Sequence record: MK562504.1 | Source: Enterobacteria phage CHB7 | Strand: one strand, 5' to 3' | Length of the DNA stretch: 64,000 bases | Part shown: positions 1-64,000 of the stretch, piece by piece | Layout of the letters: the number at the start of each line of letters is the position of its first letter | How positions within the stretch are numbered: position 1 is the stretch's first letter | Notes under the pieces: generated by a model | What the model was told of the DNA's origin: nothing | Seen by the model: only the letters and a program-made list of their open reading frames with translations | The model's database searches: none | Position numbers and translations under genes: made by a program

Positions 1-257
1 TCAAAGACATAACCAACAAAGGCATCTACACCAACAGCTACTGAAGCCAGAGCCAGTTGACGGTTATTCAGAAGCAGTTCAACCTGTGAGCGAAATGCTG
101 ACTCATCAGAAATCTCTGCATTAACCTGATAAGATTCAGGAGTTACTTGTGAACTGAATGTATTGCTACGCATAACTATAGCAAGGCTTTCAACAGTGTT
201 CAGCATAAAGTTGCTATCAATACCTTTAGAGGCCAGCATTTCATTTACAGTAGTCAT
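1..257 (-). CDS. hypothetical protein, partial (N-terminal part; 3' end lies beyond window start)
   Basis: ATG at 255-257 on minus strand; frame open to position 3 (hand translation, no stop). Confidence 0.4.
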   Translation of the reverse strand, partial: MTTVNEMLASKGIDSNFMLNTVESLAIVMRSNTFSSQVTPESYQVNAEISDESAFRSQVELLLNNRQLALASVAVGVDAFVGYVF

Positions 258-258
258 A

Positions 259-681
259 TTAATTCTCTCTCATTTTGTTAAGTGTTTGTCGTGATAACTT
301 TAAGCTTTCTGTAGATGAAAAGTCAAGAACTTTTTCAGACCTTGGGAAGTAATGCCTATCCCATGAACTCTCTACATCGCTAATCAGTGTTGCTAGGTTA
401 TCTAAGTCTGTTCCGTTTTGCAACTTCTTTTTTAAAGAATCTATCAAGAAGAGTGTATCTTTTGCTTTACGCCTCTCAGCCGATATCTCCTTCATATGCT
501 CAAATACTGAACATTTCATTCTCTCATCGTAACCCTCGGAGAGTTCAATCTCATGTTGAACATCAACCATTCGACGATGATGGTAAGCGTATTCCTTTTG
601 AGCAGCAATGTCAAGTCCTTCCAACTTTTTTAAAGCTCTCATGAAGTCAGCTATGTCTGGGTGAACAAACATTCTCTGCAT
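259..681 (-). CDS. hypothetical protein
   Basis: 140 aa ORF in track; no recognised motif. Confidence 0.5.
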   Translation of the reverse strand: MQRMFVHPDIADFMRALKKLEGLDIAAQKEYAYHHRRMVDVQHEIELSEGYDERMKCSVFEHMKEISAERRKAKDTLFLIDSLKKKLQNGTDLDNLATLISDVESSWDRHYFPRSEKVLDFSSTESLKLSRQTLNKMREN

Positions 682-939
682 AATGCCCTCTTTTAAGTAT
701 CTATTAAACTTAATCTGTTTTCTTTACGTATTCTATACGTATAACTTTAAAGCTTCTTAAAAGCTATTAAAAATCTTTTAAGGGGTTTTAAAGAAACTGT
801 ATAGTTAATCTGTAAAGGGAGTCTTTTAAGTTAAAACCCACTTCGCAAAGATTAACACCTTGTCAAGTGAATTGTCAACTTGCTTTTTGAAACTTTTTGC
901 AGTAATGTATTGAGTCAATGATTTTGAGAGGGAGTAAAA

Positions 940-3639
940 ATGGAAAACGTAGATTTTGAAAACTTGCACTTGGTAGGTGATACCGAAACTGATGGGTTAC
1001 TCCTTGAGTTCACAAAAGCACACGTAATGGCATTTGCAGATTACAAAGATGACAGTGACGAACCTGCTGTGTGGGTCTTCACCGATGAACCTATTCTTGG
1101 TCACAAGTGTACCAAATACATCAAAGGTGGTCTTCGTGAAGGTGTAGAGTTTGCTCTTAAGGCAAAGCGTCTCTGCATTCATAACGGTCTGGGTTATGAC
1201 TGGTGGGTGTTCAATCACATTGCGCCGGACTTATGGAACTTTGACAATCCGAAGTGCAAACCTTGGGGAGACTTCTTTCAGGATTCTCTTATCCAGTCTC
1301 GTGTTCAGTGGATGGATAGACCTACACCGAAAGGTTACAAAGGTGCTCATGGTTTGGCTGCATGGGGTGCTCGTGTTGGTGTTCGTAAACCAGAGATTGA
1401 AGAGTGGGGCGTTTGGAATGCTGACATTCTGAACCGTGTTGTTGAGGATATTCGAATCAACGCCAAAACTAAACGTGCTCTTGATAACGAATACCTGAAG
1501 TTGAAGAAGTGTGGTGTAGACACTTACGAAACATACATGCGAGCTAAAGAAACATCTTTTTGGATGAGTCAGCAAGCTATCAACGGTTGGAAAGCTGATA
1601 TTGAACTTATGCAGTTCCATGTCAAAGAACTTGACAGAATGACTGATGAATTAGCTGCTGAAGTTGAGCCTCATCTACCACCGACTATTAAGACGAAAGG
1701 CAAAGTCACTGGCGAAGAGTTTGCAAAAGCTTGGAACGAGTATGTGGAGACATTTGGTGAAGCAGATGGTTTGAAGCGTATCACTAAGTATCCAAAAACC
1801 AAGTTCCGTCAGCAGGTTCGTAATGGTGAGATGCAGACTTACGCTATCAAACCTTTTGGTAAACCGACTACCAAGATTTTCAACATTGAGAAGCGTAACT
1901 GCTACACTCCAACTAACACGGTTACGGGAGAAGAGTACAAAGAAGGTTTTGTGGCAATGAAAGATGCTCGTGCAGTTTGTAACGAGTTGAATGCTGTGAT
2001 TGATAAGAAGTGTAAAGACTGGAAACCAGTTAAAACTGTGAAGACTGTGAAGTACTACAACAATCACGTAGTAAATCACTTTGAACTTGAGTCAAGCCGT
2101 TACACAGGTTTGATTGATGCGCCTTATACACCAATTGAGTTTGAAGTTTCACGCATGACTCAGGTTGCGGTTGTGAAGGATTATCTGAAAACTCTTGGCT
2201 GGATTCCTGATGACTGGAACTACAAGAAAGATTCTGATGGTCGTCCGGTGAAGGTTTGTCGCTTCAAAGACAACAAGAAGATGATTCGTAAACATCCGAA
2301 ATGGCAAGAGATGGTAGACCGTTGTGGGTTGAACTATGTTGAACATGAAGGTGTACAGTACATCGAACACAACTGGTCTGTGAAGAAGTACACAGATTTG
2401 CTTGAGCCTTGCTTGATTCGTACTTCACCGAAACTGACTGAATCATCTTACGATACGATTGAAGGGGAACTTGGACAGAAGATTGCGAAGTACTATACTT
2501 TGATGCACCGACGCAGAACTATCGAAAACTCAAAGGATGACGAAAAGGGTTGGTTAAACCAGATTCGTCCAGATGGTCGTTTGAGTGCTGGTGCAATGGT
2601 GTTTGGTACTTCAACTGGACGTATGACACAATATGGAATTGTGAACGTACCTTCTGGAGCTGCTGTTTACGGTGAACCGATGAGGGCAGTCTGGATTTGT
2701 GAAGAAGGAACAAACGTAGTTTCCGTTGATATGAACTCTGCACAGCTTGTTCTACTGTGTAACTTTATGGGTGATAAGGAGTTCACCAAAGCGGTAACTC
2801 AGGGTAAAGAAGAGATTGAGTTTATCCGTCAGGAAGACGGTAGATACTACTGTAAACACTTTGACGAATACCTGAATCCAGAAGTTGATAAGTATCTGCG
2901 TTACGACTCTGAAAATGACTTGTACGTAGTCTACTCAGGTACTGATGCTCATACACTGAACAGTATCTACTTCAGCTTGAACGAAGAACAAGATATCTTG
3001 ACTTGTCGTATGACTCAGGATGAAAATCTTCTTCACGAAATCAGTAAGGGTCGTAAGAAAGCTAAGAATGGTATCTATGCGTTACTGTTCGGTGCTGGTG
3101 ATGAGAAGTTTGCTAAGACGATTAAAGCTGCGACTACTCAGGAAGGTGCATTAACTAAACAGACTTACTTTGTGCGTTTGCCGAAGATTAAGAAACTGTT
3201 AGATGACTTGGAAGCTGACTTTAAAGCAACTAAGAAAGCACTCGAAGAAGTATTTGGTAAGACTGCTGCAATTGCTAAAGGTGGTTTTGTCAAGGTTGCT
3301 GGAGCATGGTTGTGGTGTAAGTCTCCACACAAACTGTTGAACTACTTGCTGATGGGTTCAGAGGCACAAGTTCAGAATGAAGCAATCAACCTTGCATGTC
3401 GTCGTATGATTGATGAAGGTTTGATGAAGTTGAACGGTCGTAAGCCAGCTATCGGTGCTCGTTTACTCTGTGCATATCACGATGAAACAAGTTGGGAATG
3501 TCCAGAGAGCATGACAGCAGAAGTTAAGGCTGTGACTGACTGGTACTACGGTCAAGCTTCTAAGAACTTAGGGCTTCGTAAAGAAACTCTGGTAACAGGG
3601 ACTGGTAAAGTTGGTAAGTCTTGGTATGAGGTGCATTGA
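940..3639 (+). CDS. DNA polymerase, family A (T7 gp5-like) with 3'-5' exonuclease domain
   Basis: 899 aa; exo motif DTETDGL near N-terminus; segments HNGLGYDW, AHGLAAWGARVG and APYTPIEF resemble T7 DNA polymerase; RBS GAGAGGGAG before ATG at 940. Confidence 0.9.
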   Translation: MENVDFENLHLVGDTETDGLLLEFTKAHVMAFADYKDDSDEPAVWVFTDEPILGHKCTKYIKGGLREGVEFALKAKRLCIHNGLGYDWWVFNHIAPDLWNFDNPKCKPWGDFFQDSLIQSRVQWMDRPTPKGYKGAHGLAAWGARVGVRKPEIEEWGVWNADILNRVVEDIRINAKTKRALDNEYLKLKKCGVDTYETYMRAKETSFWMSQQAINGWKADIELMQFHVKELDRMTDELAAEVEPHLPPTIKTKGKVTGEEFAKAWNEYVETFGEADGLKRITKYPKTKFRQQVRNGEMQTYAIKPFGKPTTKIFNIEKRNCYTPTNTVTGEEYKEGFVAMKDARAVCNELNAVIDKKCKDWKPVKTVKTVKYYNNHVVNHFELESSRYTGLIDAPYTPIEFEVSRMTQVAVVKDYLKTLGWIPDDWNYKKDSDGRPVKVCRFKDNKKMIRKHPKWQEMVDRCGLNYVEHEGVQYIEHNWSVKKYTDLLEPCLIRTSPKLTESSYDTIEGELGQKIAKYYTLMHRRRTIENSKDDEKGWLNQIRPDGRLSAGAMVFGTSTGRMTQYGIVNVPSGAAVYGEPMRAVWICEEGTNVVSVDMNSAQLVLLCNFMGDKEFTKAVTQGKEEIEFIRQEDGRYYCKHFDEYLNPEVDKYLRYDSENDLYVVYSGTDAHTLNSIYFSLNEEQDILTCRMTQDENLLHEISKGRKKAKNGIYALLFGAGDEKFAKTIKAATTQEGALTKQTYFVRLPKIKKLLDDLEADFKATKKALEEVFGKTAAIAKGGFVKVAGAWLWCKSPHKLLNYLLMGSEAQVQNEAINLACRRMIDEGLMKLNGRKPAIGARLLCAYHDETSWECPESMTAEVKAVTDWYYGQASKNLGLRKETLVTGTGKVGKSWYEVH

Positions 3640-4151
3640 TGCAAGATTGTGGTTTTACTCATGAGCAATTAAAATCATGGATTCACTACGACCCCTTAAC
3701 AGGGGTCTTAACTTGGATTGGTAGACCTCCTAACAGTGGTCGGGTGGTTATAGGCAGTCAAGCTGGGTCAATCAAAAGGACAAAATCTGGTGTGTATCTT
3801 CATACACAGATACTAGGTTACAGGACAGGGAATCACCGTATTGCTTGGTTCTGGATGACTGGAAAATGGCCTGATAAACATATTGACCATAAGGATGGAG
3901 ATGGTCTAAACAATGCTTGGGAGAATCTTAGAGAAGCCACGAAAGAGCAGAACATGGCTAACAGGAGACAACCTAGAACATCAAAGAGTTTAAAAGGCAC
4001 AAGTAGAAGCAAATCTGGAAAGTGGATTGCACAGATTAACCATAATGGAAAGACTAACCATATTGGCACATACATGACCGAGCAAGAAGCCCACGAAGCT
4101 TACTGTGAAGCTGCTATAAAACTCCACGGAGATTTTGCAAAACTTAGTTGA
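3639..4151 (+). CDS. HNH homing endonuclease with AP2-like DNA-binding domain
   Basis: IDHKDGDGLNNAWENLREATKEQN HNH core; C-terminal SGKWIAQINHNGKTNHIGTY AP2-like segment; ATG overlaps polymerase stop (TGATG). Confidence 0.8.
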   Translation: MQDCGFTHEQLKSWIHYDPLTGVLTWIGRPPNSGRVVIGSQAGSIKRTKSGVYLHTQILGYRTGNHRIAWFWMTGKWPDKHIDHKDGDGLNNAWENLREATKEQNMANRRQPRTSKSLKGTSRSKSGKWIAQINHNGKTNHIGTYMTEQEAHEAYCEAAIKLHGDFAKLS

Positions 4152-4176
4152 CAAGGTGCTCATGGAAGAGTACCTT
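4148..4176 (+). promoter_or_regulatory. candidate sigma70-like promoter (TTGACA-17-TACCTT)
   Basis: TTGACA at 4148-4153, weak -10 TACCTT at 4171-4176; upstream of 4204 ORF. Confidence 0.3.
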
Positions 4177-4203
4177 ATACTATATATTGTATAGGAGACT
4201 TGT

Positions 4204-4404
4204 ATGACTATTTCAGAAATTGAAGTTCAACTGCAATGTGCTGGATATTCTCAAAGTGAGATTGAGGCTATGTGCATCATCATTTGCAGTAGCCATAAGC
4301 ACCTCAAGCTTTCTAATGAAAATCTTTTCAAGGTTGATATTTTTATCGCTGGGGGCAAGATTATCAAGGATAAGACAGGCTACCTTAAAGGTGAACGTCT
4401 ATGA
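4204..4404 (+). CDS. hypothetical protein
   Basis: 66 aa ORF; RBS TAGGAGA upstream of ATG. Confidence 0.5.
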   Translation: MTISEIEVQLQCAGYSQSEIEAMCIIICSSHKHLKLSNENLFKVDIFIAGGKIIKDKTGYLKGERL

Positions 4405-4610
4405 GCCATCGTGGAAGAACTCATCTTGCCATGATGCAAGGGGCTTCAAAAGAGACTATCAAGAATCGGAAGAAAACTCTTTTTGACAGAATGAATAGAC
4501 TCATTGATAATGCAAGTCTACCTAACTCTGAAAAGGTTTTCTTGAAAGGGAATCTGAAGAGTATTGCACAGGAACTTATTGATATTGAACTTTGGAGACA
4601 CCAAAAATGA
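4401..4610 (+). CDS. hypothetical protein
   Basis: 69 aa ORF; start overlaps previous stop. Confidence 0.5.
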   Translation: MSHRGRTHLAMMQGASKETIKNRKKTLFDRMNRLIDNASLPNSEKVFLKGNLKSIAQELIDIELWRHQK

Positions 4611-4858
4611 GCAATAAAGAGCAAGAAGCTTTAGCAATCTTCAAGAGCGAAGACAAATCAATAGCTTTTGTCTCAGAGGCTTGGTGCAGAGATTTGGGGT
4701 ATGATTGGTATCTCTTCTTATGCGCTAAGAAAGATGTTAAGCCAGTTGATGAAACCCGATTCAAAGAACTGTATAATGTCTGCCAAGAGGGTTATGAAGA
4801 ACATTACAAAGGTTCTTTGAATCCTGTAAATTCAAAAGCTTCAGATTTATTTTATTGA
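4607..4858 (+). CDS. hypothetical protein
   Basis: ATG at 4607 overlaps preceding stop (ATGA); track ORF 4592-4858 trimmed to this ATG. Confidence 0.45.
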   Translation: MSNKEQEALAIFKSEDKSIAFVSEAWCRDLGYDWYLFLCAKKDVKPVDETRFKELYNVCQEGYEEHYKGSLNPVNSKASDLFY

Positions 4859-4868
4859 GAGGTTTAAA

Positions 4869-5114
4869 ATGTTAAAATTATTGATACCAGCTTTAGCAGT
4901 CCTACTGGTTGGGTGTAACCCTTCTTATGAGAATAAGGATGCTTCTTACAGACTTCCTCCAGAAATGCAAGACTGCAAGATTTATAAGCTTAATGGTGAT
5001 GCCATTAGCAGGGATGTTATTGTAGTTCGCTGCCCAAATTCTCAGACGACAACTTCTTACAAGTATGGGAAGAATAGTCAGTCACACGCCACAGTTTTTG
5101 ATGAGGGATATTGA
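4869..5114 (+). CDS. putative lipoprotein
   Basis: N-terminal MLKLLIPALAVLLVGC: signal peptide with lipobox LVGC. Confidence 0.5.
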   Translation: MLKLLIPALAVLLVGCNPSYENKDASYRLPPEMQDCKIYKLNGDAISRDVIVVRCPNSQTTTSYKYGKNSQSHATVFDEGY

Positions 5115-5115
5115 T

Positions 5116-5322
5116 ATGCAGGTTCTGGTAAACTTTATCTATAAGTATGAAAACATCTTCAGCACTATGACTGTAGCTCAACGCAATCCAGTTATTCCCC
5201 GAGAAGGGGAGACTGTTGAGATTAATGATTGGAACTACAGAGTTGAAGAGGTCAAGCATAAACTTAAAGATGGTTATGACCACCAAGTTGTAAATGTGTA
5301 TTTAAAAGGTAAGTGGCAATGA
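5116..5322 (+). CDS. hypothetical protein
   Basis: ATG at 5116 with GAGGGA RBS; track ORF 5065-5322 trimmed. Confidence 0.4.
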   Translation: MQVLVNFIYKYENIFSTMTVAQRNPVIPREGETVEINDWNYRVEEVKHKLKDGYDHQVVNVYLKGKWQ

Positions 5323-5561
5323 GTAGAGAAGACCAGTTAATTGATATGCAAAATGACAAAAATGAGGCAATATCCATAATCCCAATATTGTGGGGGCATG
5401 ACTGCACATATGGTAACTATCTGTGTGTTTGTGAAGACCGAAACATTGAACCCGTAAGCCGTGATGAGTATCAAAAACACTTAAAGGCTCTTGACAATTA
5501 CTTCACAGATAATAAATGCTCTCAGATTTCAAGTGAGGTCTTGCATGAAGATTTTTATTAA
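5319..5561 (+). CDS. hypothetical protein
   Basis: ATG at 5319 overlapping preceding stop; track ORF begins with GTG at 5313. Confidence 0.45.
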   Translation: MSREDQLIDMQNDKNEAISIIPILWGHDCTYGNYLCVCEDRNIEPVSRDEYQKHLKALDNYFTDNKCSQISSEVLHEDFY

Positions 5562-5642
5562 AGTTATTGATGAAGATTTTGGAGGGTGCTCTTGGCACTC
5601 ATTTTTCACAAAAGGTTGTCTAGCTTGTGAGGCACGTAATAA

Positions 5643-6746
5643 ATGACAATTCTGTACAAACAAAATAAAGATGGTTCTTTCAACGTCTGGTCATGCGTTG
5701 CTGTAGGTGACAAAGTGGTTACCACGTATGGCAAAGAAAATGGCAAGATGATGTTTGAAGAGTACACAGTAGAACCAAAAAACATCGGCAAAAAGAATGA
5801 GCGTAACGCTGAACAGCAAGCTCTCTTTGAAGTTGCTGCTAAATACAAGAAGCAGGTTGACCGTAAAGGCTATGCTTATTCAAAATCTGCTGCACAGGAA
5901 GTTGAGAAGGTTGGTGTACAGCTTGCACATGATGCTGCCAAGGTTAGTCATGCAAAGTATCTGAAGTTCCCTGCTGATGCTCAACCGAAACTTGATGGTG
6001 TTCGTTGCAGAATTTCTCGTCATCAGAGTATTGGTGGGACATTTACAGCTTATTCTCGTGAGAATACTGTTTACAATGTCCCTGAAGAGTTGATTCCAGA
6101 TTTACTCATGATGCTCAAACTCCATAAAGATGTTGATGAGTTTGACGGTGAGATTTATGCTCATGGTTGGGACTTGGAAGATATTGTATCAATGATTAAG
6201 AATGTTGACAATCCAGACCGTCACCTACTTAAATTCTACTGGTATGATATCTGTGATAATTCTAAAACTTGGCCTGAGCGTCGTGAAATAATTGATAACT
6301 CACCAATTGTTGAGCTAGGTGATGCTTGCAGGGTTGTACCTGTTCAAACTATCCGTGTTAACTCTTGGGAAGAGTTTGATAAAGCTCATGATAATTGGGT
6401 TAAGCTGAAGTTTGAAGGGGCAATGTACCGCTCCATTTCAGCAGACTCTTTCTATGAGTGTGGTCACCGTTCATACTTCCTAATTAAGCATAAGAAGATG
6501 CACACGGAAGAATTTAAAGTAACTGGTGTGAAGACTGATAAACGTGGTCATGGTAAGTTTGTTGTAGAGACACTTCCTAACGTCTTTGTTGATGTTTCAT
6601 GGAAAACTACCCATGAGAAGAAACAGTATCTTGCTGAACATCCTGAAGAATTTATCGGGAAACCTTTGACCGTTCAGTTCCAGAAGATGACTCGTAAGGG
6701 TTCTTTGCAGTTCCCTGTTGGTCTCGTTATACGAGATTATGAATAA
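5643..6746 (+). CDS. ATP-dependent DNA ligase
   Basis: Adenylation motif KxDGxR (PKLDGVRCRI); 367 aa. Confidence 0.8.
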   Translation: MTILYKQNKDGSFNVWSCVAVGDKVVTTYGKENGKMMFEEYTVEPKNIGKKNERNAEQQALFEVAAKYKKQVDRKGYAYSKSAAQEVEKVGVQLAHDAAKVSHAKYLKFPADAQPKLDGVRCRISRHQSIGGTFTAYSRENTVYNVPEELIPDLLMMLKLHKDVDEFDGEIYAHGWDLEDIVSMIKNVDNPDRHLLKFYWYDICDNSKTWPERREIIDNSPIVELGDACRVVPVQTIRVNSWEEFDKAHDNWVKLKFEGAMYRSISADSFYECGHRSYFLIKHKKMHTEEFKVTGVKTDKRGHGKFVVETLPNVFVDVSWKTTHEKKQYLAEHPEEFIGKPLTVQFQKMTRKGSLQFPVGLVIRDYE

Positions 6747-6752
6747 AATTTG

Positions 6753-6780
6753 TTGACATACCCTCTCCGGTAGTTATACT
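6753..6780 (+). promoter_or_regulatory. sigma70-like promoter TTGACA-16-TATACT
   Basis: TTGACA 6753-6758, TATACT 6775-6780; a 9 bp inverted repeat (TCCGGTAGT / ACTACCGGA) flanks the -10 and start region. Confidence 0.55.
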
Positions 6781-6830
6781 AGCAATATAAAATTTGATAT
6801 AGGAACTACCGGATGAGTTAGGAGAAGAAA

Positions 6831-7211
6831 ATGAAAAAGATTATGATAGGTGTCATTCTGGCAACTCTGAGTTTTGGTGCATCAGCTATGAAGATGCCTG
6901 AAGCAGACTTTAGCAAGGTCTCTATGGAGGCTTGTCAGATTGTTCGTAAAGTCGTAACAGATGCTGGAGAGTTGACTAAACCGTTATCTTCTCCAACCGT
7001 CATGGAAATGTCTGACCGTATCACTGATTACAATTATCGTGTGATGGCAGACTACTACGAAGCTGTTTCTGATGCTATGGTCACTCAGGATGTTGACTTG
7101 CTTGATGACAAAGACATTGAGAAGGTTGAAGATACTAAACGTGATATGATGGATGAAACGTTTAAAGGTGTTCATTACTTTGTTGAAAAGCGCACTTGTG
7201 TAGGTCTATGA
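6831..7211 (+). CDS. secreted/periplasmic hypothetical protein
   Basis: N-terminal MKKIMIGVILATLSFGASA signal-peptide-like; RBS AGGAGAAGAAA. Confidence 0.55.
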   Translation: MKKIMIGVILATLSFGASAMKMPEADFSKVSMEACQIVRKVVTDAGELTKPLSSPTVMEMSDRITDYNYRVMADYYEAVSDAMVTQDVDLLDDKDIEKVEDTKRDMMDETFKGVHYFVEKRTCVGL

Positions 7212-7212
7212 T

Positions 7213-7416
7213 ATGAAGAAGAATCGTTGCAGGAAGAACTATGGAGAAGTGCTTGACGACGAAGGTCATGTCATCTTCCGAGTTTACTGTGCAGATGACT
7301 CTGAAGTAGATAAAGCACTTGATGACTATATTAATGGTACTCGTGAAAACGTCAGAGCAACAAACATAGATTCATTGATTGACACTTCCAGAAAACGGAG
7401 GAAGAAAGATGAATGA
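7213..7416 (+). CDS. hypothetical protein
   Basis: 67 aa ORF with basic C-terminus. Confidence 0.45.
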   Translation: MKKNRCRKNYGEVLDDEGHVIFRVYCADDSEVDKALDDYINGTRENVRATNIDSLIDTSRKRRKKDE

Positions 7417-7708
7417 AGTCTTTGACCCTTACGCCCCACAAGATAAGTGGGAAGCTGATAGAGAGTATGAGATGGAAAGTTATATCTGTCCGATGGATGT
7501 AGACGAAATGAGAGAGTTCGTTGCATTCCGTTTTGAAAAAGAAATTGAGAAAAGAAAACTTTCTCAGGCACAAGTTGCAAAAATTTGTGATATCTCTCAA
7601 AGTCGTGTTTCCAACATTGTCAACGGTACTGGAAAGATTACCCTTGAATACATGTTGAAAGCTTGTGAAAAACTTGGTGTTAACTTCAACTTAAGGCTGT
7701 CGGATTAA
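7409..7708 (+). CDS. helix-turn-helix (XRE/Cro-like) DNA-binding protein
   Basis: C-terminal LSQAQVAKICDISQSRVSNIVNG HTH-like segment; ATG at 7409 with GGAGGAAG RBS. Confidence 0.55.
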   Translation: MNEVFDPYAPQDKWEADREYEMESYICPMDVDEMREFVAFRFEKEIEKRKLSQAQVAKICDISQSRVSNIVNGTGKITLEYMLKACEKLGVNFNLRLSD

Positions 7709-7709
7709 T

Positions 7710-8069
7710 ATGAAACGTGAAAATGCAATCTTCAAAGGTAACTTTGCAATTGGCTTCTACGGAAAACCTACTGAAACTGAGAAGCAGTATGGTAAATACC
7801 TCCTTGATGACCTGATTGATTATGTCCAAGAAGGGCTAATTAAACACTCTGAGAAGAATCGTGTGAAAGGTTATATGGCTGTAGGTTCAGCAATCTCTAA
7901 CATTAAACTGGAGACGACATGTGCAAAAGAAGTTAGAGACCACTTTATCCGAGACCTTCACAGTAACCTTGATGGTGTTGATGTTATGTGTGCTTGGCTT
8001 GATGTTGATGGTGCTAAGTATACAACTTTCGTATTTAAAAATGAGGATATCAAATGTCTCTTCCCGTAA
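7710..8069 (+). CDS. hypothetical protein
   Basis: 119 aa ORF. Confidence 0.5.
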   Translation: MKRENAIFKGNFAIGFYGKPTETEKQYGKYLLDDLIDYVQEGLIKHSEKNRVKGYMAVGSAISNIKLETTCAKEVRDHFIRDLHSNLDGVDVMCAWLDVDGAKYTTFVFKNEDIKCLFP

Positions 8070-8554
8070 AAATTGACTTGTTCTTTGGATACAATCTGAT
8101 GACAGGGTGTATGCTTAGTCTTCCAAAGTCTCCTTATCGTACTGAGAAGGGTGCTGTGAAACGTGCTGCACACTACAATAATGACTTAGGTCGTTTGCAG
8201 ACGATTTACAAGTGGCTTGAAGAAGATGGTCGAGTAAATGAGTACTTCCATCAGCTTCGTATGGCTAACGAAGAAAATAAGATGGGCTATGAACTGTTCC
8301 CACGTCTTTACAAAGTGACTTCACCAACTTCTCAAACTTGGAATGAGAAATCTATTGAGGGTTACAAAAAGGTCACAATGTCTCCGTTTAGTAGTGGTGC
8401 AGAGTTTGAGAAGCTACGTGAGATAATTTATCAGACTGTTGCAAAGCGTGTTGCAAAGGGTCTTTCTTATAATGAAAAGATTGACTGGAACACTCAAAAA
8501 GTTATACAATTCTTTGCATACGATAATGACAAACAAACTTTTGTAGAGGTTTAA
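8054..8554 (+). CDS. hypothetical protein
   Basis: 166 aa ORF; ATG 8054 with GAGGA RBS. Confidence 0.5.
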   Translation: MSLPVKIDLFFGYNLMTGCMLSLPKSPYRTEKGAVKRAAHYNNDLGRLQTIYKWLEEDGRVNEYFHQLRMANEENKMGYELFPRLYKVTSPTSQTWNEKSIEGYKKVTMSPFSSGAEFEKLREIIYQTVAKRVAKGLSYNEKIDWNTQKVIQFFAYDNDKQTFVEV

Positions 8555-8555
8555 C

Positions 8556-9074
8556 ATGAAGATTGGAAACAGCTTAACAGAGCCAGAAGCAATTCTGCTG
8601 AAGGGTGTTATCAAAGAGCACCTGAAAAATCGTAGACTCCAAGAAGGTACAATCCTGATTGAGACAAACTACGAAGCTGGAACGATTGAGTTTCTTGATG
8701 GAGATACTGGTGATGCACTTTGCCTTTTACCAACTCACCTCTTCACTACTGAGTTCCGAGATTCCAAATCAATCTCTGTGAAGCTGGTTCCAAGCATTGA
8801 GTTGTATGAAGGTACACAGTACCCACGTAGCTTCAAAGCCTTACTTAACATCTTCATAGATGATATTGTAGATTTGGTAAGGCCGGAAGCTGGTGAGTAT
8901 GTAATCACTGCTGAATGTCAGAATAGTAGCTACATCACTCTTGCTGGCAATCTTTCGACGATGAACTTCTTAGATTTCATCCCAAAGCACTTTGAGGACT
9001 TCCTTTCATCGTGTGGCGATGACCTTGATTTCATTGTAAAACTGGAACAAGAGTATAAGGTGAACAAGAAATGA
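8556..9074 (+). CDS. hypothetical protein
   Basis: 172 aa ORF. Confidence 0.5.
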   Translation: MKIGNSLTEPEAILLKGVIKEHLKNRRLQEGTILIETNYEAGTIEFLDGDTGDALCLLPTHLFTTEFRDSKSISVKLVPSIELYEGTQYPRSFKALLNIFIDDIVDLVRPEAGEYVITAECQNSSYITLAGNLSTMNFLDFIPKHFEDFLSSCGDDLDFIVKLEQEYKVNKK

Positions 9075-9340
9075 AAATCTTTAAAGTTGAACATTGTTAC
9101 ATGGAGAGTGGTGAGCCAATTCGTTGTCCTCATTGTGGTGGTACAGACTTCCAAGGTGAGGTTAAAGATATTGTCTCTGGTCATGTAGCAGAAGAGTATA
9201 CTCGTTGCCGTGGCTGTATGAATATTGTTTCATTTTGGGCTTATGGGAGTTATGAGCCACATCCACATATTATTTACCATCCAGTTAAAGTAGTGAAGAA
9301 CGTCATCAACTGGTTTATCATTAAAGGATTTTTCAAATGA
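9071..9340 (+). CDS. zinc-ribbon protein
   Basis: CPHCGG ... CRGC cysteine pairs. Confidence 0.5.
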   Translation: MKIFKVEHCYMESGEPIRCPHCGGTDFQGEVKDIVSGHVAEEYTRCRGCMNIVSFWAYGSYEPHPHIIYHPVKVVKNVINWFIIKGFFK

Positions 9341-9882
9341 TTCGTTTAGTATTTGCAAGTGGTCGTAAAGGTGAGTTTGGTACTCCTGATGGGATGCCTT
9401 GGGAACGCAACCGTGAAGACATGAAAGAGTTTAAAAAGCTGACTCAAAACCAGCTTGTAATCATGGGTAACGAGACTTTCAAGACTCTTGGACGTAAACC
9501 TTTACCAAATCGTGAGAACATGATTCTGTCAAACAACCTCCCGTATTACGGGATAGATTTTGATAATGATGGTTTTGTTATTGCAAAGGTTGACCCAGAT
9601 TCTTTCGGTGCATTCTTGAAAAAGATTGACAGTCAGATTGATGAAAATGTCTGCGTGATTGGTGGTGCAAACATCTTGAAAGCAGCTTTACCGTTTGCTG
9701 ATGAAGTTTACCACACAGTTATCTATGAAATTACTAAAGAGCCAACTGTGTATCTTCCTGAAGAGGGATTCTTTGAGTATTTACACGAGCCTGAACTATT
9801 TGCTAGAATACAGGCTAAACCTCTGGATGATAAATCTGGGTTGGTCAATTTCTATGTTCCACAAGTAAGAGGACGTTTCTGA
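9337..9882 (+). CDS. dihydrofolate reductase
   Basis: MIRLVFASGRKGEFGTPDGMPWERNREDMKEFK ... VIMGNETFKT: DHFR N-terminal signature. Confidence 0.85.
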   Translation: MIRLVFASGRKGEFGTPDGMPWERNREDMKEFKKLTQNQLVIMGNETFKTLGRKPLPNRENMILSNNLPYYGIDFDNDGFVIAKVDPDSFGAFLKKIDSQIDENVCVIGGANILKAALPFADEVYHTVIYEITKEPTVYLPEEGFFEYLHEPELFARIQAKPLDDKSGLVNFYVPQVRGRF

Positions 9883-9883
9883 T

Positions 9884-10780
9884 ATGTCACAAGCAGATGT
9901 AAGCTACAAAAATATTCTGAACCACGTTTTAACAGTTGGCGAGCAGCGTAAAACCCGAACTGGTTCTGTAATTTCAACGTTCTCACCCCCAGAGTTTCGT
10001 TTTGATATGCGTACTGGTTTTCCTTTACTAACCTCTAAACAGGTTCTGACCAGACAAGTTATCGGAGAAGCTTTATGGTTCTTGAATGGTGAGAATAAAC
10101 TTGGTCATCTTCGCTATCGTACTTGGGGAGAAAATGATGGAGAACGTTGGACAATTTGGACAAATGACTTCGAGCGATGGCTTAAAACAACGTATGCAAG
10201 TGAGCAAGATTGGCTTGATGATGCAGGTGGACGAATCTACGGTGTACAGTGGAGAGCCTCAGAAGGTCATGGTGGCGTTACAGTTGACCAGCTAGATAAT
10301 CTGATTACCAAGATGAAAAAGTCTCCTACAGACCGTTACATGCTGGTTAATGCTTGGAATGCTGCTGATATATCAGCTAATGCAATGGCTTTACCACCTT
10401 GTCATGTGCTTTTCCAGATTTACATCTCAAATACTGGTGAAGTTGATTTAAAATGGTATCAACGTTCTGTAGACAGCTTCTTAGGTTTACCATTTAACAT
10501 TGCATCTTATGGTTTTATCTTGGAAGTGCTTTGTAAGATGACTGGATACACACCTCGTTATCTGATTGGTACTTTTGGTGATACTCAGATTTATCAAAAC
10601 CATATGAATCAGGTATTCCAGCTTTTAGGTAATGAAGAGTTTCCTGCACCAAAGTTTGAGATTATCCAAGATTTGAAATGTCTGGATGACCTCAAACATA
10701 TGACTGCAAGTGACTTTATCGGTGGTTTCAAAGACTATCGACATGCTGGGAAGATTGAAGCTCCTTTGTCAGTAGGTTGA
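9884..10780 (+). CDS. thymidylate synthase
   Basis: Active-site ALPPCH and DSFLGLPFNIASY motifs; directly downstream of DHFR. Confidence 0.9.
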   Translation: MSQADVSYKNILNHVLTVGEQRKTRTGSVISTFSPPEFRFDMRTGFPLLTSKQVLTRQVIGEALWFLNGENKLGHLRYRTWGENDGERWTIWTNDFERWLKTTYASEQDWLDDAGGRIYGVQWRASEGHGGVTVDQLDNLITKMKKSPTDRYMLVNAWNAADISANAMALPPCHVLFQIYISNTGEVDLKWYQRSVDSFLGLPFNIASYGFILEVLCKMTGYTPRYLIGTFGDTQIYQNHMNQVFQLLGNEEFPAPKFEIIQDLKCLDDLKHMTASDFIGGFKDYRHAGKIEAPLSVG

Positions 10781-10786
10781 TAGATA

Positions 10787-10830
10787 CAAAAAAGGCTCCT
10801 TTTTACGGGAGCCTTAAACTTATTTTTTCT
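10787..10830. terminator. bidirectional rho-independent terminator
   Basis: Hairpin AGGCTCC (10793-10799) / GGAGCCT (10808-10814) flanked by A-run upstream and T-run downstream; sits between convergent genes. Confidence 0.6.
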
Positions 10831-11194
10831 TAGCGTTTTGAGTGTTCTGTTCAGTGATTGCTTGCAAAGCTGATACAGACTGTGCTAGGTTATTAACACT
10901 GTCAGAGAATTTATCAAGGGTTTTGGTCAACTTGGCGTTTTCACCCTTTACGTTCTCTAGCTGAACTTTCTGGTTCTCCATGCCTAATTGCAGGAGTTTC
11001 ATGTCAGACTGCAAATCACGAATAGCTGAATAGTTGCTTTTGTTGTAACTATCAAGCTGTTGTAACTTTGTCGAAACGGAAACTTCCTGCTTCCCACTAG
11101 ACACCTGCATTGTAGTGTACATACCAATTACACTGAAGATACCCACAACAATTGCACCAATGTTATTTTTGAAAGCATCCTCTAACCACTTCAT
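10820..11194 (-). CDS. membrane-anchored coiled-coil protein
   Basis: N-terminal hydrophobic helix IGAIVVGIFSVIGMY followed by heptad-rich region. Confidence 0.5.
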   Translation of the reverse strand: MKWLEDAFKNNIGAIVVGIFSVIGMYTTMQVSSGKQEVSVSTKLQQLDSYNKSNYSAIRDLQSDMKLLQLGMENQKVQLENVKGENAKLTKTLDKFSDSVNNLAQSVSALQAITEQNTQNAKKK

Positions 11195-11388
11195 TCTTTC
11201 TCCCCTTTAAAGGCTTTTTCCAAGTTGTTAACAAATTCATCATCAATAGGCGTATCTGTCTTACTCGCAAGGTATCTTGCAAGTCTGAAGAAGGCTTTCT
11301 CAATCATGTATTCACTCAGAAGGGAAAGTAGAAGTTTCCAGAGGAAGCTACCCAAGTTTTTTAAGAGGATTGCTAGGATAGTCGGCAT
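11191..11388 (-). CDS. small membrane protein
   Basis: 65 aa; N-terminal hydrophobic helix; overlaps downstream gene start. Confidence 0.4.
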   Translation of the reverse strand: MPTILAILLKNLGSFLWKLLLSLLSEYMIEKAFFRLARYLASKTDTPIDDEFVNNLEKAFKGEKE

Positions 11389-11467
11389 TATGTCACCTCA
11401 TCAGCCAAGATGGTGAGAATACCTATGAAAATATTAACACCATCTTAACATTTAGTCAACAAATTGA

Positions 11468-13813
11468 TTATGCCGTTCTAACCCAAGCCATCAATCTGAT
11501 AAACATATTTACAACACTGAATGCAGAACCAGAACCAGTACCACCAGTGTTACCACTCAATGTGTGGCTGTGAGCACCAATACCAACTGTATGCGTGTGA
11601 GCACCAGCGGAAGCAGCAGTACCACTAACTGAGTGGGTGTGAGCACCAGCGGAACCAGTGTTGATGTTCCCATAGTTGGTTTTAGAACCAGCACCAACAT
11701 AACCAGTATATTCACCATTCCACGTCTGGTGAGCAGCCATACCATGAACGTGAGCACCAGCGGAAGCAGCAGTACCTGAAACACCATGTGTGTGAGCACC
11801 AGTGCTGTTGGAGGTCTTAGTACCATAGTCGAAGCTTGATGTTGTCGCTGAGAAGCTATGGGTGTGTGAAGGGATGTTGCCTACAGCTAATGTCACAGTA
11901 TCTGCACCACCAGTAGTTTTAACATCTGAACCGTTTGCTGCACCGATTCTGACAGTTCTACCAACACCTTCATTTAGATACGTCCAAGTTAATCCCGGAA
12001 GGGTAGTGTTAGGGTTCTGGTTAGTTGCAAACCATGTTACAATACCAACTGGATAAATCTTCTTAAGGTCTGTAGAGTTAGTGATAGCAGCAGAAATTTT
12101 AGCATCAGTTTCTGCCTTAGTGTATGCACCTACATCTCCAGCAGATGGTTTATCAGTTGAGGTGTAAATCTTAGACCAATCTACCTCGAACCCAAAAGCG
12201 TCTCTTGAAGACCTGTAGAAGATACCACCATTTTTGTAGTTGAAACGCAACTGTGCAGAAGGGCATGAACCCTGTGCTTGGTAGAGTTGCAGAATCATCT
12301 GTGAACCACCACCAACAAGGACATTATACAGCCCTGACTTAGCATTCCAAGGAACTGCGTTAAAATCTGTTGAAGTATATGCACCAGTTGCACCAGCTAA
12401 CATAAATCTTGAGTTAGCAGCAGACTGTGTAAAGTATCGTGCATCAAAGTTACCCCAATCAGAAGGTTGAACCTGTCCAGTAATTGCCAAAGTTTTGTTT
12501 GCAGTGATTGTTGAGCCAAGTGTTAGCGTTGAACCATCCACATAGTTTGACAAAACAAGGTTGTTATTGTTGGCACTTCCATTACCCACATACCATCTCA
12601 TGGTTCCATCGGAATCAACACCTCTCAAGTAAAGAGCGGCCTGTTTTGTTGCATTTTTCAGCATCAAAGCTTCATTATCAGATGTGATATTTTGCTTTAC
12701 GCTGAAGTTGTTTGTTGCGTTAACTCTTGCCAAACTCGATAGTGTTCCGGCAGGAATAAATCTTGAATCAATATTAGTCCAGTCACTAGGTTGAACCTGT
12801 CCAGTAATTGCAAGACTCTTGTTAACTCTTACCATATTGTCAAGTAATACGTAGGTATCGTTTGAGATATTTGTTAAGACAACTGAGTTGCTACCATCTG
12901 CATAGTTACCTACAGCCCACTTCATAGAAGCATCTGTGTTCTGACCTTCAATATAAAGTGCTTTACCACTTGTCAAGTTCTTAAGAGTTAATCTTGCACC
13001 GTCACCAAGTAACGTTGTAGTCCCTCTGAAGGTGTTGTTTCCAGTAATCGTGTTAGCTGCTGCCAACTGAACAAATCTTTGGTCTGCTGCATCACGAGTA
13101 TAGAATCTTGCATCGAAGTTTGCAAAGTCTGAAGGAACAACCTGTCCAGTAACTTGAAGCTGTTTGTTAATCCCTACAGAGCCAGTGCCAAGAACAATAT
13201 TAGTGTTCTGTTTGGTGTTTGCAATAGTAACATCAGAACCAGAACTCAAGTTACCAATTGTGAATCTTACTGCATTTGCTGTATCACGACCTTCATAATA
13301 CAATGCAGCAGCCGCAGTGTTCTTTAAAGTTAAACCTGCATTGTCTGTCTGAAAAATCTGACTTGCTGTGAAGGTGTTTTGAGTTCCCTTGATAGCAAAC
13401 CTTGCATCATTCTCATCATTAGTTCTCATCCCAAGTTCATTAGGGGATGGCTTATTCAGAGTATGGTAAACTGTTGCATTTCTTGAAGCATCTGCAATAG
13501 TCAGTTTAAGACCATTTGCATTAAGCTTGAAAGTTTTTGCAGTGTCACCGAAGACAATTTCAGAGTTACCTGTTGGGTCAAGTAAATCTTTTCCTCCATA
13601 GGTAAGCTTGACAATCCCTAAATTACCTGTCATGGTTCCACCAACTAATTGCAGAAATCTTTCCAGCTTGAAAGATGCAAGGAAATCTGCATAAGTCATT
13701 CTACGGTCTTCATCACCTAACATCTCAGTTCTTTTCTTAACTCTGACATGTAATAGGTCATCAGAACGAATTTCGTTAATCGAGTTCAGTTCACTCAATT
13801 TAAATTCTGCCAT
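11468..13813 (-). CDS. tail fibre protein with C-terminal tail-collar-like HxH repeat domain
   Basis: 781 aa; C-terminal repeats of GAHTHSVSGTAASAGAHTH and terminal GSGSAF...MAWVRTA; RBS AAGAGG. Confidence 0.8.
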   Translation of the reverse strand: MAEFKLSELNSINEIRSDDLLHVRVKKRTEMLGDEDRRMTYADFLASFKLERFLQLVGGTMTGNLGIVKLTYGGKDLLDPTGNSEIVFGDTAKTFKLNANGLKLTIADASRNATVYHTLNKPSPNELGMRTNDENDARFAIKGTQNTFTASQIFQTDNAGLTLKNTAAAALYYEGRDTANAVRFTIGNLSSGSDVTIANTKQNTNIVLGTGSVGINKQLQVTGQVVPSDFANFDARFYTRDAADQRFVQLAAANTITGNNTFRGTTTLLGDGARLTLKNLTSGKALYIEGQNTDASMKWAVGNYADGSNSVVLTNISNDTYVLLDNMVRVNKSLAITGQVQPSDWTNIDSRFIPAGTLSSLARVNATNNFSVKQNITSDNEALMLKNATKQAALYLRGVDSDGTMRWYVGNGSANNNNLVLSNYVDGSTLTLGSTITANKTLAITGQVQPSDWGNFDARYFTQSAANSRFMLAGATGAYTSTDFNAVPWNAKSGLYNVLVGGGSQMILQLYQAQGSCPSAQLRFNYKNGGIFYRSSRDAFGFEVDWSKIYTSTDKPSAGDVGAYTKAETDAKISAAITNSTDLKKIYPVGIVTWFATNQNPNTTLPGLTWTYLNEGVGRTVRIGAANGSDVKTTGGADTVTLAVGNIPSHTHSFSATTSSFDYGTKTSNSTGAHTHGVSGTAASAGAHVHGMAAHQTWNGEYTGYVGAGSKTNYGNINTGSAGAHTHSVSGTAASAGAHTHTVGIGAHSHTLSGNTGGTGSGSAFSVVNMFIRLMAWVRTA

Positions 13814-13828
13814 TATACAATCCTCTTA

Positions 13829-13851
13829 AAAGGGGCTAAAAAGCCCCTGCA
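13829..13851 (-). terminator. intergenic hairpin (weak terminator/attenuator)
   Basis: AGGGGCT-AAAA-AGCCCCT hairpin followed by 4 U on the minus strand. Confidence 0.35.
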
Positions 13852-13855
13852 ATAA

Positions 13856-14497
13856 TTAAGCAGTTCTTTGCCATACATACAGTACGAAAGATGGCTGTTC
13901 AACGTTGAATGCCTGCCCAGAACCAGTTGACCCTGTTGTACCAGAGTGGGAATGTTCACCTGCTCCAGTGACAGATACAGACACATTGTGATTATGTGAA
14001 CCAATAGCCACTGTGTGACTGTGAGAGCCGATTGCCACTGTATGTGTATGAGCACCAGCATTAGCCGCAGTACCACTCACTGAGTGAGTATGGTTACCAG
14101 CAGCCTGAGTATCAGACCAGTAAGCCACTTTTGGTGTGTAGTCATCACCAGATGTGTAGATACCCCCACCACCAGAGTTAACCTCACCTTCTGGAACCTT
14201 GTGAGTGTGGTTACCAGCAGTTGCCGCAGTACCACTAACCGAGTGTGTGTGAGCACCAGCATTGCTGGTCGTCTTTGTACCATAGTCAAAGGTAGTTGAA
14301 GACTTAGTACCATAGTCAAATGCGCTGATAGACACACTAGTACCGTGTGAGTGACCACCGCCTGTAACATACACTGAGTGAGTGTGAGCAGGAATATTGT
14401 TTGCAGTCAAAGCCACAGTTTGGGAACCAAATGTGGAACCTGCTGGTCTAGCTGCACTGTCCACTAGTACCGTGTGAGTGACCACCGCCTGTAACAT
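13856..14497 (-). CDS. tail fibre, C-terminal portion (tail-collar HxH domain) of a gene split by a 127 bp duplication
   Basis: 213 aa ORF; shares the 42 aa block DSAARPAG...HSHGTS with the upstream ORF; no RBS before its ATG. Confidence 0.55.
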   Translation of the reverse strand: MLQAVVTHTVLVDSAARPAGSTFGSQTVALTANNIPAHTHSVYVTGGGHSHGTSVSISAFDYGTKSSTTFDYGTKTTSNAGAHTHSVSGTAATAGNHTHKVPEGEVNSGGGGIYTSGDDYTPKVAYWSDTQAAGNHTHSVSGTAANAGAHTHTVAIGSHSHTVAIGSHNHNVSVSVTGAGEHSHSGTTGSTGSGQAFNVEQPSFVLYVWQRTA

Positions 14498-14588
14498 ACA
14501 CTGAGTGAGTGTGAGCAGGAATATTGTTTGCAGTCAAAGCCACAGTTTGGGAACCAAATGTGGAACCTGCTGGTCTAGCTGCACTGTC
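14335..14588. repeat. perfect tandem duplication, 2 x 127 bp
   Basis: 14335-14461 and 14462-14588 are identical by direct reading; unit length is not a multiple of 3. Confidence 0.85.
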
Positions 14589-15167
14589 ATAACCCACAAG
14601 TGCTCTACCTTTTGATACTAGCTCCCAAGTACCTCCACAAATCAAGTAAGTGGATGGGTTAGCAGCATTCATAGACAAGTGAATAGTCCCAACTGGATAT
14701 GAAGCCTGAACAGCCCTGTATAGACTATTAACTGCTCTTGCTGTAGCATACTTATCAGCATCTTCATTATATGCGTTAGAAGCTAACCAGTTCTGCACAT
14801 TACCTAAACCGACTTGTGATTTAGTTGTGTTGTGAGGGTTATTCTTATCATTAATGTGAGCCTGAATAAGTTGGTTAACTTCATCAGAAGACATGATTTG
14901 CAAGTTTGCTCTTGCTTCAGCGACGTCAACGATATCTGATAGGTTGTTTGCAGCGACAAGCTGTAAAGCGTTTAATACGTTACCTAATTCAACCTGAACC
15001 TTTGTAACGCCGTGAGGGTTATTTCTCAATGATGCGTGTGGGTCAAGTAATTGTTCAAGTGTACACCTCTTATCCTCAATACCTTGTTTAAGGTGGAAGA
15101 TATCACTTAGCTCAATTGGTAACGATGCTTGAGGCAAGGCACTAATTTGAATTTCACCTACTGCCAT
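14448..15167 (-). CDS. tail fibre, N-terminal portion (truncated after the duplication junction)
   Basis: 239 aa; reads the first repeat copy in frame, then ends GQCS-stop inside the second copy. Confidence 0.55.
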   Translation of the reverse strand: MAVGEIQISALPQASLPIELSDIFHLKQGIEDKRCTLEQLLDPHASLRNNPHGVTKVQVELGNVLNALQLVAANNLSDIVDVAEARANLQIMSSDEVNQLIQAHINDKNNPHNTTKSQVGLGNVQNWLASNAYNEDADKYATARAVNSLYRAVQASYPVGTIHLSMNAANPSTYLICGGTWELVSKGRALVGYDSAARPAGSTFGSQTVALTANNIPAHTHSVYVTGGGHSHGTSGQCS

Positions 15168-15169
15168 TA

Positions 15170-15484
15170 TTAGCCTCCAATAAATTCATAAGTGTACTGG
15201 TTAGTTGTACTTGTTGGAGCAGTCCCTGTCACGGTATTAATAAGGCTCCATCCAGCCGATACTAAATCAGGTTGCTCGGTAGCAAAGCTTCTAACTTCAC
15301 CTACAATAGCTGTTGTCCCATTTGCCCTTTCCAACAAATAGTTTAAAATATAATTATACCACTGACGACCCATTGGCTCACCACGTAGTAAACCTGTTGC
15401 CTGAATCTCAGGAGGTGGTAACACTTTTAACTGGTTACCATCAGCGTCTACATCATCTGTAGCCCATCTTACTGCATCTGCCAT
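15170..15484 (-). CDS. tail/baseplate-associated hypothetical protein
   Basis: 104 aa ORF; position in baseplate module. Confidence 0.5.
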
Positions 15485-16341
15485 TATGAACTTCCTTCCT
15501 GTTGAGATTTATCTTTTCTGCCTTTGATGATTTGTGCAACTTCAGCCATTACACCATAACCACCACCTGCGACTGTTTCTTTACCGACGATAAAGTTGTC
15601 GTTACTGTTATTTGTCCTGCTCACATTCAAATAATCTTTTGAAGTGCTTCCAGCAGTTCTGTCAATCCTGAAATAGCCGTCTCTGATACCTGCGTCTGCC
15701 AAGCTACCTAATAAGTTAGCCTCAAGAGAACCACCTGTGTTATTAGTGACAAGACCTTTGTTGTTATCTGTTACAAACCAGTTATCTTTGTCATCAACAA
15801 TAGCTAAGGCTGAGTCAGCAACCTCTACAGGTGTCCAAGCAGTACCATTCAAAGTTACATCTCGTAAGATGACTGCTGAACCAATTGTTGTTGCAGCAAT
15901 CCTTGAAAGTGTGTATGCTGTATCTAGAACGTTATTTCTGGTATTAACACGAATAACAATACCACCAGTCATAGGTGTGATATGCTCAAACACCTGTGAA
16001 AAGGTAGCATTGTATAGTGTCATTACGGCATTTTGAAGAAACGCTGGAGTTGTGTCAGAACGTCTTAGGAAAATCTGGATATACAGCATTGCACGATATG
16101 TGTCATCATCAGCACCGAGTGGTCTTGGTACTTTAATCAAAGCTCCAATATTGTCTAATTGCTGACCAATAGCTGTACGGATATTACGTTCTGTATGCAT
16201 CTGCCAAGTAATATCCTCTAATAATTGTAACTCATCTGTAATAGATTTCAATAGGCTAGTGTAAATAAACTTTTCTTTGAATTGAGTTACAGTTCTTTCA
16301 TCCAATGTTTTGTAATAGACGTCTTCAATCTTTTCAAACAT
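15484..16341 (-). CDS. baseplate protein (gpI-like position)
   Basis: 285 aa; gene order downstream of J-like protein. Confidence 0.5.
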
Positions 16342-16343
16342 TG

Positions 16344-17812
16344 TTACTCCTTAGTGATAGTGTACTGGCTGCTTTCCCATACCGTATACTGGTCACCGTC
16401 AACTGTGATTCTTGCTGTGGTATACTGGTCATCTGATGGTGGTACTGCTTGGTTGTTTGAAAGGGCAACTTTGATTTCGTTGATTTCAATACCTTGAATA
16501 ACATCATAGATATAACCATAGATTCTGTTAGGAATCACATCATTACCAACTTTTAGGGTTCTGCCATAGTCATTAATACCCTGCACAATATTTTCATGAA
16601 TATCTGCTTCAGGGATTGTCAAACTTTCTTCATCATAAAGTGAGTAAGACACTTTCACGAATACATACTTTGGTGTTGGTCTACTAAAGTAAACATTGTG
16701 AGCCAAGTTTCCAAGGTCATATGCAGTACCAAAGATGGAACCATAAGCCCTAATACCAGCAGGTTTCGTATCCCAGATAGCTTGAGCAACGTTATCGTTC
16801 TGACCACCTACAACGACAATCTTGAAAGATTTCGGAGGAATACCATCAGGAGTTGTTGTCTCAGTATCGTTTTCAACACCTGAAGCATCTGACACACCCT
16901 GAACTCTCTTGACAGCAGCAACGATAGCATCTAAAGTACCTACACCAGTAACGGTTAAAGATTCTAGGTAACGTTGACGAAGTTCTGTATCAGTTTCTTC
17001 ATCACGTCCTGTTGTTAGGTCGTATCTGTTAAATACACTATCAAGACCATCTACAGTTGTTTCAATCTCAATCAGAGTTCCTGCCAAAGCTGGCATAGCA
17101 CCAACCTCTTCAGCGACTACATCATGAATTGTAGTAATCTTCGTAAAGCTTAAGAATGTCGTTGCAGTAACAACCATAGGGTTTGTTCTGGCAATGATAT
17201 CTCCTTCATCTTTGTAGATTCTTAGAGATGACCCATCATCAATAACTTCAGCTTTTGCAACAATACCACCATTAATAGCATCTGCAAGCTCATTGAGTAA
17301 AGTTGTGATAGTATCTGAAGAAGTTGGTTGATAAGAGAAAACAACGTTATCAATAATAATAACATAGTTTGCATCAGTACGTAAAGAGTTAACTTCTAAG
17401 ACCGCTTCAACACAGTAAGATGGTGTCAAGGTGAACGTAGATACTGGATAGAAAATATTACCAGCAGTACTTCTTAATCTTGTTGTTGCAGGAATTGAAG
17501 CACCAGTCGTACCAGTAAATTCAGCCTGACCTCTAGTAGCTTGAGCAACATATCTGTAGATTGCGTTTAAGGCTGTGATATCATCTAGGTTGAATCCTTC
17601 AGCTTTATCAATGGTGTTGCCATCATAAATCTCAGACAGAACTTCATGGGTATCTGCCAAAGCTCTTGCTACTGATGCTAAGAACAGACCTAACTGGCTG
17701 TCTTCAGATACGTCAAGGTTTGGGGAGATATCTCTTAAAAGTCTTGCTTTGATATTGTCAAAGATTTCTTGATATCTCAATGTTTGTAATCCTGTTGCGG
17801 TTAATCCAGCCA

Positions 17813-17813
<1 letters not shown>
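16344..17813 (-). CDS. baseplate J-like protein
   Basis: 489 aa; size and position typical of gpJ/gp6-like wedge protein (positional inference). Confidence 0.55.
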
Positions 17814-20969
<3,156 letters not shown>

Positions 20970-20970
<1 letters not shown>

Positions 20971-23213
20971 TATTCTTCCTCTGGGTAACTTGAGTTAAGA
21001 AGGATATCTTCTTGGTTCTTGTCCATGATATCAACCGTCTTAGTAGCAATCTGCTTACCATCCAGATTAAATGAGACATTCAGGGTCTGTTTAGTTTGCA
21101 TAGGGAAGCCAGAAGGTGTCATCATCATTGGGGTTTGGTTGAACTTATTGGCAAAGTTATTTAAAGACTCTGACAAGTTGTTCATGATAATATCCCAATT
21201 AGACATTCCATTATCAACAAAGCTACGATTACCTTGAGCATCTACAGAGTATTGCGCAAACTGTAGCTGTCCATTCTGGTCAAAGAACATCGGACGTTTA
21301 GGGTTGGTAATGCTTGATACAGCGTCTTCAAAAGGTTTTGGAAGGTTGACTTCGTTAAATCTACCATTATTCTTACTGTCTGTAGAACCAGACAACATCA
21401 ATGATGACCCGACTGTACCAAGAGCCATTCGGGTTGCTGTGACTCCTGCAACACCTGTAGCTGTTTCTGCTGCTGTAGCTGCACCACCTAAACCAAACTT
21501 CTGCATAATTTTTGCAAAGATACCTTCTTCAAAGATACTCTTAACAAATGCTACAGTACCACCAAAGATTTTTGCAACCTTGTTAATAGCAGCAATTGCA
21601 GCACCAATCATAGCAAAGGTTGAAACGAGTTCAGCAGAATCCTTGATAAGTTTCTGTTGACTTGCATCTAAATCCTTGTACCATGCCATTGCAGAGTAAT
21701 ATAGTGAAGATGTTCTGTACATGATATCTGTTACGAAATCAAGTAAGTTACCAGCACCTTTTAACAGGTAACCAATCACAGTCCCAAGTGCTTCAGCAGT
21801 ACCCATAGAACCTTGTAAGAACATTGCAATGGATTGTGAAAGTTGTGAAATACCATCGCTAGAGTTGTTAAACAATGCAACTAACATGTTATCCCACATA
21901 GACTTTGCTTGACCCATTGAGGTAGCTGTCTGCTTAGATACGGCATTCATGCCACCTGCTGCCTGTACCAACTCAGCCATCTTTTCAGATACCTTTGGCA
22001 GTACATCTTCAGCAAGAAGTTTACCGTCCTTCATCATCTTATCAAGTTCTTGTGGTGTCTTCCCGATAGCGTCAGCAAATAGCTGTACAGCACCTGCCAA
22101 ACGGTCACCTAACTGACCACGAAGTTCTTCAGCCTGAATCTTACCCTTAGAAGCCATCTGTTGGAAAGCAACCATGATACCTTTCAGGTCTTCGTCTGTT
22201 GCACCCCTGATACGGGAGAACATCGCAGCGTTCTTATAGAACTCCTGAGTTCCTTGGAATCCAAGAGCAGGTTGAGCACCAGCAGCAAAGTTTGAGTATT
22301 GCTTCATGGTGTCTGTGTAGTTCTGTCCAATCTGATGAGCGAATGATGCAGCGAACATTCTAGCTTGCTGTGTATCTGCTCCAAAGATAGCTGTTGAGGC
22401 TAACTGTGCAGACTGTCTTTTTACACCTGCATCAATCGTCTTCTGAGCCAGTTCCAAGGCTGCATAAGCTGAAACAAAACCACCAATCATCTGACGTAGA
22501 GATGAGTTAGCTCTTTCCTGAAGCCAAGCTGATTCTCTGACTGACTTGAGTCTAGCATTTTCTGCAATAACCCAACGCTTGGTAACGTCAATGAGCTTTT
22601 TGACTTCCATCTCATATTCACCGACTTTACCAGTTCCCTTATATTTGTTATAAAGACCCTGCAAGTTCCCTCTGAAGGAAGCTGCCATTTGGTTACCTTG
22701 TCCACCAATAGTTTCAAGGCGACGTGTCAGACCAGAATAGAAGTTGTTGTTGAACATTCTTTCCATCTGTCTCTGAGCAATATCAGGTCTTGCAGGTCTT
22801 GGGTTACCACTTCCACCAGTAGGAGGGAAGCCAGTACCACCTTTTCTACCGCCACGAACAGTGACTTTTCCATCAACTTTCAAAGCGTCTCTTAAAGCCT
22901 TGTTAATTTCCTTGGCAGTTTTTCTACCTTGAGTTTCCAGTCTTTTAAGAGATTTAACACCTTGTGAATCAAGGTTAAGGGAGTTGTTGAGTGCTTTATT
23001 GATTCTGCCCGAAGCAGTCTGAGCGTTTTTTACAATTCTGTTTAATGCTTCCTGTGAAGACTTATTAGGTTTCACATCAAAGGCTTTGTTGATATTACGT
23101 TCGATTCGTTGAGCAGACTGCATAGCCATCTTTTCAACTCTCTGCAAACCTTTAACAACCTTTTCACTGAAACCCAACTCCACAATAAAGCTGTCAACTG
23201 TATATTGTGCCAT
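20970..23213 (-). CDS. tail tape measure protein
   Basis: 747 aa; long helical, Ala/Gly-rich central region; downstream of chaperone pair. Confidence 0.8.
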
Positions 23214-23452
23214 TAAATTTTACCTGCCCTTCTAAGTTCGTTATAAGCAATTTCTTCTTTGTATGACCTCTGGATTTCTAAATATTGTCGCAGAGATAAT
23301 AAATCAGAGAAAGTCATTGAGAAGAGTTGGTCGAGTGTTTCTTTACACCCTTCCATACCGTAAATAGCAAGCACAAATTTCATCTCATCTGCTTCTTCAT
23401 AAGTTGCTTCTACAGCCCCATCAGTCAATGGGGTCTGCATAGCACTACTCAT
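23213..23452 (-). CDS. tail assembly chaperone, downstream frame
   Basis: 79 aa; its frame is open upstream into the preceding ORF in the -1 register. Confidence 0.45.
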   Translation of the reverse strand: MSSAMQTPLTDGAVEATYEEADEMKFVLAIYGMEGCKETLDQLFSMTFSDLLSLRQYLEIQRSYKEEIAYNELRRAGKI

Positions 23453-23454
23453 GC

Positions 23455-23865
23455 TTACTGAGAAGTTAGGCTTTTGAAAATGCTTGCTTCGAAAAAACTT
23501 CCGAAATTAGCCTCCAGAGCAAATGCCAAGAAGTCAATAAATTCACCGTAGTTTGCTTGGAAGTATTTATCTACGTTTAGAGGGAAGTCATCTACAGTTG
23601 CACCTTGGAATAGCAGAGCAGCCATTGAGTCAATATCGAGTTCATCAATACGGTCAAAGCAAGCTTCAACTAATTCTTTGAAAGGTACTGCTGTCACACT
23701 TTCTTCACCTTCTTTCTGCTCTTTCCCAGATAAACTTGAAAACATCTGAGCAATTGTCGGTACAACAACTTTACCGAGTTTCATCGACATTTTAATACCA
23801 TCTCTTGCACCCAGCAGGACAATATTCACTTTCTTACCATTAATAATTTTGCATTCTGTCTTCAT
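23455..23865 (-). CDS. tail assembly chaperone
   Basis: 136 aa acidic protein between tube and tape measure. Confidence 0.5.
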   Translation of the reverse strand: MKTECKIINGKKVNIVLLGARDGIKMSMKLGKVVVPTIAQMFSSLSGKEQKEGEESVTAVPFKELVEACFDRIDELDIDSMAALLFQGATVDDFPLNVDKYFQANYGEFIDFLAFALEANFGSFFEASIFKSLTSQ

Positions 23866-23945
23866 TGTGATTCCTTAAATTTCTTAGGTTCTATAAACGA
23901 AAAAAAGGGAAGACCTTTTACAGTCTCCCCCTTATTAGGATGTTC

Positions 23946-24392
23946 TTAAACACTTGACGCAGGAATCGTAGAAGTGTAGTCTAGCTTCTCACAACCAAAA
24001 ATCCAAGTTTTAGAGTTCTGGTCACGACCAAGTTCAATCTGTGGAAGTTCCTGCAACCATGCGTTAATACCAGTTGCCAGAACAGAGCCAGATGGGTCGT
24101 AGATTACGAAGTTAGAAGAGATATCTTCTTCAAGTTCCATGTCATCTTGTTTAGCTTGAATCGCAGAAAGCATCTGGTTAGAGAGTGAAGTCTGCATTAG
24201 CTCAATCTCAATAGTACCTGTCTTATCTGCGTTTCTTGTCAGAGCTACCTGACCACCTGCACCAACAACTGGTGTAACAAGTGGAGAAGTTCTCTGAAGA
24301 CGTAAGAATGAATCTGGAGCAAAGCCTTCGATGGCAATACCATTCCAGCTACATACAACGTCTTTAGGGGAATATTGCTGATACATAGCCAT
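23946..24392 (-). CDS. tail tube protein
   Basis: 148 aa immediately downstream of sheath-sized ORF. Confidence 0.55.
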   Translation of the reverse strand: MAMYQQYSPKDVVCSWNGIAIEGFAPDSFLRLQRTSPLVTPVVGAGGQVALTRNADKTGTIEIELMQTSLSNQMLSAIQAKQDDMELEEDISSNFVIYDPSGSVLATGINAWLQELPQIELGRDQNSKTWIFGCEKLDYTSTIPASSV

Positions 24393-24407
24393 TCCAATTT
24401 ACCTCTA

Positions 24408-25760
24408 TTATTCGTAAGCCACTGTACCTTTCAAGTCAACATCCAAGATAGCACCTGCTAAGATACCTGCGAAGGTAACATCTTTCAGGATACGAGCTTT
24501 CTTGTCTGCCAAAGCAACTTGAGAGGCTTTAGGAACATTAACTGTGTAAGATGACAGGAAGTTTCTGTTAACTGCTCTTTGCAGAGAGGTTTCAATGACC
24601 TGACGAATACGGGTAATACCTGTATCATCATAAGTAATCTTACCACCCTTCTGATTAATTAGCAAGTCTCTCAGAGAAGTTTTCAAGTCAGATTCTAGCC
24701 AGTCAACACCACGGATGATATCAATCCATTCACCACCAGAAGTGACACCTCTACGTACAACTGGAACACCACCATCAAGGTCGATGAAGTTGCAGTGACG
24801 TACATCCAAAGCGGATTTCTGAATGCTTGTCAGAGGTCTCTGGTTAGCTGGCTGAAGAGACGCTTCAACACCAGTCAACTGAGCATTACCCCAAGCAATT
24901 GAACCTGCATCATACGGAGCACCGTAAGCGATGTAAGCCATTTCTGGGTAATCATAGGTAGCAGTGTGATGCCACAAGCAGACTGTACGAGTGTACATGC
25001 TCTTGGCAAGCTGTGCAGGAACATCAGAAGCTGATTCTAGTTCGGTTCCTTGCAGGGCAGCTACATCTGCGTTTGCTGTGAAGAAAATCTTCTTACGAGC
25101 CTGAATTTCTGAAGCCATTGCCAAGATGAACTGAGAAGTTCTGTCTTCAGCAGAGATGAAGTACCAATCTGTAGAGTACGTCTCAATAGCAGCCAAAGCA
25201 CTTGCAGCAGTGTCAGAAGTTGTAGCAGCGATTGATACAGAGCTTGTAGTTGAGGTAACTTTTACAAAGTCATTGTCACCAGCTTTTGTAACAATCATGG
25301 TTGCGGAGCTACCAGTACCAGTTACGTTGATAGTAACATCATCTTTGATTGTTGGGTCAGCTTCAATCTGGTCTTTAAACTGCGTCAGAACAATCAGAGC
25401 AGTGTCATCAGCTTGTGCAGTGTATTGGTATGGCTGAGAAACGCCACCACCTACAGCAATCGTCAGAGAGTAATCTGTACTTTCAGCTACTTCATCAGGG
25501 ATTGACACTGTGTACTGCATAGCACGTCTACCAATATATAGCTGAGTTACTTTTGGAGTTTGGCTCCATAACTGTCTTGCAGCTTTATAAGCAGCAGAGT
25601 TTTCATCGAAATCTTCAGCAACTTCAGTCAGAGAGGTATAGCCACGAACCCTTTCTTCAAAGTTGTCAGTTGACGCTAAGAATAATGGTAGACCAAAACC
25701 TTCTCTCGTAGTTCCTGCGGTGTTCAATGTAATATCTACATTAACAATTGGATTCCACAT
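24408..25760 (-). CDS. tail sheath protein
   Basis: 450 aa upstream of tube/chaperone/tape-measure; positional and size inference. Confidence 0.6.
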   Translation of the reverse strand: MWNPIVNVDITLNTAGTTREGFGLPLFLASTDNFEERVRGYTSLTEVAEDFDENSAAYKAARQLWSQTPKVTQLYIGRRAMQYTVSIPDEVAESTDYSLTIAVGGGVSQPYQYTAQADDTALIVLTQFKDQIEADPTIKDDVTINVTGTGSSATMIVTKAGDNDFVKVTSTTSSVSIAATTSDTAASALAAIETYSTDWYFISAEDRTSQFILAMASEIQARKKIFFTANADVAALQGTELESASDVPAQLAKSMYTRTVCLWHHTATYDYPEMAYIAYGAPYDAGSIAWGNAQLTGVEASLQPANQRPLTSIQKSALDVRHCNFIDLDGGVPVVRRGVTSGGEWIDIIRGVDWLESDLKTSLRDLLINQKGGKITYDDTGITRIRQVIETSLQRAVNRNFLSSYTVNVPKASQVALADKKARILKDVTFAGILAGAILDVDLKGTVAYE

Positions 25761-26360
25761 TTATTTTACCCCTTTGGAGTCTACATCTAGATGGATAGTA
25801 TATTCTGGTGGCTCCTGTCCTTCCTCATAAACCAACTCACCATCAACGATAACGCGCTCAATAATACCACCACGTTCATCTTTCAAGACTGAGTTCATTA
25901 CAAGGGTTACAACAAGAGGTGCAGAATTTTCGAAATCTGTATTAAGATAAGTATAATCATTCGGGATAGCTCCAGTATCAAGCACCGTAGCACCTGTCTG
26001 TTCAAGCAATAAATCCCTTGTGGAACTCATCTCTAACCTTTGTTTTAGCTCCAGCATAATACTGTGAGCACCTTTACCATTTACAGTAATTAGTACGGGA
26101 ATCTGAAAAGCAATTCGATAGCAAACTACGTCATCTTCCACGAATTTATCAAGTAACCAACCATAAGGTGTTGTAGCATCTTGGCAGTATACTGTAATGA
26201 ATGGCTGGTCAGGTTTTAAACCTTTATCGTTAGAGTTGTCAGAGGGGTAAGCCCTAATAACGTTTGGTCTGTTATTCTTATCACGCGCTAATCGGTGACC
26301 AATAACATCTACCAAAGTTCTAACAATCCCTTTCTCAAGTTCTGCTGTTTCTAACTGCAT
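25761..26360 (-). CDS. neck/tail completion protein
   Basis: 199 aa; position between head and tail modules. Confidence 0.45.
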   Translation of the reverse strand: MQLETAELEKGIVRTLVDVIGHRLARDKNNRPNVIRAYPSDNSNDKGLKPDQPFITVYCQDATTPYGWLLDKFVEDDVVCYRIAFQIPVLITVNGKGAHSIMLELKQRLEMSSTRDLLLEQTGATVLDTGAIPNDYTYLNTDFENSAPLVVTLVMNSVLKDERGGIIERVIVDGELVYEEGQEPPEYTIHLDVDSKGVK

Positions 26361-26736
26361 TCATTTTATCCCTTCTAATAATGATATATTCATAATGGGA
26401 TGTGTAAGCTAATTGATTTGACCAGTCCATTGTCATAAATACTTCGTACTCGTGACCATCAATCATCACAATATCAGATTCAGTCCAATCAACATCATCA
26501 GATGTTCTCAACTTAGCTACAGTATAAAGGATTCTGGTATCAGTCAGACGAATACCTTCAGGTAAAACAATCTGTGTACCGTTCTTTACAGAACCCTTAA
26601 TATATGGCTGGATATTACCTTTGCAGTTAATCTCAACAATATCTTCTGAAGCTACCCAATCACCATCGTTATTGTAATAACCATCTTCAGATACTTTACG
26701 CTTAACTACAAAGCGGTGTCTGTTTAAGAGTCTCAT
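26335..26736 (-). CDS. head-tail joining protein
   Basis: 133 aa ORF. Confidence 0.45.
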   Translation of the reverse strand: MRLLNRHRFVVKRKVSEDGYYNNDGDWVASEDIVEINCKGNIQPYIKGSVKNGTQIVLPEGIRLTDTRILYTVAKLRTSDDVDWTESDIVMIDGHEYEVFMTMDWSNQLAYTSHYEYIIIRRDKMNAVRNSRT

Positions 26737-27215
26737 TTCTTAATACCCTTTTTAGTAGAAATTTCATAAGCAAGTTGGTCTCTTAAATCACCTGTCTCAA
26801 CAAGAGGTGCGTTAAAACCTTTTTTCTTGACTGTGGAAGGTGCGTTAGGAGGAAGGATAGCAGTATTACCGAAACCTCTTTTAATTGACTTCTGAGCACT
26901 CTTTGCAAATGCTTCCAAAGTATTTGTAGGGTCTACGTTAAGACTGTTAAGTTGCTTATAGAGATTCTTCTTAGTCTGCTCTAACAAGGTCTGTCTGTTT
27001 AGCATCATAGTGATTTCAAACAACCTACGATATACTTTACCAGAAGCTGAGGGAACCCCAATAACTTCGTGTAAGTACATTAAAGCAGGATAAGAAAAAC
27101 CAGAGCTATGTTGACCTTGTTCTTGAAAATACCCAACTTGAGCATTAGCCGTATGCAAGTTCTTCATAGCCCCGACTAATTTAGCTCTCGCGGGGTGAAT
27201 AACCCTTTTAACCAT
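26733..27215 (-). CDS. head-tail connector/completion protein
   Basis: 160 aa ORF. Confidence 0.45.
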   Translation of the reverse strand: MVKRVIHPARAKLVGAMKNLHTANAQVGYFQEQGQHSSGFSYPALMYLHEVIGVPSASGKVYRRLFEITMMLNRQTLLEQTKKNLYKQLNSLNVDPTNTLEAFAKSAQKSIKRGFGNTAILPPNAPSTVKKKGFNAPLVETGDLRDQLAYEISTKKGIKK

Positions 27216-27667
27216 TATTCATCTCGCTCGATAATAAATACGCCATTGACATTAGGGCAGAAGTCTCTACCATGATATCTAGCAGCATCGCCATATTCAG
27301 TATATTTCTTGACAGAGCAAGGATTCTGTTGACGCCTGATATCAATATCACACTGGCTAATCCCACCCGCATAAGGTAGACCAGACACTGAACTCTTAAT
27401 CAGGTCGTCGTAGACAGCTTTTAGAGACTTGAATCTGGAAGAGTTACGTAAGTAAACACCACCAACTTTCTCATCTCCCATCTTGGCTACTTGAAAGAGT
27501 AAATATTTAAGAGCTTTGATGGCTGCTTTCTTTTCGTCTTTACCAGATTCCACATAGAACCACTCTAGCACCGACTGTTCAATAAGAAGTTCATCGTTAT
27601 TGGTGTCGGTGCAGAGGATTCTTACTCTATCAAGAGGGTTATTGGCTGGGTCGCCTGTATAACACAT
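27215..27667 (-). CDS. hypothetical structural protein
   Basis: 150 aa ORF downstream of capsid gene. Confidence 0.45.
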   Translation of the reverse strand: MCYTGDPANNPLDRVRILCTDTNNDELLIEQSVLEWFYVESGKDEKKAAIKALKYLLFQVAKMGDEKVGGVYLRNSSRFKSLKAVYDDLIKSSVSGLPYAGGISQCDIDIRRQQNPCSVKKYTEYGDAARYHGRDFCPNVNGVFIIERDE

Positions 27668-27688
27668 TTATAACCCTCCTTTCAAGTT

Positions 27689-28801
27689 TTAGTCTTGTGG
27701 TGCAGCGTCAGAACGAACATCTACCAGCAACTGAGGACGTGTGCAGTATGGCAGCATGTAAGAGTGCGCTTCGAAGTCAATACCCTCATCACGGTCTTTT
27801 TCGTATTCGAATACGTACAGTTCCTGACCAAGAGTATTTGCGTAACCCATCTTAGGACATGGGCCATATGCAACTTCGAAGATGTTGTTAGCTTCACCCA
27901 ACATAGAAACGTTAGGGAACGCATGACCAACACCTACAGTGTTTGCTACTCCGTCGATGCTTACCAGAACGTGAGTCTTACCACGCTTATCTTGGAACTT
28001 ACCGTTGTACTGAACGAACTTCACACCACCGTAGTAGAATGTGTTCATGTGTGCCTGAACGCCATCAGTACCACCAGTTCTCAGAGAGCCAGTAATCTGC
28101 TGCCAAGCAAGTGGAGTCTGCTGTGCAAGGTATGCGTCACGAATCTTCGGATGCTTGATAAGCTTGCTGAAGAACAGACGGTCAACAACGATGTGAATTT
28201 CTTCACCGTTGATTACAGTACCAACTTTAGCTTCATCTTCCATGTGCATACGAAGTTCTTCGATAGCAGCGTCGATATCAGCGTTTGGATTGTCAAGGTC
28301 GAAGTAAACAGTCTTCTTCTCAACGTCGAACTGCTTGAACAGGTCAGCGTACAGAACACCGTTAGCGTCGATTACTTTACCCTTCAGAGCTTGCATGAAC
28401 AAGAACTCACGAGTAATATCGAACTTGGTACGAATCTTCATCAGCTTACGAGCACGAACGATAGCTTCAGTAGTCAGTTCGTTTGCAGTGCCTGGCTGAC
28501 GTACACCCTGAATTTCATCAGGAGTAATGCTTTCCACTTCCTTGAAGTACATCATTGGGAAGCTAATCTGCTTAACTCTTTCTGGAGCACTCGTCTCAGC
28601 TTTACGGCTGGTACGGTCTACTGCATCCAGTAAGCTAATGTCAGACTCAGTTAAATCCATAAGGAAAGTAGTCTGAGTAATTGGGGCAGAACGGAAAAGA
28701 CCCAAACCGGAAATATAACCGTAAGTATTTGGGATAGACTGGACTTCACCAGTCAGGTCAGCAAGGAAAAATCTGCTTTTTTCAGAATTAGTTAATGCCA
28801 T
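27689..28801 (-). CDS. major capsid protein (lambda gpE-like)
   Basis: 370 aa; follows decoration and protease genes in the lambda-like order. Confidence 0.75.
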   Translation of the reverse strand: MALTNSEKSRFFLADLTGEVQSIPNTYGYISGLGLFRSAPITQTTFLMDLTESDISLLDAVDRTSRKAETSAPERVKQISFPMMYFKEVESITPDEIQGVRQPGTANELTTEAIVRARKLMKIRTKFDITREFLFMQALKGKVIDANGVLYADLFKQFDVEKKTVYFDLDNPNADIDAAIEELRMHMEDEAKVGTVINGEEIHIVVDRLFFSKLIKHPKIRDAYLAQQTPLAWQQITGSLRTGGTDGVQAHMNTFYYGGVKFVQYNGKFQDKRGKTHVLVSIDGVANTVGVGHAFPNVSMLGEANNIFEVAYGPCPKMGYANTLGQELYVFEYEKDRDEGIDFEAHSYMLPYCTRPQLLVDVRSDAAPQD

Positions 28802-28831
28802 TATAAAATTCTCCAGAATGTCTTATTGTTA

Positions 28832-29209
28832 TTACAGGCCAGTTGGTACGAAATCAATGCCTTTTGCTGCAAGAGCAGTCTTAACAGCAGCAGCGTCAAC
28901 GCCATCAGCCAGAGTTAAGAGGTCTTTCAGTTCAGCATCACGGAAGATACCAACAACTTTCAACTGACCGTGGTAAGACAGTTGCAGGTCTGCGTAGAAG
29001 TTGACGATGCAAACAGAGTCAGCCTGAGCTTCTTCACCTGCTGCAACTTTGGTTCCATCAGCTTTCAGAACTTCACCTACACGGTATTCTGTAGAAGCGA
29101 CTGGAGCGTACTCTTTACGAGAGTGACCTGTTGGTGTAATCTGTTCCCAAAGAATGATATCATTCAGTGGTTCTCTGTTACCTAAGTGAGTAAAACCTTC
29201 ATATGCCAT
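28832..29209 (-). CDS. head decoration protein (gpD-like)
   Basis: 125 aa between protease/scaffold and capsid genes. Confidence 0.55.
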   Translation of the reverse strand: MAYEGFTHLGNREPLNDIILWEQITPTGHSRKEYAPVASTEYRVGEVLKADGTKVAAGEEAQADSVCIVNFYADLQLSYHGQLKVVGIFRDAELKDLLTLADGVDAAAVKTALAAKGIDFVPTGL

Positions 29210-29221
29210 TATTTGTGTTCC

Positions 29222-30574
29222 TTATTTGATAAGAGATTTCAAAGCATTCTGGAGAGCCAGTTTGCGTTGTTCTGCGGTGTCATCAGATGCGTTTTCAGAA
29301 GGTTTTTCTTCGTCAACCAGTTCTGCTTCACCGTCATTACCCATTTCTTCCATTGCGTTAGAGTGTTCCAGAACAGCACCAGCAGTTTCTTTCAGCTTAG
29401 TGATTTCGGAATCTTTCTCTGACAGTGCAGAAGCATGAGCCGCGATAGTTTCATTTAGTTTCTGGTTAGCACCTTCCATAGCATTCATAAAGAGAACACT
29501 CAGAGGGTTGTCAAGACCAGCGCCTAAGATAGCCTGAGCAGCTTCTGTTGCGTCAAACCCGAAAGCTTCAGCAGAAGCAGAAATCTTACCAGTCAGTTCA
29601 GACATAGTTTTTTCCTGTTCTTTTGCTTTCATCTGAGCAACCTGAGCGCGTAGAGCCTCTAGTTCTTGCTTTTCTTGTTCAGTCATTTCTTCACCTGAAT
29701 TGTTAACGTTTAAACTTACAGGAGCTTCATCAGAACCTTGTAAGTAATTTAAGAAATCATCTTGAGACATGATTGAATTAATTAAACCAAGTTCAAGAGC
29801 TTCCTGAGCAGAATAAACATTCGCCTCAGTATTCTTCACAGCTTCTTCGGAGATATTACGTGCATCAGCTACAAAACCTGTGAAGGTGTTATAGGTGTCA
29901 TTAATTCTCTGTTGAAGTCTTGTTTTGCTTTCTTCTGAGAGTGCTTGGAATGGGGAACCCAAACCTTTAAATTCACCAGCTTTAATAACGTTAATTGTAA
30001 CGCCATTCTTTTCAAATGCTTTAGTTAATTCTTGGTGAACCATAATTACACCGATTGAACCAACATCTGCATCCGGTGATGCAATTACTTCATCAGCAGA
30101 ACATGCAAGTGCATACGCAGCGGAACATGCGAACTCATCAACATATGCTACAATTTTCTTTTTGCCTCTGGAGGCTACGATGTGACGTGCTAATTCAAAA
30201 CAACCTGAAGCTTCACCACCACCAGAATCAACGTGCAGTACAATTGTCTTAATAGATTCATCTGCTAAAGCTTCGTCGAAGCCTCTGCGTAAACCCTCAT
30301 AAGAACTTAGACCACCAGTACACATTGCATCCATAAATGTCATACGATGTGTTAGGCCACCCATAATAGGGATAATAGCAATGTCGTCTTTAACTTTTAG
30401 AAGACTTCTTGCCTCACCTTTAGGTTTGTCGAAATTGACTGCTGCTTGAACTTCACCTAACAAGCGGTTATTTACATAAGTCGCTGCTGAGTGAGCTAGA
30501 GATTCAGTGGCTAGTAAAGGTTGGTTGAATAATCTATCAGCAAGTCTGAAGATATTCGAACTCATTTTACTCAC
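29222..30574 (-). CDS. prohead protease (S49/ClpP-like) fused to scaffold domain
   Basis: LHVDSGGGEASG and ACSAAYALACSAD serine-protease segments; C-terminal Glu/Lys-rich coiled-coil. Confidence 0.75.
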   Translation of the reverse strand: MSKMSSNIFRLADRLFNQPLLATESLAHSAATYVNNRLLGEVQAAVNFDKPKGEARSLLKVKDDIAIIPIMGGLTHRMTFMDAMCTGGLSSYEGLRRGFDEALADESIKTIVLHVDSGGGEASGCFELARHIVASRGKKKIVAYVDEFACSAAYALACSADEVIASPDADVGSIGVIMVHQELTKAFEKNGVTINVIKAGEFKGLGSPFQALSEESKTRLQQRINDTYNTFTGFVADARNISEEAVKNTEANVYSAQEALELGLINSIMSQDDFLNYLQGSDEAPVSLNVNNSGEEMTEQEKQELEALRAQVAQMKAKEQEKTMSELTGKISASAEAFGFDATEAAQAILGAGLDNPLSVLFMNAMEGANQKLNETIAAHASALSEKDSEITKLKETAGAVLEHSNAMEEMGNDGEAELVDEEKPSENASDDTAEQRKLALQNALKSLIK

Positions 30575-30575
30575 C

Positions 30576-30908
30576 CTATTTGTTTAAATCCACCGATACT
30601 GAAGCGATAACATAGATACCTTCTTCAGCAAAGAATTGAGGGCTGCTAAGAGCACCTGTTGCCACGCATTTATCGTTGGCATCCCATAGGCTATAGTGTG
30701 AGACCGTTGCAGAAGCTGGCACAGTGATATTAACTGTGTCTTCTGAGGCAATTAAGCCGTTGTTCGGTTCAGAGAAATAAATAGCCACTGGCTGAGTAAC
30801 CTTATTTGCTGTAGGGTCTGCCGTTGGGTCTACATTGTGTAAAACAATAGTCGTTGGGGTTAGCGTGGCGAGGATTTTATTCTTACCATCAATAGTTAAT
30901 GTTCCCAT
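30576..30908 (-). CDS. hypothetical head-associated protein
   Basis: 110 aa ORF. Confidence 0.45.
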   Translation of the reverse strand: MGTLTIDGKNKILATLTPTTIVLHNVDPTADPTANKVTQPVAIYFSEPNNGLIASEDTVNITVPASATVSHYSLWDANDKCVATGALSSPQFFAEEGIYVIASVSVDLNK

Positions 30909-31408
30909 TAATTGAACCTTACTTTCTGTTTAAGGACTGTTGAATGGTTACCAGATTCATCCACCACATTTACAATCATATCATATACTTTACCTTTGAC
31001 AAGTACTTTGTAATCATTTTGTGAAAAAATGTACTCAAGTCTGTTAGACTCTTTGTTTACTGTCATTGGAGATTGAAATGCTGTGTCAATGGTAATGAAC
31101 GCAGCTTCAACGCTATTAACGTTTATACGTTTATTCTCACAGTTATATAACTTTACACCCAAAAGGCATGAACTGTCAAATGGAATTTTAACAATTTCGC
31201 TACAATTGTTTGAAATAAACGAATTTCCGTTCATTGGAGCATCAAGTAACCTGCAAATAGTGAAAACGTTAGAGGTTCCACCATCACTTACATAACCTGA
31301 AAGGCTGACCCTTGAGCCAGCCTCTACAGATAACGTATCAGTAATAACCAGAACACCTCTATACGAATGCACTCGTGTAGCATTTGAAATAGAGATAACT
31401 TCAGCCAT
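30908..31408 (-). CDS. hypothetical head-associated protein
   Basis: 166 aa ORF. Confidence 0.45.
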   Translation of the reverse strand: MAEVISISNATRVHSYRGVLVITDTLSVEAGSRVSLSGYVSDGGTSNVFTICRLLDAPMNGNSFISNNCSEIVKIPFDSSCLLGVKLYNCENKRINVNSVEAAFITIDTAFQSPMTVNKESNRLEYIFSQNDYKVLVKGKVYDMIVNVVDESGNHSTVLKQKVRFN

Positions 31409-32883
31409 TATTTATTTGCCTTATTCGCTGTACTTGGGTCTTTTGCTGAAGGGGTCTTCGCAGTTCCCTCTCCGGCAGTCTTATAACCATCACCTGAACG
31501 ACTTTGAGTGTTAGGGGATAATTCTTCAGACACAGGTTGAGACTCATCAGCAGGTGGTAAGCCAATGTGTTCTCTAAGCTTGTTAGACAGTTCCTTATCA
31601 ACTTCCATAGCACCAACTGCAACGGTCTTCTGAATGTAAGCACCAATAGCTTCAAGGTCTGGAGTTTCAATATCGTCATAGACGATTTGAACGTGCTCTT
31701 CATCATCCCACATATTCAGGGCGTAAGTCTGTGCTACTAGGTCACGGTTAATTACGTTCTTGATTTGTTTCAGAAGAATATCTACAGACATTGCAAGTAA
31801 ACTTGTCTTAGAATCTGCTAAAGAGAATGAACCATATTTTGACTGACCCATTGCAAGAACATCTGACATAAACGCCATCATAATCTGCTTAGAATAACGG
31901 TCAATGATAGCTCCAGTATCATAAGCTTTTGCACCCTGTCTAGATACTAATGAGAACTCAAAGATATCCTCTTTAGTTTCTGGGTCGATGAATCTAGGCC
32001 AGATTAAACCTGCTCGGTCATTTGCAATCATATCATTAACTACAGACTTGCAGTATTCTACGAAAGCTTTCTTTTCAGGTTCAGCATTCTCATCCAGATA
32101 ATCAGGTGGCAAACCAATCTTTGGCATACCTACTAAGTCTCTGGAAACACCAACTGCTTCGTACTCTTCAATTTGGACTTTATATTTCCAAGGTACATAA
32201 GCATTAAGTAATGGTGAACGACCCTCTGGGTTACCATATTCATCATCATATTTGAACAGTAAGAATTTACTTCTTGGAAGTTTTCTTGTTAGTGGCTGTT
32301 CAGCCAGATTAATAGCTCCAGCAATGTGTGAAACGTTTCTCAGATTCTGTCTAACACCTGTTACTTTTCGATAGTCTGAATCGAAATACCACTTATCAAT
32401 GGTTGACTGGTTTCTGATAGGGAGTTTAGCCCAACCAATTAAACCATCATTATATCTTGAAGGGTATTTACCTTTATTACCCTGACGCTTCTTGTAAACT
32501 TTCTCATTCACACAGAATCCGTAAGTACAGAATGACATTACAGAGTTAATAAAGTCAGCCCAATCATGCTCCATGTCATCCATTAGAGAGTTAAAGAAGT
32601 CTGCTCGTTCAATCATCTTAGGGTCTTGTTCTTTTCCCTTCGGAGGAACAAATCTCCAGTTGACTTTTCTAACAAACATCTTAATAATGTTTACAGATGC
32701 CGCTACAGCAGGGTCACGCATCATCAGTTGGAAAGTCTTAATACTTTCTGGGAATCTTAAAGCTTGTCTAGGTTCTTCGTAGATTCTTCCACCACGAACC
32801 TTTAAACCAAGGCTCCCAACCTCACCCATTCTGAATGGAGGTAGGCTTTCTTGTGTTTCTGTAATTTCTGCCATTCTTCTCAC
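31408..32883 (-). CDS. portal protein
   Basis: 491 aa immediately downstream of terminase large subunit. Confidence 0.75.
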   Translation of the reverse strand: MRRMAEITETQESLPPFRMGEVGSLGLKVRGGRIYEEPRQALRFPESIKTFQLMMRDPAVAASVNIIKMFVRKVNWRFVPPKGKEQDPKMIERADFFNSLMDDMEHDWADFINSVMSFCTYGFCVNEKVYKKRQGNKGKYPSRYNDGLIGWAKLPIRNQSTIDKWYFDSDYRKVTGVRQNLRNVSHIAGAINLAEQPLTRKLPRSKFLLFKYDDEYGNPEGRSPLLNAYVPWKYKVQIEEYEAVGVSRDLVGMPKIGLPPDYLDENAEPEKKAFVEYCKSVVNDMIANDRAGLIWPRFIDPETKEDIFEFSLVSRQGAKAYDTGAIIDRYSKQIMMAFMSDVLAMGQSKYGSFSLADSKTSLLAMSVDILLKQIKNVINRDLVAQTYALNMWDDEEHVQIVYDDIETPDLEAIGAYIQKTVAVGAMEVDKELSNKLREHIGLPPADESQPVSEELSPNTQSRSGDGYKTAGEGTAKTPSAKDPSTANKANK

Positions 32884-32891
32884 CTGAATTG

Positions 32892-34508
32892 TTAACGTCT
32901 AAGCCCCTCATAAGGATTGCTTCTCACTAAATCAGTGTGAGTACCCATAGAAGGTGGCTTGAATAGTTTTACTTCGTTGAGACTGTTGAAAGCATCGCTT
33001 GTGGCATCCACTTGGTCATCCTTGGTTTTCCCATCCCCACAAAAACCTTCCAGTTCTTGGAAATAGGCTTCGTTCCAGCTACCTCTAACGATTTTTACCA
33101 ATCCTGCTTCAGAAGCAGCAGAGAAACCCGCAAAACGGGTAACTTTATCTTTATTGGTTGGTTTGGCTCTTGCACGATAACCTTTCTCGGCAAGTTTTCT
33201 GATAAGAGATGTTGCGTAGGATTTACCAGCAGCGCCTGGGTCTTGAGGAATAAAGATGCCAGTACGTTTGCCGTCGCTTTCAGCAGTCAAGTTAATTTGT
33301 GTCTCGACTCCAGAAGGTCTATCTCTAAATCTTACTACGTTCATGACATAATAGCAACCATCTTTTTTAGATTTAGCCATTCTAACACCTGCTGTCCAGT
33401 CAGGGTTAGGGTTAACTTCAGACGGTAAAGTAGCCGCTAAGTCCCATGCTCTAACGTCAAATACGTCAGGTGGAACTGAATCAACAATCTCACACCATTG
33501 TCTTTGCCAATAGTTAGAACCTTCTGCACGAGCTTTCCAGTTACCAAATCTCAAACGTGCAACGTTTACTGGAGTGTTGTTTTCCAGCTTACCACGATAC
33601 TTCGGTTCCAAGAAGTCAAGGATTGGGTTATCATCAATCGTACCAGAGATAAAGGTATATGTCTGAGGAATCTCCAGAGGGAACATTTCAAGAATCTTGT
33701 CTCTGTCCCAATCAGATACCATCACGCCATCATTCATTACATACCAACGAATACGACCACATTTCTCAGGGTCTGGATAACCTTCTTCGTCTAAGAATGG
33801 TTCTACCCAATCATAAATGAAGTGGTCTCTGTCTGGGTTCATGGAAATCTTCATGTAAGAGTCACCTTCAGCACCAGAACGCAAACGAGTTTGCAGGTAT
33901 GAAATCTGTGACGCAGAGAAGTGTGTACCTTCGTCAAAGTAAATTGCTGAGTATTCAATACCCTGATGACCTTCAGCGTGTTTTTCAAGTTCTAAGTAGG
34001 TAAACTTGATAGTAGCCCCAGAAGGGAATACGATAGTCATCTTCTGTTCATGTGGAACACCACCGAACTTACCAAAAAGCTTCTTCGCAGCAGGCCATAA
34101 ACCACCTTGTAACTGTGTCGTGTTTCGACGGAAGTATACAGCGTTGTAGTTAGGGTCTTCGATAAATCTGAGTGAATCCATCAGCAAAGCAGCAGTCTTA
34201 CCAGCACCAGCCGCACCACCATATAGAACTAAGTCAGCATTTGTGTTAAGAAATACTTCCTGAGAGCCGGGTTGTGGAGCTACATAGTTCTTATCAGTCA
34301 TAAGTTTGAAGATAAGTCTTACTTGGTCTGGAGTGTATCTTAATAAAGTCAGAATCTGAGTAGGAAGGAATTTAGAGGGGTCTTTACCAAATGACTTGAT
34401 AATATCTTTAACTTCATCAGAAAGCCCCAACTCTCCAGCTAGGACTTTCCTTACATCTTCCACTCGCTTCTGCTTAACAGCATTCAAATCCATTAAGCGC
34501 CTCCGCAA
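32892..34508 (-). CDS. terminase large subunit
   Basis: Walker A LYGGAAGAGKTAAL; 538 aa. Confidence 0.85.
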   Translation of the reverse strand: MRRRLMDLNAVKQKRVEDVRKVLAGELGLSDEVKDIIKSFGKDPSKFLPTQILTLLRYTPDQVRLIFKLMTDKNYVAPQPGSQEVFLNTNADLVLYGGAAGAGKTAALLMDSLRFIEDPNYNAVYFRRNTTQLQGGLWPAAKKLFGKFGGVPHEQKMTIVFPSGATIKFTYLELEKHAEGHQGIEYSAIYFDEGTHFSASQISYLQTRLRSGAEGDSYMKISMNPDRDHFIYDWVEPFLDEEGYPDPEKCGRIRWYVMNDGVMVSDWDRDKILEMFPLEIPQTYTFISGTIDDNPILDFLEPKYRGKLENNTPVNVARLRFGNWKARAEGSNYWQRQWCEIVDSVPPDVFDVRAWDLAATLPSEVNPNPDWTAGVRMAKSKKDGCYYVMNVVRFRDRPSGVETQINLTAESDGKRTGIFIPQDPGAAGKSYATSLIRKLAEKGYRARAKPTNKDKVTRFAGFSAASEAGLVKIVRGSWNEAYFQELEGFCGDGKTKDDQVDATSDAFNSLNEVKLFKPPSMGTHTDLVRSNPYEGLRR

Positions 34509-34514
34509 ATAGAA

Positions 34515-34715
34515 TTATTCGGCAGCAACTTCTTCGGCAGCTTTAACACCAAACTTTGCATCAACTGCATCTAACAGTTCATCCATATTGGTTTCTTTAA
34601 TATCTTTACCAGTTGCATTAGCCAGACGGTGAGCAACACTGATAATAGTGTTCTGCAACAGTTCTGCTCTTTTGTTTGCTTCATAAAGTTCTTTGTAAAC
34701 ATTAGTCTCGTTCAT
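34515..34715 (-). CDS. small hypothetical protein
   Basis: 66 aa ORF upstream of terminase. Confidence 0.4.
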   Translation of the reverse strand: MNETNVYKELYEANKRAELLQNTIISVAHRLANATGKDIKETNMDELLDAVDAKFGVKAAEEVAAE

Positions 34716-34936
34716 TGTATTTCTCCAAAAATAATAAGTGAATGGCTCTCCTGAAAAAAGACGGCGCAGAGACCGTCAAGGAGAAACCACAATGTATGCC
34801 AGAGACATACTGTATAAGTCTTCTTATAAAGTATACATCTGTAAAAAAGCCCTGTCTAAAAATACTCTTCGGTAGCGAAAGGAAGAATACTCGTAGCAGG
34901 GCGTTATTATTTTATTTTGAGAGAGAGTAAAATAAT

Positions 34937-35012
34937 TTGGAGCGTCGAAAGGGAGTTGAACCCTCATAATCCTGTTTTGCAGACAGGTACATAGCCATTT
35001 CTGTCATCGACG
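34937..35012 (-). tRNA. tRNA-Cys (GCA)
   Basis: Hand-folded cloverleaf; loop CUGCAAA; encoded CCA; U73. Confidence 0.7.
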
Positions 35013-35019
35013 CATTAAA

Positions 35020-35113
35020 TTGGAGGAAGATACCAGACTTGAACTGGTACGCCGATTTCTCGGTTACTGACAGTTTAGCAAACTGTTCCCTTACCTTTTA
35101 GGGTTAATCTTCC
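35020..35113 (-). tRNA. tRNA-Ser (GCU), long variable arm
   Basis: Anticodon stem ACAGT/ACTGT, loop TTGCTAA; variable-arm hairpin CCGA-GAAA-TCGG. Confidence 0.7.
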
Positions 35114-35115
35114 AA

Positions 35116-35850
35116 TTATTTGTTCAAGGCATCCTTCATTTCTGGAGTTGCGATTGAATCAATCACACCAGTTTTACAAGCATCATCAAACCAGTCTGGT
35201 AAGACACCTGCAAGGAAACCATTAATATTAGTTTTCAAGTAATCAGCAATTAACGCTGCTTCATCTGCAATCATCTTAGTGACCTCATTAGCATATGCAG
35301 TAATCTTAGCAATGCCCTGATTAATCGCTGTAACGGCTTGTGAGGCTAAGGAAGAGATAGTGTCTAGTCCTTTATCAATTGCATCTTTTAAGTCGCTTAG
35401 AACGCCATTCACAGTGTCTATGGAGGTGTTAATCAAATCCATAGCTTGTTGACCGTACTCTGTAGCTACTCCCATGATTCCACTAAACGGTGTACAACCA
35501 ACTTGCTCTCCTGCTGCACCCATAACGTTAGAGTAACCTTTAGCTACCTGCATACGTGATGAGAACTCATCTACAGATTTCTGACCGTATTGAGTCAGTG
35601 TGTTAGTTGTCGTTGTAGTGCTTCCAAGGCTCGTTGAGAAGCTACTTAACAAGGCTGTAGTCAAACCAGCAGCAATAAGTTTATCTTTTACTGTAGGGTC
35701 TGATACCGAGCTAATAGAGCTTACTAATGAAGTAGAAGCGGCAATTGTGCCACCAAGGATTGCTGCACCAGTAATAAGAGGGTTAGAAAACCCGTTACCG
35801 GATTTCAGGAGATTAAAAATCTCTTTACCTTGTTCTGTCATCTCTTTCAT
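35116..35850 (-). CDS. hypothetical protein
   Basis: 244 aa Ser/Thr/Ala-rich protein inside the tRNA region. Confidence 0.5.
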   Translation of the reverse strand: MKEMTEQGKEIFNLLKSGNGFSNPLITGAAILGGTIAASTSLVSSISSVSDPTVKDKLIAAGLTTALLSSFSTSLGSTTTTTNTLTQYGQKSVDEFSSRMQVAKGYSNVMGAAGEQVGCTPFSGIMGVATEYGQQAMDLINTSIDTVNGVLSDLKDAIDKGLDTISSLASQAVTAINQGIAKITAYANEVTKMIADEAALIADYLKTNINGFLAGVLPDWFDDACKTGVIDSIATPEMKDALNK

Positions 35851-35867
35851 TAAGCACCTTTTGAAAT

Positions 35868-35944
35868 TGGCGGGTTAGTGGGATTTGAACCCTCTTCTCA
35901 TGTTTTTCAGACATGCGCTTTAACCATATAAGCTACTTAACCCA
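35868..35944 (-). tRNA. tRNA-Phe (GAA)
   Basis: Loop CUGAAAA; 3' end ambiguous by about 2 nt. Confidence 0.6.
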
Positions 35945-35951
35945 TTAAATT

Positions 35952-36028
35952 TGGGGTGACCTACGGGAATCGAACCCGTATAGACCATGTTCACAGCATG
36001 GGTCATTATCCATTTATGATAAGGCCAC
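35952..36028 (-). tRNA. tRNA-His (GUG)
   Basis: Loop CUGUGAA; C73; perfect T stem. Confidence 0.65.
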
Positions 36029-36059
36029 ATGTAAGGACTCTCGTAAGAACCCTTAGAAG

Positions 36060-36135
36060 TGGCAGCAGCGTAAGGATTTGAACCTTAATCTTTCAGCTTC
36101 AGAGGCTGGAGCATTGCCAGTTATGCTACACTGCT
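36060..36135 (-). tRNA. tRNA-Gln (CUG)
   Basis: Loop CUCUGAA; G73. Confidence 0.55.
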
Positions 36136-36142
36136 ATTAATT

Positions 36143-36221
36143 TGGTACTCCATATCGGATTCGAACCGATACATAACACAGATTTTAAGTCTGGCCTCTC
36201 TGCCAATTGGAGTAATGGAGC
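36143..36221 (-). tRNA. tRNA with Leu anticodon UAA, standard length (short variable region)
   Basis: Loop CUUAAAA; A73; about 79 nt, no long variable arm. Confidence 0.5.
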
Positions 36222-36223
36222 AT

Positions 36224-36299
36224 TGGCGGGGGATGTTGGAATTGAACCAACTTCTTCGATTTCAAAGACCGAGGTTTTAACCTTGTAAACTAATCCCCT
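36224..36299 (-). tRNA. tRNA-Gln (UUG)
   Basis: Stem TCGGT/ATCGA, loop CUUUGAA; G73. Confidence 0.6.
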
Positions 36300-36307
36300 T
36301 TAAATCT

Positions 36308-36865
36308 TTACTTTCTTAGTGGATGAATAAAGAATGCCAACATAATTCTTTCCCTTGAAAATGCTCTTTCTTCTGGGACAACACTTTTAAGTTTCCAACC
36401 AACATAAATTCTCCAGTAAAATTGTTTACCAAAGATTTTAATTGACGGGATAAAAGCGAATAAACCCCAAGCATTACTGTTCCACATCAGGAGATAACCT
36501 GTCTGATTATCTTCAGGGTTAGAACTTACGTTGATATTACCTTTCCACTTAGTAACATCTTTTACATCTCTTCCTAATACATGGTAAGAGAAGTTATAAG
36601 CTTTGTTTCTCCAGAGCCATCCAACTCTCTGCATATAAACACCGAGCTTACCAATCTTTCGAATCTTAGCCCATCGTTCAACGTGACCTTTGTCACCATC
36701 AATTGGGTTGTCATAAGTTTCCATCCATCTGAATCCAAAAGGTAAGTGACCTTTCTTCTCACTGTAGAATGGAACCACAAATGGTGCTAAGATTACTGCT
36801 AAGATTGCTGCAAATGGCTCTAGCAAAGCTAGGAAAATCCATGAAGCATACTTCAAATATCTCAT
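36308..36865 (-). CDS. membrane protein, hypothetical
   Basis: ATG 36863-36865 with AGAGG RBS; N-terminal hydrophobic segment; track ORF extends upstream from TTG into tRNA-Arg. Confidence 0.5.
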   Translation of the reverse strand: MRYLKYASWIFLALLEPFAAILAVILAPFVVPFYSEKKGHLPFGFRWMETYDNPIDGDKGHVERWAKIRKIGKLGVYMQRVGWLWRNKAYNFSYHVLGRDVKDVTKWKGNINVSSNPEDNQTGYLLMWNSNAWGLFAFIPSIKIFGKQFYWRIYVGWKLKSVVPEERAFSRERIMLAFFIHPLRK

Positions 36866-36885
36866 TTTAAATAGCCTCTTTAAAT

Positions 36886-36962
36886 TGGTGCAGAATAAGG
36901 GATTCGAACCCCTAACAAACAACTTCGTAGGTTGCTGCTCTATCCGTTTGAACTAATTCTGC
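36886..36962 (-). tRNA. tRNA-Arg (ACG)
   Basis: Loop CUACGAA; perfect 7 bp acceptor GCAGAAT/ATTCTGC. Confidence 0.65.
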
Positions 36963-37124
36963 AATGTTCTTTTGAGATTCCTGTCTAGCTCTCTTCTTAT
37001 CTCTTCTGAGAAAGCGTCTACGATGGTCTGTACGCCATTTGTAGTAATCTTCCTCACCAGCGTGAGAAGCACAGCAACCACAACTTGCAATTTCAACTTT
37101 ACCGTGTCTACCATAAGGCTTCAT
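36912..37124 (-). CDS. small basic Cys-containing ORF overlapping tRNA-Arg (doubtful)
   Basis: ATG with AGGAG RBS right after the preceding tRNA; last 51 nt overlap tRNA-Arg. Confidence 0.3.
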   Translation of the reverse strand: MKPYGRHGKVEIASCGCCASHAGEEDYYKWRTDHRRRFLRRDKKRARQESQKNIAELVQTDRAATYEVVC

Positions 37125-37140
37125 AGGAATCTCCTAAAAT

Positions 37141-37218
37141 TGGTGTTCCAAGACGGATTCGAACCGTCACTAATACAAGGTTTGAGCTTGCATCCTCTGC
37201 CAATTGGGATACTGGAAC
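37141..37218 (-). tRNA. tRNA with Leu anticodon CAA, standard length (short variable region)
   Basis: Stem GCAAG/CTTGT, loop CUCAAAC; A73; D-arm similar to the UAA tRNA. Confidence 0.5.
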
Positions 37219-37220
37219 AT

Positions 37221-37295
37221 TGGTACTCGCTGAAGGACTTGAACCTTCTTCACCAACTTGTAAGGATGGGGCTTTACCATATAAACTAAGCGAGT
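37221..37295 (-). tRNA. tRNA-Val (UAC)
   Basis: Loop CUUACAA; A73. Confidence 0.6.
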
Positions 37296-37391
37296 ATGAA
37301 AAGAGGTCTGAAGTTGTGCCGCTAACTCAACTCCGTGGAATTTGTTACGGTCTTCAGTTGACTCAAGCGGTCTTTCACTCGACCTCTGAAA

Positions 37392-37468
37392 TGGTGCTGC
37401 TCACAGGACTCGAACCTGCATTTCCATCCTTACAAGGGATGTGTAATAGCCAATTATACGAAAGCAGC
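37392..37468 (-). tRNA. tRNA-Thr (UGU)
   Basis: Stem CATCC/GGATG, loop CUUGUAA; A73. Confidence 0.65.
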
Positions 37469-37474
37469 ATTGTT

Positions 37475-37549
37475 TGGAGCATCCAGAGGGAATCGAACCC
37501 TCAACCTCAGTTTGGAAGACTGTAATTTTCCCGTTTAAACTATGGATGC
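37475..37549 (-). tRNA. tRNA-Gly (UCC)
   Basis: Loop CUUCCAA; U73; perfect T stem. Confidence 0.65.
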
Positions 37550-37555
37550 ACTAAT

Positions 37556-37631
37556 TGGTGGAGAAGCAGGGAATTGAACCCTGTACTTAAGTTTGCAAAA
37601 CTTATGTTTTAACCATGTAAACTACATCCCC
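37556..37631 (-). tRNA. tRNA-Ala (UGC)
   Basis: Stem TAAGT/ACTTA, loop UUUGCAA; G3-U70 wobble pair; A73. Confidence 0.7.
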
Positions 37632-37637
37632 AATGTT

Positions 37638-37713
37638 TGGTACAGGTGGAGGGAATTGAACCCATCGTCTTACTGATTAAGAGTCAGCCGCATAACCATT
37701 TTGCTACACCTGC
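37638..37713 (-). tRNA. tRNA-Lys (CUU)
   Basis: Loop CUCUUAA; A73. Confidence 0.55.
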
Positions 37714-37720
37714 ATTAATT

Positions 37721-37798
37721 TGGTAGGAGACAAGGGATTCGAACCCTCAAACACCAACTTCTAAGGATGGTAGGTTTACCAATTACCGTCAATCTCCC
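37721..37798 (-). tRNA. tRNA with Leu anticodon UAG, standard length (short variable region)
   Basis: Loop CUUAGAA; A73; about 78 nt. Confidence 0.45.
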
Positions 37799-37866
37799 AT
37801 TAAATCTTTGTAGAGAACTGCTAAGACGCCAAAGCAACAATGGTATCAAATGCCTTAACAATTCTC

Positions 37867-37887
37867 TAAAAAGACCTAACTGGTCTT
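37867..37887 (-). terminator. hairpin downstream of nuclease gene (weak terminator)
   Basis: AAAGACC-loop-GGTCTTT followed by U-rich tail on the minus strand. Confidence 0.35.
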
Positions 37888-38026
37888 TGCATAGTCTTGT
37901 TTAATCCGGTGACTAGAACCTTTGGAGAGCTTGATATTATCTCTTCTCCGTGACACCTACTAGGTGCTTTGTTGTGCGTGTACGACAATACACGAGGGAA
38001 ACCGAACGCTGTACCAGAGCGTGGGC

Positions 38027-38368
38027 TTAAATCTTTAAGCTAAGTTCAGTCTTGGACTTGACATCTTTAGCTTTGTAGATGACGACTTTATCAAGTGGTT
38101 CAATGTAAACAGCTAAGTAATCAACTTGAGAGTTATCAAAATTCATTATTCTATTTTCATTCTTGTTAGAACGAACTCTTTTCAGTTGCACTCTCCAAAG
38201 TTCACCTCTTTTGACTGATGTTGATTTTACCTCAACAGTCTCAATCAAACCATCTTTGTGAACTAGAAAGTCATACTTTGCATTATCTGTAGCTGGTGAA
38301 TACACTTCATAACCTCTTTTGAGGAAAGCTAATTGTGTAGCAATTTCACCTACTGAACCTTTCTTCAT
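38027..38368 (-). CDS. PD-(D/E)XK nuclease-like protein embedded in tRNA cluster
   Basis: ATG 38366-38368 with AAGGTGGTGA RBS; YDFLVHKDGLIETVEVKS resembles a D...ExK nuclease core. Confidence 0.5.
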   Translation of the reverse strand: MKKGSVGEIATQLAFLKRGYEVYSPATDNAKYDFLVHKDGLIETVEVKSTSVKRGELWRVQLKRVRSNKNENRIMNFDNSQVDYLAVYIEPLDKVVIYKAKDVKSKTELSLKI

Positions 38369-38390
38369 AATCACCACCTTAAAATTATTT

Positions 38391-38477
38391 TGGCAGAGAG
38401 TGCAGGAGTTGAACCCGTACCGTTTCCAGCAGCACCAGTTTTCAAGGCTGGTTGGTCTCCGTTGACCGCCACTCTCT
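38391..38477 (-). tRNA. tRNA-Ser (UGA), long variable arm
   Basis: Loop CUUGAAA; perfect acceptor AGAGAGT/ACTCTCT; G73; 87 nt. Confidence 0.65.
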
Positions 38478-38490
38478 CCGAAACAATCTT

Positions 38491-38573
38491 TGGCATGGGA
38501 CGGAGGAATCGAACCCCTTTGAGTAAGTTTTGGAGGCTTACGCACATGCCTTAGTGTCTTAACATCGTCCCAT
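38491..38573 (-). tRNA. tRNA-Trp (CCA), atypical 83 nt with enlarged D region
   Basis: Anticodon hairpin GTAAG-(C)CUCCAAA(A)-CTTAC; perfect acceptor; G73; extra nt between acceptor and D stem. Confidence 0.45.
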
Positions 38574-38715
38574 ATATTATTTCGAAGCTTACCGTATTAT
38601 CACAACACTGTAAAGCCCCTTCTCAGATTATTTACATGTTCTGGAAAACATGAGATACAGACCACCTCCCTACAGGAAGACCCGCTTAGGTCGTCTAAGT
38701 AATCTGCTAACTATT

Positions 38716-38743
38716 TGGTAGCCAAGGTAGGAGTCGAACCTAC
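38716..38743 (-). pseudogene. tRNA 3' fragment (CCA + acceptor + T arm only)
   Basis: TGG-T-AGCCAAG followed by T arm GTAGG-AGTCGAA-CCTAC; no matching 5' acceptor strand found within 100 nt. Confidence 0.4.
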
Positions 38744-38842
38744 TTACTCTCGAAGGTAGCTAACCTTCAGTAACTTTCCGACTTTCGTACATCTGTTAAC
38801 ATGTATTCAGATGGCTTACTAGTGTTGTCTTGACCATTAAAC

Positions 38843-38919
38843 TGGCACACCCTACAGGACTCGAACCTGTAACTCAGTGCTTAGAAGGCACTTGCTCTAT
38901 CCAATTGAACTAAGGGTGC
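38843..38919 (-). tRNA. tRNA-Arg (UCU)
   Basis: Loop CUUCUAA; G73. Confidence 0.65.
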
Positions 38920-39170
38920 ATTCTTATCTTTAAAGGCTCTCTTAGAAAACCCTTAAAGATGCCCACATTATTAATCATACCGTGGGCGAGTACGCCAAAT
39001 TCTTTGATGAGGGGTTGGAAGACCTCACTGGTGTTTAGCCTATTAAGCTACTGCCAGAAAAACATTATCGTTTGCATTTATTTTAGTTTGCAAAAATAGA
39101 CGCTACGCTAACGAAAACTAAGGTTACTATAAAGTGGTCACATCTGAATGTCAACAACTTTATCGAATTT

Positions 39171-39246
39171 GGTAGTGGTAGCAGGAATCGAACCTGCGAT
39201 GTTCGGTTATCAGCCGAGTGTTATGACCGTCTTAACTATACCACCA
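39171..39246 (-). tRNA. tRNA-Ile (GAU)
   Basis: Loop CUGAUAA; A73. Confidence 0.6.
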
Positions 39247-39248
39247 TT

Positions 39249-39325
39249 GGAGGTTCAGATGGGATTCGAACCCACATTCATAGGGCTTATGAAACCCTTG
39301 CATTACCTTATCTGCGACTGAACCA
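39249..39325 (-). tRNA. tRNA with CAU anticodon (Met or Ile2)
   Basis: Stem AGGGT/GCCCT, loop UUCAUAA; U73. Confidence 0.55.
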
Positions 39326-39403
39326 TAATAAGTTGCCCTTTGGAGAAGAACTATTGAGTGGGTGTTTCCAGCCGCGCAGGTGTTCTTCAGTTAAGGGCTA
39401 ATT

Positions 39404-39479
39404 TGGTAGGAGTGGAGGGATTCGAACCCTTCGCCTGTCAGATTAAAAGTCTGCCGCATCACCATTCTGCTACACTCCC
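39404..39479 (-). tRNA. tRNA-Lys (UUU)
   Basis: Loop CUUUUAA; A73. Confidence 0.6.
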
Positions 39480-39735
39480 ATTGAATCATCTTTGCAGTAA
39501 CCTACGCAAACCTTGCTAAAGGGTTTGTAGAGTCATTTCCTATTAAGCTAATCTAGAATCATGCTAAGGAAATTCATCGGCACTCATGGGACGACATTTA
39601 GCTCCATAAGTCACTGCAAAGAGGATTACCAGACCGTTGTTTATCTTAAGTGCTCCCATTACACCAACACGCCGTAACGTGTGAAGGAATCGAACCTTCG
39701 CCTTTTCTTTACCAGAGAAATAGATTGTTTTATAC

Positions 39736-39765
39736 TTGCTGTAAACGGTCTTCTGTAAATTTGTT
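39736..39765. repeat. inter-tRNA spacer repeat (TGCTGTAAACGGTCTTCTG family), copy 1
   Basis: Same about 20 nt word recurs at 40281-40306 and 40440-40466; CCAGACC word recurs near 39639, 39787, 40238, 40395. Confidence 0.6.
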
Positions 39766-39906
39766 GAGCCAGACCAAGTTTTAAATTTTTCAAAATTAAA
39801 TTGGCTTGAAATTTTTTAAGTTGGCTTGCTGAATTTGGTCTTCTGCTCCTTTAAAGAACACTCGTAAGAACTCTTTAAGGGAGGGGCTAAAAAGCCCTCT
39901 CAAATT

Positions 39907-39984
39907 TGGCGGTTACGAAGGGATTCGAACCCTCATCATCTCCCGTGACAGGGGAGTATTTTAACCAGATTAAACTACATAACC
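39907..39984 (-). tRNA. tRNA-Asp (GUC)
   Basis: Perfect stem CTCCC/GGGAG, loop CUGUCAC; G73. Confidence 0.7.
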
Positions 39985-39990
39985 TTTATT

Positions 39991-40078
39991 TGGTGCGCCG
40001 TGAAGGAGTCGAACCTACCGAGTCATAATGACAAGTGATTTACAGTCACCACCGCTTCCATCTACGGGATAACGACGC
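39991..40078 (-). tRNA. tRNA-Tyr (GUA), long variable arm
   Basis: Loop CUGUAAA; 88 nt; A73. Confidence 0.6.
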
Positions 40079-40148
40079 ATTTTATTCCATTCAGGCTAAG
40101 GACTTGCACCTTACAAATCGGTGAGCATTACGCTTCTCTCCCAAATCT

Positions 40149-40225
40149 TGGCGGTGAGTTAGGGATTCGAACCCTATGCCATTCGGTTAACAGCCGACCG
40201 CACATGCCTTATGTGCTTCCTCACC
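40149..40225 (-). tRNA. tRNA-Asn (GUU)
   Basis: Loop CUGUUAA; G73; perfect T stem. Confidence 0.65.
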
Positions 40226-40306
40226 ATGTTTAGTATTGCCAGACCGTATCTTTTCATTTTTCCTATAAAAATTTTTGAGATTGCTGTAAACGGTCTTCTG
40301 CAAATT

Positions 40307-40383
40307 TGGAGGCGGGTGCAGGAGTCGAACCTGCCGATACCATGCTAATGAGACATGTGAGACGCCCTTTCTCTATACCCGCG
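40307..40383 (-). tRNA. tRNA with CAU anticodon, unpaired 1-72 (C-C)
   Basis: Loop CUCAUUA; first acceptor pair is a C-C mismatch; U73. Confidence 0.5.
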
Positions 40384-40466
40384 AACTTTTATGACCAGAC
40401 CAAACTTTTAAGTTTTCTATGCGCGAAAAGTAAAGTTGTTTGCTGTACTTGGTCTTCTGTCAAATT

Positions 40467-40541
40467 TGGAGTCGTAGACGGGATTCGAACCCGCGAGCAA
40501 CTGATTGAAGGTCAGGTGGCTAACCATTTGCCTTCTACGAC
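40467..40541 (-). tRNA. tRNA-Glu (UUC), tentative
   Basis: Stem CTGA/TCAG, loop CCUUCAA (C at position 33 is unusual); perfect acceptor. Confidence 0.45.
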
Positions 40542-40548
40542 ATTAATT

Positions 40549-40625
40549 TGGTCTCCGTTGAAGGGATTGAACCTTCGACCTCACCGCCCCAAACGGCGCA
40601 CTCTACCAAACTGAGCTAAACGGAG
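40549..40625 (-). tRNA. tRNA-Pro (UGG)
   Basis: Loop UUUGGGG; C1-G72; A73; perfect acceptor. Confidence 0.7.
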
Positions 40626-40744
40626 ATAATCTTTTCAAACTCTATGTAACCACTTTAACATTATTTTTTAGTGGTTGTCAAGAACTTTTTTAAAATATTT
40701 TTCAGTATCTTAGAAAAACTCTCGATTTCGTTTCTATGTAGAAC

Positions 40745-40773
40745 ATATTAAAGGGTATCGAGCAGATTGTCAA
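40745..40773 (-). promoter_or_regulatory. sigma70 consensus-like promoter (TTGACA-17-TAATAT) reading into the tRNA cluster
   Basis: Minus-sense TTGACA (40768-40773) and TAATAT (40745-40750), 17 bp spacer inside a GGGTAT/ATACCC palindrome. Confidence 0.6.
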
Positions 40774-40791
40774 TACCCTTTTTAAAACTTT

Positions 40792-42207
40792 TTACCAGAT
40801 GTAACGGTCAATCATTACTGCTTTGAGCATTACGCTGATTGGGTCAAACTTCTCACCACCAAGCAGAGCTTTTAAAGTGGCTGGAGAGAACCCTGATACC
40901 ATTGCTACCCCATTATCCTTAACAGACACTTCGCAAGTACCATTACGGTTTGCTAAGTACCAGAATACCAGTTGTGGCATTTCGTATCCAGCTTTTTCAT
41001 ACTTACTGCGAATTGCTTCGAAGTTTGTATGGCCATCTGCACCGTCAACCTGATTGAACTCCATATCAGAGAAGATAATAAGCTTACTTGGCATTGCTGC
41101 CTGAGTCAAGCCATTTCTTACACCGATTTCAAGAATACGGTCAAATGCTGCTTGCAGGTTTGTTGAACCATACTCAACCTTGTTCATTACCTGACGCATA
41201 CGAGTCTGCAAATCACCACTCAGAGTAATAAAGTGAGGTCTTGTGGAGTAAACCATTAACTCATCTTTAAAGCACCCTGTATTGCGTTCTGAGACGTATA
41301 ACGCCAAAGACAGGCCAATATCAAGAGCAGTTACAGAACCAAATGTCTGCCAAGTCATAGACGCTGATACATCTGACATACACAGAATGTTTTCACCTTC
41401 TGCCATCCAGTTTGGTAATGCTTTCCACTGTTCGTTTGCAACACTTGCTTTACCATGATTAACGGACTTCAGAATATCGTATGGGTACACAGCACCAGCA
41501 TTAATCTTGGCCTCACCTTTGGATAAAGCTTCAACGTAAGCTGCATAACGTTCACCGTCTTTCTTGCTGAACAGCTTTTGATAACGTGCAGCAGCCAGTG
41601 AAGGAATCTTGCTGTAGTCAATCTCACCAAAGTTATTTGTAGAGATTTTCTGTTCAACGGTATCAGACAAAGCTGATAACAGTGTACGGTATTCTTTCTC
41701 ACTCAGGCTTGCAAACTTACAGAAACGTTTTACAAACTGTTTGTGTCGTGGTTTTACTCGTGGTAACCACTTAGCCGCTAAACCTGCTGTATCAGGGTCT
41801 AACAAGGCTGCTTCTAAATGCTTGAAAGCATCTGTCTCATAACGAGTACCTACGAAGATTTTGAAGTCATCGAAACGACCTAATTCAGAAATCTTATCCA
41901 TGATACGAAGAACTTGGAAAGAATCCAGAATGTTATCTTCGATTGCTTGTAAGAGGACAGTTCGGAAAGCTTTACGCTCACCCATACCTTCTCGTACATC
42001 TCGCATATGCAGTAAAATACGAACTGCTACATCAACATCCTCACGCAAAGCTTTGTAGAACAAGTCTGGGAGAATCTCTACATTGCCACGGCTTGAGCCA
42101 GCAGCTTTATAGAAGTCTACCAAGGCAGACATTGATGATGTATGGTTAACAGCACCATTTTCAGTTCGCCCTGCATGGAGGTGCGAATGTTTAAATAAAT
42201 CGCTCAT
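40792..42207 (-). CDS. vWA-domain protein with MIDAS motif (DUF2828/TROVE-like?)
   Basis: 471 aa; DxSxS MIDAS motif in LCMSDVSASM; N-terminal RTENGAV segment; purine-rich RBS. Confidence 0.6.
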   Translation of the reverse strand: MSDLFKHSHLHAGRTENGAVNHTSSMSALVDFYKAAGSSRGNVEILPDLFYKALREDVDVAVRILLHMRDVREGMGERKAFRTVLLQAIEDNILDSFQVLRIMDKISELGRFDDFKIFVGTRYETDAFKHLEAALLDPDTAGLAAKWLPRVKPRHKQFVKRFCKFASLSEKEYRTLLSALSDTVEQKISTNNFGEIDYSKIPSLAAARYQKLFSKKDGERYAAYVEALSKGEAKINAGAVYPYDILKSVNHGKASVANEQWKALPNWMAEGENILCMSDVSASMTWQTFGSVTALDIGLSLALYVSERNTGCFKDELMVYSTRPHFITLSGDLQTRMRQVMNKVEYGSTNLQAAFDRILEIGVRNGLTQAAMPSKLIIFSDMEFNQVDGADGHTNFEAIRSKYEKAGYEMPQLVFWYLANRNGTCEVSVKDNGVAMVSGFSPATLKALLGGEKFDPISVMLKAVMIDRYIW

Positions 42208-42287
42208 ATTTTACTCTCTTCTCTCATTTATTGTTTGATGTGACAGACTTTAGAACATCTTCGTAGAGCCTGTCAACATCTTTTAAA

Positions 42288-42659
42288 TTATTTTTTCAGA
42301 GCCGCTACAGCAGAGAACGTTGGTTTGTTCTCTTGTGGTTTATCTCCACCCTTCTCACCCTCTTTCTTGGTGTCTGCTGCAATGGCTTTCATCTCACCTG
42401 CTGAGTGAGTCATGATAGTTTTTCCAGCTTCCATCATTGACTTCAGGTTTACGTCATCAGCCGTCAAACCAAACTCTGCAAGTTTTACAGGGTCTCTGGT
42501 AACAATCGCCTCAAACAACTTTGCAGCATACTCTGCTGAGTTGTCAATGGTTAATTGGGCTTTTACAAGAGAACTTTTGTTACGTGAGCCTTTTGGTCTT
42601 CCAGATGGGTTACCGGACTGGCCTTTCTTGAATTGGCCTTTGTTTGTACGTTTTGTCAT
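42288..42659 (-). CDS. DNA-binding protein with GRPKG motif (possible small terminase subunit)
   Basis: N-terminal KGQSGNPSGRPKGSRNK basic AT-hook-like segment. Confidence 0.45.
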   Translation of the reverse strand: MTKRTNKGQFKKGQSGNPSGRPKGSRNKSSLVKAQLTIDNSAEYAAKLFEAIVTRDPVKLAEFGLTADDVNLKSMMEAGKTIMTHSAGEMKAIAADTKKEGEKGGDKPQENKPTFSAVAALKK

Positions 42660-42833
42660 TCAGTCTCCTTCTAAGACTTCTTAAAAGGCTTTTAAGATAA
42701 GAGATAGATATCCAGAAAGATATCTGTTTAAATAGCCTTTTTAGAAGAGTCTTTTAAGTAATCTTCTAAGTGTTTTATTAGGCTACAGCTTGTCAAGTCA
42801 TTTGTCAACAACTTTTTTCAGTTGCAATAGTTC

Positions 42834-42862
42834 TTGACTTGTTGTATGGATTACTGTACCAT
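42834..42862 (+). promoter_or_regulatory. sigma70-like promoter TTGACT-17-TACCAT
   Basis: TTGACT 42834-42839, TACCAT 42857-42862; heads the plus-strand block starting at about 42908. Confidence 0.45.
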
Positions 42863-42907
42863 CTTACTTAAAGCTGTAGGTCTGCCTTTATCTACAAAGG
42901 AGACTTA

Positions 42908-43069
42908 ATGAGAAAATCTAATAAACCGAAGAAAGGTAATAATACCAATCACTGTAAGGAATCAAAAAGGGTAGAATCAATCTACTATTCGTCCTCTGAA
43001 ATTGGTCTGTACCTGTTCTTTCAAAATTACAGAAGACAAGAGGATTATTTATGTGTAGTTCACAATTAG
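42908..43069 (+). CDS. small ORF (53 aa), doubtful
   Basis: ATG preceded by AAGGAG at 6 nt; not in track (under 60 aa); overlaps next ORF. Confidence 0.25.
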   Translation: MRKSNKPKKGNNTNHCKESKRVESIYYSSSEIGLYLFFQNYRRQEDYLCVVHN

Positions 43070-43284
43070 AAATCACAGATATTATTGAGTTGTATCAGAC
43101 TGCAAAGAATCATGGCTATATAACTTCTATTGGGAAGAATAGTCACTATGATGCTCTAACTGGAATGTATTTCAGGGCTGTAGCTCAATCTAGTGAACAG
43201 CATTTAATGGTTTCTTCCAGTGAGTTTGCTTCGTTTCTCTATTGCAGCAAAATTATAAATCGTAGGAGAACTGATAAATGTTAA
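43051..43284 (+). CDS. hypothetical protein
   Basis: 77 aa; AAGAGG RBS. Confidence 0.4.
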   Translation: MCSSQLEITDIIELYQTAKNHGYITSIGKNSHYDALTGMYFRAVAQSSEQHLMVSSSEFASFLYCSKIINRRRTDKC

Positions 43285-43868
43285 CCGTAAGTTTTAATTA
43301 TAATAGTGATGGCTCTGTATCCGTCACTTCACCTTATGCAAATGACCTCTTAAAAGAGTTGGTTAATCAGTGTGGAAGAGGTATGCACTACGTACCTGAC
43401 ACTTTTAAACAGAAGACAATTGCAAATAACCTGATGCGTGTGACGGTATGTAATGTGAACCCTTCATACGACCTAAGCGAAGAATGTCCATATTCCTTGA
43501 TGGCTCTTGGTGCAGAAAGTAAGTTTAAACTTGTCTGTCACGACGCTGAAACCTTCCTAAAGGTCTTCTCAAATCTTATCCATAATGACAAGTACACTTA
43601 TGTTGATGGCTCTGTATCATTCTACCCAGCAAACTACACATGCGTTCTTGTGGACAATATGAGAAGTGGTGGCATGACACCTACAGATATCTCGTTTGAT
43701 GTGAACACTACACCAGACGCAACTCCAAGCAATGATTTCGACATGGATTACGCACTTGCTTTGAGTAAGAAATCTGAGTTCATTGAGTATGTCAATGGAT
43801 TCGGCTTTAAGTTTGATGAGACTATGAATCTCAAAAAGCTTAAAAACCTGCTTAAGACTAAAGCTTAA
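43278..43868 (+). CDS. hypothetical protein
   Basis: 196 aa ORF. Confidence 0.5.
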   Translation: MLTVSFNYNSDGSVSVTSPYANDLLKELVNQCGRGMHYVPDTFKQKTIANNLMRVTVCNVNPSYDLSEECPYSLMALGAESKFKLVCHDAETFLKVFSNLIHNDKYTYVDGSVSFYPANYTCVLVDNMRSGGMTPTDISFDVNTTPDATPSNDFDMDYALALSKKSEFIEYVNGFGFKFDETMNLKKLKNLLKTKA

Positions 43869-43913
43869 GTATTTCGGGGCGAAAGCCCCTTTTTAATTAT
43901 TTAAGGATAGATA

Positions 43914-44288
43914 ATGAAGGCGAAGAGTGGAAAAGACTTTTACTGCTTCCTACAATCCTATGTACAAACAATTGAAGAAGGTGAGAGATATAATCTTAAT
44001 GATGTTCTCCCAACTCCTTTAACGTGGCGTACTAGTCAATGGCCTGAAACGGATATCCCACCAACCACTGCAACCTTCAAATACACTCCTAAAATTGACC
44101 TACCAGATTCTGAAGAATTACTCTACCCAATGTTCCACATTGTCGGTCTAGGTACTTTCCTTATGGATATTCAGTATGTGATGGGTAAGGGATATAAAAT
44201 TGAAGGTGTAGTTCTTGGTGATGTCTCTCCACAACACAAAGGCTACTTCAGATTAAATGCAAGATTAGAGGCTAATAAAAATGATTAA
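43914..44288 (+). CDS. hypothetical protein, paralog of N-terminal domain of the next gene
   Basis: Shares ...FLMDIQYV... core with N-terminus of 44281-45165 (...FFMDLQYA...). Confidence 0.5.
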   Translation: MKAKSGKDFYCFLQSYVQTIEEGERYNLNDVLPTPLTWRTSQWPETDIPPTTATFKYTPKIDLPDSEELLYPMFHIVGLGTFLMDIQYVMGKGYKIEGVVLGDVSPQHKGYFRLNARLEANKND

Positions 44289-45165
44289 GGCAAAAACATA
44301 TCCAGACTTCAAAGAGTTCGTTAAAGGCTTTATTGCGAACGTTAAAGCTGGTAAAAGATATGACTTCAGAACATATCAAGAAGCAATTCTCCCACTGACT
44401 TACAGTTCGCCTTGGCCTGAAGCAGATATTGCAGAGGTGACCAACTTTGCTTATGAGCCAGCATATACAGTCCCATTCAGTCCAGAACTTCTTTACAGTG
44501 TTGGTGCTCAAATGAGAACTGCTGATTTCTTCATGGATTTGCAGTATGCAATCATCAACGGTAAAGATGTTGATACGGTTTACTGTGAATGGCTTGCAAG
44601 AGTTAAACCTTTCTCAATGCTGAACGCAAAACTGAAAGATTCTGTAGTTCCTCCAGTAATCACTACACAGCCAACTAACCAGACTGTTAATGAAGGTGGT
44701 ACGTTGACTCTGAGTGTTGTTGCAACTGGTGCTACAGGTTATCAATGGAAGAAAGGTGCAAGTAACATCTCCGGTGCAACGTCTGCAACTTACACAAAAA
44801 CAAACGTAGTCCCTGCTGATGCTGGTTCTTACACTTGTGTAGTAACTGGTGAAGGTGGTGCAACTGTAACGTCAAACGCTGCAACTGTGACGGTGAATGC
44901 TTTACCAGTAATCACTACACAGCCACAAAACGTTGAAATCACTGAAGGTGACACTCTTGAGTTGAGCATTGTGGCTACTGGAGCAACTGGTTACCAGTGG
45001 AAGAAAGGTGCTGACAACATCTCTGGAGCAACTTCAGCAACTTACACAAAAGAGAATGCAACAACTGCTGACGATGCCGGAACGTACACTTGCGTAGTTA
45101 CTGGTGCAGGTGGTTCTGTAACGTCAAACGCAGCTACTGTTGTGGTTAACGAAGTAGGAGGTTAA
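44281..45165 (+). CDS. protein with two tandem Ig-like domains
   Basis: Two about 80 aa repeats (PVITTQP...GATGYQWKKGA.NISGATSATYTK...AG.YTCVVTG.GG..TSNAATV.VN) with the G-x-Y-x-C Ig-like signature. Confidence 0.6.
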   Translation: MIKAKTYPDFKEFVKGFIANVKAGKRYDFRTYQEAILPLTYSSPWPEADIAEVTNFAYEPAYTVPFSPELLYSVGAQMRTADFFMDLQYAIINGKDVDTVYCEWLARVKPFSMLNAKLKDSVVPPVITTQPTNQTVNEGGTLTLSVVATGATGYQWKKGASNISGATSATYTKTNVVPADAGSYTCVVTGEGGATVTSNAATVTVNALPVITTQPQNVEITEGDTLELSIVATGATGYQWKKGADNISGATSATYTKENATTADDAGTYTCVVTGAGGSVTSNAATVVVNEVGG

Positions 45166-45167
45166 TA

Positions 45168-45632
45168 ATGCAACTCTCTGATAAGGGGCTTGCAGCAATT
45201 AAGTTTTTTGAAGGGCTTCGTCTAGAAGCCTATAGAGACTCTGCTGGAATCCCAACAATCGGGTACGGTACAATCCGTATTGGTGGCAAGCCTGTTACGA
45301 TGGGTATGAAGATTACTGCTTCACAAGCTGAACAGTATCTGCTTGCAGATGTTGAAAGCTATGTTGGGGCGGTAAACAAAGCTATCAAGGTTCCAACCTC
45401 TCAAAATGAGTTTGATGCTCTCGTTGTAGAAACTTACAACATTGGTATCACAGCCATGAGAGACTCAACTTTCATCAAGCGTCATAATGCTGGTAACAAA
45501 GCTGGCTGTGCTGAAGCTATGCAGTGGTGGAACAAGGTAACGGTCAATGGTAAGAAAGAAGTTTCTAAGGGTCTGCAAAACAGACGTCGCTTAGAAGCAA
45601 AAATTTATCTTGACGCTGTTTATCCGAAATAG
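45168..45632 (+). CDS. endolysin, T4-type lysozyme (GH24)
   Basis: KFFEGLRLEAYRDSAGIPTIGYG segment (catalytic E..D..T pattern); strong RBS AGGAGG. Confidence 0.85.
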   Translation: MQLSDKGLAAIKFFEGLRLEAYRDSAGIPTIGYGTIRIGGKPVTMGMKITASQAEQYLLADVESYVGAVNKAIKVPTSQNEFDALVVETYNIGITAMRDSTFIKRHNAGNKAGCAEAMQWWNKVTVNGKKEVSKGLQNRRRLEAKIYLDAVYPK

Positions 45633-45640
45633 TAGATTTA

Positions 45641-45668
45641 GAGGCTCCTTCGGGAGCCTTTTTTATTT
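45641..45668 (+). terminator. rho-independent terminator
   Basis: AGGCTCC-TTCG-GGAGCCT hairpin followed by TTTTTTATTT. Confidence 0.7.
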
Positions 45669-45670
45669 CT

Positions 45671-46081
45671 ATGGAGAAAACTATGAAGATTTGGGCTAGT
45701 GATGTTGGAACTTTCAAATACACCCGTAGTGGTATGAAGGTTCGTATCAGTGGAAGCAAGGTTGTAACGTTAGGCGACAAGGTTTACAGCAAGTTTATCA
45801 TTGAGGTAATTGAACGCTCTCCTATCACGATTGCCAACAATGCTTTCTATGTAGGGAGTATGTACAACGTGGATGGTGAAGGTCTGTTCAGTCCACTTGG
45901 TGAGAGTGGTTTAGACATTATTTCAGAACACCCCTTGACAAGAGAACAACTTTCCGGTTACTATAAAAGCCTACTTGAGAAGCAGAAAGCTTTGCATCAG
46001 GGTGAGGCTAATTACCACAACAACCAGTGCATTAAGCTTCTGGACAAGATTGAAAAAGCTGAGAGAGGTTATTATGAATAA
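45671..46081 (+). CDS. hypothetical protein
   Basis: 136 aa ORF. Confidence 0.5.
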   Translation: MEKTMKIWASDVGTFKYTRSGMKVRISGSKVVTLGDKVYSKFIIEVIERSPITIANNAFYVGSMYNVDGEGLFSPLGESGLDIISEHPLTREQLSGYYKSLLEKQKALHQGEANYHNNQCIKLLDKIEKAERGYYE

Positions 46082-46469
46082 AGAGATTCCTGTAAAAGTT
46101 GACACATCTCGTCACAACACGGTTGACCCCAACAAAGGGCTGGTTGATTGTGTGATTTTCCAGACTAATGGAAACCTTAGTCTTCGTTTTCTGAAAACTG
46201 GCAATACACTACGTCGTGTTCGTGATGACCAAGATGGTTGTCCTGTGTTTGGTTGGTATGATGTAGAGTTTCCATTCTACGCCATCCACTATCCAGATGG
46301 TCAGGAAGATTGGACTACCAAATCAATCTTTGATGAACTGAATGGTATTCCTGTAGAGCAGGAAGTTGAGAAGGAGCCTGTAGAGCTAACCTTCACTTTT
46401 GTCACTGAAGAAAAAGTTGGTGACATTTCTGTTACCGAAGCTATTCAGGTCACACAGGTAATTCGCTAA
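46074..46469 (+). CDS. hypothetical protein
   Basis: ATG 46074 with GAGAGAGG RBS; track ORF 45975-46469 trimmed. Confidence 0.5.
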   Translation: MNKEIPVKVDTSRHNTVDPNKGLVDCVIFQTNGNLSLRFLKTGNTLRRVRDDQDGCPVFGWYDVEFPFYAIHYPDGQEDWTTKSIFDELNGIPVEQEVEKEPVELTFTFVTEEKVGDISVTEAIQVTQVIR

Positions 46470-46762
46470 TGAGTCGTTTACAGGTTGTCTTTCCGATTTG
46501 TGACTTTGTTCTTGAACGAGAGTTCGACCTGTACGAAGAAATAACCGACGACATGACTTGGAGTGTCGTTGAAGAGGCTATCAAGAAACTTTATGGTGGC
46601 CTCTTAAATCCCGCCAACAAGAAACTCACCACTAAGCAGGTGTCTGAACCGTACACTACGTATGATGCCTCAAAGACACCTTTTGAGAACACCTGCTTCG
46701 AGTTACTTATTGGTGGCAACAAAGTTAACTATTTCTTTGTCAGGGAATACCGTGATGACTAA
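46469..46762 (+). CDS. hypothetical protein
   Basis: 97 aa ORF. Confidence 0.5.
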   Translation: MSRLQVVFPICDFVLEREFDLYEEITDDMTWSVVEEAIKKLYGGLLNPANKKLTTKQVSEPYTTYDASKTPFENTCFELLIGGNKVNYFFVREYRDD

Positions 46763-47099
46763 GTTACACGTTGTTGTTTACAAGAGCTTTGCGGATATGC
46801 AGAATGCTTTGACTTCACAAGTTGACAAGCACCGTTCAAGGCTCTTTATCATGTGTGATTTAGGAGATTACCAGCATCCTAAAGAGTTTAAATACAAAGA
46901 TGGTGTCAGAGTCTTACAGTTTGAGGATAGCGTAACAGTTTTCGTCAAGCATGACCTTCCAGCAAAACACATAGGCATGTTGGAGTACTACATTTACCGC
47001 CATACAAACATGCGTGGTGATAACATCAAGATTTCTTCTTTAGAGGTCTTTGAAACTCCTAACACACAACTTAAAAAATATTTAGTGAGGAAACTATAA
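46755..47099 (+). CDS. hypothetical protein
   Basis: ATG 46755 overlapping upstream stop; track ORF 46662-47099 trimmed. Confidence 0.45.
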   Translation: MTKLHVVVYKSFADMQNALTSQVDKHRSRLFIMCDLGDYQHPKEFKYKDGVRVLQFEDSVTVFVKHDLPAKHIGMLEYYIYRHTNMRGDNIKISSLEVFETPNTQLKKYLVRKL

Positions 47100-47689
47100 T
47101 GTCTGAAGAAGTAAAGCCAGAGAATCAAGAAGAGTTTATGCCACAAGTTACCCTTGTACAACACTTTGGTAACATTGAAGGTATTCTTGCAGCATTCCAA
47201 CCAACTGTTAACTCACCTGCAAAGGTTTGTACAGTGACGATGAACGTTAACAACATCTCTGCATGTGTTATCGAAGAAGTCCAGTACTTCAAGTATAACG
47301 ACAAAGAGGTTGATGCAGCACTTTTGAAGTATCGTGCAACCCTTGACAAAGATATTAACCATCGTGACGTAGTTTCACTGTTTGGTGACCTGCACAAGCT
47401 GCTTGAAAAGGTTCTGAAGCGTACATACTACATGAATAGTGGTGCAATTATCACTACGTACATCTCTCCTTGCATTACTGAACCAGTTTTGACAGATGAT
47501 GCACAGTTCTACGTGACTGCTGCTTCAAGCCCTGATTGGTGGATGAAAAACAATGCACTGAAGACTGTAGTTGAAGCTATTCGTGAGCATATTCCTGGGT
47601 TTAGCCCTTGGCGTGGTGCTAAAGATGACTTTATCTCTATGCTTGAGAACGAACGAAACAGGCGTAGTGCATTACTGCCTAAAAAATAA
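47099..47689 (+). CDS. hypothetical protein
   Basis: 196 aa ORF. Confidence 0.5.
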   Translation: MSEEVKPENQEEFMPQVTLVQHFGNIEGILAAFQPTVNSPAKVCTVTMNVNNISACVIEEVQYFKYNDKEVDAALLKYRATLDKDINHRDVVSLFGDLHKLLEKVLKRTYYMNSGAIITTYISPCITEPVLTDDAQFYVTAASSPDWWMKNNALKTVVEAIREHIPGFSPWRGAKDDFISMLENERNRRSALLPKK

Positions 47690-47767
47690 TCTTGACAGCA
47701 GTATACAGATTTCTATATGATGGGGCTACTCAAGGGTAGTCCCTTTTTCATATGCGAGGAAAGTAAA

Positions 47768-48454
47768 ATGAAAGTACAAAAAGGTGATGTAATAATTATC
47801 CATGTCACTAACAGACATAGATTTGCAATAGCTGGTGCTGACACAGTTCATGCAGATGTAACATTTGTCTCAGACACTGGAAGAGTATACTTTAAACCAA
47901 GAGCAAACATGAAATTCATGGTCAACAATGTTGAACAGAGGATTTACGCAGGTCAAGTTTACTCAACTGATGATTTTCACAGAGGTATGTTCACTGGAGC
48001 ATGGAAAGACGCTCTGATGCTAAATCTGAGTGTTGTGCAAGATAAGAAAATTGAAGACTCCAAAGATACAGGCAAAGCAGCTACATTAAGTGTTGAAGAC
48101 ATACCTAAGCATGACTACGGGGCAGCACGTTTCACAACTAAGGCAGATGATAATGATGAAGCTTCAGTAGTGGTTGACAAAGCTAAAGATTTCTTTAAAA
48201 CTTTCTCTTCAGGAAGCCAACATCACCACTATTTCAACCCTCAGACAAAACTTAACTCAATGCTGAAAAGTAAGTGTGAAGATGCTAAGAAGTTGGCTGA
48301 AGAGGTTTACGAGGCTTCTTGTGCAGCAAGTGAAGTGGTTGAAGAGAATCAGTTTGAAAGGGTAATTCGCATTATGATGAAAGCTGGTTTAACACCTTAT
48401 CAAATTGCTGAAGAGATTCAACGTCAGTTCTACAACGCTATGGTGAAAGAATGA
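47768..48454 (+). CDS. hypothetical protein
   Basis: ATG 47768 with GAGGAAA RBS; track ORF 47717-48454 trimmed. Confidence 0.5.
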   Translation: MKVQKGDVIIIHVTNRHRFAIAGADTVHADVTFVSDTGRVYFKPRANMKFMVNNVEQRIYAGQVYSTDDFHRGMFTGAWKDALMLNLSVVQDKKIEDSKDTGKAATLSVEDIPKHDYGAARFTTKADDNDEASVVVDKAKDFFKTFSSGSQHHHYFNPQTKLNSMLKSKCEDAKKLAEEVYEASCAASEVVEENQFERVIRIMMKAGLTPYQIAEEIQRQFYNAMVKE

Positions 48455-48672
48455 AAAAATTTACAACACTTGGTGAGTACTGGATGCTTGCTGCTACAGA
48501 ATCCTACAGGAAAGCCAAAAAGACTAAACAGTGTTATGGTAAGAAAGCGGAAGGTGATATTCTGTACTGCACTGTGCATGATGGGATGCCTCATGTTACA
48601 CCAAGAGGTAAAGCTTTCAAACGTCTGATGGATATTGAGTGGAATGCTCGTTTAGAGAGGGTAGTAAAATGA
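48451..48672 (+). CDS. hypothetical protein
   Basis: 73 aa ORF. Confidence 0.45.
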   Translation: MKKFTTLGEYWMLAATESYRKAKKTKQCYGKKAEGDILYCTVHDGMPHVTPRGKAFKRLMDIEWNARLERVVK

Positions 48673-49175
48673 TTTACGAAGATAGCCGTGATGTGATTTC
48701 TTTTCAGCAGTCTAACCATCATGTATCTCTGAAGATTACTAAGCCAAATGGTGAAGCAGGTGTTATCTCCCACTTCGGAGGTGATAATTGGTTTGGTACA
48801 GGGTGCTTTGAAGGTTACAGCAAAGAATATCTGAAAGCATTCTACCGAGATTTTATTAATGACTACAACGAACTTGTTCAAGCAAAGAACGATTGCACAA
48901 GCAGTGAGTATAAAGCCAGAGGTTGGGCTGGAACTATCCTGATGCTTGGCATTTTCCTTCTGATGATTTGTGTAATCTCCTTTATGGGTTTTTACAACCA
49001 AGAATTAACCCTTAATCAAACTGAGAAGAAACTTGGTGAACTCTGGTTCTTGTATGTACTTCCAATTGCTGGTATGATTGCTGCCTATTGGAGAATGAAG
49101 GTTCATAAGAAACGACTTGTGGACGCTGAGAATAAATTTGAAGAGGTAAGTAAAGAATGCAACCTAAGATTTTAG
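48669..49175 (+). CDS. membrane protein (two predicted TM helices)
   Basis: Hydrophobic segments GWAGTILMLGIFLLMICVISFMGFY and LWFLYVLPIAGMIAAYW; ATG 48669. Confidence 0.5.
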   Translation: MIYEDSRDVISFQQSNHHVSLKITKPNGEAGVISHFGGDNWFGTGCFEGYSKEYLKAFYRDFINDYNELVQAKNDCTSSEYKARGWAGTILMLGIFLLMICVISFMGFYNQELTLNQTEKKLGELWFLYVLPIAGMIAAYWRMKVHKKRLVDAENKFEEVSKECNLRF

Positions 49176-49249
49176 CTGTATGTATCCGTTATGCAATTGC
49201 TGATATGATTAATCAGGCAATCCTGAAAGACGCTTATAAGGAGTGATAA

Positions 49250-49477
49250 ATGATTATGACACCTACCCATCCATTCGGCTTTAGCTCTCTGAATGAACTG
49301 AAAGAGTACCTTGATAAGAACTACTACAATGAACAACCTGTAACGGTTCTTAAAGCTGACCTTTCAAAACTTCTGGACATTGCTATTGAAGCTACTGTAG
49401 AATCCAAACCAGAAGTTGAGAAGAAAGCTGAAAAGAATACGAAGAAGACTGAAAAGAAATCTGAGGATTCTGAGTAA
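49250..49477 (+). CDS. hypothetical protein
   Basis: 75 aa; RBS AAGGAG. Confidence 0.5.
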   Translation: MIMTPTHPFGFSSLNELKEYLDKNYYNEQPVTVLKADLSKLLDIAIEATVESKPEVEKKAEKNTKKTEKKSEDSE

Positions 49478-49529
49478 AATCTTGAAGGGGTTACTTGATA
49501 GCCCCTCTTAACCAAACAAGGTAGCGAAA

Positions 49530-49943
49530 ATGAAACATTTAGTTGGAAAAGTTCTGAATGTCAAACACATATTGACTGGCGAGCATATAACATCTGTCAA
49601 GGTTCAGAAAGTAAATGATGATGCTAACTACCCAATCTTCTGCACTGTCATTGAAGATTTCATGGTTGATGGTTTCCATTATGCAGAAGGTGAGTACTTG
49701 ACGTTTGATAAAGAAGGTAAGTGGCGTGGCAAAAACCATTCAGAGGTAAGTGATTTTGACATGGTTCTTGATATTACATCAGGTGATTCTAAGACTGTTG
49801 AAATTCTGATGAGTGATTATGAAGAACAAGTTATGAAGGTTGCTGTAGATGTTGATATGGCTGCTGAACTACTTGTACCACATCTGAAATCTGGTAAACT
49901 CTCTTTGGAAACTTTTGAGAAGATTGTTAAAGGTAAACTATGA
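49530..49943 (+). CDS. hypothetical protein
   Basis: 137 aa ORF. Confidence 0.5.
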   Translation: MKHLVGKVLNVKHILTGEHITSVKVQKVNDDANYPIFCTVIEDFMVDGFHYAEGEYLTFDKEGKWRGKNHSEVSDFDMVLDITSGDSKTVEILMSDYEEQVMKVAVDVDMAAELLVPHLKSGKLSLETFEKIVKGKL

Positions 49944-50404
49944 AACTTAAAGAAATCGTTCGTAAAGCAATGCTGGACAACTCCACCAAGGATGAGATGT
50001 ACAAAGAAATCTGTGATAAGTTGAACTGTTCAAGACATGCTGCAAAGGTTCTTGTATCAAGTTTTATCTGGGAGTGTTCAGAGGCTTACATGAACTATGT
50101 AGCTTTTGAAAGTTCTCACTTGACAGGTGACAAACAAGCTGGTGAAGATTTGAAAGAGCCAAAAGAGAAACCACCTGTGAAATTAGGTGATATCTACACG
50201 CTTAAAAATTTTCAGACTGGAATTGAGGTTGCCAGAGGTACTGTAGAGCACGTCTTCAAAGATGGTACTTACACTATTCAGATTTTTAAATACATCCCTG
50301 AATACACTCATCTTTGTGGGCTTACTTTCTTGGTAACAAGGGATGACTTTATCAGAAACAGTCCAAATAAATTCGCAGTACCACTTTATGAAGTAGTTCG
50401 GTGA
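49940..50404 (+). CDS. hypothetical protein
   Basis: 154 aa ORF. Confidence 0.5.
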   Translation: MKLKEIVRKAMLDNSTKDEMYKEICDKLNCSRHAAKVLVSSFIWECSEAYMNYVAFESSHLTGDKQAGEDLKEPKEKPPVKLGDIYTLKNFQTGIEVARGTVEHVFKDGTYTIQIFKYIPEYTHLCGLTFLVTRDDFIRNSPNKFAVPLYEVVR

Positions 50405-51021
50405 AGACTATGCTAATCACTGAACAGCATTGGGAAATGATAAAGTTTACTGTAAAGACACTGAAAGGGTTTGGTATGACTAAAGAATTTGAGTTAGAGA
50501 GAAAGTACTTGGTACTAAGTTTGGAAGATATTGACAACTATCTTTCACCGGAATGTAGAGACCAGCTTCAACAAATTGTAATGTCACTGAGACATTCAAG
50601 AGAGTTTGTAGATGGTAAAGAGCCACTAAAAGGTATCTTTGTTAAGGAGTCTTATCCGTTCTATAAAGACACTTTGCAGAAACTTGAAATGTATGTTAAA
50701 CAGCAGAACCGTAAAGAGTTCACTATGGTTTCTCTTGGTGGACAACAAATGCTTGTGATGGAAGATATCAACCCTAAACGAGTTAACAGAGGTGTTTGTA
50801 TCAAGGTCACAGGTAAAGAAGAGTTCATTGATGCTACGTACCTAAGCCACATCTTTGAAGGTGGAAGTGCAGTATTGAACCTGAATGAATATCACATCAG
50901 TTCACATCCAATTAAGGGTGACCAGATAATGCTTCAGGTAAGAGAACGTCACAATGGATTCACACACTTCTTCCAGACGACTAAGACCTCGTTGAGAGCA
51001 ATGCTCAAAGAAGTGATGTAA
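50401..51021 (+). CDS. hypothetical protein
   Basis: 206 aa ORF; last gene of plus block. Confidence 0.5.
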   Translation: MKTMLITEQHWEMIKFTVKTLKGFGMTKEFELERKYLVLSLEDIDNYLSPECRDQLQQIVMSLRHSREFVDGKEPLKGIFVKESYPFYKDTLQKLEMYVKQQNRKEFTMVSLGGQQMLVMEDINPKRVNRGVCIKVTGKEEFIDATYLSHIFEGGSAVLNLNEYHISSHPIKGDQIMLQVRERHNGFTHFFQTTKTSLRAMLKEVM

Positions 51022-51027
51022 AGCTAT

Positions 51028-51058
51028 ACAGCCCCTTTATTGGGGCTTTTTTATTTTC
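51028..51058 (+). terminator. rho-independent terminator
   Basis: AGCCCC-TTTATT-GGGGCT hairpin followed by TTTTTTATTTT. Confidence 0.7.
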
Positions 51059-51139
51059 TTATAAAATTTGGATTCACTCCGTTCATCTTGGGTCACCATA
51101 TCATGTGATAAAATATCTACCCTTCTTAGTAGCCTACTT

Positions 51140-51400
51140 AATCTTACTCTCTATATAGTTATATAGTACTATATAGTATCTTAGTCCCTTAGCAGTGAGT
51201 CTCTATAGCCCTCTGTATAACCCTTCTAAATAGCCCTCTATAAAGCCCTCTAATCAATCCTCTTCCAAACCTATACAATCACCTTAACCATCTCTTCATA
51301 GCCCCTTAGAAGCCCCTATACCCATCTTAATCTCTAGGTAAATGATAGTACCCTCTATAGGGTGTTCACTAGGTTCTACTAATCCTCTATATAGACTGTT
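51140..51400. repeat. cluster of short TATAG-containing repeats (CTCTATAG / CCCTCTATAA / TATATAGTA)
   Basis: Three tandem TATATAGTA units at 51150-51180; GAGTCTCTATAGCCC, CCCTCTATAAAGCCC, CCCTCTATAGGGTG, CCTCTATATAGACTG further on. Confidence 0.6.
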
Positions 51401-51699
51401 TTAGCTAACTAAACAGGTATCACCTTCTAAGGCTTATCCTACAAGGTCTAACACGGTACTAACAAGGTATCTTATAAGCCTGTATTTACCTGTTTTATAC
51501 AGAATACTATATAGATATTTATGCAATTCTTTAGTATTTCGTTTAGAAATATCTAAACTCATAAATTTTTATAAAATAGAACTGTCAAGTCACTTTTTAG
51601 GTGTTATGAAGGAACTCAAAAATATCTGTCTAGGATGTATATCTGCTTGGTAGCCCTTAACATCGCCCTTACAAGTCCTTTGCAAAATCTTAAAATATC

Positions 51700-52210
51700 A
51701 TTAACAATTTCTTAACAACTCTCTCAAGCTCTTAACATCTCTTCAGAGTTCTTAACAGATTCTTAACAGGACTAACAAGGGTGTAACAAGTTTCTAACAA
51801 GTGCTACATAGTCTTTACAGAATCTTAACAGATTGCTAACAAGTGCTAATTAGTTAATTTTAAAGGGTTATTTTGTTAAGATAATTAACAAGTTCCTAAC
51901 AAGTGTTTAACCTTTTTAACAAGCTGTTAACATGGTCACTATCTCTGGTCTTATCGTTCCCTTACCTTCTTAGTGATTCTCTAAACATCCTCTTAAAAGC
52001 TCTCTATAGCTCTATACAGCCTCTTTATAGCCCCTTGTAAGGTAACTATAGCCCAAGTAACTACAAAGGGTTTTATAGGGCTTTCTAGGGGCTTTAAAGG
52101 GTATGCCAAAGAGTCTAACAAGAGTTTAACAAGGTCTTAACAATGATTTAACATACCCCTAACAAGGGTAACTATGCAGGAGTTGTTAAGAATTTGTTAA
52201 GAAAATGTTA
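51700..52210. repeat. iteron-like array of more than 20 TAACA(A/G) words
   Basis: Direct copies at about 10-12 bp spacing over 51701-51924 (CTTAACA, CTAACAAG, GTAACAAG); second cluster 52105-52155; inverted copies (TTGTTAAG) 52173-52205. Confidence 0.7.
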
Positions 52211-52225
52211 AGGGGGCTAGCATAT

Positions 52226-52291
52226 ACGTAACTTTTAAGCCCCTTTTACGTAACTTCATAGCCCCTTTTACGTAACTTTTAAGCTACTTTT
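52226..52291. repeat. 3 x 22 bp tandem repeat (ACGTAACTTTTAAGCCCCTTTT family)
   Basis: Units 52226-52247, 52248-52269, 52270-52291 with 2-4 substitutions each. Confidence 0.7.
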
Positions 52292-52327
52292 AAGCCCCTA
52301 TAACATACTTTTTAGTGACTATCAATA

Positions 52328-52670
52328 GGATTCGATAGAGTCCTATCTTATAGGGGATTGTTTAGATATTCACAAGATACTAGCCAGCATATAAGCTTAT
52401 ACCCTTATAAGATTCTTTTAAGGCTCTAGGAAGCTCTATAAAGGGCTTTAAAGAGTGGGTTAATATGATTGGTTAAGTTGAGATGATAAGCCGTTATAGA
52501 GCGTTATAGAGCGTTTAAGGGATTGCCCTTCCCTTTCGGGTTATGGGCTTATATTTAAGGGATTGGTAACAATACCAATTAGTTGATTTGATAAGAGAAT
52601 ATAGAGTAAACTATAGAGTTATTGTTCTAAATGTCTGGAAAGGGATTGTATAAGGATTCGATAGAGTCCT
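52328..52670. repeat. dispersed 17 bp repeat GGATTCGATAGAGTCCT (2 copies)
   Basis: Copies at 52328-52344 and 52654-52670; near-palindromic core. Confidence 0.6.
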
Positions 52671-52684
52671 GTCTCATAGACGTT

Positions 52685-52707
52685 AAAAAGCCCCATTTAA
52701 GGGGCTG
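52685..52707 (-). terminator. rho-independent terminator ending the small-gene array
   Basis: Minus-sense AGCCCC-TTAAAT-GGGGCT followed by TTTTT. Confidence 0.6.
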
Positions 52708-52747
52708 TTAAGGTATCTGGGGCTATTTGCCCCGATGCGGCGTCTTA

Positions 52748-52999
52748 TTAGTCATTGAAGCCGTTTTTGTTGTAGTAAAGAGTGATAATAGAATCACCCC
52801 AATAGTAAGTTGTAACGCCGTATTTTAAGACTTCCTGTTTTGTTTCTTTCCAGAAATTTTCTGACGGTTGATAGTCCTGAATAGTTGCTTTCAGACACAT
52901 TTCAATCATTCCGAAAGCATCACCAGTGCCTACCATGTCAAATTTAACATCTAAAACGTGAAAACCAAAGTTGTTAACAGTTGCGCGGATAGTTGCCAT
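52748..52999 (-). CDS. array gene 1, hypothetical
   Basis: 83 aa; preceded by type A cassette (GNRA hairpin + GGAGA RBS). Confidence 0.5.
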   Translation of the reverse strand: MATIRATVNNFGFHVLDVKFDMVGTGDAFGMIEMCLKATIQDYQPSENFWKETKQEVLKYGVTTYYWGDSIITLYYNKNGFND

Positions 53000-53064
53000 T
53001 TTTAGAATCTCCAGTTTAGGATTTTTGTTTAGTGGGGAAGTTTCCCTCCCCGTTGATAAGTACT

Positions 53065-53592
53065 TTACAGACTTTCGATTAACTGGTCAAGCCCTTTTTG
53101 CATATCTTTTAAGGATTTTTCATGTAATTTTATCATGTCGTTGATTGCTTGCCCTAACTGAAGAGAATAATCACCGTCTTTTGTTTCACTTGTATAGATG
53201 TTCTCTACATCATACAGATTAAAAGGATTGCACCCTGTACCCATTGCCTGAGTCCCAAAAGCCAACGGCATGATATACAAATTAAGAGACTTTATAGAGC
53301 GCTCATAAGCCATTTTATAGCGGTTAATCTCTTCTTTTGATGACTTGATGCAATGCTCGTAAAGTTCTGCAACTATAGCCATAAAATCCGGTAAAATCAT
53401 TGCAACTGCTTTCATAAAATTGTTTGCTGTTACAAGTTTTACATTTGGGCGATGAATGTAATATTTTTTATCACTTCCCTTTGTGATGACTGCAAAGAGT
53501 TTAGCATTACAACGGAATTCGAAAGTGTCTTTTACTGGTTTGGTCATTACGTCTTTTGAGCGGATAGTGTTAATTGCAGTGAACTTATTCAT
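53065..53592 (-). CDS. array gene 2, hypothetical
   Basis: 175 aa; stop codon embedded in conserved GTAAAGTACTT word. Confidence 0.5.
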   Translation of the reverse strand: MNKFTAINTIRSKDVMTKPVKDTFEFRCNAKLFAVITKGSDKKYYIHRPNVKLVTANNFMKAVAMILPDFMAIVAELYEHCIKSSKEEINRYKMAYERSIKSLNLYIMPLAFGTQAMGTGCNPFNLYDVENIYTSETKDGDYSLQLGQAINDMIKLHEKSLKDMQKGLDQLIESL

Positions 53593-53596
53593 CTTG

Positions 53597-53692
53597 ATTC
53601 TCCAGTTTAGGATTTTTGTTTAATGGGGAAGTTTCCCTCCCCGTTGATAAGTACTTTACTTGTTTTGATTTGCCTTTGCAAGCTTTTTATTG
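53597..53692. repeat. about 95 bp near-identical dispersed repeat (type A cassette + flank), copy 1
   Basis: Near-identical to 57052-57147; includes the 3' end of array gene 3. Confidence 0.7.
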
Positions 53693-53793
53693 AAAAAATA
53701 ATCTTGAATCTCACTTGCTATCAGCAGACCAAAAGGAATAACCACTGATACAATCATGCCACACAGAATAGGGTTTTTAATTACTTCCATCAT
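53656..53793 (-). CDS. array gene 3, small membrane peptide (45 aa)
   Basis: ATG with cassette RBS; hydrophobic ILCGMIVSVVIPFGLLIA; below track length cut-off. Confidence 0.4.
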   Translation of the reverse strand: MMEVIKNPILCGMIVSVVIPFGLLIASEIQDYFFNKKLAKANQNK

Positions 53794-53991
53794 TTTAGAA
53801 TCTCCAGTTTAGGAAAGCGTTATTGCTTGAGATAAACTATATAGACTTTGATGAGTCATTGCAAGTAATTCTTAAGCTTATCTATAAAGAATCTTTTAAG
53901 TGATTCCTTTTAGATAAACCCCCTCGAACAAAGTTACCAATGTCAAGGGGTATTGTCAAGATAATTTTTAATGTTTTTTGTAAGTCATTGA

Positions 53992-54333
53992 TTAGCTTAT
54001 AAAGATTTTTTCAGGCTTGACATAGGTTAATCTCTGTGATTTTAGTAAGTCACTCCAGATTAATCCCGCTATGTGACTATAACCCTTTTCACGTAGTTGT
54101 TTCATTGTCTCCGCTCTAGTTTCAAAGCGGCTTGCGTAGTATTCAGTGTTAAGGGTTGTTTTGTTTCCTTCGTTATCTGTATGCACAATTTGCATCACTT
54201 GAAAGGGGCTTACATCTTCTCCCCTGTTCCATTGCTCAAAGTACTTGAGACACTGCATAGGTTTCATTTTGTCGTTAACTTGGGTAGACCATGACGAATT
54301 TTCTTTATCAGTGATAATTGTTACATAGGCCAT
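53992..54333 (-). CDS. array gene 4, hypothetical
   Basis: 113 aa. Confidence 0.5.
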   Translation of the reverse strand: MAYVTIITDKENSSWSTQVNDKMKPMQCLKYFEQWNRGEDVSPFQVMQIVHTDNEGNKTTLNTEYYASRFETRAETMKQLREKGYSHIAGLIWSDLLKSQRLTYVKPEKIFIS

Positions 54334-54384
54334 TTTCAGATTCTCCAGTTTAGGATTGTTGGTAAAGCTCTTTATCTGGGGCTT

Positions 54385-54413
54385 AAGATACTAGCTTTTA
54401 AACCCCATGTAAA
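54385..54413 (-). promoter_or_regulatory. cassette type B promoter (TTTACA-17-TATCTT) overlapping a 9 bp stem hairpin
   Basis: Minus-sense TTTACA 54408-54413, -10 54385-54390; hairpin GGGGTTTAA/TTAAGCCCC spans spacer and -10. Confidence 0.5.
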
Positions 54414-54418
54414 GCACT

Positions 54419-54616
54419 TTAATAAATTCTATCCATCAGATTATTCACGGCCATAATTGCATTATCTTTGAAGTGTGGATGACTGCTATTCTGTGAGAAT
54501 AGTATTTCTCCATTGTATACTATTTTTAGGTCTATCTTTGAACCTTCCATGTTAAGGTTACACTCTACACCTTTTAAACACCACAAGGTAGAAAGTTTTT
54601 GCATCAGTGATAACAT
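54419..54616 (-). CDS. array gene 5, hypothetical
   Basis: 65 aa. Confidence 0.45.
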   Translation of the reverse strand: MLSLMQKLSTLWCLKGVECNLNMEGSKIDLKIVYNGEILFSQNSSHPHFKDNAIMAVNNLMDRIY

Positions 54617-54666
54617 TTTAGATTCTCCAGTTTAGGATTGTTGGTAAAGCTCTTTATCTGGGGCTT

Positions 54667-54695
54667 ATCTTATCTAACTATAAACCCCATGTAAA
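54667..54695 (-). promoter_or_regulatory. cassette type B promoter (TTTACA-17-TAAGAT)
   Basis: Minus-sense TTTACA 54690-54695, TAAGAT 54667-54672; stem GGGGTTTAT/ATAAGCCCC keeps pairing through base changes relative to the 54385 copy. Confidence 0.5.
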
Positions 54696-54707
54696 GCACT
54701 TTATTAG

Positions 54708-54929
54708 TTATTTGTAGTAATAATATGTAAACTCATTTATCAGGCTTCCATCCTCATCATTATACTGCTTATGACTAGCCAGATAACCGCCATTAGCTAG
54801 AATTTCATCAATCAACTTTTTAGCGTCATCGTTGGGAATCCTAACAGGTTTACTAAACGGCTGTAAATAGGTACGACGAACATTTGAGAATTTAAAATCA
54901 ATGGTTTTTACGTTAAGAACTTGCAACAT
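54708..54929 (-). CDS. array gene 6, hypothetical
   Basis: ATG 54927-54929 placed directly after the cassette RBS; track ORF extends from TTG at 55007. Confidence 0.45.
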   Translation of the reverse strand: MLQVLNVKTIDFKFSNVRRTYLQPFSKPVRIPNDDAKKLIDEILANGGYLASHKQYNDEDGSLINEFTYYYYK

Positions 54930-55007
54930 TTTTTGAATCTCCAGTTTAGGATTGTTGGGATGTTTCCCGTTGATGAATACTTTACTTTCTTGCGTTTTCA
55001 GTGCCAA

Positions 55008-55238
55008 CTACTTTTCTATAAGAATCTCATATTCACCATTCACACTATCAAAGTAAATACCTTCATCATCTTCTGACTTATAGTAACATTGGATATCATC
55101 CGATGTTGGGTAGTCTTGCCTTGCTATCTGACAGGCAACAATAGCATTATTTTCGCTACCTGTAAACTCTTCTAAACCTTTAAAGTCACATTGTGAACCA
55201 TTGCAGATAGATAAGATAAGATAGATTGTTGTAAGCAT
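55008..55238 (-). CDS. array gene 7, small secreted/lipoprotein-like protein
   Basis: N-terminal MLTTIYLILSIC hydrophobic leader; 76 aa. Confidence 0.45.
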   Translation of the reverse strand: MLTTIYLILSICNGSQCDFKGLEEFTGSENNAIVACQIARQDYPTSDDIQCYYKSEDDEGIYFDSVNGEYEILIEK

Positions 55239-55301
55239 CTTTTAAGCCTCTTGTAAGCCCCTATGCGGGGCTTTTCTAGTGAACTGGTATGATTTTATGG
55301 T

Positions 55302-55859
55302 TTATGCTGTTAAGTCGCTTATAGCCGTTTCTGTTACGTTGAATTGCATTGTGTCAAAGATATCACAATATACATTGCTCATCTCATCGCTACGTTGGAT
55401 TATTGTCACAATGTTGCGTAATTCATCCGGTATATAACCCAAGTTCCTATTATTCAGGTTAGGGACAAAGAAAGGCGCATACATAGCATTAAATTCAGTT
55501 GTGTAAACCTTTTTAATCCATTCTTTATCGAAATACTCTGTAAAGCTTGCTACGTCGCTCATATTTTCACAACTCCAATCATCTTGCAACTCTTCGTCTG
55601 GTATGTCAAGCTCTAAAATAACTATTTTTTGCGACTTCATTTGATAAGCCGCTGTGACACTTGCACTATCAAGAGCATTTTTAATACCCTCATCCGTGAC
55701 TTGTTCGTTGTCCATTTCTTCAACGTCATAGAACTTGCTTACAGGGTAGACATAAAAACATCCATCCATATCTGAGCAATTCCAAGCGCCTGATGGCTTA
55801 TCGCCACCATTTAACAGGTTTACAAAGTTTTCTTGAGTAGTACCGTGAAAGCATTTCAT
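55302..55859 (-). CDS. array gene 8, hypothetical
   Basis: 185 aa. Confidence 0.5.
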   Translation of the reverse strand: MKCFHGTTQENFVNLLNGGDKPSGAWNCSDMDGCFYVYPVSKFYDVEEMDNEQVTDEGIKNALDSASVTAAYQMKSQKIVILELDIPDEELQDDWSCENMSDVASFTEYFDKEWIKKVYTTEFNAMYAPFFVPNLNNRNLGYIPDELRNIVTIIQRSDEMSNVYCDIFDTMQFNVTETAISDLTA

Positions 55860-55909
55860 TTTAGATTCTCCAGTTTAGGATTGTTGGTAAAATTCTTTAT
55901 CTGGGGCTT

Positions 55910-55938
55910 ATCTTATCGAACTATAAACCCCATGTAAA
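55910..55938 (-). promoter_or_regulatory. cassette type B promoter (TTTACA-17-TAAGAT)
   Basis: Minus-sense TTTACA 55933-55938, TAAGAT 55910-55915. Confidence 0.5.
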
Positions 55939-55943
55939 GCATT

Positions 55944-56192
55944 TTATTTAGTTTTCTTTGTAAAGATTAGTTTAACTGCAACAGTGGGCAACTCTTCAAT
56001 ACTTGTGAACAAAGTCACCTTTTGAGTCTTGACATTATAGCCATTTTTTGCAGCGTATGCCGTAAACCGATTCACAATATAGCTGTAAGTTTTTGCCGTA
56101 TTATCTGGCATATGGTATAAATAGGGCTTGCCTAAATTTTGTGGTTGTGTTAATAGTCGGCAAGTGTCTGGAACGTTTAAGTAATTCAGCAT
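55944..56192 (-). CDS. array gene 9, hypothetical
   Basis: 82 aa. Confidence 0.45.
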   Translation of the reverse strand: MLNYLNVPDTCRLLTQPQNLGKPYLYHMPDNTAKTYSYIVNRFTAYAAKNGYNVKTQKVTLFTSIEELPTVAVKLIFTKKTK

Positions 56193-56280
56193 TTTAGAAT
56201 CTCCAGTTTAGGATTTTTGGGGCTTGCTTACCTCGTTGATGAGTACTTTAATCTATCTAAAAATCATTGTCAAACTATTT

Positions 56281-56682
56281 TTAAAGTTCTGCGTAAATTA
56301 CATCACAGATATCTTGAAAATCTTGCTTTGTCAAGTTGCGCTGTAACCAAGTTGCGAAAAAGTCAGCAATTGCAAAATTTGCATCGAACTCAATAGATAG
56401 CCACACTTTAACAGCAAATCGGAACATTTTCAAGTCTAGTTCTTTATTCATAACTTTTGATTTGGCTAACATGTCAGCCATTTCATATTGTGCGCCATCA
56501 AGTGTACTACCATTTGCAACGTTTGCAAGTGAATTTTTAATGTTTTCTACATCTAAAATCACTCCCTGAATTTTACCGATAATGTTATGCAATGTTTCAT
56601 CAGGTGCGGTTGATGTAATGGCATTGATGCGGTTTACAGTCAAACGTGCTTTCAGGATTGCAACTTCTTTATTGTTAGCCAT
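56281..56682 (-). CDS. array gene 10, hypothetical
   Basis: 133 aa. Confidence 0.5.
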   Translation of the reverse strand: MANNKEVAILKARLTVNRINAITSTAPDETLHNIIGKIQGVILDVENIKNSLANVANGSTLDGAQYEMADMLAKSKVMNKELDLKMFRFAVKVWLSIEFDANFAIADFFATWLQRNLTKQDFQDICDVIYAEL

Positions 56683-56735
56683 TTTTAATACTCCAGTTTA
56701 GGTTGGTTGTTTGGTAAATCTCTTTATCTGGGGCT

Positions 56736-56764
56736 ATCTTATCAGCCTGATAACCCCATGTAAA
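56736..56764 (-). promoter_or_regulatory. cassette type B promoter (TTTACA-17-TAAGAT)
   Basis: Minus-sense TTTACA 56759-56764, TAAGAT 56736-56741. Confidence 0.5.
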
Positions 56765-56772
56765 GCAATTTA

Positions 56773-57045
56773 TTAAACTAAGTGTAATTTTTTACCGTTA
56801 ACAATGATGTAACTTACGCCGCTATTACTATAAACATCTTGATAAATTCTGCGTAACTTGCCCAAATAACGTACTTTCCAAGACGTTGGAATCTTTTTTC
56901 CATAGCCCGTAGCAGTTTTTTGAAGCCCTGCCAGTTGCCAATCTAAGATATGTTGTTCTGCTTGCAACTCTTCAAAGTTTAAAACCCCGTCAATGTAAAC
57001 TTTTAAGGTAACGTTTAAGGTACGGCCATTGTTAGTGGTATACAT
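56773..57045 (-). CDS. array gene 11, hypothetical
   Basis: 90 aa. Confidence 0.45.
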   Translation of the reverse strand: MYTTNNGRTLNVTLKVYIDGVLNFEELQAEQHILDWQLAGLQKTATGYGKKIPTSWKVRYLGKLRRIYQDVYSNSGVSYIIVNGKKLHLV

Positions 57046-57051
57046 GTTTTG

Positions 57052-57147
57052 ATTCTCCAGTTTAGGATTTTTGTTTAGTGGGGAAGTTTCCCTCCCCGTT
57101 GATAAGTACTTTACTTGTTTTGATTTGCCTTTGCAAGCTTATTTTTA
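57052..57147. repeat. about 95 bp near-identical dispersed repeat (type A cassette + flank), copy 2
   Basis: Matches 53597-53692, including a remnant of the array gene 3 3' end. Confidence 0.7.
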
Positions 57148-57474
57148 AGAATTTTTTCTTTTGTTTATTTCTTGTGCAACAACTGGATAATAGTCTGTTA
57201 AATCAGCCACTTGCAATGACTCTAACAGTACATTATAATCATTGATTAGTTCAAAATCACCAGATAAAACATCATTGATTTGGTATGTTTTAGCCTTAAA
57301 TCTGAAGCTCATCTCTAAACGTTGCAATTGTGTACCATCTAAACGCTCTAAAAAGCCCCTGACAAGGTTTATTTTAACTTCCTTAGTGGTTATCTCATTT
57401 ACTTTGTTTAGCGCCTTATAAGCCTTGTAAAGCGCTACAATTGAGACCAGCAAAGCAACACCAGAGATTAACAT
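57145..57474 (-). CDS. array gene 12, membrane-anchored hypothetical
   Basis: N-terminal MLISGVALLVSIVALY hydrophobic helix. Confidence 0.5.
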   Translation of the reverse strand: MLISGVALLVSIVALYKAYKALNKVNEITTKEVKINLVRGFLERLDGTQLQRLEMSFRFKAKTYQINDVLSGDFELINDYNVLLESLQVADLTDYYPVVAQEINKRKNS

Positions 57475-57764
57475 TATGATTTCCCCTTGTGAAATAATTT
57501 ACCAGTATGACTAATTTCAAAAGAGTCTATCATGTCTTTTGTAGACTTAACAGAACTTTTATTAGTGTTATCATAAATATCAACCTGAAGCAAAGGTTTT
57601 TTGTATTCTTTACAAAAGTTCCATACACAAATAACAACTTCTTTACCATTGATTTTTCCATGATACCATTCCGTAATATCATGAGTTCGGCGCATAGATT
57701 CTATGAAGTTGATATCTTGTAATAGTTTACTGAGTTTAGAACGTACATGAGCGGCAATAAACAT
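57474..57764 (-). CDS. array gene 13, hypothetical
   Basis: 96 aa; stop overlaps gene 12 start. Confidence 0.5.
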   Translation of the reverse strand: MFIAAHVRSKLSKLLQDINFIESMRRTHDITEWYHGKINGKEVVICVWNFCKEYKKPLLQVDIYDNTNKSSVKSTKDMIDSFEISHTGKLFHKGKS

Positions 57765-57805
57765 TTTAGAATCTCCAGTTTAGGAAAGCTCTTTATCTGG
57801 GGCTT

Positions 57806-57835
57806 ATGGTATCAAGCTTTTAAGCCCCTTGTAAA
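57806..57835 (-). promoter_or_regulatory. cassette type B promoter variant (TTTACA-18-TACCAT)
   Basis: Minus-sense TTTACA 57830-57835, TACCAT 57806-57811. Confidence 0.4.
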
Positions 57836-57840
57836 GTACT

Positions 57841-58002
57841 TTATGAAATAATTTTTATAACTTCTTTTAGTGTGATGTTTTCGCCATTTGTCAAGGCTAA
57901 ACATTTGTTACCAGTGCATGACAAGTAACTAAATGAGACTTTACCAGTTTTAGAAAATCCGTCAAGCCCTTTGTAAGTAATGATAGAGTTTTCTTTTATC
58001 AT
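57841..58002 (-). CDS. array gene 14, small hypothetical (53 aa)
   Basis: ATG 58000-58002; stop directly follows GTAAAGTACT word; below track cut-off. Confidence 0.35.
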   Translation of the reverse strand: MIKENSIITYKGLDGFSKTGKVSFSYLSCTGNKCLALTNGENITLKEVIKIIS

Positions 58003-58013
58003 TTGTCAAGCCC

Positions 58014-58220
58014 TTAAACATCATAATAATAAATTGCAGTATGTCTAATATGCTTTCTTGTGTGAATTGTCAAGTAACAATCTGATTTGATTGATGTATT
58101 TACATACGTATCATAATCTTTCTCTGATATACGTTGCCACACATCACAAATTAGCATATAAAAACGACGATGTTTTGTTTCAGTATTATCTACAATCATT
58201 AATTCACGTTGATATAACAT
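58014..58220 (-). CDS. array gene 15, hypothetical
   Basis: 68 aa; first gene after the array leader. Confidence 0.45.
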   Translation of the reverse strand: MLYQRELMIVDNTETKHRRFYMLICDVWQRISEKDYDTYVNTSIKSDCYLTIHTRKHIRHTAIYYYDV

Positions 58221-58418
58221 TTTTGAATCTCCAGTTTAGGAAGTGGGCTTGATTGCCCGTCTGATGCAAATACTAAATAACTTTGTTTTGCAGGTCAAGC
58301 AAATTTTTAAAAATATTTTCAGGAATTGCCAGAGAGGAACGGGCACACGACTACCACAAAACATAGCACAAATCAAGAATTATTTTTCAGTTCTCTACAG
58401 ATTTTTCTCTTGACTTTT

Positions 58419-58454
58419 GGGGAGAGGGGGAGTAAGAGGGGGAGAGGGGCAGGG
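58419..58454 (+). repeat. G-tract (GGGG-N3-GGGGG-N6-GGGGG-N3-GGGG-N2-GGG)
   Basis: Five G-runs within 36 nt in an otherwise AT-rich leader. Confidence 0.6.
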
Positions 58455-58471
58455 ATGGCTCTATCTACCTA

Positions 58472-58647
58472 CCTGCACAATTCTAAAATGATTTTTCTTG
58501 CCCGACACTCGCCGGGACTGCACGTTTTGAAAATGAAAAAACTCTTTGGAGTCCACCTGCACAAATTGAAAATGAATTTTCCCTTTGGAGTTCAAAATTT
58601 TCTCTACAGATTTCTGTCCAGACTTTTACCTGCACAATTCTAAAATA
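58472..58647. repeat. 3 dispersed direct repeats CCTGCACAATTCTAAAAT(G/A)
   Basis: Copies at 58472-58490, 58556-58574, 58629-58647; contain the reverse complement of the cassette word CATTTTAGAAT. Confidence 0.6.
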
Positions 58648-58690
58648 AAAAAGCCCTCCTTACCTGAAAAACTTACCAGATAAGAAAGGC
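58641..58690 (-). terminator. rho-independent terminator (10 bp stem, 18 nt loop)
   Basis: Minus-sense GCCTTTCTTA / TAAGGAGGGC stem followed by TTTTTTATTTT. Confidence 0.55.
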
Positions 58691-58721
58691 TTAGCCTATT
58701 GTGAATATGCTACAGAGTCTC

Positions 58722-59504
58722 TTAGTTCTTTGCAGCTAAGAACTTGATATTAGCAATGCCTACAATTGCTTCAGCATCTTTCTCATTTGCTGCAAGAATG
58801 TACACATCAGGTTCACTTCCAAATGTCACTGCACGTTGCATACTACCTTTCAACGGCGGGGTAACTTGAGCGTTACTTAGAGACATTCTCTCAACCGGAG
58901 GGTTACTCCGATGTACCTTGTTCTTACGATGCCTGAAGAGGGTAACTCCATCTTCGTTGACAACGGCTACACCTGCAAAGTATTGTGGCTCACTGTGATT
59001 ACCCCATGTTGACAGAGTATTAAACATTGCCTCTTCAAACACGTAAAGGTAAACATCAACATCTTTCAGGATGTGATTCATAATCACCACAACAGCTTTC
59101 GGGTCAAGTCCACCAATCCCTGCACCAATCATTGGAAGACCAACTTTCTTCAGTTGATTTACTTTGCAGTACTGGTTAAGACTCAACAAAGCACTCTCAA
59201 GAGCATCGTAACGGGCATCTTTACCAGTCTTCAACTGAGTATACAGGTTAGCAATACGTCCTTGTTTAAGACGTGCTACAGAGAGTTTACCAAGCAGTTT
59301 CTGGCAAGGTTTATGCTCTCTTCCTCCTGCTACACGGTAGACTTCAGCATCGGTTTCATAGGCTTTTGGGTAGCCTTTAGAAATCTTATCAGCAATACCT
59401 GCACCCATCAGGTTCATGCAGTTACAACCGTGACCGATGATATCAAACTTACCTTTTTCAAAGTCTGCGAAGATATCACCTTTGATGACTTTTACAATAC
59501 CCAT
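58722..59504 (-). CDS. macro-domain protein (TARG1/DarG-like ADP-ribosyl hydrolase fold) with C-terminal unknown domain
   Basis: N-terminal KGDIFADF...DIIGHGCNCMNLMGAGIA and later GLPMIGAGIGGLDP match macro-domain signatures; 260 aa. Confidence 0.65.
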   Translation of the reverse strand: MGIVKVIKGDIFADFEKGKFDIIGHGCNCMNLMGAGIADKISKGYPKAYETDAEVYRVAGGREHKPCQKLLGKLSVARLKQGRIANLYTQLKTGKDARYDALESALLSLNQYCKVNQLKKVGLPMIGAGIGGLDPKAVVVIMNHILKDVDVYLYVFEEAMFNTLSTWGNHSEPQYFAGVAVVNEDGVTLFRHRKNKVHRSNPPVERMSLSNAQVTPPLKGSMQRAVTFGSEPDVYILAANEKDAEAIVGIANIKFLAAKN

Positions 59505-59505
59505 C

Positions 59506-59724
59506 TTACCATTTCTCCCATGATTCTTTATCTTTAGAAGGCTTCACACGCTGTCCTTCATGGTCTACCCAGATTCCACCACAACCTTCACAGAGTGTTG
59601 GCATAGCGTAACCAGCTTTGAACTCTTCTTCAGAGATAAGACCTTTTAAGTCTCCTGTGTCACGTCCAAACAGTTCGATGGAACAGTCTTTGCAGAAATC
59701 AGCCATTTTCTTTACCTTTTTCAA
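59506..59724 (-). CDS. zinc-ribbon protein
   Basis: CKDC ... CEGC cysteine pairs. Confidence 0.45.
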   Translation of the reverse strand: MKKVKKMADFCKDCSIELFGRDTGDLKGLISEEEFKAGYAMPTLCEGCGGIWVDHEGQRVKPSKDKESWEKW

Positions 59725-60025
59725 AGAGAACTTTCTCTGTCAACTCGTACAAGTCTACATGCTCTATGCCAGCAATGTCAATACCAAGTTTAGTATAACG
59801 CTCTTTGATATCTTTCTCATTCATCCAGATAAGACACCAATGATTCCTGACAGACTCTTCGAGTTTATCTACACAATCATGAAAGGTTGGTGTGTCACCT
59901 CTTGTACCAACCATTGCCACAACACCATAAAGGAACTCACCGTTACCATGTGTGACTTGAGCTACACCAATATCTTTTTCACTGTCTTGGATGACAGCTA
60001 CAAAGGTTTTACCGTTCAATTCCAT
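59699..60025 (-). CDS. hypothetical protein
   Basis: 108 aa ORF. Confidence 0.45.
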   Translation of the reverse strand: MELNGKTFVAVIQDSEKDIGVAQVTHGNGEFLYGVVAMVGTRGDTPTFHDCVDKLEESVRNHWCLIWMNEKDIKERYTKLGIDIAGIEHVDLYELTEKVLFEKGKENG

Positions 60026-60183
60026 CAGAGATTACCTCTTCAATTTGTTGCAGAACTGATTCTGAAGTCTCTTCCCACATCATCATACTGTCAATATCAC
60101 CACAACAGCTTTCTCCAGCAACGTTGTAACGTGCTTGACCATATTCTTTGATGAGTTCAATCAACTTCTCTTTGTTTGACATG

Positions 60184-60453
60184 CTACTTCCTCGTTTTGA
60201 GAACTGCCATAATTTCTTTGGTATCTTCTAAGAACCATGTGTAGTGATTCTCTTTGATTTCTGGATGAGTGTCAATCTTTAATTTGCAATCTCTTCCAGT
60301 ATCTTTCAACTGCGTTGTGATACCCTTCATAAAGATATGACACATCACATCATCCATAACCATCGGCATAAAGTCAATTCGCATGTAAGTATCTTTTGGT
60401 CTTGGAAGAAGTAAATAACCTTCTGTATAGAACAGTTCTGTCTCTTGACTCAT
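60184..60453 (-). CDS. hypothetical protein
   Basis: 89 aa ORF. Confidence 0.45.
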   Translation of the reverse strand: MSQETELFYTEGYLLLPRPKDTYMRIDFMPMVMDDVMCHIFMKGITTQLKDTGRDCKLKIDTHPEIKENHYTWFLEDTKEIMAVLKTRK

Positions 60454-60719
60454 TGCTGCTTATTCCCTAACAAAATCATATCAATCAAATTATTGGCTTT
60501 CATCGTACATTGATAGTACCCATCACGATAAAATTCAAGGGCTTGTGACAAGTCTGTGCCTGTATTACCCTTGACAACATAGCGTGCTTCTTCTTGAGTG
60601 TACTTATCACTTTCACTTACTTGGGAGTTTTTGAACGTAGAGTTCACTTTGTTCATTGAACACCCTGACATAAGTATCAGTAGCACAAATGTTATAAAAC
60701 TCTGGCTTAGTCTTTTCAT
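60450..60719 (-). CDS. lipoprotein (possible o-spanin)
   Basis: Signal peptide with lipobox LMSGC; AAGAGG RBS; start lies inside the upstream membrane-protein gene in a different frame. Confidence 0.5.
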   Translation of the reverse strand: MKRLSQSFITFVLLILMSGCSMNKVNSTFKNSQVSESDKYTQEEARYVVKGNTGTDLSQALEFYRDGYYQCTMKANNLIDMILLGNKQQ

Positions 60720-60960
60720 ATGTCAATACCTCTTTTGTGTGTTTGTTTTTAGCAAGCACATCTTTCAAATCATTTTTGTAATTGGAGCTAAGATTTGCTA
60801 AACCTTCTTGGTAAGCATCCTTAGCAACGCTTATAAGCTTCTGGTTAGTCAACTCTGTCTGAGTAACTTGGTAATCCTTGTAAGAATAACCTCCCCAGAC
60901 ACCTACACCAATCAGAAAAACAACTATGAAAGCTGCTTGACAGAACTCTTTAAATGTCAT
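60613..60960 (-). CDS. membrane-anchored periplasmic protein (possible i-spanin)
   Basis: N-terminal TM helix AAFIVVFLIGVGVWGG; strong AGGAGA RBS. Confidence 0.5.
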   Translation of the reverse strand: MTFKEFCQAAFIVVFLIGVGVWGGYSYKDYQVTQTELTNQKLISVAKDAYQEGLANLSSNYKNDLKDVLAKNKHTKEVLTYEKTKPEFYNICATDTYVRVFNEQSELYVQKLPSK

Positions 60961-60978
60961 TTGTTAATCTCCTAAAAC

Positions 60979-61001
60979 GAAAAAGGCTCCCGAAGGAGCC
61001 T
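60979..61001 (-). terminator. rho-independent terminator
   Basis: Minus-sense AGGCTCC-TTCG-GGAGCCT followed by TTTTTCGTTTT. Confidence 0.65.
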
Positions 61002-61012
61002 GTATCATAACC

Positions 61013-61477
61013 TTAACCGAGGACTTTAGCAAGGACATTTGCAGCCATCGTTGAAGCTTTTGCAGCAGCAGCTACGCCAGCCTTGATAGTGCTATCCTTA
61101 ATGGCAGATACCGTTGCAGCATCAGTAAAGAGATACGTGGTAGTTTGTGAACCACTTGTAAAGGAAAGCATAAGAGCAGTTTCCAGATTGAAAGAACGGT
61201 ACGGAGCACCGGACTGTACAATTCCTTTAGCACCTAACTCTGAAGCCATACCCATATCATAGATGGTCATCAGGTTTTCTTTATGTGCTGTAGTAGAACC
61301 GACACCTTTAACGTGTTTTGAAACGTTCAGCAGAGCACGATATTCACGGATATCACCATCAGCTTTTACGTTGACAGCACGAAAGATTTTGCCATCAAAG
61401 TTACTTTTAATGATATCACGAACAACCTGTGATTTGTTTGCTGATGCGTCGATAGCTACTGTAATAATGTTTTGCAT
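61013..61477 (-). CDS. hypothetical protein
   Basis: 154 aa ORF. Confidence 0.5.
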   Translation of the reverse strand: MQNIITVAIDASANKSQVVRDIIKSNFDGKIFRAVNVKADGDIREYRALLNVSKHVKGVGSTTAHKENLMTIYDMGMASELGAKGIVQSGAPYRSFNLETALMLSFTSGSQTTTYLFTDAATVSAIKDSTIKAGVAAAAKASTMAANVLAKVLG

Positions 61478-61489
61478 GATTTCTCTCTC

Positions 61490-62185
61490 TTAGTGTTTGA
61501 TAAGCATTGTGTTAATGTCTGGAAGGATTCGTTTAACCTTCTCAACATTCCTTACTGTATCTTCTATAAAGCATACTACCTCATAGTACGGAAGAATGCA
61601 AGACTGAATCATACGAACTTTCAAACTTTCTGCACTGATTCTGTTTGAACCAAAACCACGCATAAAAAGCATGTAGTCAGTCACAATATGTTTGTCAATA
61701 AACAAATGAGTTGGTACACGTTGAGACTCACCACGGGCAGTTAAAACACCAATTGCAGCACTCTTATGAATGCCTGAGATGATGTTAAAGATGTACGTAG
61801 GTTGAGCATCAACTGACTCAATCAAGTTTGTATACTGTGATAAAGTGCCATCTTCCAGATACGTTGAATTTGTTGGCTTATCAAACTTAGTGAGAACACC
61901 ATCAATATCTGTTAAAACCATTGGCTTTTTCATATCAAGGTCTTTTGCAACCAAGATTAAGCTGTCACGTTTAACGGCTACTGACTTACCTGTTTGAAGG
62001 TCTGTACAGAGAACTGTTTCAGCAGGTGAATGAAAATCTTTGAAGTCACACTCAACAGCCCTTGCAGTATCTGCAAAATCCTCTTTCATAAGGTCTGTCC
62101 AGCTTGCAGCACTGATATCTATAGCCAGAGGATTGATATCGTAAGCGTGACAAAATACCTTATCCAATTGTTTTAATTCGCTCAT
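61490..62185 (-). CDS. HAD-family phosphatase-like protein
   Basis: MVLTDIDGVLTKF matches HAD motif I (DxDG); ATG at 62183-62185 preferred over track TTG start. Confidence 0.5.
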   Translation of the reverse strand: MSELKQLDKVFCHAYDINPLAIDISAASWTDLMKEDFADTARAVECDFKDFHSPAETVLCTDLQTGKSVAVKRDSLILVAKDLDMKKPMVLTDIDGVLTKFDKPTNSTYLEDGTLSQYTNLIESVDAQPTYIFNIISGIHKSAAIGVLTARGESQRVPTHLFIDKHIVTDYMLFMRGFGSNRISAESLKVRMIQSCILPYYEVVCFIEDTVRNVEKVKRILPDINTMLIKH

Positions 62186-62711
62186 GTTTAACCTTTTTGA
62201 TGTTTGTTGCAAACTCACATTGAGCAAGCACCTTCATGTTATTGTACACATCTTGAGAGTATTGTCTAGCTTTTGGAATGCGGTATGAGTATCCTGCATT
62301 ATATGAAGCTAAGACACGCTGTAAAGAGTATTTCCCATTAGGATTACCATGAACCTTAGTCCAGAACTGAAGCTCTTTGTGTGTCTCCTTTGCAGCATAA
62401 TCGAAGTCTCTGATAAGTTTCTTCTTAGCTACGTTTGGGCTAACTTTGTTACGCTTTACAACAGTCTTCAAGTGATTCTGGAACAACCCATAATCGTGAG
62501 TCTTTTTATTTTCAAGACGAAGACCTAACTCTGACTCTTGTAAGGCTATAGCGGCTAAGGTTAATCCCCAACCTTTACCCATCTCTTTCTCACCGTAGTG
62601 ATAAGCTTTAAGCATGTTTGTTTTCTGACTGATGGATAATTCTGGACAGTCTGAAGCGACTGCCAAATGTGCTGTTAAGAATAAGCACAAACCTAAAATG
62701 AACTTCTTCAT
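62160..62711 (-). CDS. secreted lytic transglycosylase (SLT-domain) protein
   Basis: Signal peptide; catalytic-type QESELG and later YGLFQ, ASYNAG motifs; strong AGGAGA RBS. Confidence 0.65.
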   Translation of the reverse strand: MKKFILGLCLFLTAHLAVASDCPELSISQKTNMLKAYHYGEKEMGKGWGLTLAAIALQESELGLRLENKKTHDYGLFQNHLKTVVKRNKVSPNVAKKKLIRDFDYAAKETHKELQFWTKVHGNPNGKYSLQRVLASYNAGYSYRIPKARQYSQDVYNNMKVLAQCEFATNIKKVKHERIKTIG

Positions 62712-62770
62712 TGGTTCTCCTGTTTAGTTCAACATGCAAGCAATTATACACTACTCTGCACAAAACACAA

Positions 62771-62797
62771 ATAAAAAAGGCTGCCGAAGCAGCCCTT
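62771..62797 (-). terminator. rho-independent terminator
   Basis: Minus-sense GGGCTGC-TTCG-GCAGCCT followed by TTTTTTATTTG. Confidence 0.7.
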
Positions 62798-62811
62798 TAA
62801 GAATTTACTTA

Positions 62812-63921
62812 TTAGATTTCACGTTTACGTTGAGAAATCAGTTCACCAGCAGTGCCTACAACAACATGCAGTGCTTCAGATTTGCCATCCCACTCTTTGA
62901 CAACCTGACGCTGACCATTCACGATTGCTGCAACTTCATAACGAGAAGCTCGCATTTTCATATCTTGATAGTCAGTTGGTACAGATACAACGTCTCGTGG
63001 ATGTACACGAACTTTCAGGATAGTATCACCAGAGAAGCTACGTACATAATCCCAAGCACCAACATGCAGACCTTGAGAGCAAGTTACTGTACGGTCATTA
63101 TCAACCATCCAGCGTGGCATCTCTACAACGTTACCCAAATCATTAGGAACTTTGCAGGTACGGGAGTCAAACAGCTTACCACCACGAGTTGTAACTTTCT
63201 TCCAACCGATGATATAACCTTCTTCATCAATCTCAACGTCAAGGTGAGATACAAAGCCCCAAAGTTGTTCTACAGAATCTTTGGATGGGTTTTCCATCAG
63301 TTTTTCGAAGAATGCAACCAGACGTTTAAAGCCATCATCACCAACTTTCATCATATCCAGAATACGGTCTACCAGAGTGGAACGCATTTGAACAGCACCG
63401 TAGTACAGGTTATCGCCTTTGATGGTGATTGCACCCTGAGTGAAGTTCTCGATAGACTTACGAATGTTCATCAGTTCGAAAGCTTTCTTGTACTCACCAC
63501 CTACAACAGCCATCACGATTTCTTTGTAGTTTGGATGGGTAGACTCAACGATTTCAGAATCTGCACCGAAAGTCATGATAACAGAATCACCAGTAATCAT
63601 GTACTCAATCTGGTTACCGTTCTGCATTGCTTCGTGCAGTTGGTTAACAGGTTCTTTCTTCACTGCCTCTTTAACAGCCTTGGCAACTGGCTTAGTAGCC
63701 GTTTTCTTAGCAGACTTTGCAATCTGTTTCAGAGTCTGTTTAGCTGGCTTGGAAGTTGCTTTCTTAGCACCTTTCAGGGTTGCTTCGTGACGTTCTACAG
63801 CACGACCAACGGAACGAGTAGAAGTATTATACTTCATTGCAATGGCAGTTTTGGTCAGTTTACCTTCCTGAACCAGTGCATAGATTTCTGCGTCGATTTG
63901 TGCTTTAGTTTTAGTAGTCAT
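62812..63921 (-). CDS. hypothetical protein with N-terminal HTH-like segment and Lys/Ala-rich linker
   Basis: 369 aa; MKYNTSTRSVGRAVERH then KKATSKPAKQ... basic linker. Confidence 0.5.
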   Translation of the reverse strand: MTTKTKAQIDAEIYALVQEGKLTKTAIAMKYNTSTRSVGRAVERHEATLKGAKKATSKPAKQTLKQIAKSAKKTATKPVAKAVKEAVKKEPVNQLHEAMQNGNQIEYMITGDSVIMTFGADSEIVESTHPNYKEIVMAVVGGEYKKAFELMNIRKSIENFTQGAITIKGDNLYYGAVQMRSTLVDRILDMMKVGDDGFKRLVAFFEKLMENPSKDSVEQLWGFVSHLDVEIDEEGYIIGWKKVTTRGGKLFDSRTCKVPNDLGNVVEMPRWMVDNDRTVTCSQGLHVGAWDYVRSFSGDTILKVRVHPRDVVSVPTDYQDMKMRASRYEVAAIVNGQRQVVKEWDGKSEALHVVVGTAGELISQRKREI

Positions 63922-63964
63922 CTTATTACTCTCTCTTGTTAGTTAATATTACTTAGTGGTTCGT

Positions 63965-63993
63965 ATTCTAAGGGGCTTTGCAGCCCCTGTCAA
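63965..63993 (-). promoter_or_regulatory. sigma70 consensus-like promoter (TTGACA-17-TAGAAT) with hairpin-forming spacer
   Basis: Minus-sense TTGACA 63988-63993, TAGAAT 63965-63970; spacer GGGGCTGCAAAGCCCCT is a perfect hairpin. Confidence 0.6.
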
Positions 63994-64000
63994 ACTATTT

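Follow-up and report, generated by a model that had tools for sequence, protein, structure and literature searches.

The paired motif that recurs at three places in the 64,000-nt stretch of Enterobacteria phage CHB7 analysed here (MK562504.1; the window) probably forms the heart of three host-type (sigma-70) promoters, paralogues of one another, that fire on the minus strand. In each, a consensus −35 hexamer (the outer TTGACA), a 17–18 bp spacer and a weak TAnnnT −10 would launch minus-strand transcription, and a second, inner TTGACA is contained in the spacer. The presence of these modules, their non-randomness, geometry and strand logic, and their conservation among relatives are established below.

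Occurrence of the paired motif

The preliminary description had reported a TTGTCAAG…TTGTCAA repeat at three places, and this is borne out:

860–879, site 1: paired motif TTGTCAAGTGAATTGTCAAC, half-sites 12 bp apart (start to start)
42790–42809, site 2: paired motif TTGTCAAGTCATTTGTCAAC, half-sites 12 bp apart
53940–53960, site 3: paired motif aTGTCAAGGGGTATTGTCAAG, half-sites 13 bp apart

Its statement that each half-site contains TTGACA on the minus strand is equally correct, every copy at sites 1–3 being exact. The measured spacings are 12, 12 and 13 bp (11–12 bp in that description), and the N5 gap given in its title is slightly off, since half-sites of 8 nt leave N4 at sites 1 and 2 and N5 at site 3 alone. 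In the window, TGTCAAG-N4-TTGTCAA has exactly two perfect matches and the N5 form exactly one. The single word TTGTCAA is modestly enriched (38 seen, 22.5 ± 4.4 expected), and exact same-strand TTGACA pairs at offsets of 9–15 number three. In 100 simulations of the window with a second-order Markov model they averaged 0.16 and never exceeded 2, so the pair is clearly not random; as paralogues, the three sites are not independent observations. The closest relative has no extra intergenic copy of the pair in its 23 kb outside the window.

Sites 1 and 2 lie, as had been claimed, inside the two divergent intergenic regions (682–939 and 42660–42907). The term ‘operon boundaries’ suits these two but not site 3, which is flanked on both sides by minus-strand genes. 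The ‘related words’ near 57888, 58003 and 58067 are present, but as single minus-strand TTGACA hexamers in the early-gene block; at least one is followed by a near-consensus −10 (minus strand, 58009: TTGACA-N18-TATCAT). That other single TTGACA words of this block precede −10-like hexamers on their own strand favours the promoter reading.

Architecture of the leftward modules

Followed along the minus strand in the 5′ to 3′ direction, a module consists of one or two A-tracts, 3–5 nt, TTGACA, a spacer of 17–18 bp and TAnnnT. The outer TTGACA is the right-hand half-site of the preliminary description and the inner one the left-hand half-site, within the spacer at about −25 to −20.

Site 1 (divergent region 682–939)
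873..878, minus strand: outer TTGACA, proposed −35 of P-left(1), kept in 25 distinct Ounavirinae sequences
861..866, minus strand: inner TTGACA in the 18-bp spacer, at about −25 to −20; hexamer invariant
849..854, minus strand: proposed −10 TAATCT preceded by TGt (extended −10); TAGTCT in Mooglevirus
884–888 and 894–898, minus strand: two UP-element-like A5 tracts, 5 and 15 nt upstream of the −35; T5 run invariant
819..830, minus strand: downstream box CTTAAAAGACTC, 18 nt after the −10
880..908, plus strand: candidate promoter of the rightward DNA polymerase operon, TTGCTT-N17-TAATGT, back-to-back with P-left(1)

Site 2 (divergent region 42660–42907)
42803..42808, minus strand: outer TTGACA, proposed −35 of P-left(2), toward the DUF5681 gene, tRNA genes and structural block
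42791..42796, minus strand: inner TTGACA in the 17-bp spacer; hexamer invariant
42780..42785, minus strand: proposed −10 TAGCCT; TAGGCT, TAAGTT or TAGTGT in relatives, i.e. TAnnnT
42813..42818, minus strand: A6 tract, 4 nt upstream of the −35
42747..42758, minus strand: downstream box CTTAAAAGACTC, the exact 12-mer
42834..42862, plus strand: candidate rightward promoter TTGACT-N17-TACCAT, invariant in relatives

Site 3 (minus-strand early-gene block)
53954..53959, minus strand: outer TTGACA, proposed −35 of P-left(3), an annotated promoter in AYO145A and ASO1B
53941..53946, minus strand: inner TTGACA, offset 13
53931..53936, minus strand: proposed −10 TAACTT preceded by TGg; TAGATT or TACATT in relatives
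53965–53969 and 53974–53979, minus strand: two A-tracts upstream of the −35
53889..53900, minus strand: downstream box CTTAAAAGATTC, overlapping a predicted 5′ hairpin at its loop and 3′ arm

The outer hexamer matches the −35 consensus at 6/6 positions at all three sites and is invariant in relatives save for one TTGACT. The proposed −10 hexamers match TATAAT at only 3/6 positions, which explains why a promoter consensus scan calls none of the three leftward promoters; sites 1 and 3 carry the TGn of an extended −10. Nearly every module in the alignment has a tract of A5–6 that ends 3–5 nt before the −35, and sites 1 and 3 add another one in phase with it. These tracts appear UP-element-like, an UP element being an A/T-rich block with A-tracts at about −40 to −60. 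An exact CTTAAAAGAYTC box follows each promoter, and the exact 12-mer is restricted to the three modules. Minus-strand genes, with orthologues annotated in relatives, lie downstream of all three sites and start at 681, 42659 and 53793.

Promoter activity, the positions of the starts and whatever the inner hexamer may do are inferences. P-left(1) would start near 842 and head the unit from gene 259–681 onward, which in the closest relative runs on through primase/helicase and nucleotide-metabolism genes. P-left(2) would start near 42773, heading the DUF5681 gene, tRNA genes and structural block, and P-left(3) near 53924, heading the last small early genes. The implied 5′ leaders of about 110–160 nt are long, which counts against the promoter model, and at site 3 the scan finds a second, better-scoring promoter closer to the gene (TTGCAA-N17-TATAGT). 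A better −10-like word at site 2 (TAATAA, TATAAA or TATATT) was rejected, as it stands 22–23 bp from the outer and 10–12 bp from the inner hexamer, spacings that are unusable. A literature search for Ounavirinae transcriptomes or start-site maps found none.

The preliminary description had also offered ‘tandem −35 elements’ on the minus strand. This fits the evidence in that both half-sites are invariant as TTGACA with minus-strand genes downstream, but promoter geometry is confined to the outer copy: the inner hexamer has no −10 of its own in any lineage, the hexamers 16–19 bp downstream of it (AAGTGG, ACACTT, GGGGGT) not being −10-like, and a second promoter from it was rejected. A shared RNA hairpin with ACUUAAAAG in its loop was also considered and set aside. 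At site 3 the predicted hairpin convinces by its z of −3.4, yet its sequence is invariant, hairpin and box lying in a stretch of about 60 nt that is nearly unchanged between genera, and no common RNA structure is claimed because the orthologue differences at sites 1 and 2 are not compensatory.

It is very unlikely that the motif acts instead on the plus strand, as an activator site, UP-like element or tandem TTGTCA −35s for the DNA polymerase operon and the 42908–51021 block. TTGTCA does match the −35 consensus at 5/6 positions, all copies are oriented alike relative to the rightward blocks, the site 1 motif adjoins the conserved TTGCTT-N17-TAATGT, and at site 2 the scan calls TTGTCA-N18-AATAGT with an upstream TG. 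The rightward candidate at 880..908 is itself a weak match (6/12) that the scan does not call; its TTGCTT is invariant and its −10 is kept as TArkGT among relatives. At the position equivalent to 42834..42862 an Erwinia phage has TTGACT-N17-GAATAT. However, no gene or promoter on the plus strand follows site 3, neither half-site at sites 1 and 3 has a plus-strand −10 16–18 bp away, and the motif centre lies near −45 at site 1 but near −70 from TTGACT-N17-TACCAT at site 2. Plus-strand promoters from either half-site were rejected on these grounds, and the central base is always the one that gives TTGACA on the minus strand.

Conservation and the inner hexamer

The phage of the window is a Suspvirus (Ounavirinae, Felix O1-like). 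An anchored alignment brought together 17 modules from Suspvirus, Felixounavirus, Mooglevirus, a Hafnia phage and Kolesnikvirus. The distance from outer TTGACA to TAnnnT is 17–18 bp in 17/17, and −10 positions T1, A2 and T6 are invariant, positions 3–5 varying (TAATCT, TAGTCT, TAGCCT, TAGGCT, TAAGTT, TAGTGT, TAACTT, TACATT, TATTGT and TACTCT). The second TTGACA is found inside the spacer in 15/17; the other two modules, from Kolesnikvirus, carry one TTGACA. Kolesnikvirus site 1, a single TTGACA-N17-TACATT with unrelated spacers, presents a clean minus-strand footprint of a putative promoter. In the whole genome of AYO145A (Felixounavirus) three pairs occur against 0.10 expected, the only pairs there and at the window-equivalent sites, and the complete genome of Hafnia phage Zyzzx has two exact TTGACA pairs against 0.23 expected. 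An IMG/VR scan for TTGTCAAG-N4-TTGTCAA returned at least 120 contigs, mostly unrelated among the matches listed, and is uninformative because a pattern that fixes just fifteen bases is too short for a collection of that size.

In the footprints the hexamers are invariant and the bases between them are the region's most variable, although these intergenic regions are highly conserved throughout and footprints discriminate only so far. At site 1 the 4 nt separating the TTGACA copies show at least 8 different forms with the hexamer unchanged, and flanking bases, such as the ‘AG’ of TTGACAAG, differ among relatives. Such variability between and beside invariant hexamers suggests that whatever reads them is specific for the −35, host sigma-70 being the simplest candidate. 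The inner TTGACA appears to be under selection specifically as a −35-type hexamer. In the non-coding iterons at 51–52.7 kb the variable base follows lineage (TCTTAACA versus TCTTTACA), whereas the pairs keep G throughout, a difference that favours a reader held constant in evolution, for instance host sigma-70; for the same reason a common binder of pairs and iteron arrays was judged unlikely.

The plain promoter model gives no reason for keeping a second TTGACA in the spacer. Something with −35 specificity, most simply region 4 of sigma-70 in the host polymerase, may read the inner copy, which may then tune the three promoters by offering the polymerase an additional or rival place to dock; alternatively, its reader may be a conserved phage factor that occludes the promoter. 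We tentatively propose, as a possible but rather doubtful extension, that the inner TTGACA and the downstream CTTAAAAGAYTC box form a timing device for the three leftward Ounavirinae units. In one version a second docking site for sigma-70 region 4 would hold or reload host polymerase; in the other, a conserved phage factor of −35-like specificity would shut the leftward promoters and release the back-to-back polymerase promoter.

An operator, bound at both TTGACA copies by a phage DNA-binding protein (the helix-turn-helix (HTH) protein at 7409–7708, which is of XRE/HTH_3 type, or another early protein), would occlude the −35 and spacer of the leftward promoters and free the site 1 polymerase promoter in an early-to-middle switch. 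This reading we consider unlikely. It would account for a conserved pair of half-sites around a hypervariable gap, for an inner copy with no promoter role of its own and for an offset that depends on lineage (10–11 bp in the Hafnia phage and 12–13 bp in the Felix group; 10, 11, 12, 12 and 13 bp by module), as if co-evolving with its binder; the rightward operon encodes the HTH protein, and with the divergent −35 hexamers of site 1 only 1 bp apart, occupancy of one promoter could exclude the other. However, TTGACA alone is conserved: the palindromic extension CTTGnCAAG is not retained, the C…G flanks vary and the central base is always asymmetric. The offset differs by 1 bp inside one genome, the repeats are direct, whereas XRE/HTH_3-type proteins normally bind inverted repeats as dimers, and Kolesnikviruses retain the promoter with one hexamer. 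The HTH orthologue in AYO145A is 78% identical, and tblastn against the complete Zyzzx genome gave no credible homologue (sole match E = 7.2; a very divergent one could escape), which weakens the idea, as Zyzzx keeps pairs at two sites. The preliminary suggestion of an operator for the 7409–7708 protein in particular is therefore not upheld, given the direct repeats, the unkept palindrome, the 10–13 bp range of offsets and the lack of a detectable Zyzzx homologue.

That the pair binds an OmpR/PhoB-type response regulator of the host, which would couple phage transcription to host physiology, is highly improbable. The Pho box consists of 7-bp direct repeats with 11-bp periodicity that take the place of the −35 about 10 bp upstream of the −10; like the pair, it is a direct repeat with a TGTCA core (CTGTCAT-N4-CTGTCAT), the relative L134 has CTGTCAAG, and the Hafnia phage has a 10–11 bp periodicity. 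The window phage, however, has periods of 12, 12 and 13 bp rather than 11 bp and no plus-strand −10 about 10 bp downstream, and its hexamers are perfect for the −35 consensus but partial for a Pho half-site. The MotA box of T4-type middle promoters (TGCTTtA) is centred at −30, 11–13 bp upstream of TAnnnT; that class was rejected, the hexamers here being TTGACA and ending 17–18 and 4–7 bp from the −10. DnaA, FNR, CRP, IHF, Fis, LexA, sigma-32 and sigma-54 consensus sites do not fit.

Significance and relation to known systems

Judged from sequence, three related modules, conserved from Suspvirus to a Hafnia phage, are pinned down that probably launch the main leftward units, and the second −35 hexamer in the spacer is isolated as the one feature outside plain promoter logic. 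The elements belong to an ordinary kind, and the doubled −35 is an unusual feature of them. Salmonella typing and biocontrol make wide use of Felix O1-like phages. If the timing device is real, it would begin to answer how transcription is ordered in these phages, for which neither a polymerase nor a sigma factor of their own is known; should the inner hexamer prove to be without effect, the result simply refines the promoter annotation that already exists. We know of no described promoter class with a second perfect TTGACA conserved in the spacer, and no description of such a hexamer or class was found in the literature searched.

The sites have already been annotated in relatives as sigma-70-like promoters by independent annotators. 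Whichard et al. 2010 (PMC3185647) report the putative Felix O1 promoter ‘P41’, TTGACA(N15)TATAGG, between genes 40 and 41, where it faces gene 41; the same genome paper describes temporal regulation as unknown and, for one of the two divergent regions, reports that no promoters were obvious (PMC3185647). GenBank ‘promoter’ features in KR014248 (AYO145A) and MZ726792 (ASO1B) are at or overlap equivalent loci on the matching strand, and the intergenic region equivalent to site 2 holds both P41 and an AYO145A feature, each drawn on the strand that matches P-left(2). Like the window modules, these annotations take TTGACA as the −35, but they derive from pattern searches for TTGACA(N15–18)TATAAT, have inconsistent spans (27, 30 and 35–36 nt), and none notes the doubled hexamer, three-site recurrence, A-tracts, downstream box or cross-genus conservation.

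Strong sigma-70 promoters with UP elements include E. coli rrnB P1 and the early promoters of T5, T7 and T4. The modules described here share with them the TTGACA −35, 17–18 bp spacer, upstream A-tracts and a position heading transcription units, as well as the proposed use of unmodified host polymerase, but differ in their weak −10 (TAnnnT) and in a second TTGACA in the spacer 10–13 bp after the first. The activators lambda CII and P22 C1 recognise TTGC-N6-TTGC direct repeats, found at pRE, pI and paQ; the P22 C1 motif is mentioned in PMC4837284. These repeats are likewise direct and short, are spaced by roughly one turn of the helix and fall in the −35 region of a phage promoter with a poor −10. 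In the CII case, however, they lie on either side of a poor −35 and have an activator dedicated to them, whereas here each repeat is itself a consensus −35, with a period of 10–13 bp across lineages. Back-to-back divergent phage switches are exemplified by lambda PR/PRM and P2 Pe/Pc. Sites 1 and 2 likewise occupy short divergent control regions, and the 1 bp between the site 1 −35s implies that two polymerases should compete, as in such switch regions; unlike lambda and P2, the window phage is virulent and its site 3 is not divergent.

Paired TTGACA hexamers in the window and its relatives

The three sequences quoted in the preliminary description are present exactly as given at 860-879, 42790-42809 and 53940-53960 (sites 1, 2 and 3), and, read on the minus strand, all half-sites are perfect TTGACA hexamers. 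Their start-to-start distances are 12, 12 and 13 bp, respectively; the N5 gap assigned to the motif holds exactly for one match, but the exact N4 pattern accounts for two. Exact same-strand TTGACA pairs spaced 9-15 bp apart number three in the window; 100 second-order Markov simulations averaged 0.16 and never exceeded 2. No extra intergenic pair was found in the part of the closest relative beyond the window's extent (23 kb). The complete genome of the Felixounavirus relative AYO145A contains only three such pairs (0.10 expected), at positions equivalent to sites 1-3, and the distant Hafnia phage Zyzzx contains two (0.23 expected), at sites 1 and 2. The paired hexamer is real, non-random and old.

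The first 8 kb of the window are 96% identical to Escherichia phage mistaenkt (Ounavirinae, Suspvirus), and the genes follow the Felix O1 order in reversed orientation.

Gene layout of the window
259-681, minus strand: gene
940-10780, plus strand: block from DNA polymerase to thymidylate synthase
10820-42659, minus strand: block with tail, head and terminase genes and 24 tRNA genes
42908-51021, plus strand: gene block
After the plus-strand block 42908-51021: non-coding region of 1.7 kb
From 52748, minus strand: block of small early genes

Sites 1 and 2 lie within the window's two divergent intergenic regions, the counterparts of 96/97 and 40/41 in Felix O1, and site 3 is flanked by two minus-strand genes, with no plus-strand gene. 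Elsewhere in the window, an exact 127-bp tandem duplication (14335-14588) lies inside a minus-strand tail-region ORF (13856-14497 / 14448-15167). Among the database matches, GenBank entry OK283618 ('Listeria phage LPML1'; H140 and H243) is 92% identical to Hafnia-type Ounavirinae sequence over 1.4 kb, which suggests a mislabelled host or contamination.

Layout of the proposed promoter modules

Regions around sites 1 and 2 were retrieved from IMG/VR through their flanking genes, so that the motif played no part in the selection (25 and 15 distinct sequences, respectively), and site 3 was compared in five GenBank relatives. Both hexamers are invariant across all of these sequences, and variation in the region peaks in the bases that separate them, which take eight or more forms at site 1. 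Alignment of 17 modules, anchored on the outer hexamer (the right-hand half-site), reveals a common minus-strand order of an A4-6 tract (in nearly all), 3-4 nt, TTGACA, a spacer of 17-18 bp and TAnnnT, with a second TTGACA, the inner hexamer, inside the spacer in 15. TAnnnT keeps a constant distance from the outer hexamer, and its first, second and last bases (T, A and T) are invariant around variable middle positions, as would be expected for a -10 element. A TGn extended -10 is also present at sites 1 and 3. In the two Kolesnikviruses examined, site 1 has a single TTGACA-N17-TACATT with unrelated spacers, which reads as a clean promoter footprint on the minus strand. The genes downstream of all three window sites are likewise on the minus strand.

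The proposed -10 hexamers match the consensus at only three of six positions, and a consensus promoter scan calls none of these promoters. The leaders that they imply are long, and at site 3 a better promoter lies nearer the gene than the paired-hexamer promoter. Sites 1-3 are paralogues and hence not independent cases.

A plus-strand reading of the motif fails, as neither half-site has a usably spaced -10 at sites 1 and 3, and, measured from the candidate rightward promoters, which are conserved in their own right, the motif would sit at about -45 in one case and about -70 in the other.

Conserved candidate rightward promoters
880-908, plus strand: TTGCTT-N17-TAATGT
42834-42862, plus strand: TTGACT-N17-TACCAT

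Only 1 bp separates the -35 hexamers of the two divergent promoters proposed at site 1, and the A-tracts of the leftward promoter overlap the spacer of the rightward one, just upstream of its -10, so that the two promoters should compete.

The likeness among sites 1-3 spans ∼100 bp and includes a box 18-30 nt downstream of each proposed -10. Within the window, this exact 12-mer has no copies other than those that follow the three proposed paired-hexamer promoters; the Hafnia phage modules carry it too.

Copies of the downstream box CTTAAAAGAYTC
819-830, minus strand: exact 12-mer
42747-42758, minus strand: exact 12-mer
53889-53900, minus strand: exact 12-mer

A shorter word, CTTAAAAG, has a strong strand bias (19 minus versus 6 plus), with many copies intergenic. 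Across genera, the ∼160 bp between the proposed site 1 promoter and the gene at 259-681 (700-860) have changed less than the coding sequence beside them; they hold short palindromes (ACGTATTCTATACGT and AAGCTT) as well as several copies of CTTTTAAG/CTTAAAAG words. Situated between the polymerase operon and the one containing primase and helicase, this stretch may form a structured leader, bind a protein or be an origin-like region. In the site 3 leader, a stable 5' hairpin is predicted (53876-53921, minus strand; z = -3.4) within a ∼60-nt stretch with hardly any differences among Suspvirus, Felixounavirus and Mooglevirus, although the genes on either side have diverged. The ASO1B annotation calls this hairpin a terminator; no U-tract follows it. 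Differences between orthologues in the leaders of sites 1 and 2 include no compensatory ones, and a shared RNA structure is therefore not claimed.

The inner hexamer and its candidate readers

No -10-like word was found 16-19 bp downstream of the inner hexamer in any lineage. The offset between inner and outer copy is not fixed, measuring 12, 12 and 13 bp across the Felix, Moogle and Susp group but 10 and 11 bp in the two pairs of the Hafnia phage. Conservation of the half-site is limited to (C)TTGACA, and the following 'AG', which would complete a 9-bp palindrome, varies, indicating that the constraint is to be a -35 hexamer and not a symmetric operator. The pairs keep their G in all lineages, as expected of a fixed reader such as host sigma-70, whereas the variable base of the iterons at 51-52.7 kb differs from lineage to lineage, in the way that co-evolution with a phage protein would predict. 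The iteron TCTTAACA at 11-bp phase is common to the window phage, AYO145A and an Erwinia phage; that of Zyzzx is TCTTTACA at 10-bp phase, interspersed with opposite-strand TTGACA.

On the reading that we favour, the outer copy serves as the -35, with the inner one as an auxiliary docking site for sigma-70 region 4; we infer that such docking would modulate polymerase occupancy. Alternatively, a conserved phage factor may occlude the promoter. The operator proposed earlier for the protein encoded at 7409-7708 would be one such arrangement: this is an XRE/HTH_3 protein with a 78% identical orthologue in AYO145A. That proposal is weakened by the direct-repeat geometry of the hexamers and by the absence of a credible tblastn match in the complete genome of the Hafnia phage, which keeps the pairs, although a very divergent homologue could escape such a search.

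The iterons themselves, ∼25 in number and phased, occupy the 1.7-kb non-coding region between convergent blocks (51040-52750) and are densest at 51700-51935 and 52115-52215. In the window they read TCTTAACA(A/G) or CTAACAAG, at a spacing of 11 bp (or 20-22 bp), and are predominantly plus-strand, with three minus-strand copies; the region also contains CTATATAG-type words and three copies of TTTTACGTAAC. The mistaenkt record starts inside this region, which could be an origin, packaging site or terminus.

Other putative promoters and relation to previous annotation

The 'related' TTGTCAAG words of the preliminary description are indeed present at ∼57.9-58.1 kb, but they are single, unpaired -35 hexamers of putative minus-strand early promoters. 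Two early promoters (58009-57970 and 58073-58040, minus strand) share their first 11-12 nt with sites 2 and 1 (TTGACAAATGA..., TTGACAATTCAC...) and lack the inner hexamer, a likeness that suggests duplication of promoter modules within the genome. The interval 52989-58241 holds eight or more copies of a cassette with promoter and ribosome-binding site that precede small early genes (minus strand: TCCTAAACTGGAGATTCTAAAATG) and five copies of a 68-nt repeat with TTTACA-N17-TAAGAT; similar repeats have been reported for Felix O1 (PMC3185647).

The Hafnia phage contains more promoters in which two -35-like hexamers lie 10-13 bp from each other, e.g. TTTACA-N4-TTGACA-N8-TATAAT; in two of these, it is the inner copy whose distance from a -10 is correct. 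Doubled -35-like boxes may be a wider habit of the subfamily.

Further doubled promoters in the Hafnia phage
38684-38713 of its sequence L193 (Zyzzx record 81684-81713): doubled -35-like promoter
Zyzzx record 55796, minus strand: doubled -35-like promoter
Zyzzx record 56569: doubled -35-like promoter

Our literature search found no description of the conserved doubling of the -35 hexamer or its recurrence at exactly three sites, nor of the A-tracts, the downstream box or a conservation that reaches from Suspvirus as far as a Hafnia phage. The 2010 Felix O1 genome paper (PMC3185647) gives 'P41' as the sole convincing promoter in the 96/97 and 40/41 regions and describes temporal regulation as not understood. 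P41, in the 40/41 intergenic region, was placed on the strand matching the window's minus strand by simple pattern matching, as were the GenBank 'promoter' features of AYO145A and ASO1B at or overlapping the sites. Putative promoters at these positions are therefore not new, and the proposed paired-hexamer promoters are not a new class of element.

Follow-up and report, generated by a model that had tools for sequence, protein, structure and literature searches.

A PM2 P18-family gene and a candidate holin gene at the end of the tail-fibre region of Enterobacteria phage CHB7

Phages of the Felix O1 type are widely used in Salmonella and E. coli typing, biocontrol and therapy, and the literature is divided over whether any holin can be named in them. 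Here we ask what is done by two small overlapping genes, for proteins of 65 and 124 amino acids (aa), that follow the tail-fibre gene of Enterobacteria phage CHB7 (sequence record MK562504.1), of which a stretch of 64,000 nucleotides (the window) was analyzed. A preliminary description of the same DNA had proposed that they could encode either a holin/antiholin pair or fibre-assembly factors.

The annotation history of the pair illustrates the problem. Homologues of the 124-aa protein are labelled 'putative holin' or 'holin' in GenBank (SUSP2, Mijalis, Mordin and Sf14), a label given on topology alone (PMC4392139), while relatives of the 65-aa protein are called 'hypothetical' or 'putative cytoplasmic membrane protein'. 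The Moogle genome was described as having 'a putative holin', with lysis genes spread over the genome (PMC4319497); for Meda it was stated in 2019 that 'a holin was not identified' (PMC6486253), by the same annotators who in 2015 had classed the protein as a class III holin. Whichard et al. listed five possible holins of Felix O1, among them gp79, which is homologous to the 124-aa protein (PMC3185647), and the BASEL annotation of Bas63, in which the pair corresponds to bas63_0028/bas63_0029, names no holin. We found no experimental test of either protein in any Ounavirinae phage in the literature. The additions made here are a connection between the two genes and a cassette that carries such a pair in another lineage; the rest is mostly present in databases or the literature already.

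The locus and its upstream signals

By its best nucleotide matches, the window can be identified as the genome of an Ounavirinae myophage, Felix O1-like and of the Suspvirus type. The 801 bases around the gene pair matched about 258 phage records in a nucleotide search; the closest were Escherichia phages SUSP2, phiSUSP1, mistaenkt and EP1 (98% identity), with Mooglevirus and Felixounavirus next in line (about 84% identity).

Both genes are on the minus strand. The 65-aa gene (11388->11191, ATG to TGA) and the 124-aa gene (11194->10820, ATG to TAA) share the 4 nt of an ATGA stop/start overlap (11191..11194), and a Shine-Dalgarno sequence precedes the ATG of each at a distance of 5 nt (GAGGTG, 11394..11399, and GGGGAG, 11200..11205, respectively, both on the minus strand), that of the 124-aa gene being located within the 3′ end of the 65-aa gene. 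The ATGA overlap suggests that translation of the two is coupled. The pair begins 79 nt downstream of the long tail-fibre gene (13813->11468, minus strand, 781 aa), whose product has three PF20744 gp37_trimer domains together with PF12604 gp37_C and Gp10_C domains, a fibre tip that is T4 gp37-like according to Pfam. At its other end, the 124-aa gene stops 5 nt from the hairpin of a bidirectional intrinsic terminator (10792..10815, with T-runs on both strands), which the pair has in common with a convergent thymidylate synthase gene (9884-10780); the Felix O1 counterpart of this hairpin has been catalogued as t79/t80 (PMC3185647). The layout given in the preliminary description, two overlapping ORFs of 65 and 124 aa at 10820-11388 between the fibre genes and a bidirectional terminator, is therefore confirmed.

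The exact 65-aa protein occurs on at least 19 contigs and about 260-296 phage records retain the pair, which argues that these ORFs are more than chance. In Kolesnikvirus and further remote relatives identity falls to 26-50%, and none of the Ounavirinae lineages sampled lacks the pair.

The stretch that separates the pair from the fibre gene contains a candidate promoter of sigma-70-like type (TTGACT-N17-TAATAT, TG-extended, 11431..11459, minus strand), overlapped by a perfect 9-bp inverted repeat, AAGATGGTG-N22-CACCATCTT (11407..11446), that has one match in the window and none in 100 shuffles. Both elements are kept in Suspvirus, Mooglevirus and Felixounavirus. In their place, a terminator-like hairpin is present between the fibre gene and the pair in Kolesnikvirus and LPML1-like genomes. 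Because one or the other of these conserved signals is found upstream, the pair may be a transcription unit of its own. Promoter-like sites in this region are no more numerous than in shuffles, and sigma-70-type promoters are found across the whole CHB7 genome, late regions included, so the time at which the pair is expressed cannot be deduced from the promoter candidate. In Felix O1, crude RT-PCR gave a maximum at 5 min for ORF79, the homologue of the 124-aa gene, which is unlike the timing of the fibre gene (PMC3185647) and speaks against a lysis role; this carries little weight, since the same table puts the maximum of the capsid gene at 5 min.

The 65-aa protein and the neighbours of its family

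Sequence comparison places the 65-aa protein firmly in the family of P18 (gp l) of phage PM2. PF26925 (Phage_PM2_Gpl) is the database label both of the exact protein and of all 79 homologues found. A profile of 48 diverse family members scored PM2 gp l (51 aa; NC_000867, 9922-10077) at 22.2 bits, and hhalign aligned the family with it at a probability of 91.9% (E 7e-7, 33% identity over 42 columns). The protein also matched phrog_402 in PHROGs (E 7.6e-21), which has no assigned function, and a Foldseek search of its model against viral structures returned its own family only. AlphaFold2 predicted helices at residues 2-23, 26-43 and 47-64 (pLDDT 85), in keeping with the PF26925 family, whose members are all-helical, about 50-80 aa long and provided with a hydrophobic or amphipathic N-terminal helix. 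Residues E26, F33, F34, A37, T44, T46, D49 and D50 are invariant or nearly so, the last four making up a conserved motif, T44-x-T46-x-x-D49-D50, in an acidic T-x-T-x-x-D-D-E-F turn; PM2 P18 carries a degenerate form of it.

The preliminary description had also credited this protein with one transmembrane (TM) helix. The ORF stands, but the helix is doubtful: the N-terminal segment (residues 2-23) has a Kyte-Doolittle score of 1.57 vs. the usual threshold of 1.6 and contains two conserved lysines, no more than 24 of 49 members of the family exceed the threshold, and the corresponding stretch of PM2 P18 is only about 15 residues long.

In PM2, P17 (gp k) and P18 (gp l) are lysis proteins (Krupovic, Daugelavicius & Bamford 2007, Mol Microbiol 64:1635); P17 perforates the cytoplasmic membrane, while P18 aids disintegration of the outer membrane (PMC6356626). 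Homologues of P18 were noted by Krupovic and Bamford in 'PaP3, Felix 01, and RB49' and in cyanophages (PMC1950889); membership of the family is thus not a new finding, the Felix O1 homologue having been published in 2007.

The genes that surround PF26925 members outside the Ounavirinae point in the same direction. A PF26925 gene lies directly 3′ of a Phage_lysozyme gene in one Shewanella prophage and four other contigs (L015/L016, L023, L024, L031 and L032), of an Amidase_3 gene in L017, and of a Glyco_hydro_108 gene in L033 and L035 and, by similarity, in L008. In Krischvirus, a group of RB49/JSE-like T4 relatives (L006, L019, L020), it is found between the gp37 fibre gene and Phage_holin_T, and in two contigs (L032, L034) directly before a T7-type gp18 (small terminase) gene. 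Members are also present within structural modules of SU10-like, Grimontviridae and Lahexavirus phages, in some cases with no lysis gene nearby. One of the neighbourhood searches, made with a sub-alignment of the family, covered 10 loci. In most non-structural contexts, then, PF26925 adjoins an endolysin or holin T; in the window itself, the only lysis-type neighbour of the 65-aa gene is the candidate holin. Phages have roughly one endolysin per 50-100 genes, and the repeated adjacency of PF26925 and endolysin genes is therefore far beyond chance. These endolysin/P18-like pairs are not always the main lysis cassette, since a Vibrio phage with a GH108/P18-like pair has a separate cluster of TM proteins beside its terminase gene. 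The protein encoded upstream of the P18-like gene in L036-L038 appeared SLT-like by eye; no Pfam, NCBIfam or PDB match bore this out, and it was not counted as a hydrolase.

The 124-aa protein, its relatives and the lysis genes of the window

The 124-aa protein has one hydrophobic segment, with a maximum at residues 12-30 (Kyte-Doolittle 1.62). AlphaFold2 gave a helix at 2-32, a linker and a single helix at 40-123, with a low mean pLDDT of 67. Residues 40-123 form an unbroken 84-residue coiled coil in one heptad register, with hydrophobic residues at 18 of the 24 a/d positions (a value reached by none of 2000 shuffles) and a 3.5-residue periodicity (p = 0.002). The architecture of a TM segment followed by a coiled coil, already proposed in the preliminary description, is borne out by these figures. 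In outline, the protein consists of a single TM domain (TMD) and a coiled coil of 12 heptads; the short N-terminus, the TMD and a C-terminal L-D-K-[FL]-[ST]-[DE]-S-[VI]-N-x-L are conserved in its family. The net charges flanking the TMD in five divergent members (0 to +1 N-terminally, -1 to +1 C-terminally) do not discriminate, so the positive-inside rule does not fix its orientation.

The PHROG of this protein, phrog_4038, has no assigned function, and scans of Pfam, NCBIfam and PHROGs gave no holin, spanin or chaperone family, only sub-threshold matches to coiled-coil proteins (DivIC, SMC, Rz-like), the matches to Rz-like PHROGs having E values of 0.003 and 0.038. There was no Pfam match to the T4 holin T family (PF11031) at E <= 0.1, and the family profile scored JSE T at about 1-2 bits, the i-spanin of CHB7 itself at 2 bits and PM2 P17 at 4.8 bits (hhalign probability 0.2%). 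When 1.84 billion representative proteins were searched exhaustively with HMMER, 5 relatives were found, all Ounavirinae-like; with a family this narrow, no remote functional link emerged. More remote Ounavirinae-like phages, Kolesnikvirus and LPML1-like ones among them, encode homologues at 26-29% identity. An o-spanin was also considered among the small ORFs in and around the 124-aa gene, and rejected, since none of them has a lipobox.

Two contigs are informative about the company that the pair keeps. The first, an IMG/VR viral contig (L039) whose flanking genes are unlike those of Ounavirinae, has four overlapping genes followed by a terminator, in the order M15/MepK-like endolysin (phrog_894), P18-like protein (phrog_402), a 110-aa protein with a TMD and a coiled coil, and a very cationic 54-aa protein that has no lipobox. 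The 110-aa protein, the only clear membrane protein of the cassette, matched the 124-aa family profile colinearly at 23.4 bits, a score that none of 1000 segment-preserving shuffles reached (maximum 14.1), and at 16.5 bits with the most similar member left out of the profile. P18-like and 124-aa-type genes thus travel together outside the Ounavirinae. The second, L040, is a distant contig of Ounavirinae-like type, on which the fibre gene is followed by a Caudo_TAP fibre chaperone gene, a PF26925 gene, the gene for a 128-aa homologue and a convergent thymidylate synthase gene; the location of the pair beside a separate chaperone gene sets it apart from fibre assembly.

The other members of a standard lysis set are encoded elsewhere in the window. 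A tblastn search with the Mijalis endolysin (91% identity) located a soluble lysozyme-type endolysin at 45168..45629 (plus strand), and i- and o-spanin genes that overlap each other were found in the same way on the minus strand (60960->60613 and 60719->60450, with identities of 82% and 80%, respectively). A soluble endolysin needs a holin, and this is the missing member of the set. Topology alone does not single out the 124-aa protein for this role, because the window contains other small single-TMD ORFs that are possible holins (36308-36922, 48639-49175, 53656-53793 and 57145-57474). The spanin pair at 60450-60960 already covers the canonical outer-membrane step, and an outer-membrane role of the P18-like protein would accordingly be redundant with this two-component spanin.

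A lysis role for the pair, its rivals and its parallels

With moderate confidence, we propose that the two genes are a lysis cassette, encoding a P18-type accessory lysis factor and then the holin of the phage. We infer the outer-membrane role of the 65-aa protein by analogy with PM2, and the holin role of the 124-aa protein from its topology and gene neighbourhood. The cassette, translationally coupled and perhaps with its own promoter, would end the fibre region and be closed by the bidirectional terminator. The 124-aa protein would be anchored in the inner membrane by its single TMD, probably in an N-in/C-out orientation, and oligomerize through the TMD and the long coiled coil; at a set time, it would open the lesion by which the lysozyme (45168-45629) gains access to the murein. 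The P18-like protein, to judge from PM2, would accumulate late in infection in the cytoplasm or on the inner membrane and act after the membrane lesion and murein breakdown, helping to destabilize the outer membrane, so that it and the spanins (60450-60960) together finish the envelope; given the spanins, its role may be accessory or condition-dependent. As to the holin/antiholin pair originally suggested, the link to lysis is upheld by the P18 family and by its endolysin and holin T neighbours, whereas nothing was found that supports pairing a holin with an antiholin, and we have rejected an antiholin role for want of any feature pointing to one.

A wider and more tentative reading, which we consider possible rather than probable, is that P18-like and TMD/coiled-coil genes form a mobile lysis module of Ounavirinae and at least one unrelated lineage (that of L039), that the 124-aa family is a new holin class, and that P18-like proteins are widespread non-spanin envelope disruptors working alongside spanins without replacing them. 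The need for a P18-like protein might vary with conditions, for example with divalent cations that stiffen the outer membrane.

The roles within a lysis cassette could also be reversed or split otherwise, the P18-like protein being a holin-like permeabilizer and the 124-aa protein a periplasm-spanning i-spanin-like or regulatory accessory. We think this rather unlikely, even though several endolysin/P18-like pairs (L015, L017, L008) have no other TMD protein nearby and the P18-like gene directly precedes gp18 in two T7-like contigs, a position that in T7 is that of the gene for holin 17.5. The 124-aa protein does have an i-spanin-like architecture and the weak Rz-like matches mentioned above; however, its gene lacks an o-spanin-like lipoprotein ORF and a canonical spanin pair is encoded elsewhere in the window. 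As a TMD, the N-terminal helix of the P18 family is borderline, and in PM2 P18 it is too short, and the Vibrio phage with the GH108/P18-like pair has its separate TM cluster by the terminase gene. In PM2, moreover, it is the single-TMD protein P17, and not P18, that permeabilizes the cytoplasmic membrane (PMC6356626). Alternatively, the pair might be an autonomous membrane cassette under its own sigma-70 promoter, serving superinfection exclusion, envelope remodelling or defence evasion. The promoter-like element and unique inverted repeat upstream, the terminator downstream and the terminator-like hairpin that stands between fibre gene and pair in Kolesnikvirus and LPML1-like genomes would all fit, but promoter-like sites are not enriched over shuffles and sigma-70-type promoters occur genome-wide, late regions included. 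The RT-PCR timing in Felix O1, unlike that of the fibre gene (PMC3185647), and PhageMaP data for Bas63, in which membrane and lysis genes were mostly non-essential, are likewise compatible with such a cassette. We nevertheless hold it to be quite improbable: the sole functional data for the P18 family concern lysis, and recurrent linkage to endolysins and holin T would be unexpected for exclusion genes.

Fibre assembly, the second suggestion of the preliminary description, has fared less well, and it is distinctly unlikely that either protein, or both, serves in tail-fibre assembly or is virion-associated, with no part in lysis. The pair is directly 3′ of the fibre genes, the fibre tip is T4 gp37-like, and the T4 gp37 tip needs chaperones; yet neither protein matched a tail-fibre chaperone (Caudo_TAP PF02413, T4 gp38/gp57A) in Pfam or PHROGs, and L040 keeps the pair in addition to its separate Caudo_TAP gene. 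Fibre chaperones are not known to have a TM anchor, a feature that argues against such a role. Some PF26925 genes do lie inside structural modules, but the association of PF26925 with endolysins has no fibre logic. In Sf14, for which no Mu-type fibre chaperone is known, a cryo-EM study listed the 124-aa homologue gp55 (FDI99_gp102) as 'Holin or lysozyme' and detected it by MS in particles (PMC11821841). These particles, however, were only pelleted, without gradient purification, which makes membrane debris a likely source, and gp55 was placed in no map (PMC11821841); membrane contamination would be the simplest explanation of the detection. Neither gp78 nor gp79 was found in Felix O1 virions that had been banded twice in CsCl (PMC3185647).

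For the cassette that we favour, the P18 link of the neighbouring gene and the endolysin cassette of L039 provide support for the old holin label that is independent of the topology on which it was based. The pair is a compact two-gene unit that can be tested directly, and it raises the question of what job a P18-type factor has in phages that already possess spanins.

The closest parallel is PM2 itself, where the P18-type gene also overlaps a gene whose product has a single TMD and a helical C-terminal tail (the holin P17), and where the pair is likewise the last unit of a late/structural gene block. The gene order is reversed (k-l in PM2, the l-like gene before the TMD protein gene here), the 124-aa protein is more than twice as long as P17 and has no detectable similarity to it (4.8 bits; 0.2%), and the N-terminal hydrophobic helix is longer in the Ounavirinae P18-like proteins than in PM2 P18. 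Neither an endolysin nor a spanin has been recognised in PM2 (PMC1950889); the CHB7 window encodes both.

The mechanism that we suggest for the P18-like proteins is of the same kind as that proposed for the disruptin gp28 of phage phiKT, with no homology claimed. This disruptin is a small non-lipoprotein proposed to attack the outer membrane from within once holin and endolysin have acted. It is strongly cationic, unlike the 65-aa protein, which has a net charge of 0 and a conserved acidic motif. The 124-aa protein resembles lambda Rz-type i-spanins in its N-terminal TMD, its long helical coiled coil and its weak matches to Rz-like PHROGs, and such a long, uninterrupted coiled coil is seen more typically in i-spanins than in the holins known so far; in contrast to lambda Rz, its gene has no embedded, overlapping or adjacent o-spanin gene, the true spanin pair being elsewhere in the window. 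Finally, the T4 holin T (class III, PF11031) has a globular, periplasmic C-terminal domain, where the 124-aa protein, which has no sequence similarity to it, has a continuous coiled coil. Both are nonetheless single-TMD proteins encoded after the distal fibre gene, and the PF26925 gene found between gp37 and t in Krischvirus occupies the same position as the 65-aa gene of CHB7.

Inverted repeat and promoter-like elements

A conserved promoter-like element, TTGACT-N17-TAATAT, lies upstream of the cassette formed by the P18-like gene and the gene for the TMD-coiled-coil protein, and an inverted repeat with perfect 9-bp arms, AAGATGGTG-N22-CACCATCTT, overlaps this element; together they occupy window positions 11407-11459. 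The repeat occurs only once within the window and might serve as an operator, as an RNA processing site or as a weak terminator. A further promoter type, TTGACA-N17/18-TAAAGT, recurs on the minus strand upstream of many small genes, between 40 and 63 kb and around position 300 of the window; minus-strand examples lie at 56273-56245, 53090-53062, 42276-42247, 40681-40652, 31179-31150 and 326-297. This recurrence suggests a variant -10 element that is specific to the phage.

Other membrane and signal-peptide proteins in the window

Two other proteins of the window, each with one strong TMD, are alternative holin candidates: a 204-aa protein (36308-36922, minus strand) and a protein of about 170 aa (48639-49175, plus strand). 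The latter is a homologue of CPT_Mijalis100, the 'putative cytoplasmic membrane protein' of the related phage Mijalis and, judged from its position, it appears to correspond to gp116 of Bas63, a second relative. Bas63 gp116 was discussed in the PhageMaP study as conditionally important in strain S17-1. In the early region, a 126-aa ORF (6831-7211, plus strand) encodes a protein with a cleavable signal peptide of typical form, MKKIMIGVILATLSFGASA; this phage protein is probably secreted or periplasmic.

Hydrolase and P18-like genes in other loci

In the P22-like Vibrio phage 1.067.O (L026), a GH108-like hydrolase and P18-like pair lies inside the early-left (erf/ssb) operon (25173-25906), and a separate cluster of three TM-helix proteins adjoins the terminase (39407-40851). 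Since pair and cluster stand apart, this phage may have two lysis-type modules. In three further loci (L036-L038), a conserved protein of 175-185 aa (phrog_3108) is encoded directly upstream of the P18-like gene. It contains a lytic-transglycosylase-like motif, AIES...GPALGIWQM, and has no match in Pfam, NCBIfam or the PDB, so that it may represent a family of murein hydrolases not recognised so far. Downstream of the P18-like gene of L038 comes a 75-aa holin-like ORF with multiple TMDs.

The endolysin / P18-like / TMD-coiled-coil cassette of the IMG/VR contig L039 (UViG_3300014973_000064) ends with a gene for a 54-aa protein (3499-3663), in the usual position of a spanin. This protein lacks both a TMD and a lipobox and is extremely rich in lysine and arginine; it might be a cationic peptide active on the outer membrane.

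The long fibre gene

No chaperone gene of the gp38, gp57A or Caudo_TAP type adjoins the long fibre gene of the window (11468-13813, minus strand), whereas L040, a distant Ounavirinae-like contig, has a Caudo_TAP gene at the fibre-adjoining position. The C-terminal end of the window fibre carries repeated G-A-H-T-H / HxH motifs, which resemble the iron-binding needle of T4 gp37.

What the first reader, a model, noticed from the sequence alone, without database searches (positions are those of the whole stretch)
14335..14588. Perfect 127 bp tandem duplication frameshifts a tail-collar fibre gene into two ORFs
14335-14461 and 14462-14588 are identical. In minus sense each copy encodes DSAARPAGSTFGSQTVALTANNIPAHTHSVYVTGGGHSHGTS (42 codons) plus 1 nt, so the second copy is read +1 out of frame. 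The upstream ORF ends GQCS-stop just past the junction, and the downstream ORF (no RBS) carries the rest of the protein including the HxH receptor-binding-like domain. Removing one copy would restore a single fibre gene of about 394 aa. Perfect identity means a very recent event or an assembly artefact. If real, it is a reversible switch (repeat-mediated deletion restores the gene) that could toggle a host-range determinant.
Basis: seen in the sequence. Interest (0 to 1): 0.65.

Follow-up and report, generated by a model that had tools for sequence, protein, structure and literature searches.

The report
Assembler overlap artefact splitting a fibre gene
The perfect 127-base duplication that appears to break a phage tail-fibre gene is almost certainly a leftover SPAdes assembler overlap (k = 127), kept when the circular contig was re-opened, so it is a database error and not biology.

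Summary
Window 14335-14461 and 14462-14588 are identical. 127 = 42 codons + 1 nt, so the gene reads as a 239-aa and a 213-aa ORF, and deleting one copy restores a 394-aa fibre protein.

The interpretation as a real event or a reversible host-range switch is not supported. The window is phage CHB7 (MK562504.1). All three other accessible records of the same GenBank batch also carry exactly one perfect 127-nt repeat, each made of unrelated sequence:
- KPS64 has an internal tandem at 78186.
- Silverhawkium has an internal tandem at 23624, which creates a spurious "N-terminus" gene.
- Buco has its first 127 nt equal to its last 127 nt.

The two Ounavirinae records were re-opened at rIIA. [quoted passage not shown] Every relative examined has one copy and an intact gene: 292 phage records, 30 IMG/VR loci and the sister genomes. 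A control genome from another lab has no such repeat.

Verdict: an untrimmed k-mer overlap joined in tandem when the contig was rotated. The real gene is an ordinary intact homologue of the Sf14 gp52 "short long-tail fibre". Its only value is for data curation.

The parts
14335..14461 (.). Copy 1 of the exact 127-nt unit. On the minus strand it is the second copy read, and it is in frame with the true C-terminal part of the fibre.
   Evidence: 100% identical to 14462-14588. A single homologous copy exists in mistaenkt at 49617-49736.
14462..14588 (.). Copy 2 of the exact 127-nt unit. On the minus strand it is the first copy read, and it is in frame with the N-terminal part. One of the two copies is surplus: the retained assembler overlap.
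   Evidence: The alignment with SUSP2, mistaenkt and PC79-13 shows a clean 127-nt insertion relative to all three.
14448..15167 (-). Upstream fragment ORF, 239 aa, ending ...HGTSGQCS*. Deposited as CHB7_gp59, 'hypothetical protein' (QBP33012.1 / UniProt A0A482JJW4).
   Evidence: ORF. (exact match to QBP33012.1, in a 90% cluster with the intact 375-382-aa orthologues).
13856..14497 (-). Downstream fragment ORF (longest reading 213 aa). True fibre sequence begins at the DSAARP... of copy 1. By accession arithmetic it is probably CHB7_gp58 (QBP33011.1).
   Evidence: The numbering inference comes: Buco's last protein is QBP32953, so CHB7 gp1 = QBP32954, gp57 = QBP33010 and gp59 = QBP33012.
13856..15167 (-). 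The real gene: a single fibre gene. After removing 127 nt it is 1185 nt, 394 aa. It is a homologue of the Sf14 gp52 / KPS64 gp59 'short long-tail fibre', with a Gp10_C domain and a T4 gp37-tip-like His-x-His region.
   Evidence: end-to-end alignment with the 382-aa orthologues. (PF21939, 71 bits against a cut-off of 27). (68% identity to KPS64 gp59 over the full length). (PDB 2XGF, T4 gp37 tip, E = 8e-25; T4 gp10 2FKK/5HX2). (phrog_2097 tail fiber, E = 5e-136).
11468..13813 (-). Neighbouring long tail fibre (781 aa, CHB7_gp57, QBP33010.1). This is context, not part of the artefact.
   Evidence: Synteny with SUSP2, mistaenkt and PC79-13 and with KPS64 and Silverhawkium.

Best explanation
The duplication is a finishing artefact of the deposited genome (Enterobacteria phage CHB7, MK562504.1), not a feature of the phage. 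A de Bruijn assembler run with a largest k of 127 (the SPAdes maximum) emits a circular or circularly permuted genome as a linear contig whose last 127 nt repeat its first 127 nt. The authors then re-opened the genome so that base 1 lies at rIIA, which required joining the old contig ends. The overlap was not trimmed, so the two copies ended up head to tail at the place where the raw contig happened to begin, here inside the fibre gene. 127 is not a multiple of 3, so gene callers split the gene into two CDSs (gp58 and gp59). The true genome is 127 nt shorter (87,871 bp) and encodes one intact 394-aa fibre. Shown here: the repeat, its length, the one-copy state in relatives, the same 127-nt signature in every sister record, and the re-opening of the sister records. 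Inferred: that SPAdes k = 127 was the assembler setting, and that CHB7's own record starts at rIIA.
For: (1) The length is exactly 127 nt, the identity is 100%, and there is no spacer.
(2) The window is CHB7 (accession from PMC13015707).
(3) Each of the three other accessible records of the batch MK562502-05 has exactly one exact 127-nt repeat and no other long exact tandem. KPS64 has an internal tandem at 78186-78312/78313-78439. Silverhawkium has an internal tandem at 23624-23750/23751-23877. In Buco the first 127 nt equal the last 127 nt, and 127 is the longest prefix that recurs.
(4) The four units are unrelated in sequence (best local score 15 or less out of 127), and each is single-copy in the other genomes.
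(5) KPS64 and Silverhawkium start at base 1 with the rIIA CDS, so they were re-opened. In CHB7 the long fibre is the 57th CDS, as in Silverhawkium.
(6) Silverhawkium's duplication produces an annotated 'similar to SUSP1 gp48 N-terminus' mini-gene next to the full gene. This is the same kind of annotation damage.
(7) At the KPS64 site, relatives 98.6% identical span 773-775 nt for a 901-nt query, which is 127 nt less.
[quoted passage not shown] It also describes a standard workflow of removing the 127-bp terminal repeat and then re-opening to match a reference (PMC8104045). The same lab uses SPAdes in a later paper (PMC12160474).
(9) The fibre gene is one intact ORF in 292 phage records and in 30 IMG/VR loci of 357-402 aa, none with a long exact tandem.
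(10) Negative control: the complete mistaenkt genome and about 230 kb of other relatives' loci show no exact tandem longer than 24 nt.
(11) There is no microhomology at the junction.
Against: No reads were available, so copy number in the phage stock was not measured directly. The isolation paper (Doore et al. 2019, Virology 538:45) is not in the held library, so the assembler and k used for CHB7 are inferred and were not read. CHB7's own GenBank record is absent from the searchable collection, so its start point is inferred from gene numbering. Real tandem duplications of about 100 nt do occur in phage genomes. Buco belongs to a family that can have true short terminal repeats, and KPS64's duplication lies in a repeat-rich early region, so each single case alone would be weaker than the set of four.
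Confidence: 0.96

Rival explanations
1. A genuine, very recent 127-nt tandem duplication in the sequenced CHB7 stock. It inactivates the short fibre and can revert by repeat-mediated deletion.
For: The sequence as deposited has the structure such a switch would have: perfect direct repeats and a frameshift. Sf14-type phages carry two fibre sets (PMC11821841), so loss of one might be tolerated. The distal half of this fibre is mosaic and clearly evolves by recombination.
Against: This reading requires the length to equal SPAdes' maximum k by coincidence. It also requires three further records from the same batch to carry one exact 127-nt repeat each, at unrelated sites, by coincidence. No relative has two copies or diverged copies. 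There is no junction microhomology. No second assembly contains this junction or this allele.
Confidence: 0.03
2. The two ORFs are both real products, for example a fibre made of two polypeptides, or a programmed -1/+1 frameshift that reads through the junction.
For: The two ORFs overlap by 50 nt, and the downstream one has an in-frame ATG at 14497.
Against: The first 12 residues of the downstream ORF are out-of-frame translation of copy 2 and have no homologue. Each fragment would duplicate the same 42 residues. Orthologues are single 357-402-aa proteins without exception. The split falls inside the Gp10_C domain (match 154-271). The duplication is explained by the pipeline artefact.
Confidence: 0.01

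Closest known systems
SPAdes k-mer terminal overlap on circular or circularly permuted contigs ('127 bp artificial overlaps', PMC5923482; removal followed by re-opening, PMC8104045)
   Same: An exact repeat whose length equals the largest k (127). It is found once per genome, at an arbitrary position, and in every genome of one pipeline. It is terminal in the un-rotated record (Buco).
   Different: In CHB7, KPS64 and Silverhawkium the overlap is no longer at the ends. It is internal and tandem, because the contig was rotated to start at rIIA without trimming. It therefore looks like a biological duplication and corrupts the gene calls.
Shigella phage Sf14 gp52, the shorter of two long tail fibres (cryo-EM, PMC11821841), and its orthologues KPS64 gp59 and SUSP2 ALH47185.1
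   Same: The restored 394-aa protein is collinear over its full length: 68% identity to KPS64 gp59 and about 82% to the SUSP2, mistaenkt and PC79-13 orthologues. It has the same synteny (wedge genes, 104-aa ORF, short fibre, long fibre, holin) and the same Gp10_C domain.
   Different: The central-distal segment (about aa 255-335) differs from the Suspvirus orthologues. It resembles the tip region of CHB7's own long fibre (51% over 105 aa) and the Mooglevirus architecture, which is ordinary fibre mosaicism.
T4 gp37 receptor-binding tip (PDB 2XGF) and T4 gp10 C-terminal domain (PDB 2FKK, 5HX2)
   Same: Sequence-level matches: residues 145-364 to 2XGF (E = 8e-25) and 143-234 to gp10 (E = 5e-5). 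Repeated His-x-His motifs are typical of metal-binding fibre needles.
   Different: The protein is much shorter than gp37. Its N-terminal 140 residues are Ounavirinae-specific. No structure was predicted or compared here.
Genuine fibre-switching systems (Mu/P1 G-segment inversion, diversity-generating retroelements, slipped-strand repeats)
   Same: Only the superficial idea of toggling a receptor-binding protein.
   Different: No invertase, no inverted repeats, no reverse transcriptase or template repeat, and no short-unit repeat tract. The repeat here is a single, pipeline-specific 127-nt unit.

Membership tests
Untrimmed assembler k-mer overlap (SPAdes k = 127) joined in tandem on re-opening | The two copies are 100% identical and directly adjacent | tested here: met
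Untrimmed assembler k-mer overlap (SPAdes k = 127) joined in tandem on re-opening | The repeat length equals an assembler k value (127 is the SPAdes maximum) | tested here: met
   The length is exactly 127, with 0-nt extension on either side. The 127-bp SPAdes overlap is documented in PMC5923482 and PMC8104045.
Untrimmed assembler k-mer overlap (SPAdes k = 127) joined in tandem on re-opening | The same-length exact repeat occurs once in other genomes from the same pipeline, at unrelated positions and with unrelated sequence | tested here: met
   KPS64 at 78186, Silverhawkium at 23624, and Buco at its termini. The units are unrelated and single-copy elsewhere.
Untrimmed assembler k-mer overlap (SPAdes k = 127) joined in tandem on re-opening | The record was rotated relative to the raw contig | tested here: inconclusive
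   Met for the sister records: base 1 is the end of the rIIA CDS in KPS64 and Silverhawkium. CHB7's own record is not available. The same start is inferred because the long fibre is the 57th CDS in both CHB7 and Silverhawkium.
Untrimmed assembler k-mer overlap (SPAdes k = 127) joined in tandem on re-opening | Relatives, and genomes from other pipelines, are single-copy at the site and lack such repeats | tested here: met
Untrimmed assembler k-mer overlap (SPAdes k = 127) joined in tandem on re-opening | Reads support only one copy, and the Methods state SPAdes with k = 127 | not testable with these tools
   No read data are available. Doore et al. 2019 is not held. Only a later paper from the same lab names SPAdes.
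Genuine tandem duplication acting as a reversible (repeat-deletion) switch | The two-copy form, or diverged copies, are present in independent isolates or assemblies | tested here: not met
   No junction or allele was found in IMG/VR, JGI metagenomes or GTDB genomes. All orthologues are one-copy.
Genuine tandem duplication acting as a reversible (repeat-deletion) switch | Short homology at the duplication end points, as expected for slippage or illegitimate recombination | tested here: not met
   0 nt of shared sequence at the boundaries.
Genuine tandem duplication acting as a reversible (repeat-deletion) switch | A mixed one- and two-copy population in the phage stock | not testable with these tools
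   This needs reads or PCR.
Ounavirinae short long-tail fibre (Sf14 gp52 class) | Full-length collinear homology and conserved synteny next to the long fibre and the baseplate wedge genes | tested here: met
   This applies to the restored 394-aa protein only.
Ounavirinae short long-tail fibre (Sf14 gp52 class) | A Gp10_C domain (PF21939) above Pfam's gathering score | tested here: met
   71 bits against a cut-off of 27, residues 154-271. PDB gp10 and gp37 matches.

The most novel reading that the evidence does not exclude
The 127-nt duplication is physically present in at least part of the CHB7 population, and its length matches SPAdes' k only by coincidence. In that case the phage would carry a knocked-out short fibre that reverts at high frequency by deletion between perfect repeats, giving a simple on/off toggle for one of its two fibre sets.
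Probability: 0.02. Interest if true: 0.5.

Novelty: not a real feature. Interest (0 to 1): 0.05.

Why it matters
Biologically it does not matter: CHB7 most likely has an ordinary intact short fibre.

It does matter for data hygiene. Four GenBank records (MK562502-MK562505) each carry a surplus 127 nt. At least two of them have spurious or split CDSs: CHB7 gp58/gp59, and Silverhawkium gp34, a spurious extra fragment. The 239-aa fragment has already propagated into UniProt (A0A482JJW4) and into protein clusters.

Comparative studies of fibre genes or host-range determinants that include CHB7 would score a false pseudogene.

For a genome scan, the practical lesson is a cheap filter. A single perfect tandem duplication, or a terminal repeat, whose length is 55, 77, 99 or 127 nt should be treated as an assembler overlap until reads say otherwise.

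Tried and rejected
(a) I looked for the two-copy junction in IMG/VR. I also looked for a 46-mer of this allele, which would detect one- or two-copy forms, in JGI metagenomes, IMG/VR and GTDB genomes. None was found, so there is no independent assembly of this phage to compare with.
(b) An exact-protein look-up of the restored 394-aa protein and of the 213-aa fragment found neither in the collection. The look-up of encoding contigs for the 239-aa fragment found nothing on record.
(c) I tried to read the isolation paper (PMC7009021 and its DOI); it is not held. Two papers that matched the search term 'CHB7' turned out not to contain it in the main text.
(d) I tried to fetch CHB7's own record and MK562501/MK562506; they are not in the collection.
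(e) I considered that the 127-nt units could be copies of a mobile or repeat element. This is rejected because the four units share no similarity.
(f) I considered a two-subunit fibre or a programmed frameshift. This is rejected because all orthologues are single ORFs and the split lies inside a domain.
(g) At the Silverhawkium site, megablast against other phages aligned only from the start of the second copy onward, because the left flank is divergent. That test was less clean than the KPS64 one.

Full report
**1. The observation**

The sequence is as described. TRF reports one array at 14335-14588 with period 127, 2.0 copies, 100% matches and score 508. A direct string comparison shows the two 127-nt blocks are identical and that identity stops exactly at the block boundaries, with 0 nt of extension on either side. 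This is the only perfect repeat in the 64-kb window; all other repeat families are 94% identical or less.

On the minus strand, 127 = 42 codons + 1 nt. The ORF that starts at 15167 therefore runs through the first copy, shifts frame in the second and stops at 14448 (239 aa...HGTSGQCS*). The rest of the protein lies in a second ORF ending at 13856. Deleting one copy gives a single ORF of 394 aa.

**2. What the gene is**

The window belongs to the Felix O1-like subfamily Ounavirinae, genus Suspvirus. The nearest records are mistaenkt, SUSP2, phiSUSP1, PC79-13, EP1 and EcSzw-1/2, at 94-96% identity over 25 kb. In all of them the orthologous position holds one intact gene of 375-382 aa between a 104-aa ORF and the long tail fibre.

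The restored CHB7 protein aligns with these from Met1 to the C-terminal ...YVWQRTA. At the DNA level the window shows a clean 127-nt insertion relative to all three relatives aligned. tblastn finds 292 phage records in which a single match covers at least 80% of the restored protein. Thirty IMG/VR loci all read as one uninterrupted ORF of 357-402 aa, with no long exact tandem.

The protein carries a Gp10_C domain (PF21939, 71 bits against a cut-off of 27, residues 154-271). It matches the T4 gp37 receptor-binding tip (PDB 2XGF, E = 8e-25) and T4 gp10. It belongs to phrog_2097 'tail fiber protein' (E = 5e-136). It is 68% identical over its full length to KPS64 gp59, which is the class of Sf14 gp52. 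In the Sf14 cryo-EM map that protein is the shorter of two long tail fibres and is predicted to carry a T4 gp10 C-terminus-like domain (PMC11821841). The duplicated 42 residues (aa 194-235) lie inside the Gp10_C match.

**3. Where the window comes from**

The 239-aa fragment is, residue for residue, QBP33012.1, 'hypothetical protein CHB7_gp59' of Enterobacteria phage CHB7, on an 87,998-bp contig. The long fibre is QBP33010.1 and the 285-aa wedge-region protein is QBP33014.1, gp61. The nucleotide accession is MK562504.1 (table in PMC13015707).

CHB7 was isolated together with KPS64 and Silverhawkium (Doore et al. 2019, cited in PMC11821841). The CHB7 record itself is not in the searchable phage collection, and the isolation paper is not held.

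**4. The decisive test: sister records of the same submission**

127 nt is the largest k-mer SPAdes uses. [quoted passage not shown] They also describe removing 127-bp terminal repeats before the genome is 'reopened to be syntenic' with a reference (PMC8104045). If the trimming step is skipped, re-opening places the two copies head to tail.

I therefore fetched the other accessible records of the batch and scanned them for exact tandem repeats with periods of 20-600 nt.

| Record | Phage | Exact 127-nt repeat |
|---|---|---|
| MK562502 | KPS64 | one internal tandem, 78186-78312 / 78313-78439 |
| MK562505 | Silverhawkium | one internal tandem, 23624-23750 / 23751-23877 |
| MK562503 | Buco (unrelated podovirus) | first 127 nt = last 127 nt; 127 is the longest prefix that recurs |

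KPS64 and Silverhawkium have no other long exact tandem, and Buco has no internal one.

So four of four records carry exactly one exact 127-nt repeat. It is terminal in the record left as the raw contig, and internal and tandem in the three that were re-oriented. The re-orientation is visible: KPS64 and Silverhawkium both begin at base 1 with the end of the rIIA CDS. In CHB7 the long fibre is the 57th CDS, as in Silverhawkium. The protein accessions run consecutively from Buco's last protein, QBP32953, so CHB7 gp1 = QBP32954 and gp57 = QBP33010.

The four units share no sequence similarity (best local score 15 or less out of 127). Each maps to a single-copy site in the other genomes, so the sisters act as one another's controls. 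At the KPS64 site, relatives 98.6% identical span 773-775 nt for a 901-nt query, which is exactly 127 nt less. In Silverhawkium the duplication produces an annotated mini-gene, 'similar to phage SUSP1 gp48 N-terminus', beside the complete gene. That is the same kind of annotation damage seen in CHB7.

As a negative control, the complete genome of mistaenkt (another lab) and about 230 kb of other relatives' loci contain no exact tandem longer than 24 nt.

**5. Mechanism**

The best explanation, with confidence about 0.96, runs as follows. The assembler emitted the circularly closed CHB7 genome as a contig that happened to start inside the fibre gene and ended with the same 127 nt. The authors rotated the sequence to start at rIIA, joining the old ends without removing the overlap. 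The join left two perfect copies, and gene callers then split the gene.

- Shown: the repeat and its length, the one-copy state in all relatives, the identical signature in every sister record, and the rotation of the sister records.
- Inferred: the assembler and k used in 2019, and the start point of the CHB7 record.

The true genome would be 87,871 bp.

**6. Rivals**

- A genuine recent duplication acting as a reversible switch (about 0.03). It has no support from relatives, from junction microhomology or from any second assembly.
- A two-polypeptide fibre or a programmed frameshift (about 0.01). This is contradicted by the uniform single-ORF orthologues and by the split lying inside a domain.

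**7. Comparison with what is known, and verdict**

This is a textbook case of a known artefact in a slightly disguised form: internal instead of terminal. It is not a real feature of the phage, and the underlying gene is an ordinary member of a known fibre family. Interest is low (0.05).

The useful outcome is curatorial. Four GenBank records need 127 nt removed. The fragment protein QBP33012.1 / A0A482JJW4 should be merged with its partner. Scans should flag perfect repeats of k-mer length (55, 77, 99, 127).

Noticed in passing
L047 (KPS64 MK562502.1), record 78186-78439: A perfect 127-nt tandem duplication lies between gp111 and gp112. The unit is 98% identical to a single-copy site in mistaenkt (1643-1768), and close relatives are 127 nt shorter here. 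This is the same artefact as in CHB7.
   Followed up: yes
L046 (Silverhawkium MK562505.1), record 23624-23877: A perfect 127-nt tandem duplication covers the 5' end of gp33. It creates the annotated mini-gene gp34, 'similar to SUSP1 gp48 N-terminus'. The homologous site in the window (159-273) is single-copy.
   Followed up: yes
L049 (Buco MK562503.1), record 1-127 and 43504-43630: The first and last 127 nt are identical, and no longer prefix recurs. This is probably an untrimmed assembler overlap and not a true terminal repeat, so the genome may be 43,503 bp with its real ends undetermined.
   Followed up: partly
window 13856-14330 (fibre aa about 250-335) versus window 11468-11850: The distal-central part of the short fibre differs from the Suspvirus orthologues (indels, low identity). 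It is 51% identical over 105 aa to the tip region (aa 657-752) of CHB7's own long fibre, and repeat family D4 links 14202-14298 with 11592-11841. This suggests mosaic exchange of receptor-binding modules between the two fibre genes or with Moogleviruses.
   Followed up: partly
window about 51020-52750: A 1.7-kb stretch has no ORF of 60 aa or more and holds three short tandem arrays (51200-51253, 51710-51757, 52225-52292). The two ends of the linear mistaenkt record map to about 52243-52256. KPS64 and Silverhawkium also annotate no CDS in the equivalent region. It could be a packaging, terminus or origin region, or simply where another lab opened its contig.
   Followed up: partly
L050/L051 (mistaenkt MN850587.1), record ends: The first 43 nt equal the last 43 nt of the record. 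This may be another small untrimmed overlap, or part of the annotated repeat_region 7-55. I did not investigate it.
   Followed up: no
window 53000-57850: Families of 68-112-nt intergenic repeats (D1-D3, 63-94% identical) recur between small early genes. The KPS64 duplicated unit belongs to this family (hits at window 53004, 53596, 57051). They are likely repeated promoter or terminator modules of the early region.
   Followed up: no
window 44691-45149: Two pairs of diverged direct repeats are spaced 252 nt apart (D7, D9; 72-78% identical). Such spacing could come from tandem Ig-like domains, so this might be the Hoc-like decoration gene: the Sf14 paper says CHB7 gp95 has two Ig-like domains and premature stops relative to Sf14 gp20. 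The gene at these coordinates was not identified here.
   Followed up: no
window 35900-38900: Repeat family D6 looks like the conserved arms of tRNA genes. The sister genomes annotate a cluster of more than 20 tRNA genes, and a published table lists 26 tRNAs for CHB7. I did not scan for tRNAs here.
   Followed up: no

Follow-up and report, generated by a model that had tools for sequence, protein, structure and literature searches.

A conserved T_TTT_TTC heptamer and a predicted -1 ribosomal frameshift in the tail assembly chaperone locus of Enterobacteria phage CHB7

Two adjacent open reading frames of Enterobacteria phage CHB7, ORF1 and ORF2, most likely form a single recoded tail assembly chaperone gene of the lambda G/GT type, in which a -1 ribosomal slip at an in-phase T_TTT_TTC heptamer would join them into a fusion protein. 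We put the probability of this reading at about 85%. The heptamer lies inside the overlap between both reading frames, and it is conserved in related phages down to 25% protein identity. The analysis was carried out on a stretch of 64,000 nucleotides of CHB7 DNA (record MK562504.1), which will be referred to as the window; all coordinates are positions in it.

Gene organization of the chaperone locus

The window derives from a Suspvirus, a Felix O1-like myophage. It shows 98.8% identity to Escherichia phage SUSP2 (Suspvirus, Ounavirinae), and Felix O1-like phages are about 87% identical to the region; Suspvirus has been placed within Andersonviridae. The genes of the locus are all transcribed from the minus strand, in the order sheath, tube, ORF1, ORF2 and tape measure, with the predicted chaperone pair located between the tube and the tape measure genes:

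24408..25760, minus strand: tail sheath gene, 450 aa (PF11863 DUF3383 and phrog_205, tail sheath)
23946..24392, minus strand: tail tube gene, 148 aa (PF11681 KPP10_Orf10 and phrog_280)
23865..23455, minus strand: ORF1, predicted short chaperone (G / TAC-N), 136 aa, frame 0 (ORF list, Pfam, PHROG, AlphaFold/BFVD)
23452..23213, minus strand: ORF2 in its usual annotation, 79 aa, starting at its own ATG (ORF list, phrog_4963)
20970..23213, minus strand: tape measure gene, 747 aa (PF20155 TMP_3 and phrog_4036)

The ATG of the tape measure gene and the stop codon of ORF2 share the A at 23213 (TAATG). The tube gene is annotated in related records as DUF3277 or as virion structural protein.

Chaperone functions were predicted for both ORFs from profile searches. 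ORF1 matched the Pfam family PF21822 Phage_TAC_15 (E=1e-21; 78.2 bits, the cut-off being 22) and also phrog_1613 and phrog_3840, both of them tail assembly chaperone groups, and ORF2 matched phrog_4963 (tail assembly chaperone) with E=9e-54. An AlphaFold model of ORF1 (pLDDT 81.7) was compared with BFVD, whose matching entries are themselves predicted models that carry chaperone annotations; the best match was a deposited frameshift fusion, the "Tape measure chaperone" (212 aa) from Citrobacter phage Moogle. Among solved structures, a sequence search of the PDB returned no match for the chaperone, and a Foldseek comparison of the G-domain (ORF1) model with the PDB returned none at E<=0.001. 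Natural in-frame G-T fusions were absent from the homology search, in which 100 out of 100 matches were ORF1-type proteins of 123-140 aa.

A slippery heptamer inside the overlap of the two reading frames

The start codons of ORF1 and ORF2 are 413 nt apart, and consequently ORF2 is in the -1 (+2) frame relative to ORF1. An earlier note on this DNA, made from the sequence alone, had proposed a tail chaperone pair at 23213-23452 and 23455-23865 in which the frame of the second ORF extends upstream past the stop of the first without interruption. Both ORFs are present at these coordinates on the minus strand, and the ORF2 frame is indeed open from 23506, that is, 18 codons 5' of the ORF2 ATG, crossing the ORF1 stop (23457..23455) and overlapping ORF1 by 49 nt. 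A +1 frameshift was ruled out, since the +1 frame closes after 3 codons. Stops occur in the -1 frame of the genes of the window at a rate of 0.109 per codon, which gives P ~0.16 for 16 open codons; taken by itself, the open overlap is unremarkable.

The same note had reported no canonical XXXYYYZ heptamer near the junction. This was mistaken: the search for slippery sites that it had recommended revealed one in-phase heptamer in ORF1, located inside the overlap and followed by an open -1 frame up to the tape measure gene:

23497..23491, minus strand: slippery heptamer T_TTT_TTC (X_XXY_YYZ), at ORF1 codons F124 and F125
23213..23491, minus strand: -1 frame after the predicted slip, from CGA (R126) to the TAA at 23215..23213, 92 codons, predicted to encode a linker and the T domain (frame translation)

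In frame 0 the surroundings of the site read GGA AGT TTT TTC GAA, where AGT TTT TTC code for S123, F124 and F125. Alternative slip sites were sought in the overlap, and other in-phase heptamers were absent from it. Moreover, this is the only in-phase T_TTT_TTN among the 10,301 codons of the long minus-strand ORFs of the window. The chance of finding any in-phase heptamer within a 16-codon zone is 0.05-0.11, and it is because of its conservation in relatives (see below) that the site is lifted above chance. Motifs of the H_HH.U_UU.Y type are among the most efficient -1 motifs in E. coli (Sharma et al., PMC4066793). The particular sequence U_UU.U_UU.C shifts at >0.1% without stimulators, is under-represented in E. 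coli genes and is used by IS elements (PMC4066793).

From this arrangement we infer the following course of translation. Most ribosomes would reach the ORF1 stop and release the short chaperone of 136 aa. A minority would slip back one base with the P site over TTT (F124) and the A site over TTC (F125), and both tRNA-Phe would re-pair perfectly with TTT TTT after the slip. Translation would then continue in the -1 frame, from CGA (23491..23489) to the stop 23215..23213. The predicted G-T fusion would have 217 aa: the first 125 residues of ORF1, then a linker of 13 residues (RSKHFQKPNFSVS), then all 79 residues encoded by ORF2.

Conservation of the site in related phages

The comparison took in nine annotated phages, which represent six genera or subfamilies. 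An in-phase T_TTT_TTC within an open -1 frame is present in SUSP2, mistaenkt, Shy, Felix O1, Moogle, Arno162 and phiEa104, and the same site and open -1 frame are found in the Vequintavirinae phages UPEC06 and P7_Pc, at 26-31% protein identity. In these nine phages the -1 frame runs 76-90 codons beyond the ORF1 stop, up to the tape measure gene. A wider set of relatives, at 25-99% identity, was obtained from IMG/VR by means of the peptide patterns FALEANF and F..NYG.., which are independent of the heptamer. In this set, 59 of 70 loci carry an in-phase T_TTT_TTN inside an open -1 frame. When distinct relatives are counted, T_TTT_TTC occurs in phase in 51 out of 69; about 15 of these 69 divergent relatives have non-canonical sites (C_CTT_TTC, or GTT_TTT_TCA out of phase), which fall at the homologous (S/D)(F/L)F motif.

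At the nucleotide level, the 12-mer AAGTTTTTTCGA (23500..23489), which contains the heptamer, is the sole invariant run of at least 8 nt in the 653-nt locus among 34 distinct Ounavirinae sequences. Conservation of frame-0 third positions is 0.95-0.975 around AAGTTTTTTCGA, versus 0.33-0.87 in the upstream bins of ORF1. Part of the conservation of the T run is accounted for by the invariant protein motif GSFF, together with dual coding.

Measured from the slip site, complete Ounavirinae loci have a -1 ORF of 92-94 codons, and the range over all relatives is 75-123 codons. The ORF1 stop lies 13-50 codons past the slip site across relatives; an ATG in the -1 frame is either absent or first encountered 13-78 codons past it. 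Since the ORF1 stop is variable and the ATG is variable or missing, whereas the T region is conserved, the T region would be reachable in all lineages only from ORF1.

A -1 frameshift has already been annotated in a sister genus. The genome announcements of phages Moogle and Michonne describe a -1 translational frameshift in their tape measure chaperone (PMC4319497, PMC4591319), and the Moogle record holds a joined CDS for the frameshift product. These phages (Mooglevirus, Ounavirinae) resemble CHB7 in their orthologous proteins (76% identity) and are identical to it in T_TTT_TTC, the flanking GGAAGTTTTTTCGA and the gene order. They differ in that the ORF1 stop of Moogle comes 3 codons later and is followed by no ATG, whereas the window and Felix O1 have an ATG 2 nt on, and in that the joined CDS of Moogle contrasts with SUSP2 and mistaenkt, the nearest relatives of the window, which are annotated as having two genes. 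Gene order, the PF21822 and phrog_4963 matches, the conserved slip site and this sister-genus annotation all support the proposal of the earlier note of a tail chaperone pair with a -1 frameshift.

Candidate stimulatory elements

Upstream of the heptamer, a Shine-Dalgarno-like element was identified on the basis of its conservation, rarity and spacing:

23511..23515, minus strand: GGAGG, 13 nt 5' of the heptamer, possible 5' stimulator

Of 47 homologous contexts (48 minus one off-target match in L006), 30 have GGAGG at 13 nt and 9 more have GAGG. Most contexts without GGAGG carry GAGG or AGGAG at about equal spacing, and two relatives with a differing peptide at this place (LKEN or MKEN) have AAGGAG at 11 nt; an upstream GGAGG-like element is missing in Kolesnikvirus and Vequintavirinae. 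GGAGG is rare in the long minus-strand ORFs of the window, with 5 occurrences (1.6e-4 per nt), and GAG accounts for only 30% of their Glu codons. The spacing reported for Shine-Dalgarno elements that stimulate -1 shifts is 9-14 nt (review PMC5009743). We consider GGAGG a probable enhancer of the frameshift, which may raise the slip rate via pairing with 16S rRNA.

The earlier note had also suggested looking for downstream structures, and no conserved 3' structure was found after the heptamer. The 51 nt past the heptamer fold at -8.6 kcal/mol (z=-0.12), no better than shuffled sequences; folding 91 nt past it gave no significant structure near the site; and the first 60 nt, folded in 15 relatives, showed no consistent structure. 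A stable hairpin does exist about 48 nt downstream of the heptamer (23443..23406). It was rejected as a stimulator, its RNAalifold consensus energy being about zero over 11 distinct sequences, and it is lineage-specific and too distant for a canonical element. The slip would take place without any 3' RNA stimulator. Since a 3' stimulatory structure is absent, frameshift efficiency may be low. The E. coli dnaX gene is similar to the CHB7 locus in having an internal Shine-Dalgarno-like element 9-14 nt 5' of its heptamer, but it also needs a 3' stem-loop and uses A_AAA_AAG, whereas the CHB7 site lacks a 3' structure: no stem-loop or pseudoknot of the dnaX type was found 5-9 nt 3' of the CHB7 heptamer.

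Alternative explanations

ORF1 and ORF2 could be two independent genes, in which case termination-reinitiation coupled to ORF1, at the ORF2 ATG (23452), would be the only source of ORF2 protein and no fusion would be made. Such an arrangement would agree with the position of this ATG, 2 nt past the ORF1 stop (TAA GC ATG) in the window, SUSP2 and Felix O1, and with the two separate CDS of most GenBank records. However, no Shine-Dalgarno sequence was found ahead of the ORF2 ATG, and the ATG itself is not conserved: L027, a Felixounavirus contig, has ATA in its place, and Moogle, Arno162, phiEa104 and Vequintavirinae lack it, their first -1 frame ATG coming 17-63 codons past the slip site. All the ATG-lacking relatives keep the -1 frame free of stops as far back as the heptamer, and FFRSKHFQKP, the -1 frame peptide encoded 5' of the ATG, is kept between genera. 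Because its start codon is not conserved, independent translation of ORF2 is unlikely to be the sole route to the T region, and two genes without a fusion are improbable. Some reinitiation at TAAGCATG may nevertheless occur in Suspvirus and Felixounavirus.

A fusion might also arise at the level of transcription, if RNA polymerase added one U at the T6 run and ordinary translation of this transcript gave G-T. The site is a homopolymer run, extended to T7-T8 in some relatives, but the 6 T of CHB7 compare with about 9 A or T for productive bacterial slippage (PMC5009743). In addition, the run is kept in X_XXY_YYZ codon phase with Z = C (the 51/69 relatives mentioned above); some relatives have only T4 (C_CTT_TTC), at which A-site re-pairing is possible and polymerase slippage is not; and the Shine-Dalgarno-like element at 13 nt fits a ribosomal mechanism only. 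Transcriptional slippage is, accordingly, a very improbable origin of the fusion. The probability that the open overlap and the heptamer are functionless and came together by chance appears negligible. Neither of them is rare in a single sequence (P ~0.16 for the overlap; 0.05-0.11 for an in-phase heptamer), but the arrangement persists across families whose proteins are 25-30% identical, with the heptamer inside the only invariant 12-mer of the locus, and these comparative data effectively refute a chance origin.

Discussion

Programmed -1 slippage at T_TTT_TTC, the reading that we favour, would make the CHB7 locus comparable to the lambda gpG/gpGT system (Levin, Hendrix and Casjens, 1993; Xu, Hendrix and Duda, 2004, 2013, 2014; summarised in PMC5009743). 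Sequence similarity between the lambda and CHB7 pairs is undetectable, and the two phages differ in tail type, lambda being a siphovirus and CHB7 having a contractile tail with a DUF3383 sheath. Slippage in lambda takes place at G_GGA_AAG. If the two parts act as they do in lambda, the G part would coat the tape measure protein, the T part would recruit the tube protein, and the frameshift rate would fix the G:GT ratio. Among myoviruses, the E/E+E' chaperone pair of phage P2, located upstream of the tape measure gene, reportedly also undergoes a -1 shift, said to have been described by Christie and colleagues in 2002. Its heptamer is reportedly poly-T as well, T_TTT_TTG, differing from the T_TTT_TTC of CHB7 in the last base.

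A conserved poly-T site has also been described in more closely related phages. The accessible text of a 2025 study of Pseudomonas phage Adele (Pakpunavirus, Vandenendeviridae; PMC12846349) reports that GTTTTT is invariant towards the 3' end of TAC-N, both in 56 Vandenendeviridae alleles and in 231 Andersonviridae phages. It shares with the present analysis the conserved poly-T slip site near the TAC-N 3' end and the uninterrupted -1 frame. That text differs in giving GTTTTT only, without the X_XXY_YYZ phase, the upstream GGAGG or the absence of a 3' structure. The papers searched for Felix O1-like phages and rV5 contained no experimental demonstration of a fusion protein, nor data on a low fusion ratio, on a requirement for it in tail assembly or on the absence of both proteins from virions.

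The predicted frameshift is the standard G/GT recoding, already predicted for the Felix O1-like family. Only three points are modestly new: the precise codon phase of the slip site, the finding that no 3' structure follows it, and the conservation of GGAGG upstream. Tentatively, we suggest that the rate might be set by the internal GGAGG, through dnaX-like pairing with rRNA, and not by a 3' structure, and that in Suspvirus and Felixounavirus the ORF2 ATG may add free T by reinitiation, so that G, GT and T would all be made; this extension is considerably less certain than the frameshift itself.

The main value of these results is for annotation. SUSP2, mistaenkt, Shy and Felix O1 are still recorded with two separate genes at this locus, as are the phages in most of the ~300 related GenBank records, instead of one recoded gene with products of 136 aa and 217 aa joined at T_TTT_TTC. 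Some of the related records are misnamed, e.g., as "head closure protein" or "tape-measure protein". The conserved GGAGG adds a small testable point on what may govern the G:GT ratio in phages with contractile tails, and the phages concerned serve biocontrol and phage typing.

Profile Matches and the Slip Site in Relatives

The predicted 217-aa G-T fusion of the window, which joins the short tail-assembly chaperone ORF1 to the T region ORF2, matched the phrog_3840 profile with 148.9 bits in an alignment reaching position 157 of 158, and ORF1 alone scored 133.6 bits against the same profile in an alignment ending at position 136. The match of the fusion beyond the end of ORF1 implies that some phrog_3840 members include the continuation in the -1 frame.

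At the homologous site of environmental relatives (loci L046-L057 and L067), the canonical heptamer is replaced by C_CTT_TTC, C_CTT_TTT or GTT_TTT_TCA. In these loci the -1 frame is still open, with an extension of 66-77 codons, and the replacing sequences are possible non-canonical slip sites. The junction region also varies in a Felixounavirus contig (L027; IMGVR_UViG_3300045988_004167), which carries ATA in place of the ATG of ORF2 but retains both the heptamer and an uninterrupted -1 frame.

Other Features of the Window

Two predicted hairpins flanking ORF1 and a second gene pair with an open -1 frame were located as follows:

23406-23443, minus strand: stable hairpin within the 5' portion of ORF2, with a centroid energy of about -20 kcal/mol
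20173-20970 (upstream gene) and 19832-20173 (downstream gene), minus strand: gene pair
23904-23933, minus strand: terminator-like hairpin of 12 pairs with a T-run after it

In the predicted fold, the hairpin in ORF2 sequesters the second in-frame AUG of this gene. Its stem shows an A-U to G-C change in Citrobacter phage Moogle, but Felix O1 has a disrupted inner stem, and no consensus for the hairpin was obtained by RNAalifold across relatives.

Gene pairs within the window were compared by requiring the -1 frame of the downstream gene to be open over 49 nt or more ahead of the stop of the upstream gene. Apart from ORF1/ORF2, this was found solely in the listed pair, where the frame is open for 67 nt and an in-phase C_CCA_AAC starts at 20197. 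The downstream gene has its ATG at 20173, overlapping the stop of the upstream gene, an arrangement that looks like ordinary translational coupling.

Database Records of Relatives

Names of ORF1 orthologues in GenBank/UniProt are in places inconsistent or wrong: "head closure protein" in C600M2 and VpaE1 variants, "tape-measure protein" in BPSELC-1 and "putative tape measure protein" in Sf13. In Erwinia phage phiEa104 (L007; NC_015292, 1-672), the T region is annotated merely as a 114-nt ORF, and the tail sheath is split into two adjacent CDS (gp056 and gp057), probably by a sequencing or annotation frameshift. Records labelled with Campylobacter, Listeria and Staphylococcus hosts also matched the window locus, among them Campylobacter phage A132 (MG065664; 87.5% DNA identity) and Listeria phage LPML1 (OK283618), which encodes an ORF1 homologue with 46% protein identity; such labels look like doubtful hosts or contaminated samples.

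Hairpin Between the Tube Gene and ORF1

The terminator-like hairpin lies within the 80-nt gap separating the tube gene stop from the ORF1 start, and it may bring about transcription attenuation between the abundant sheath and tube genes and those for the chaperone and the tape measure.
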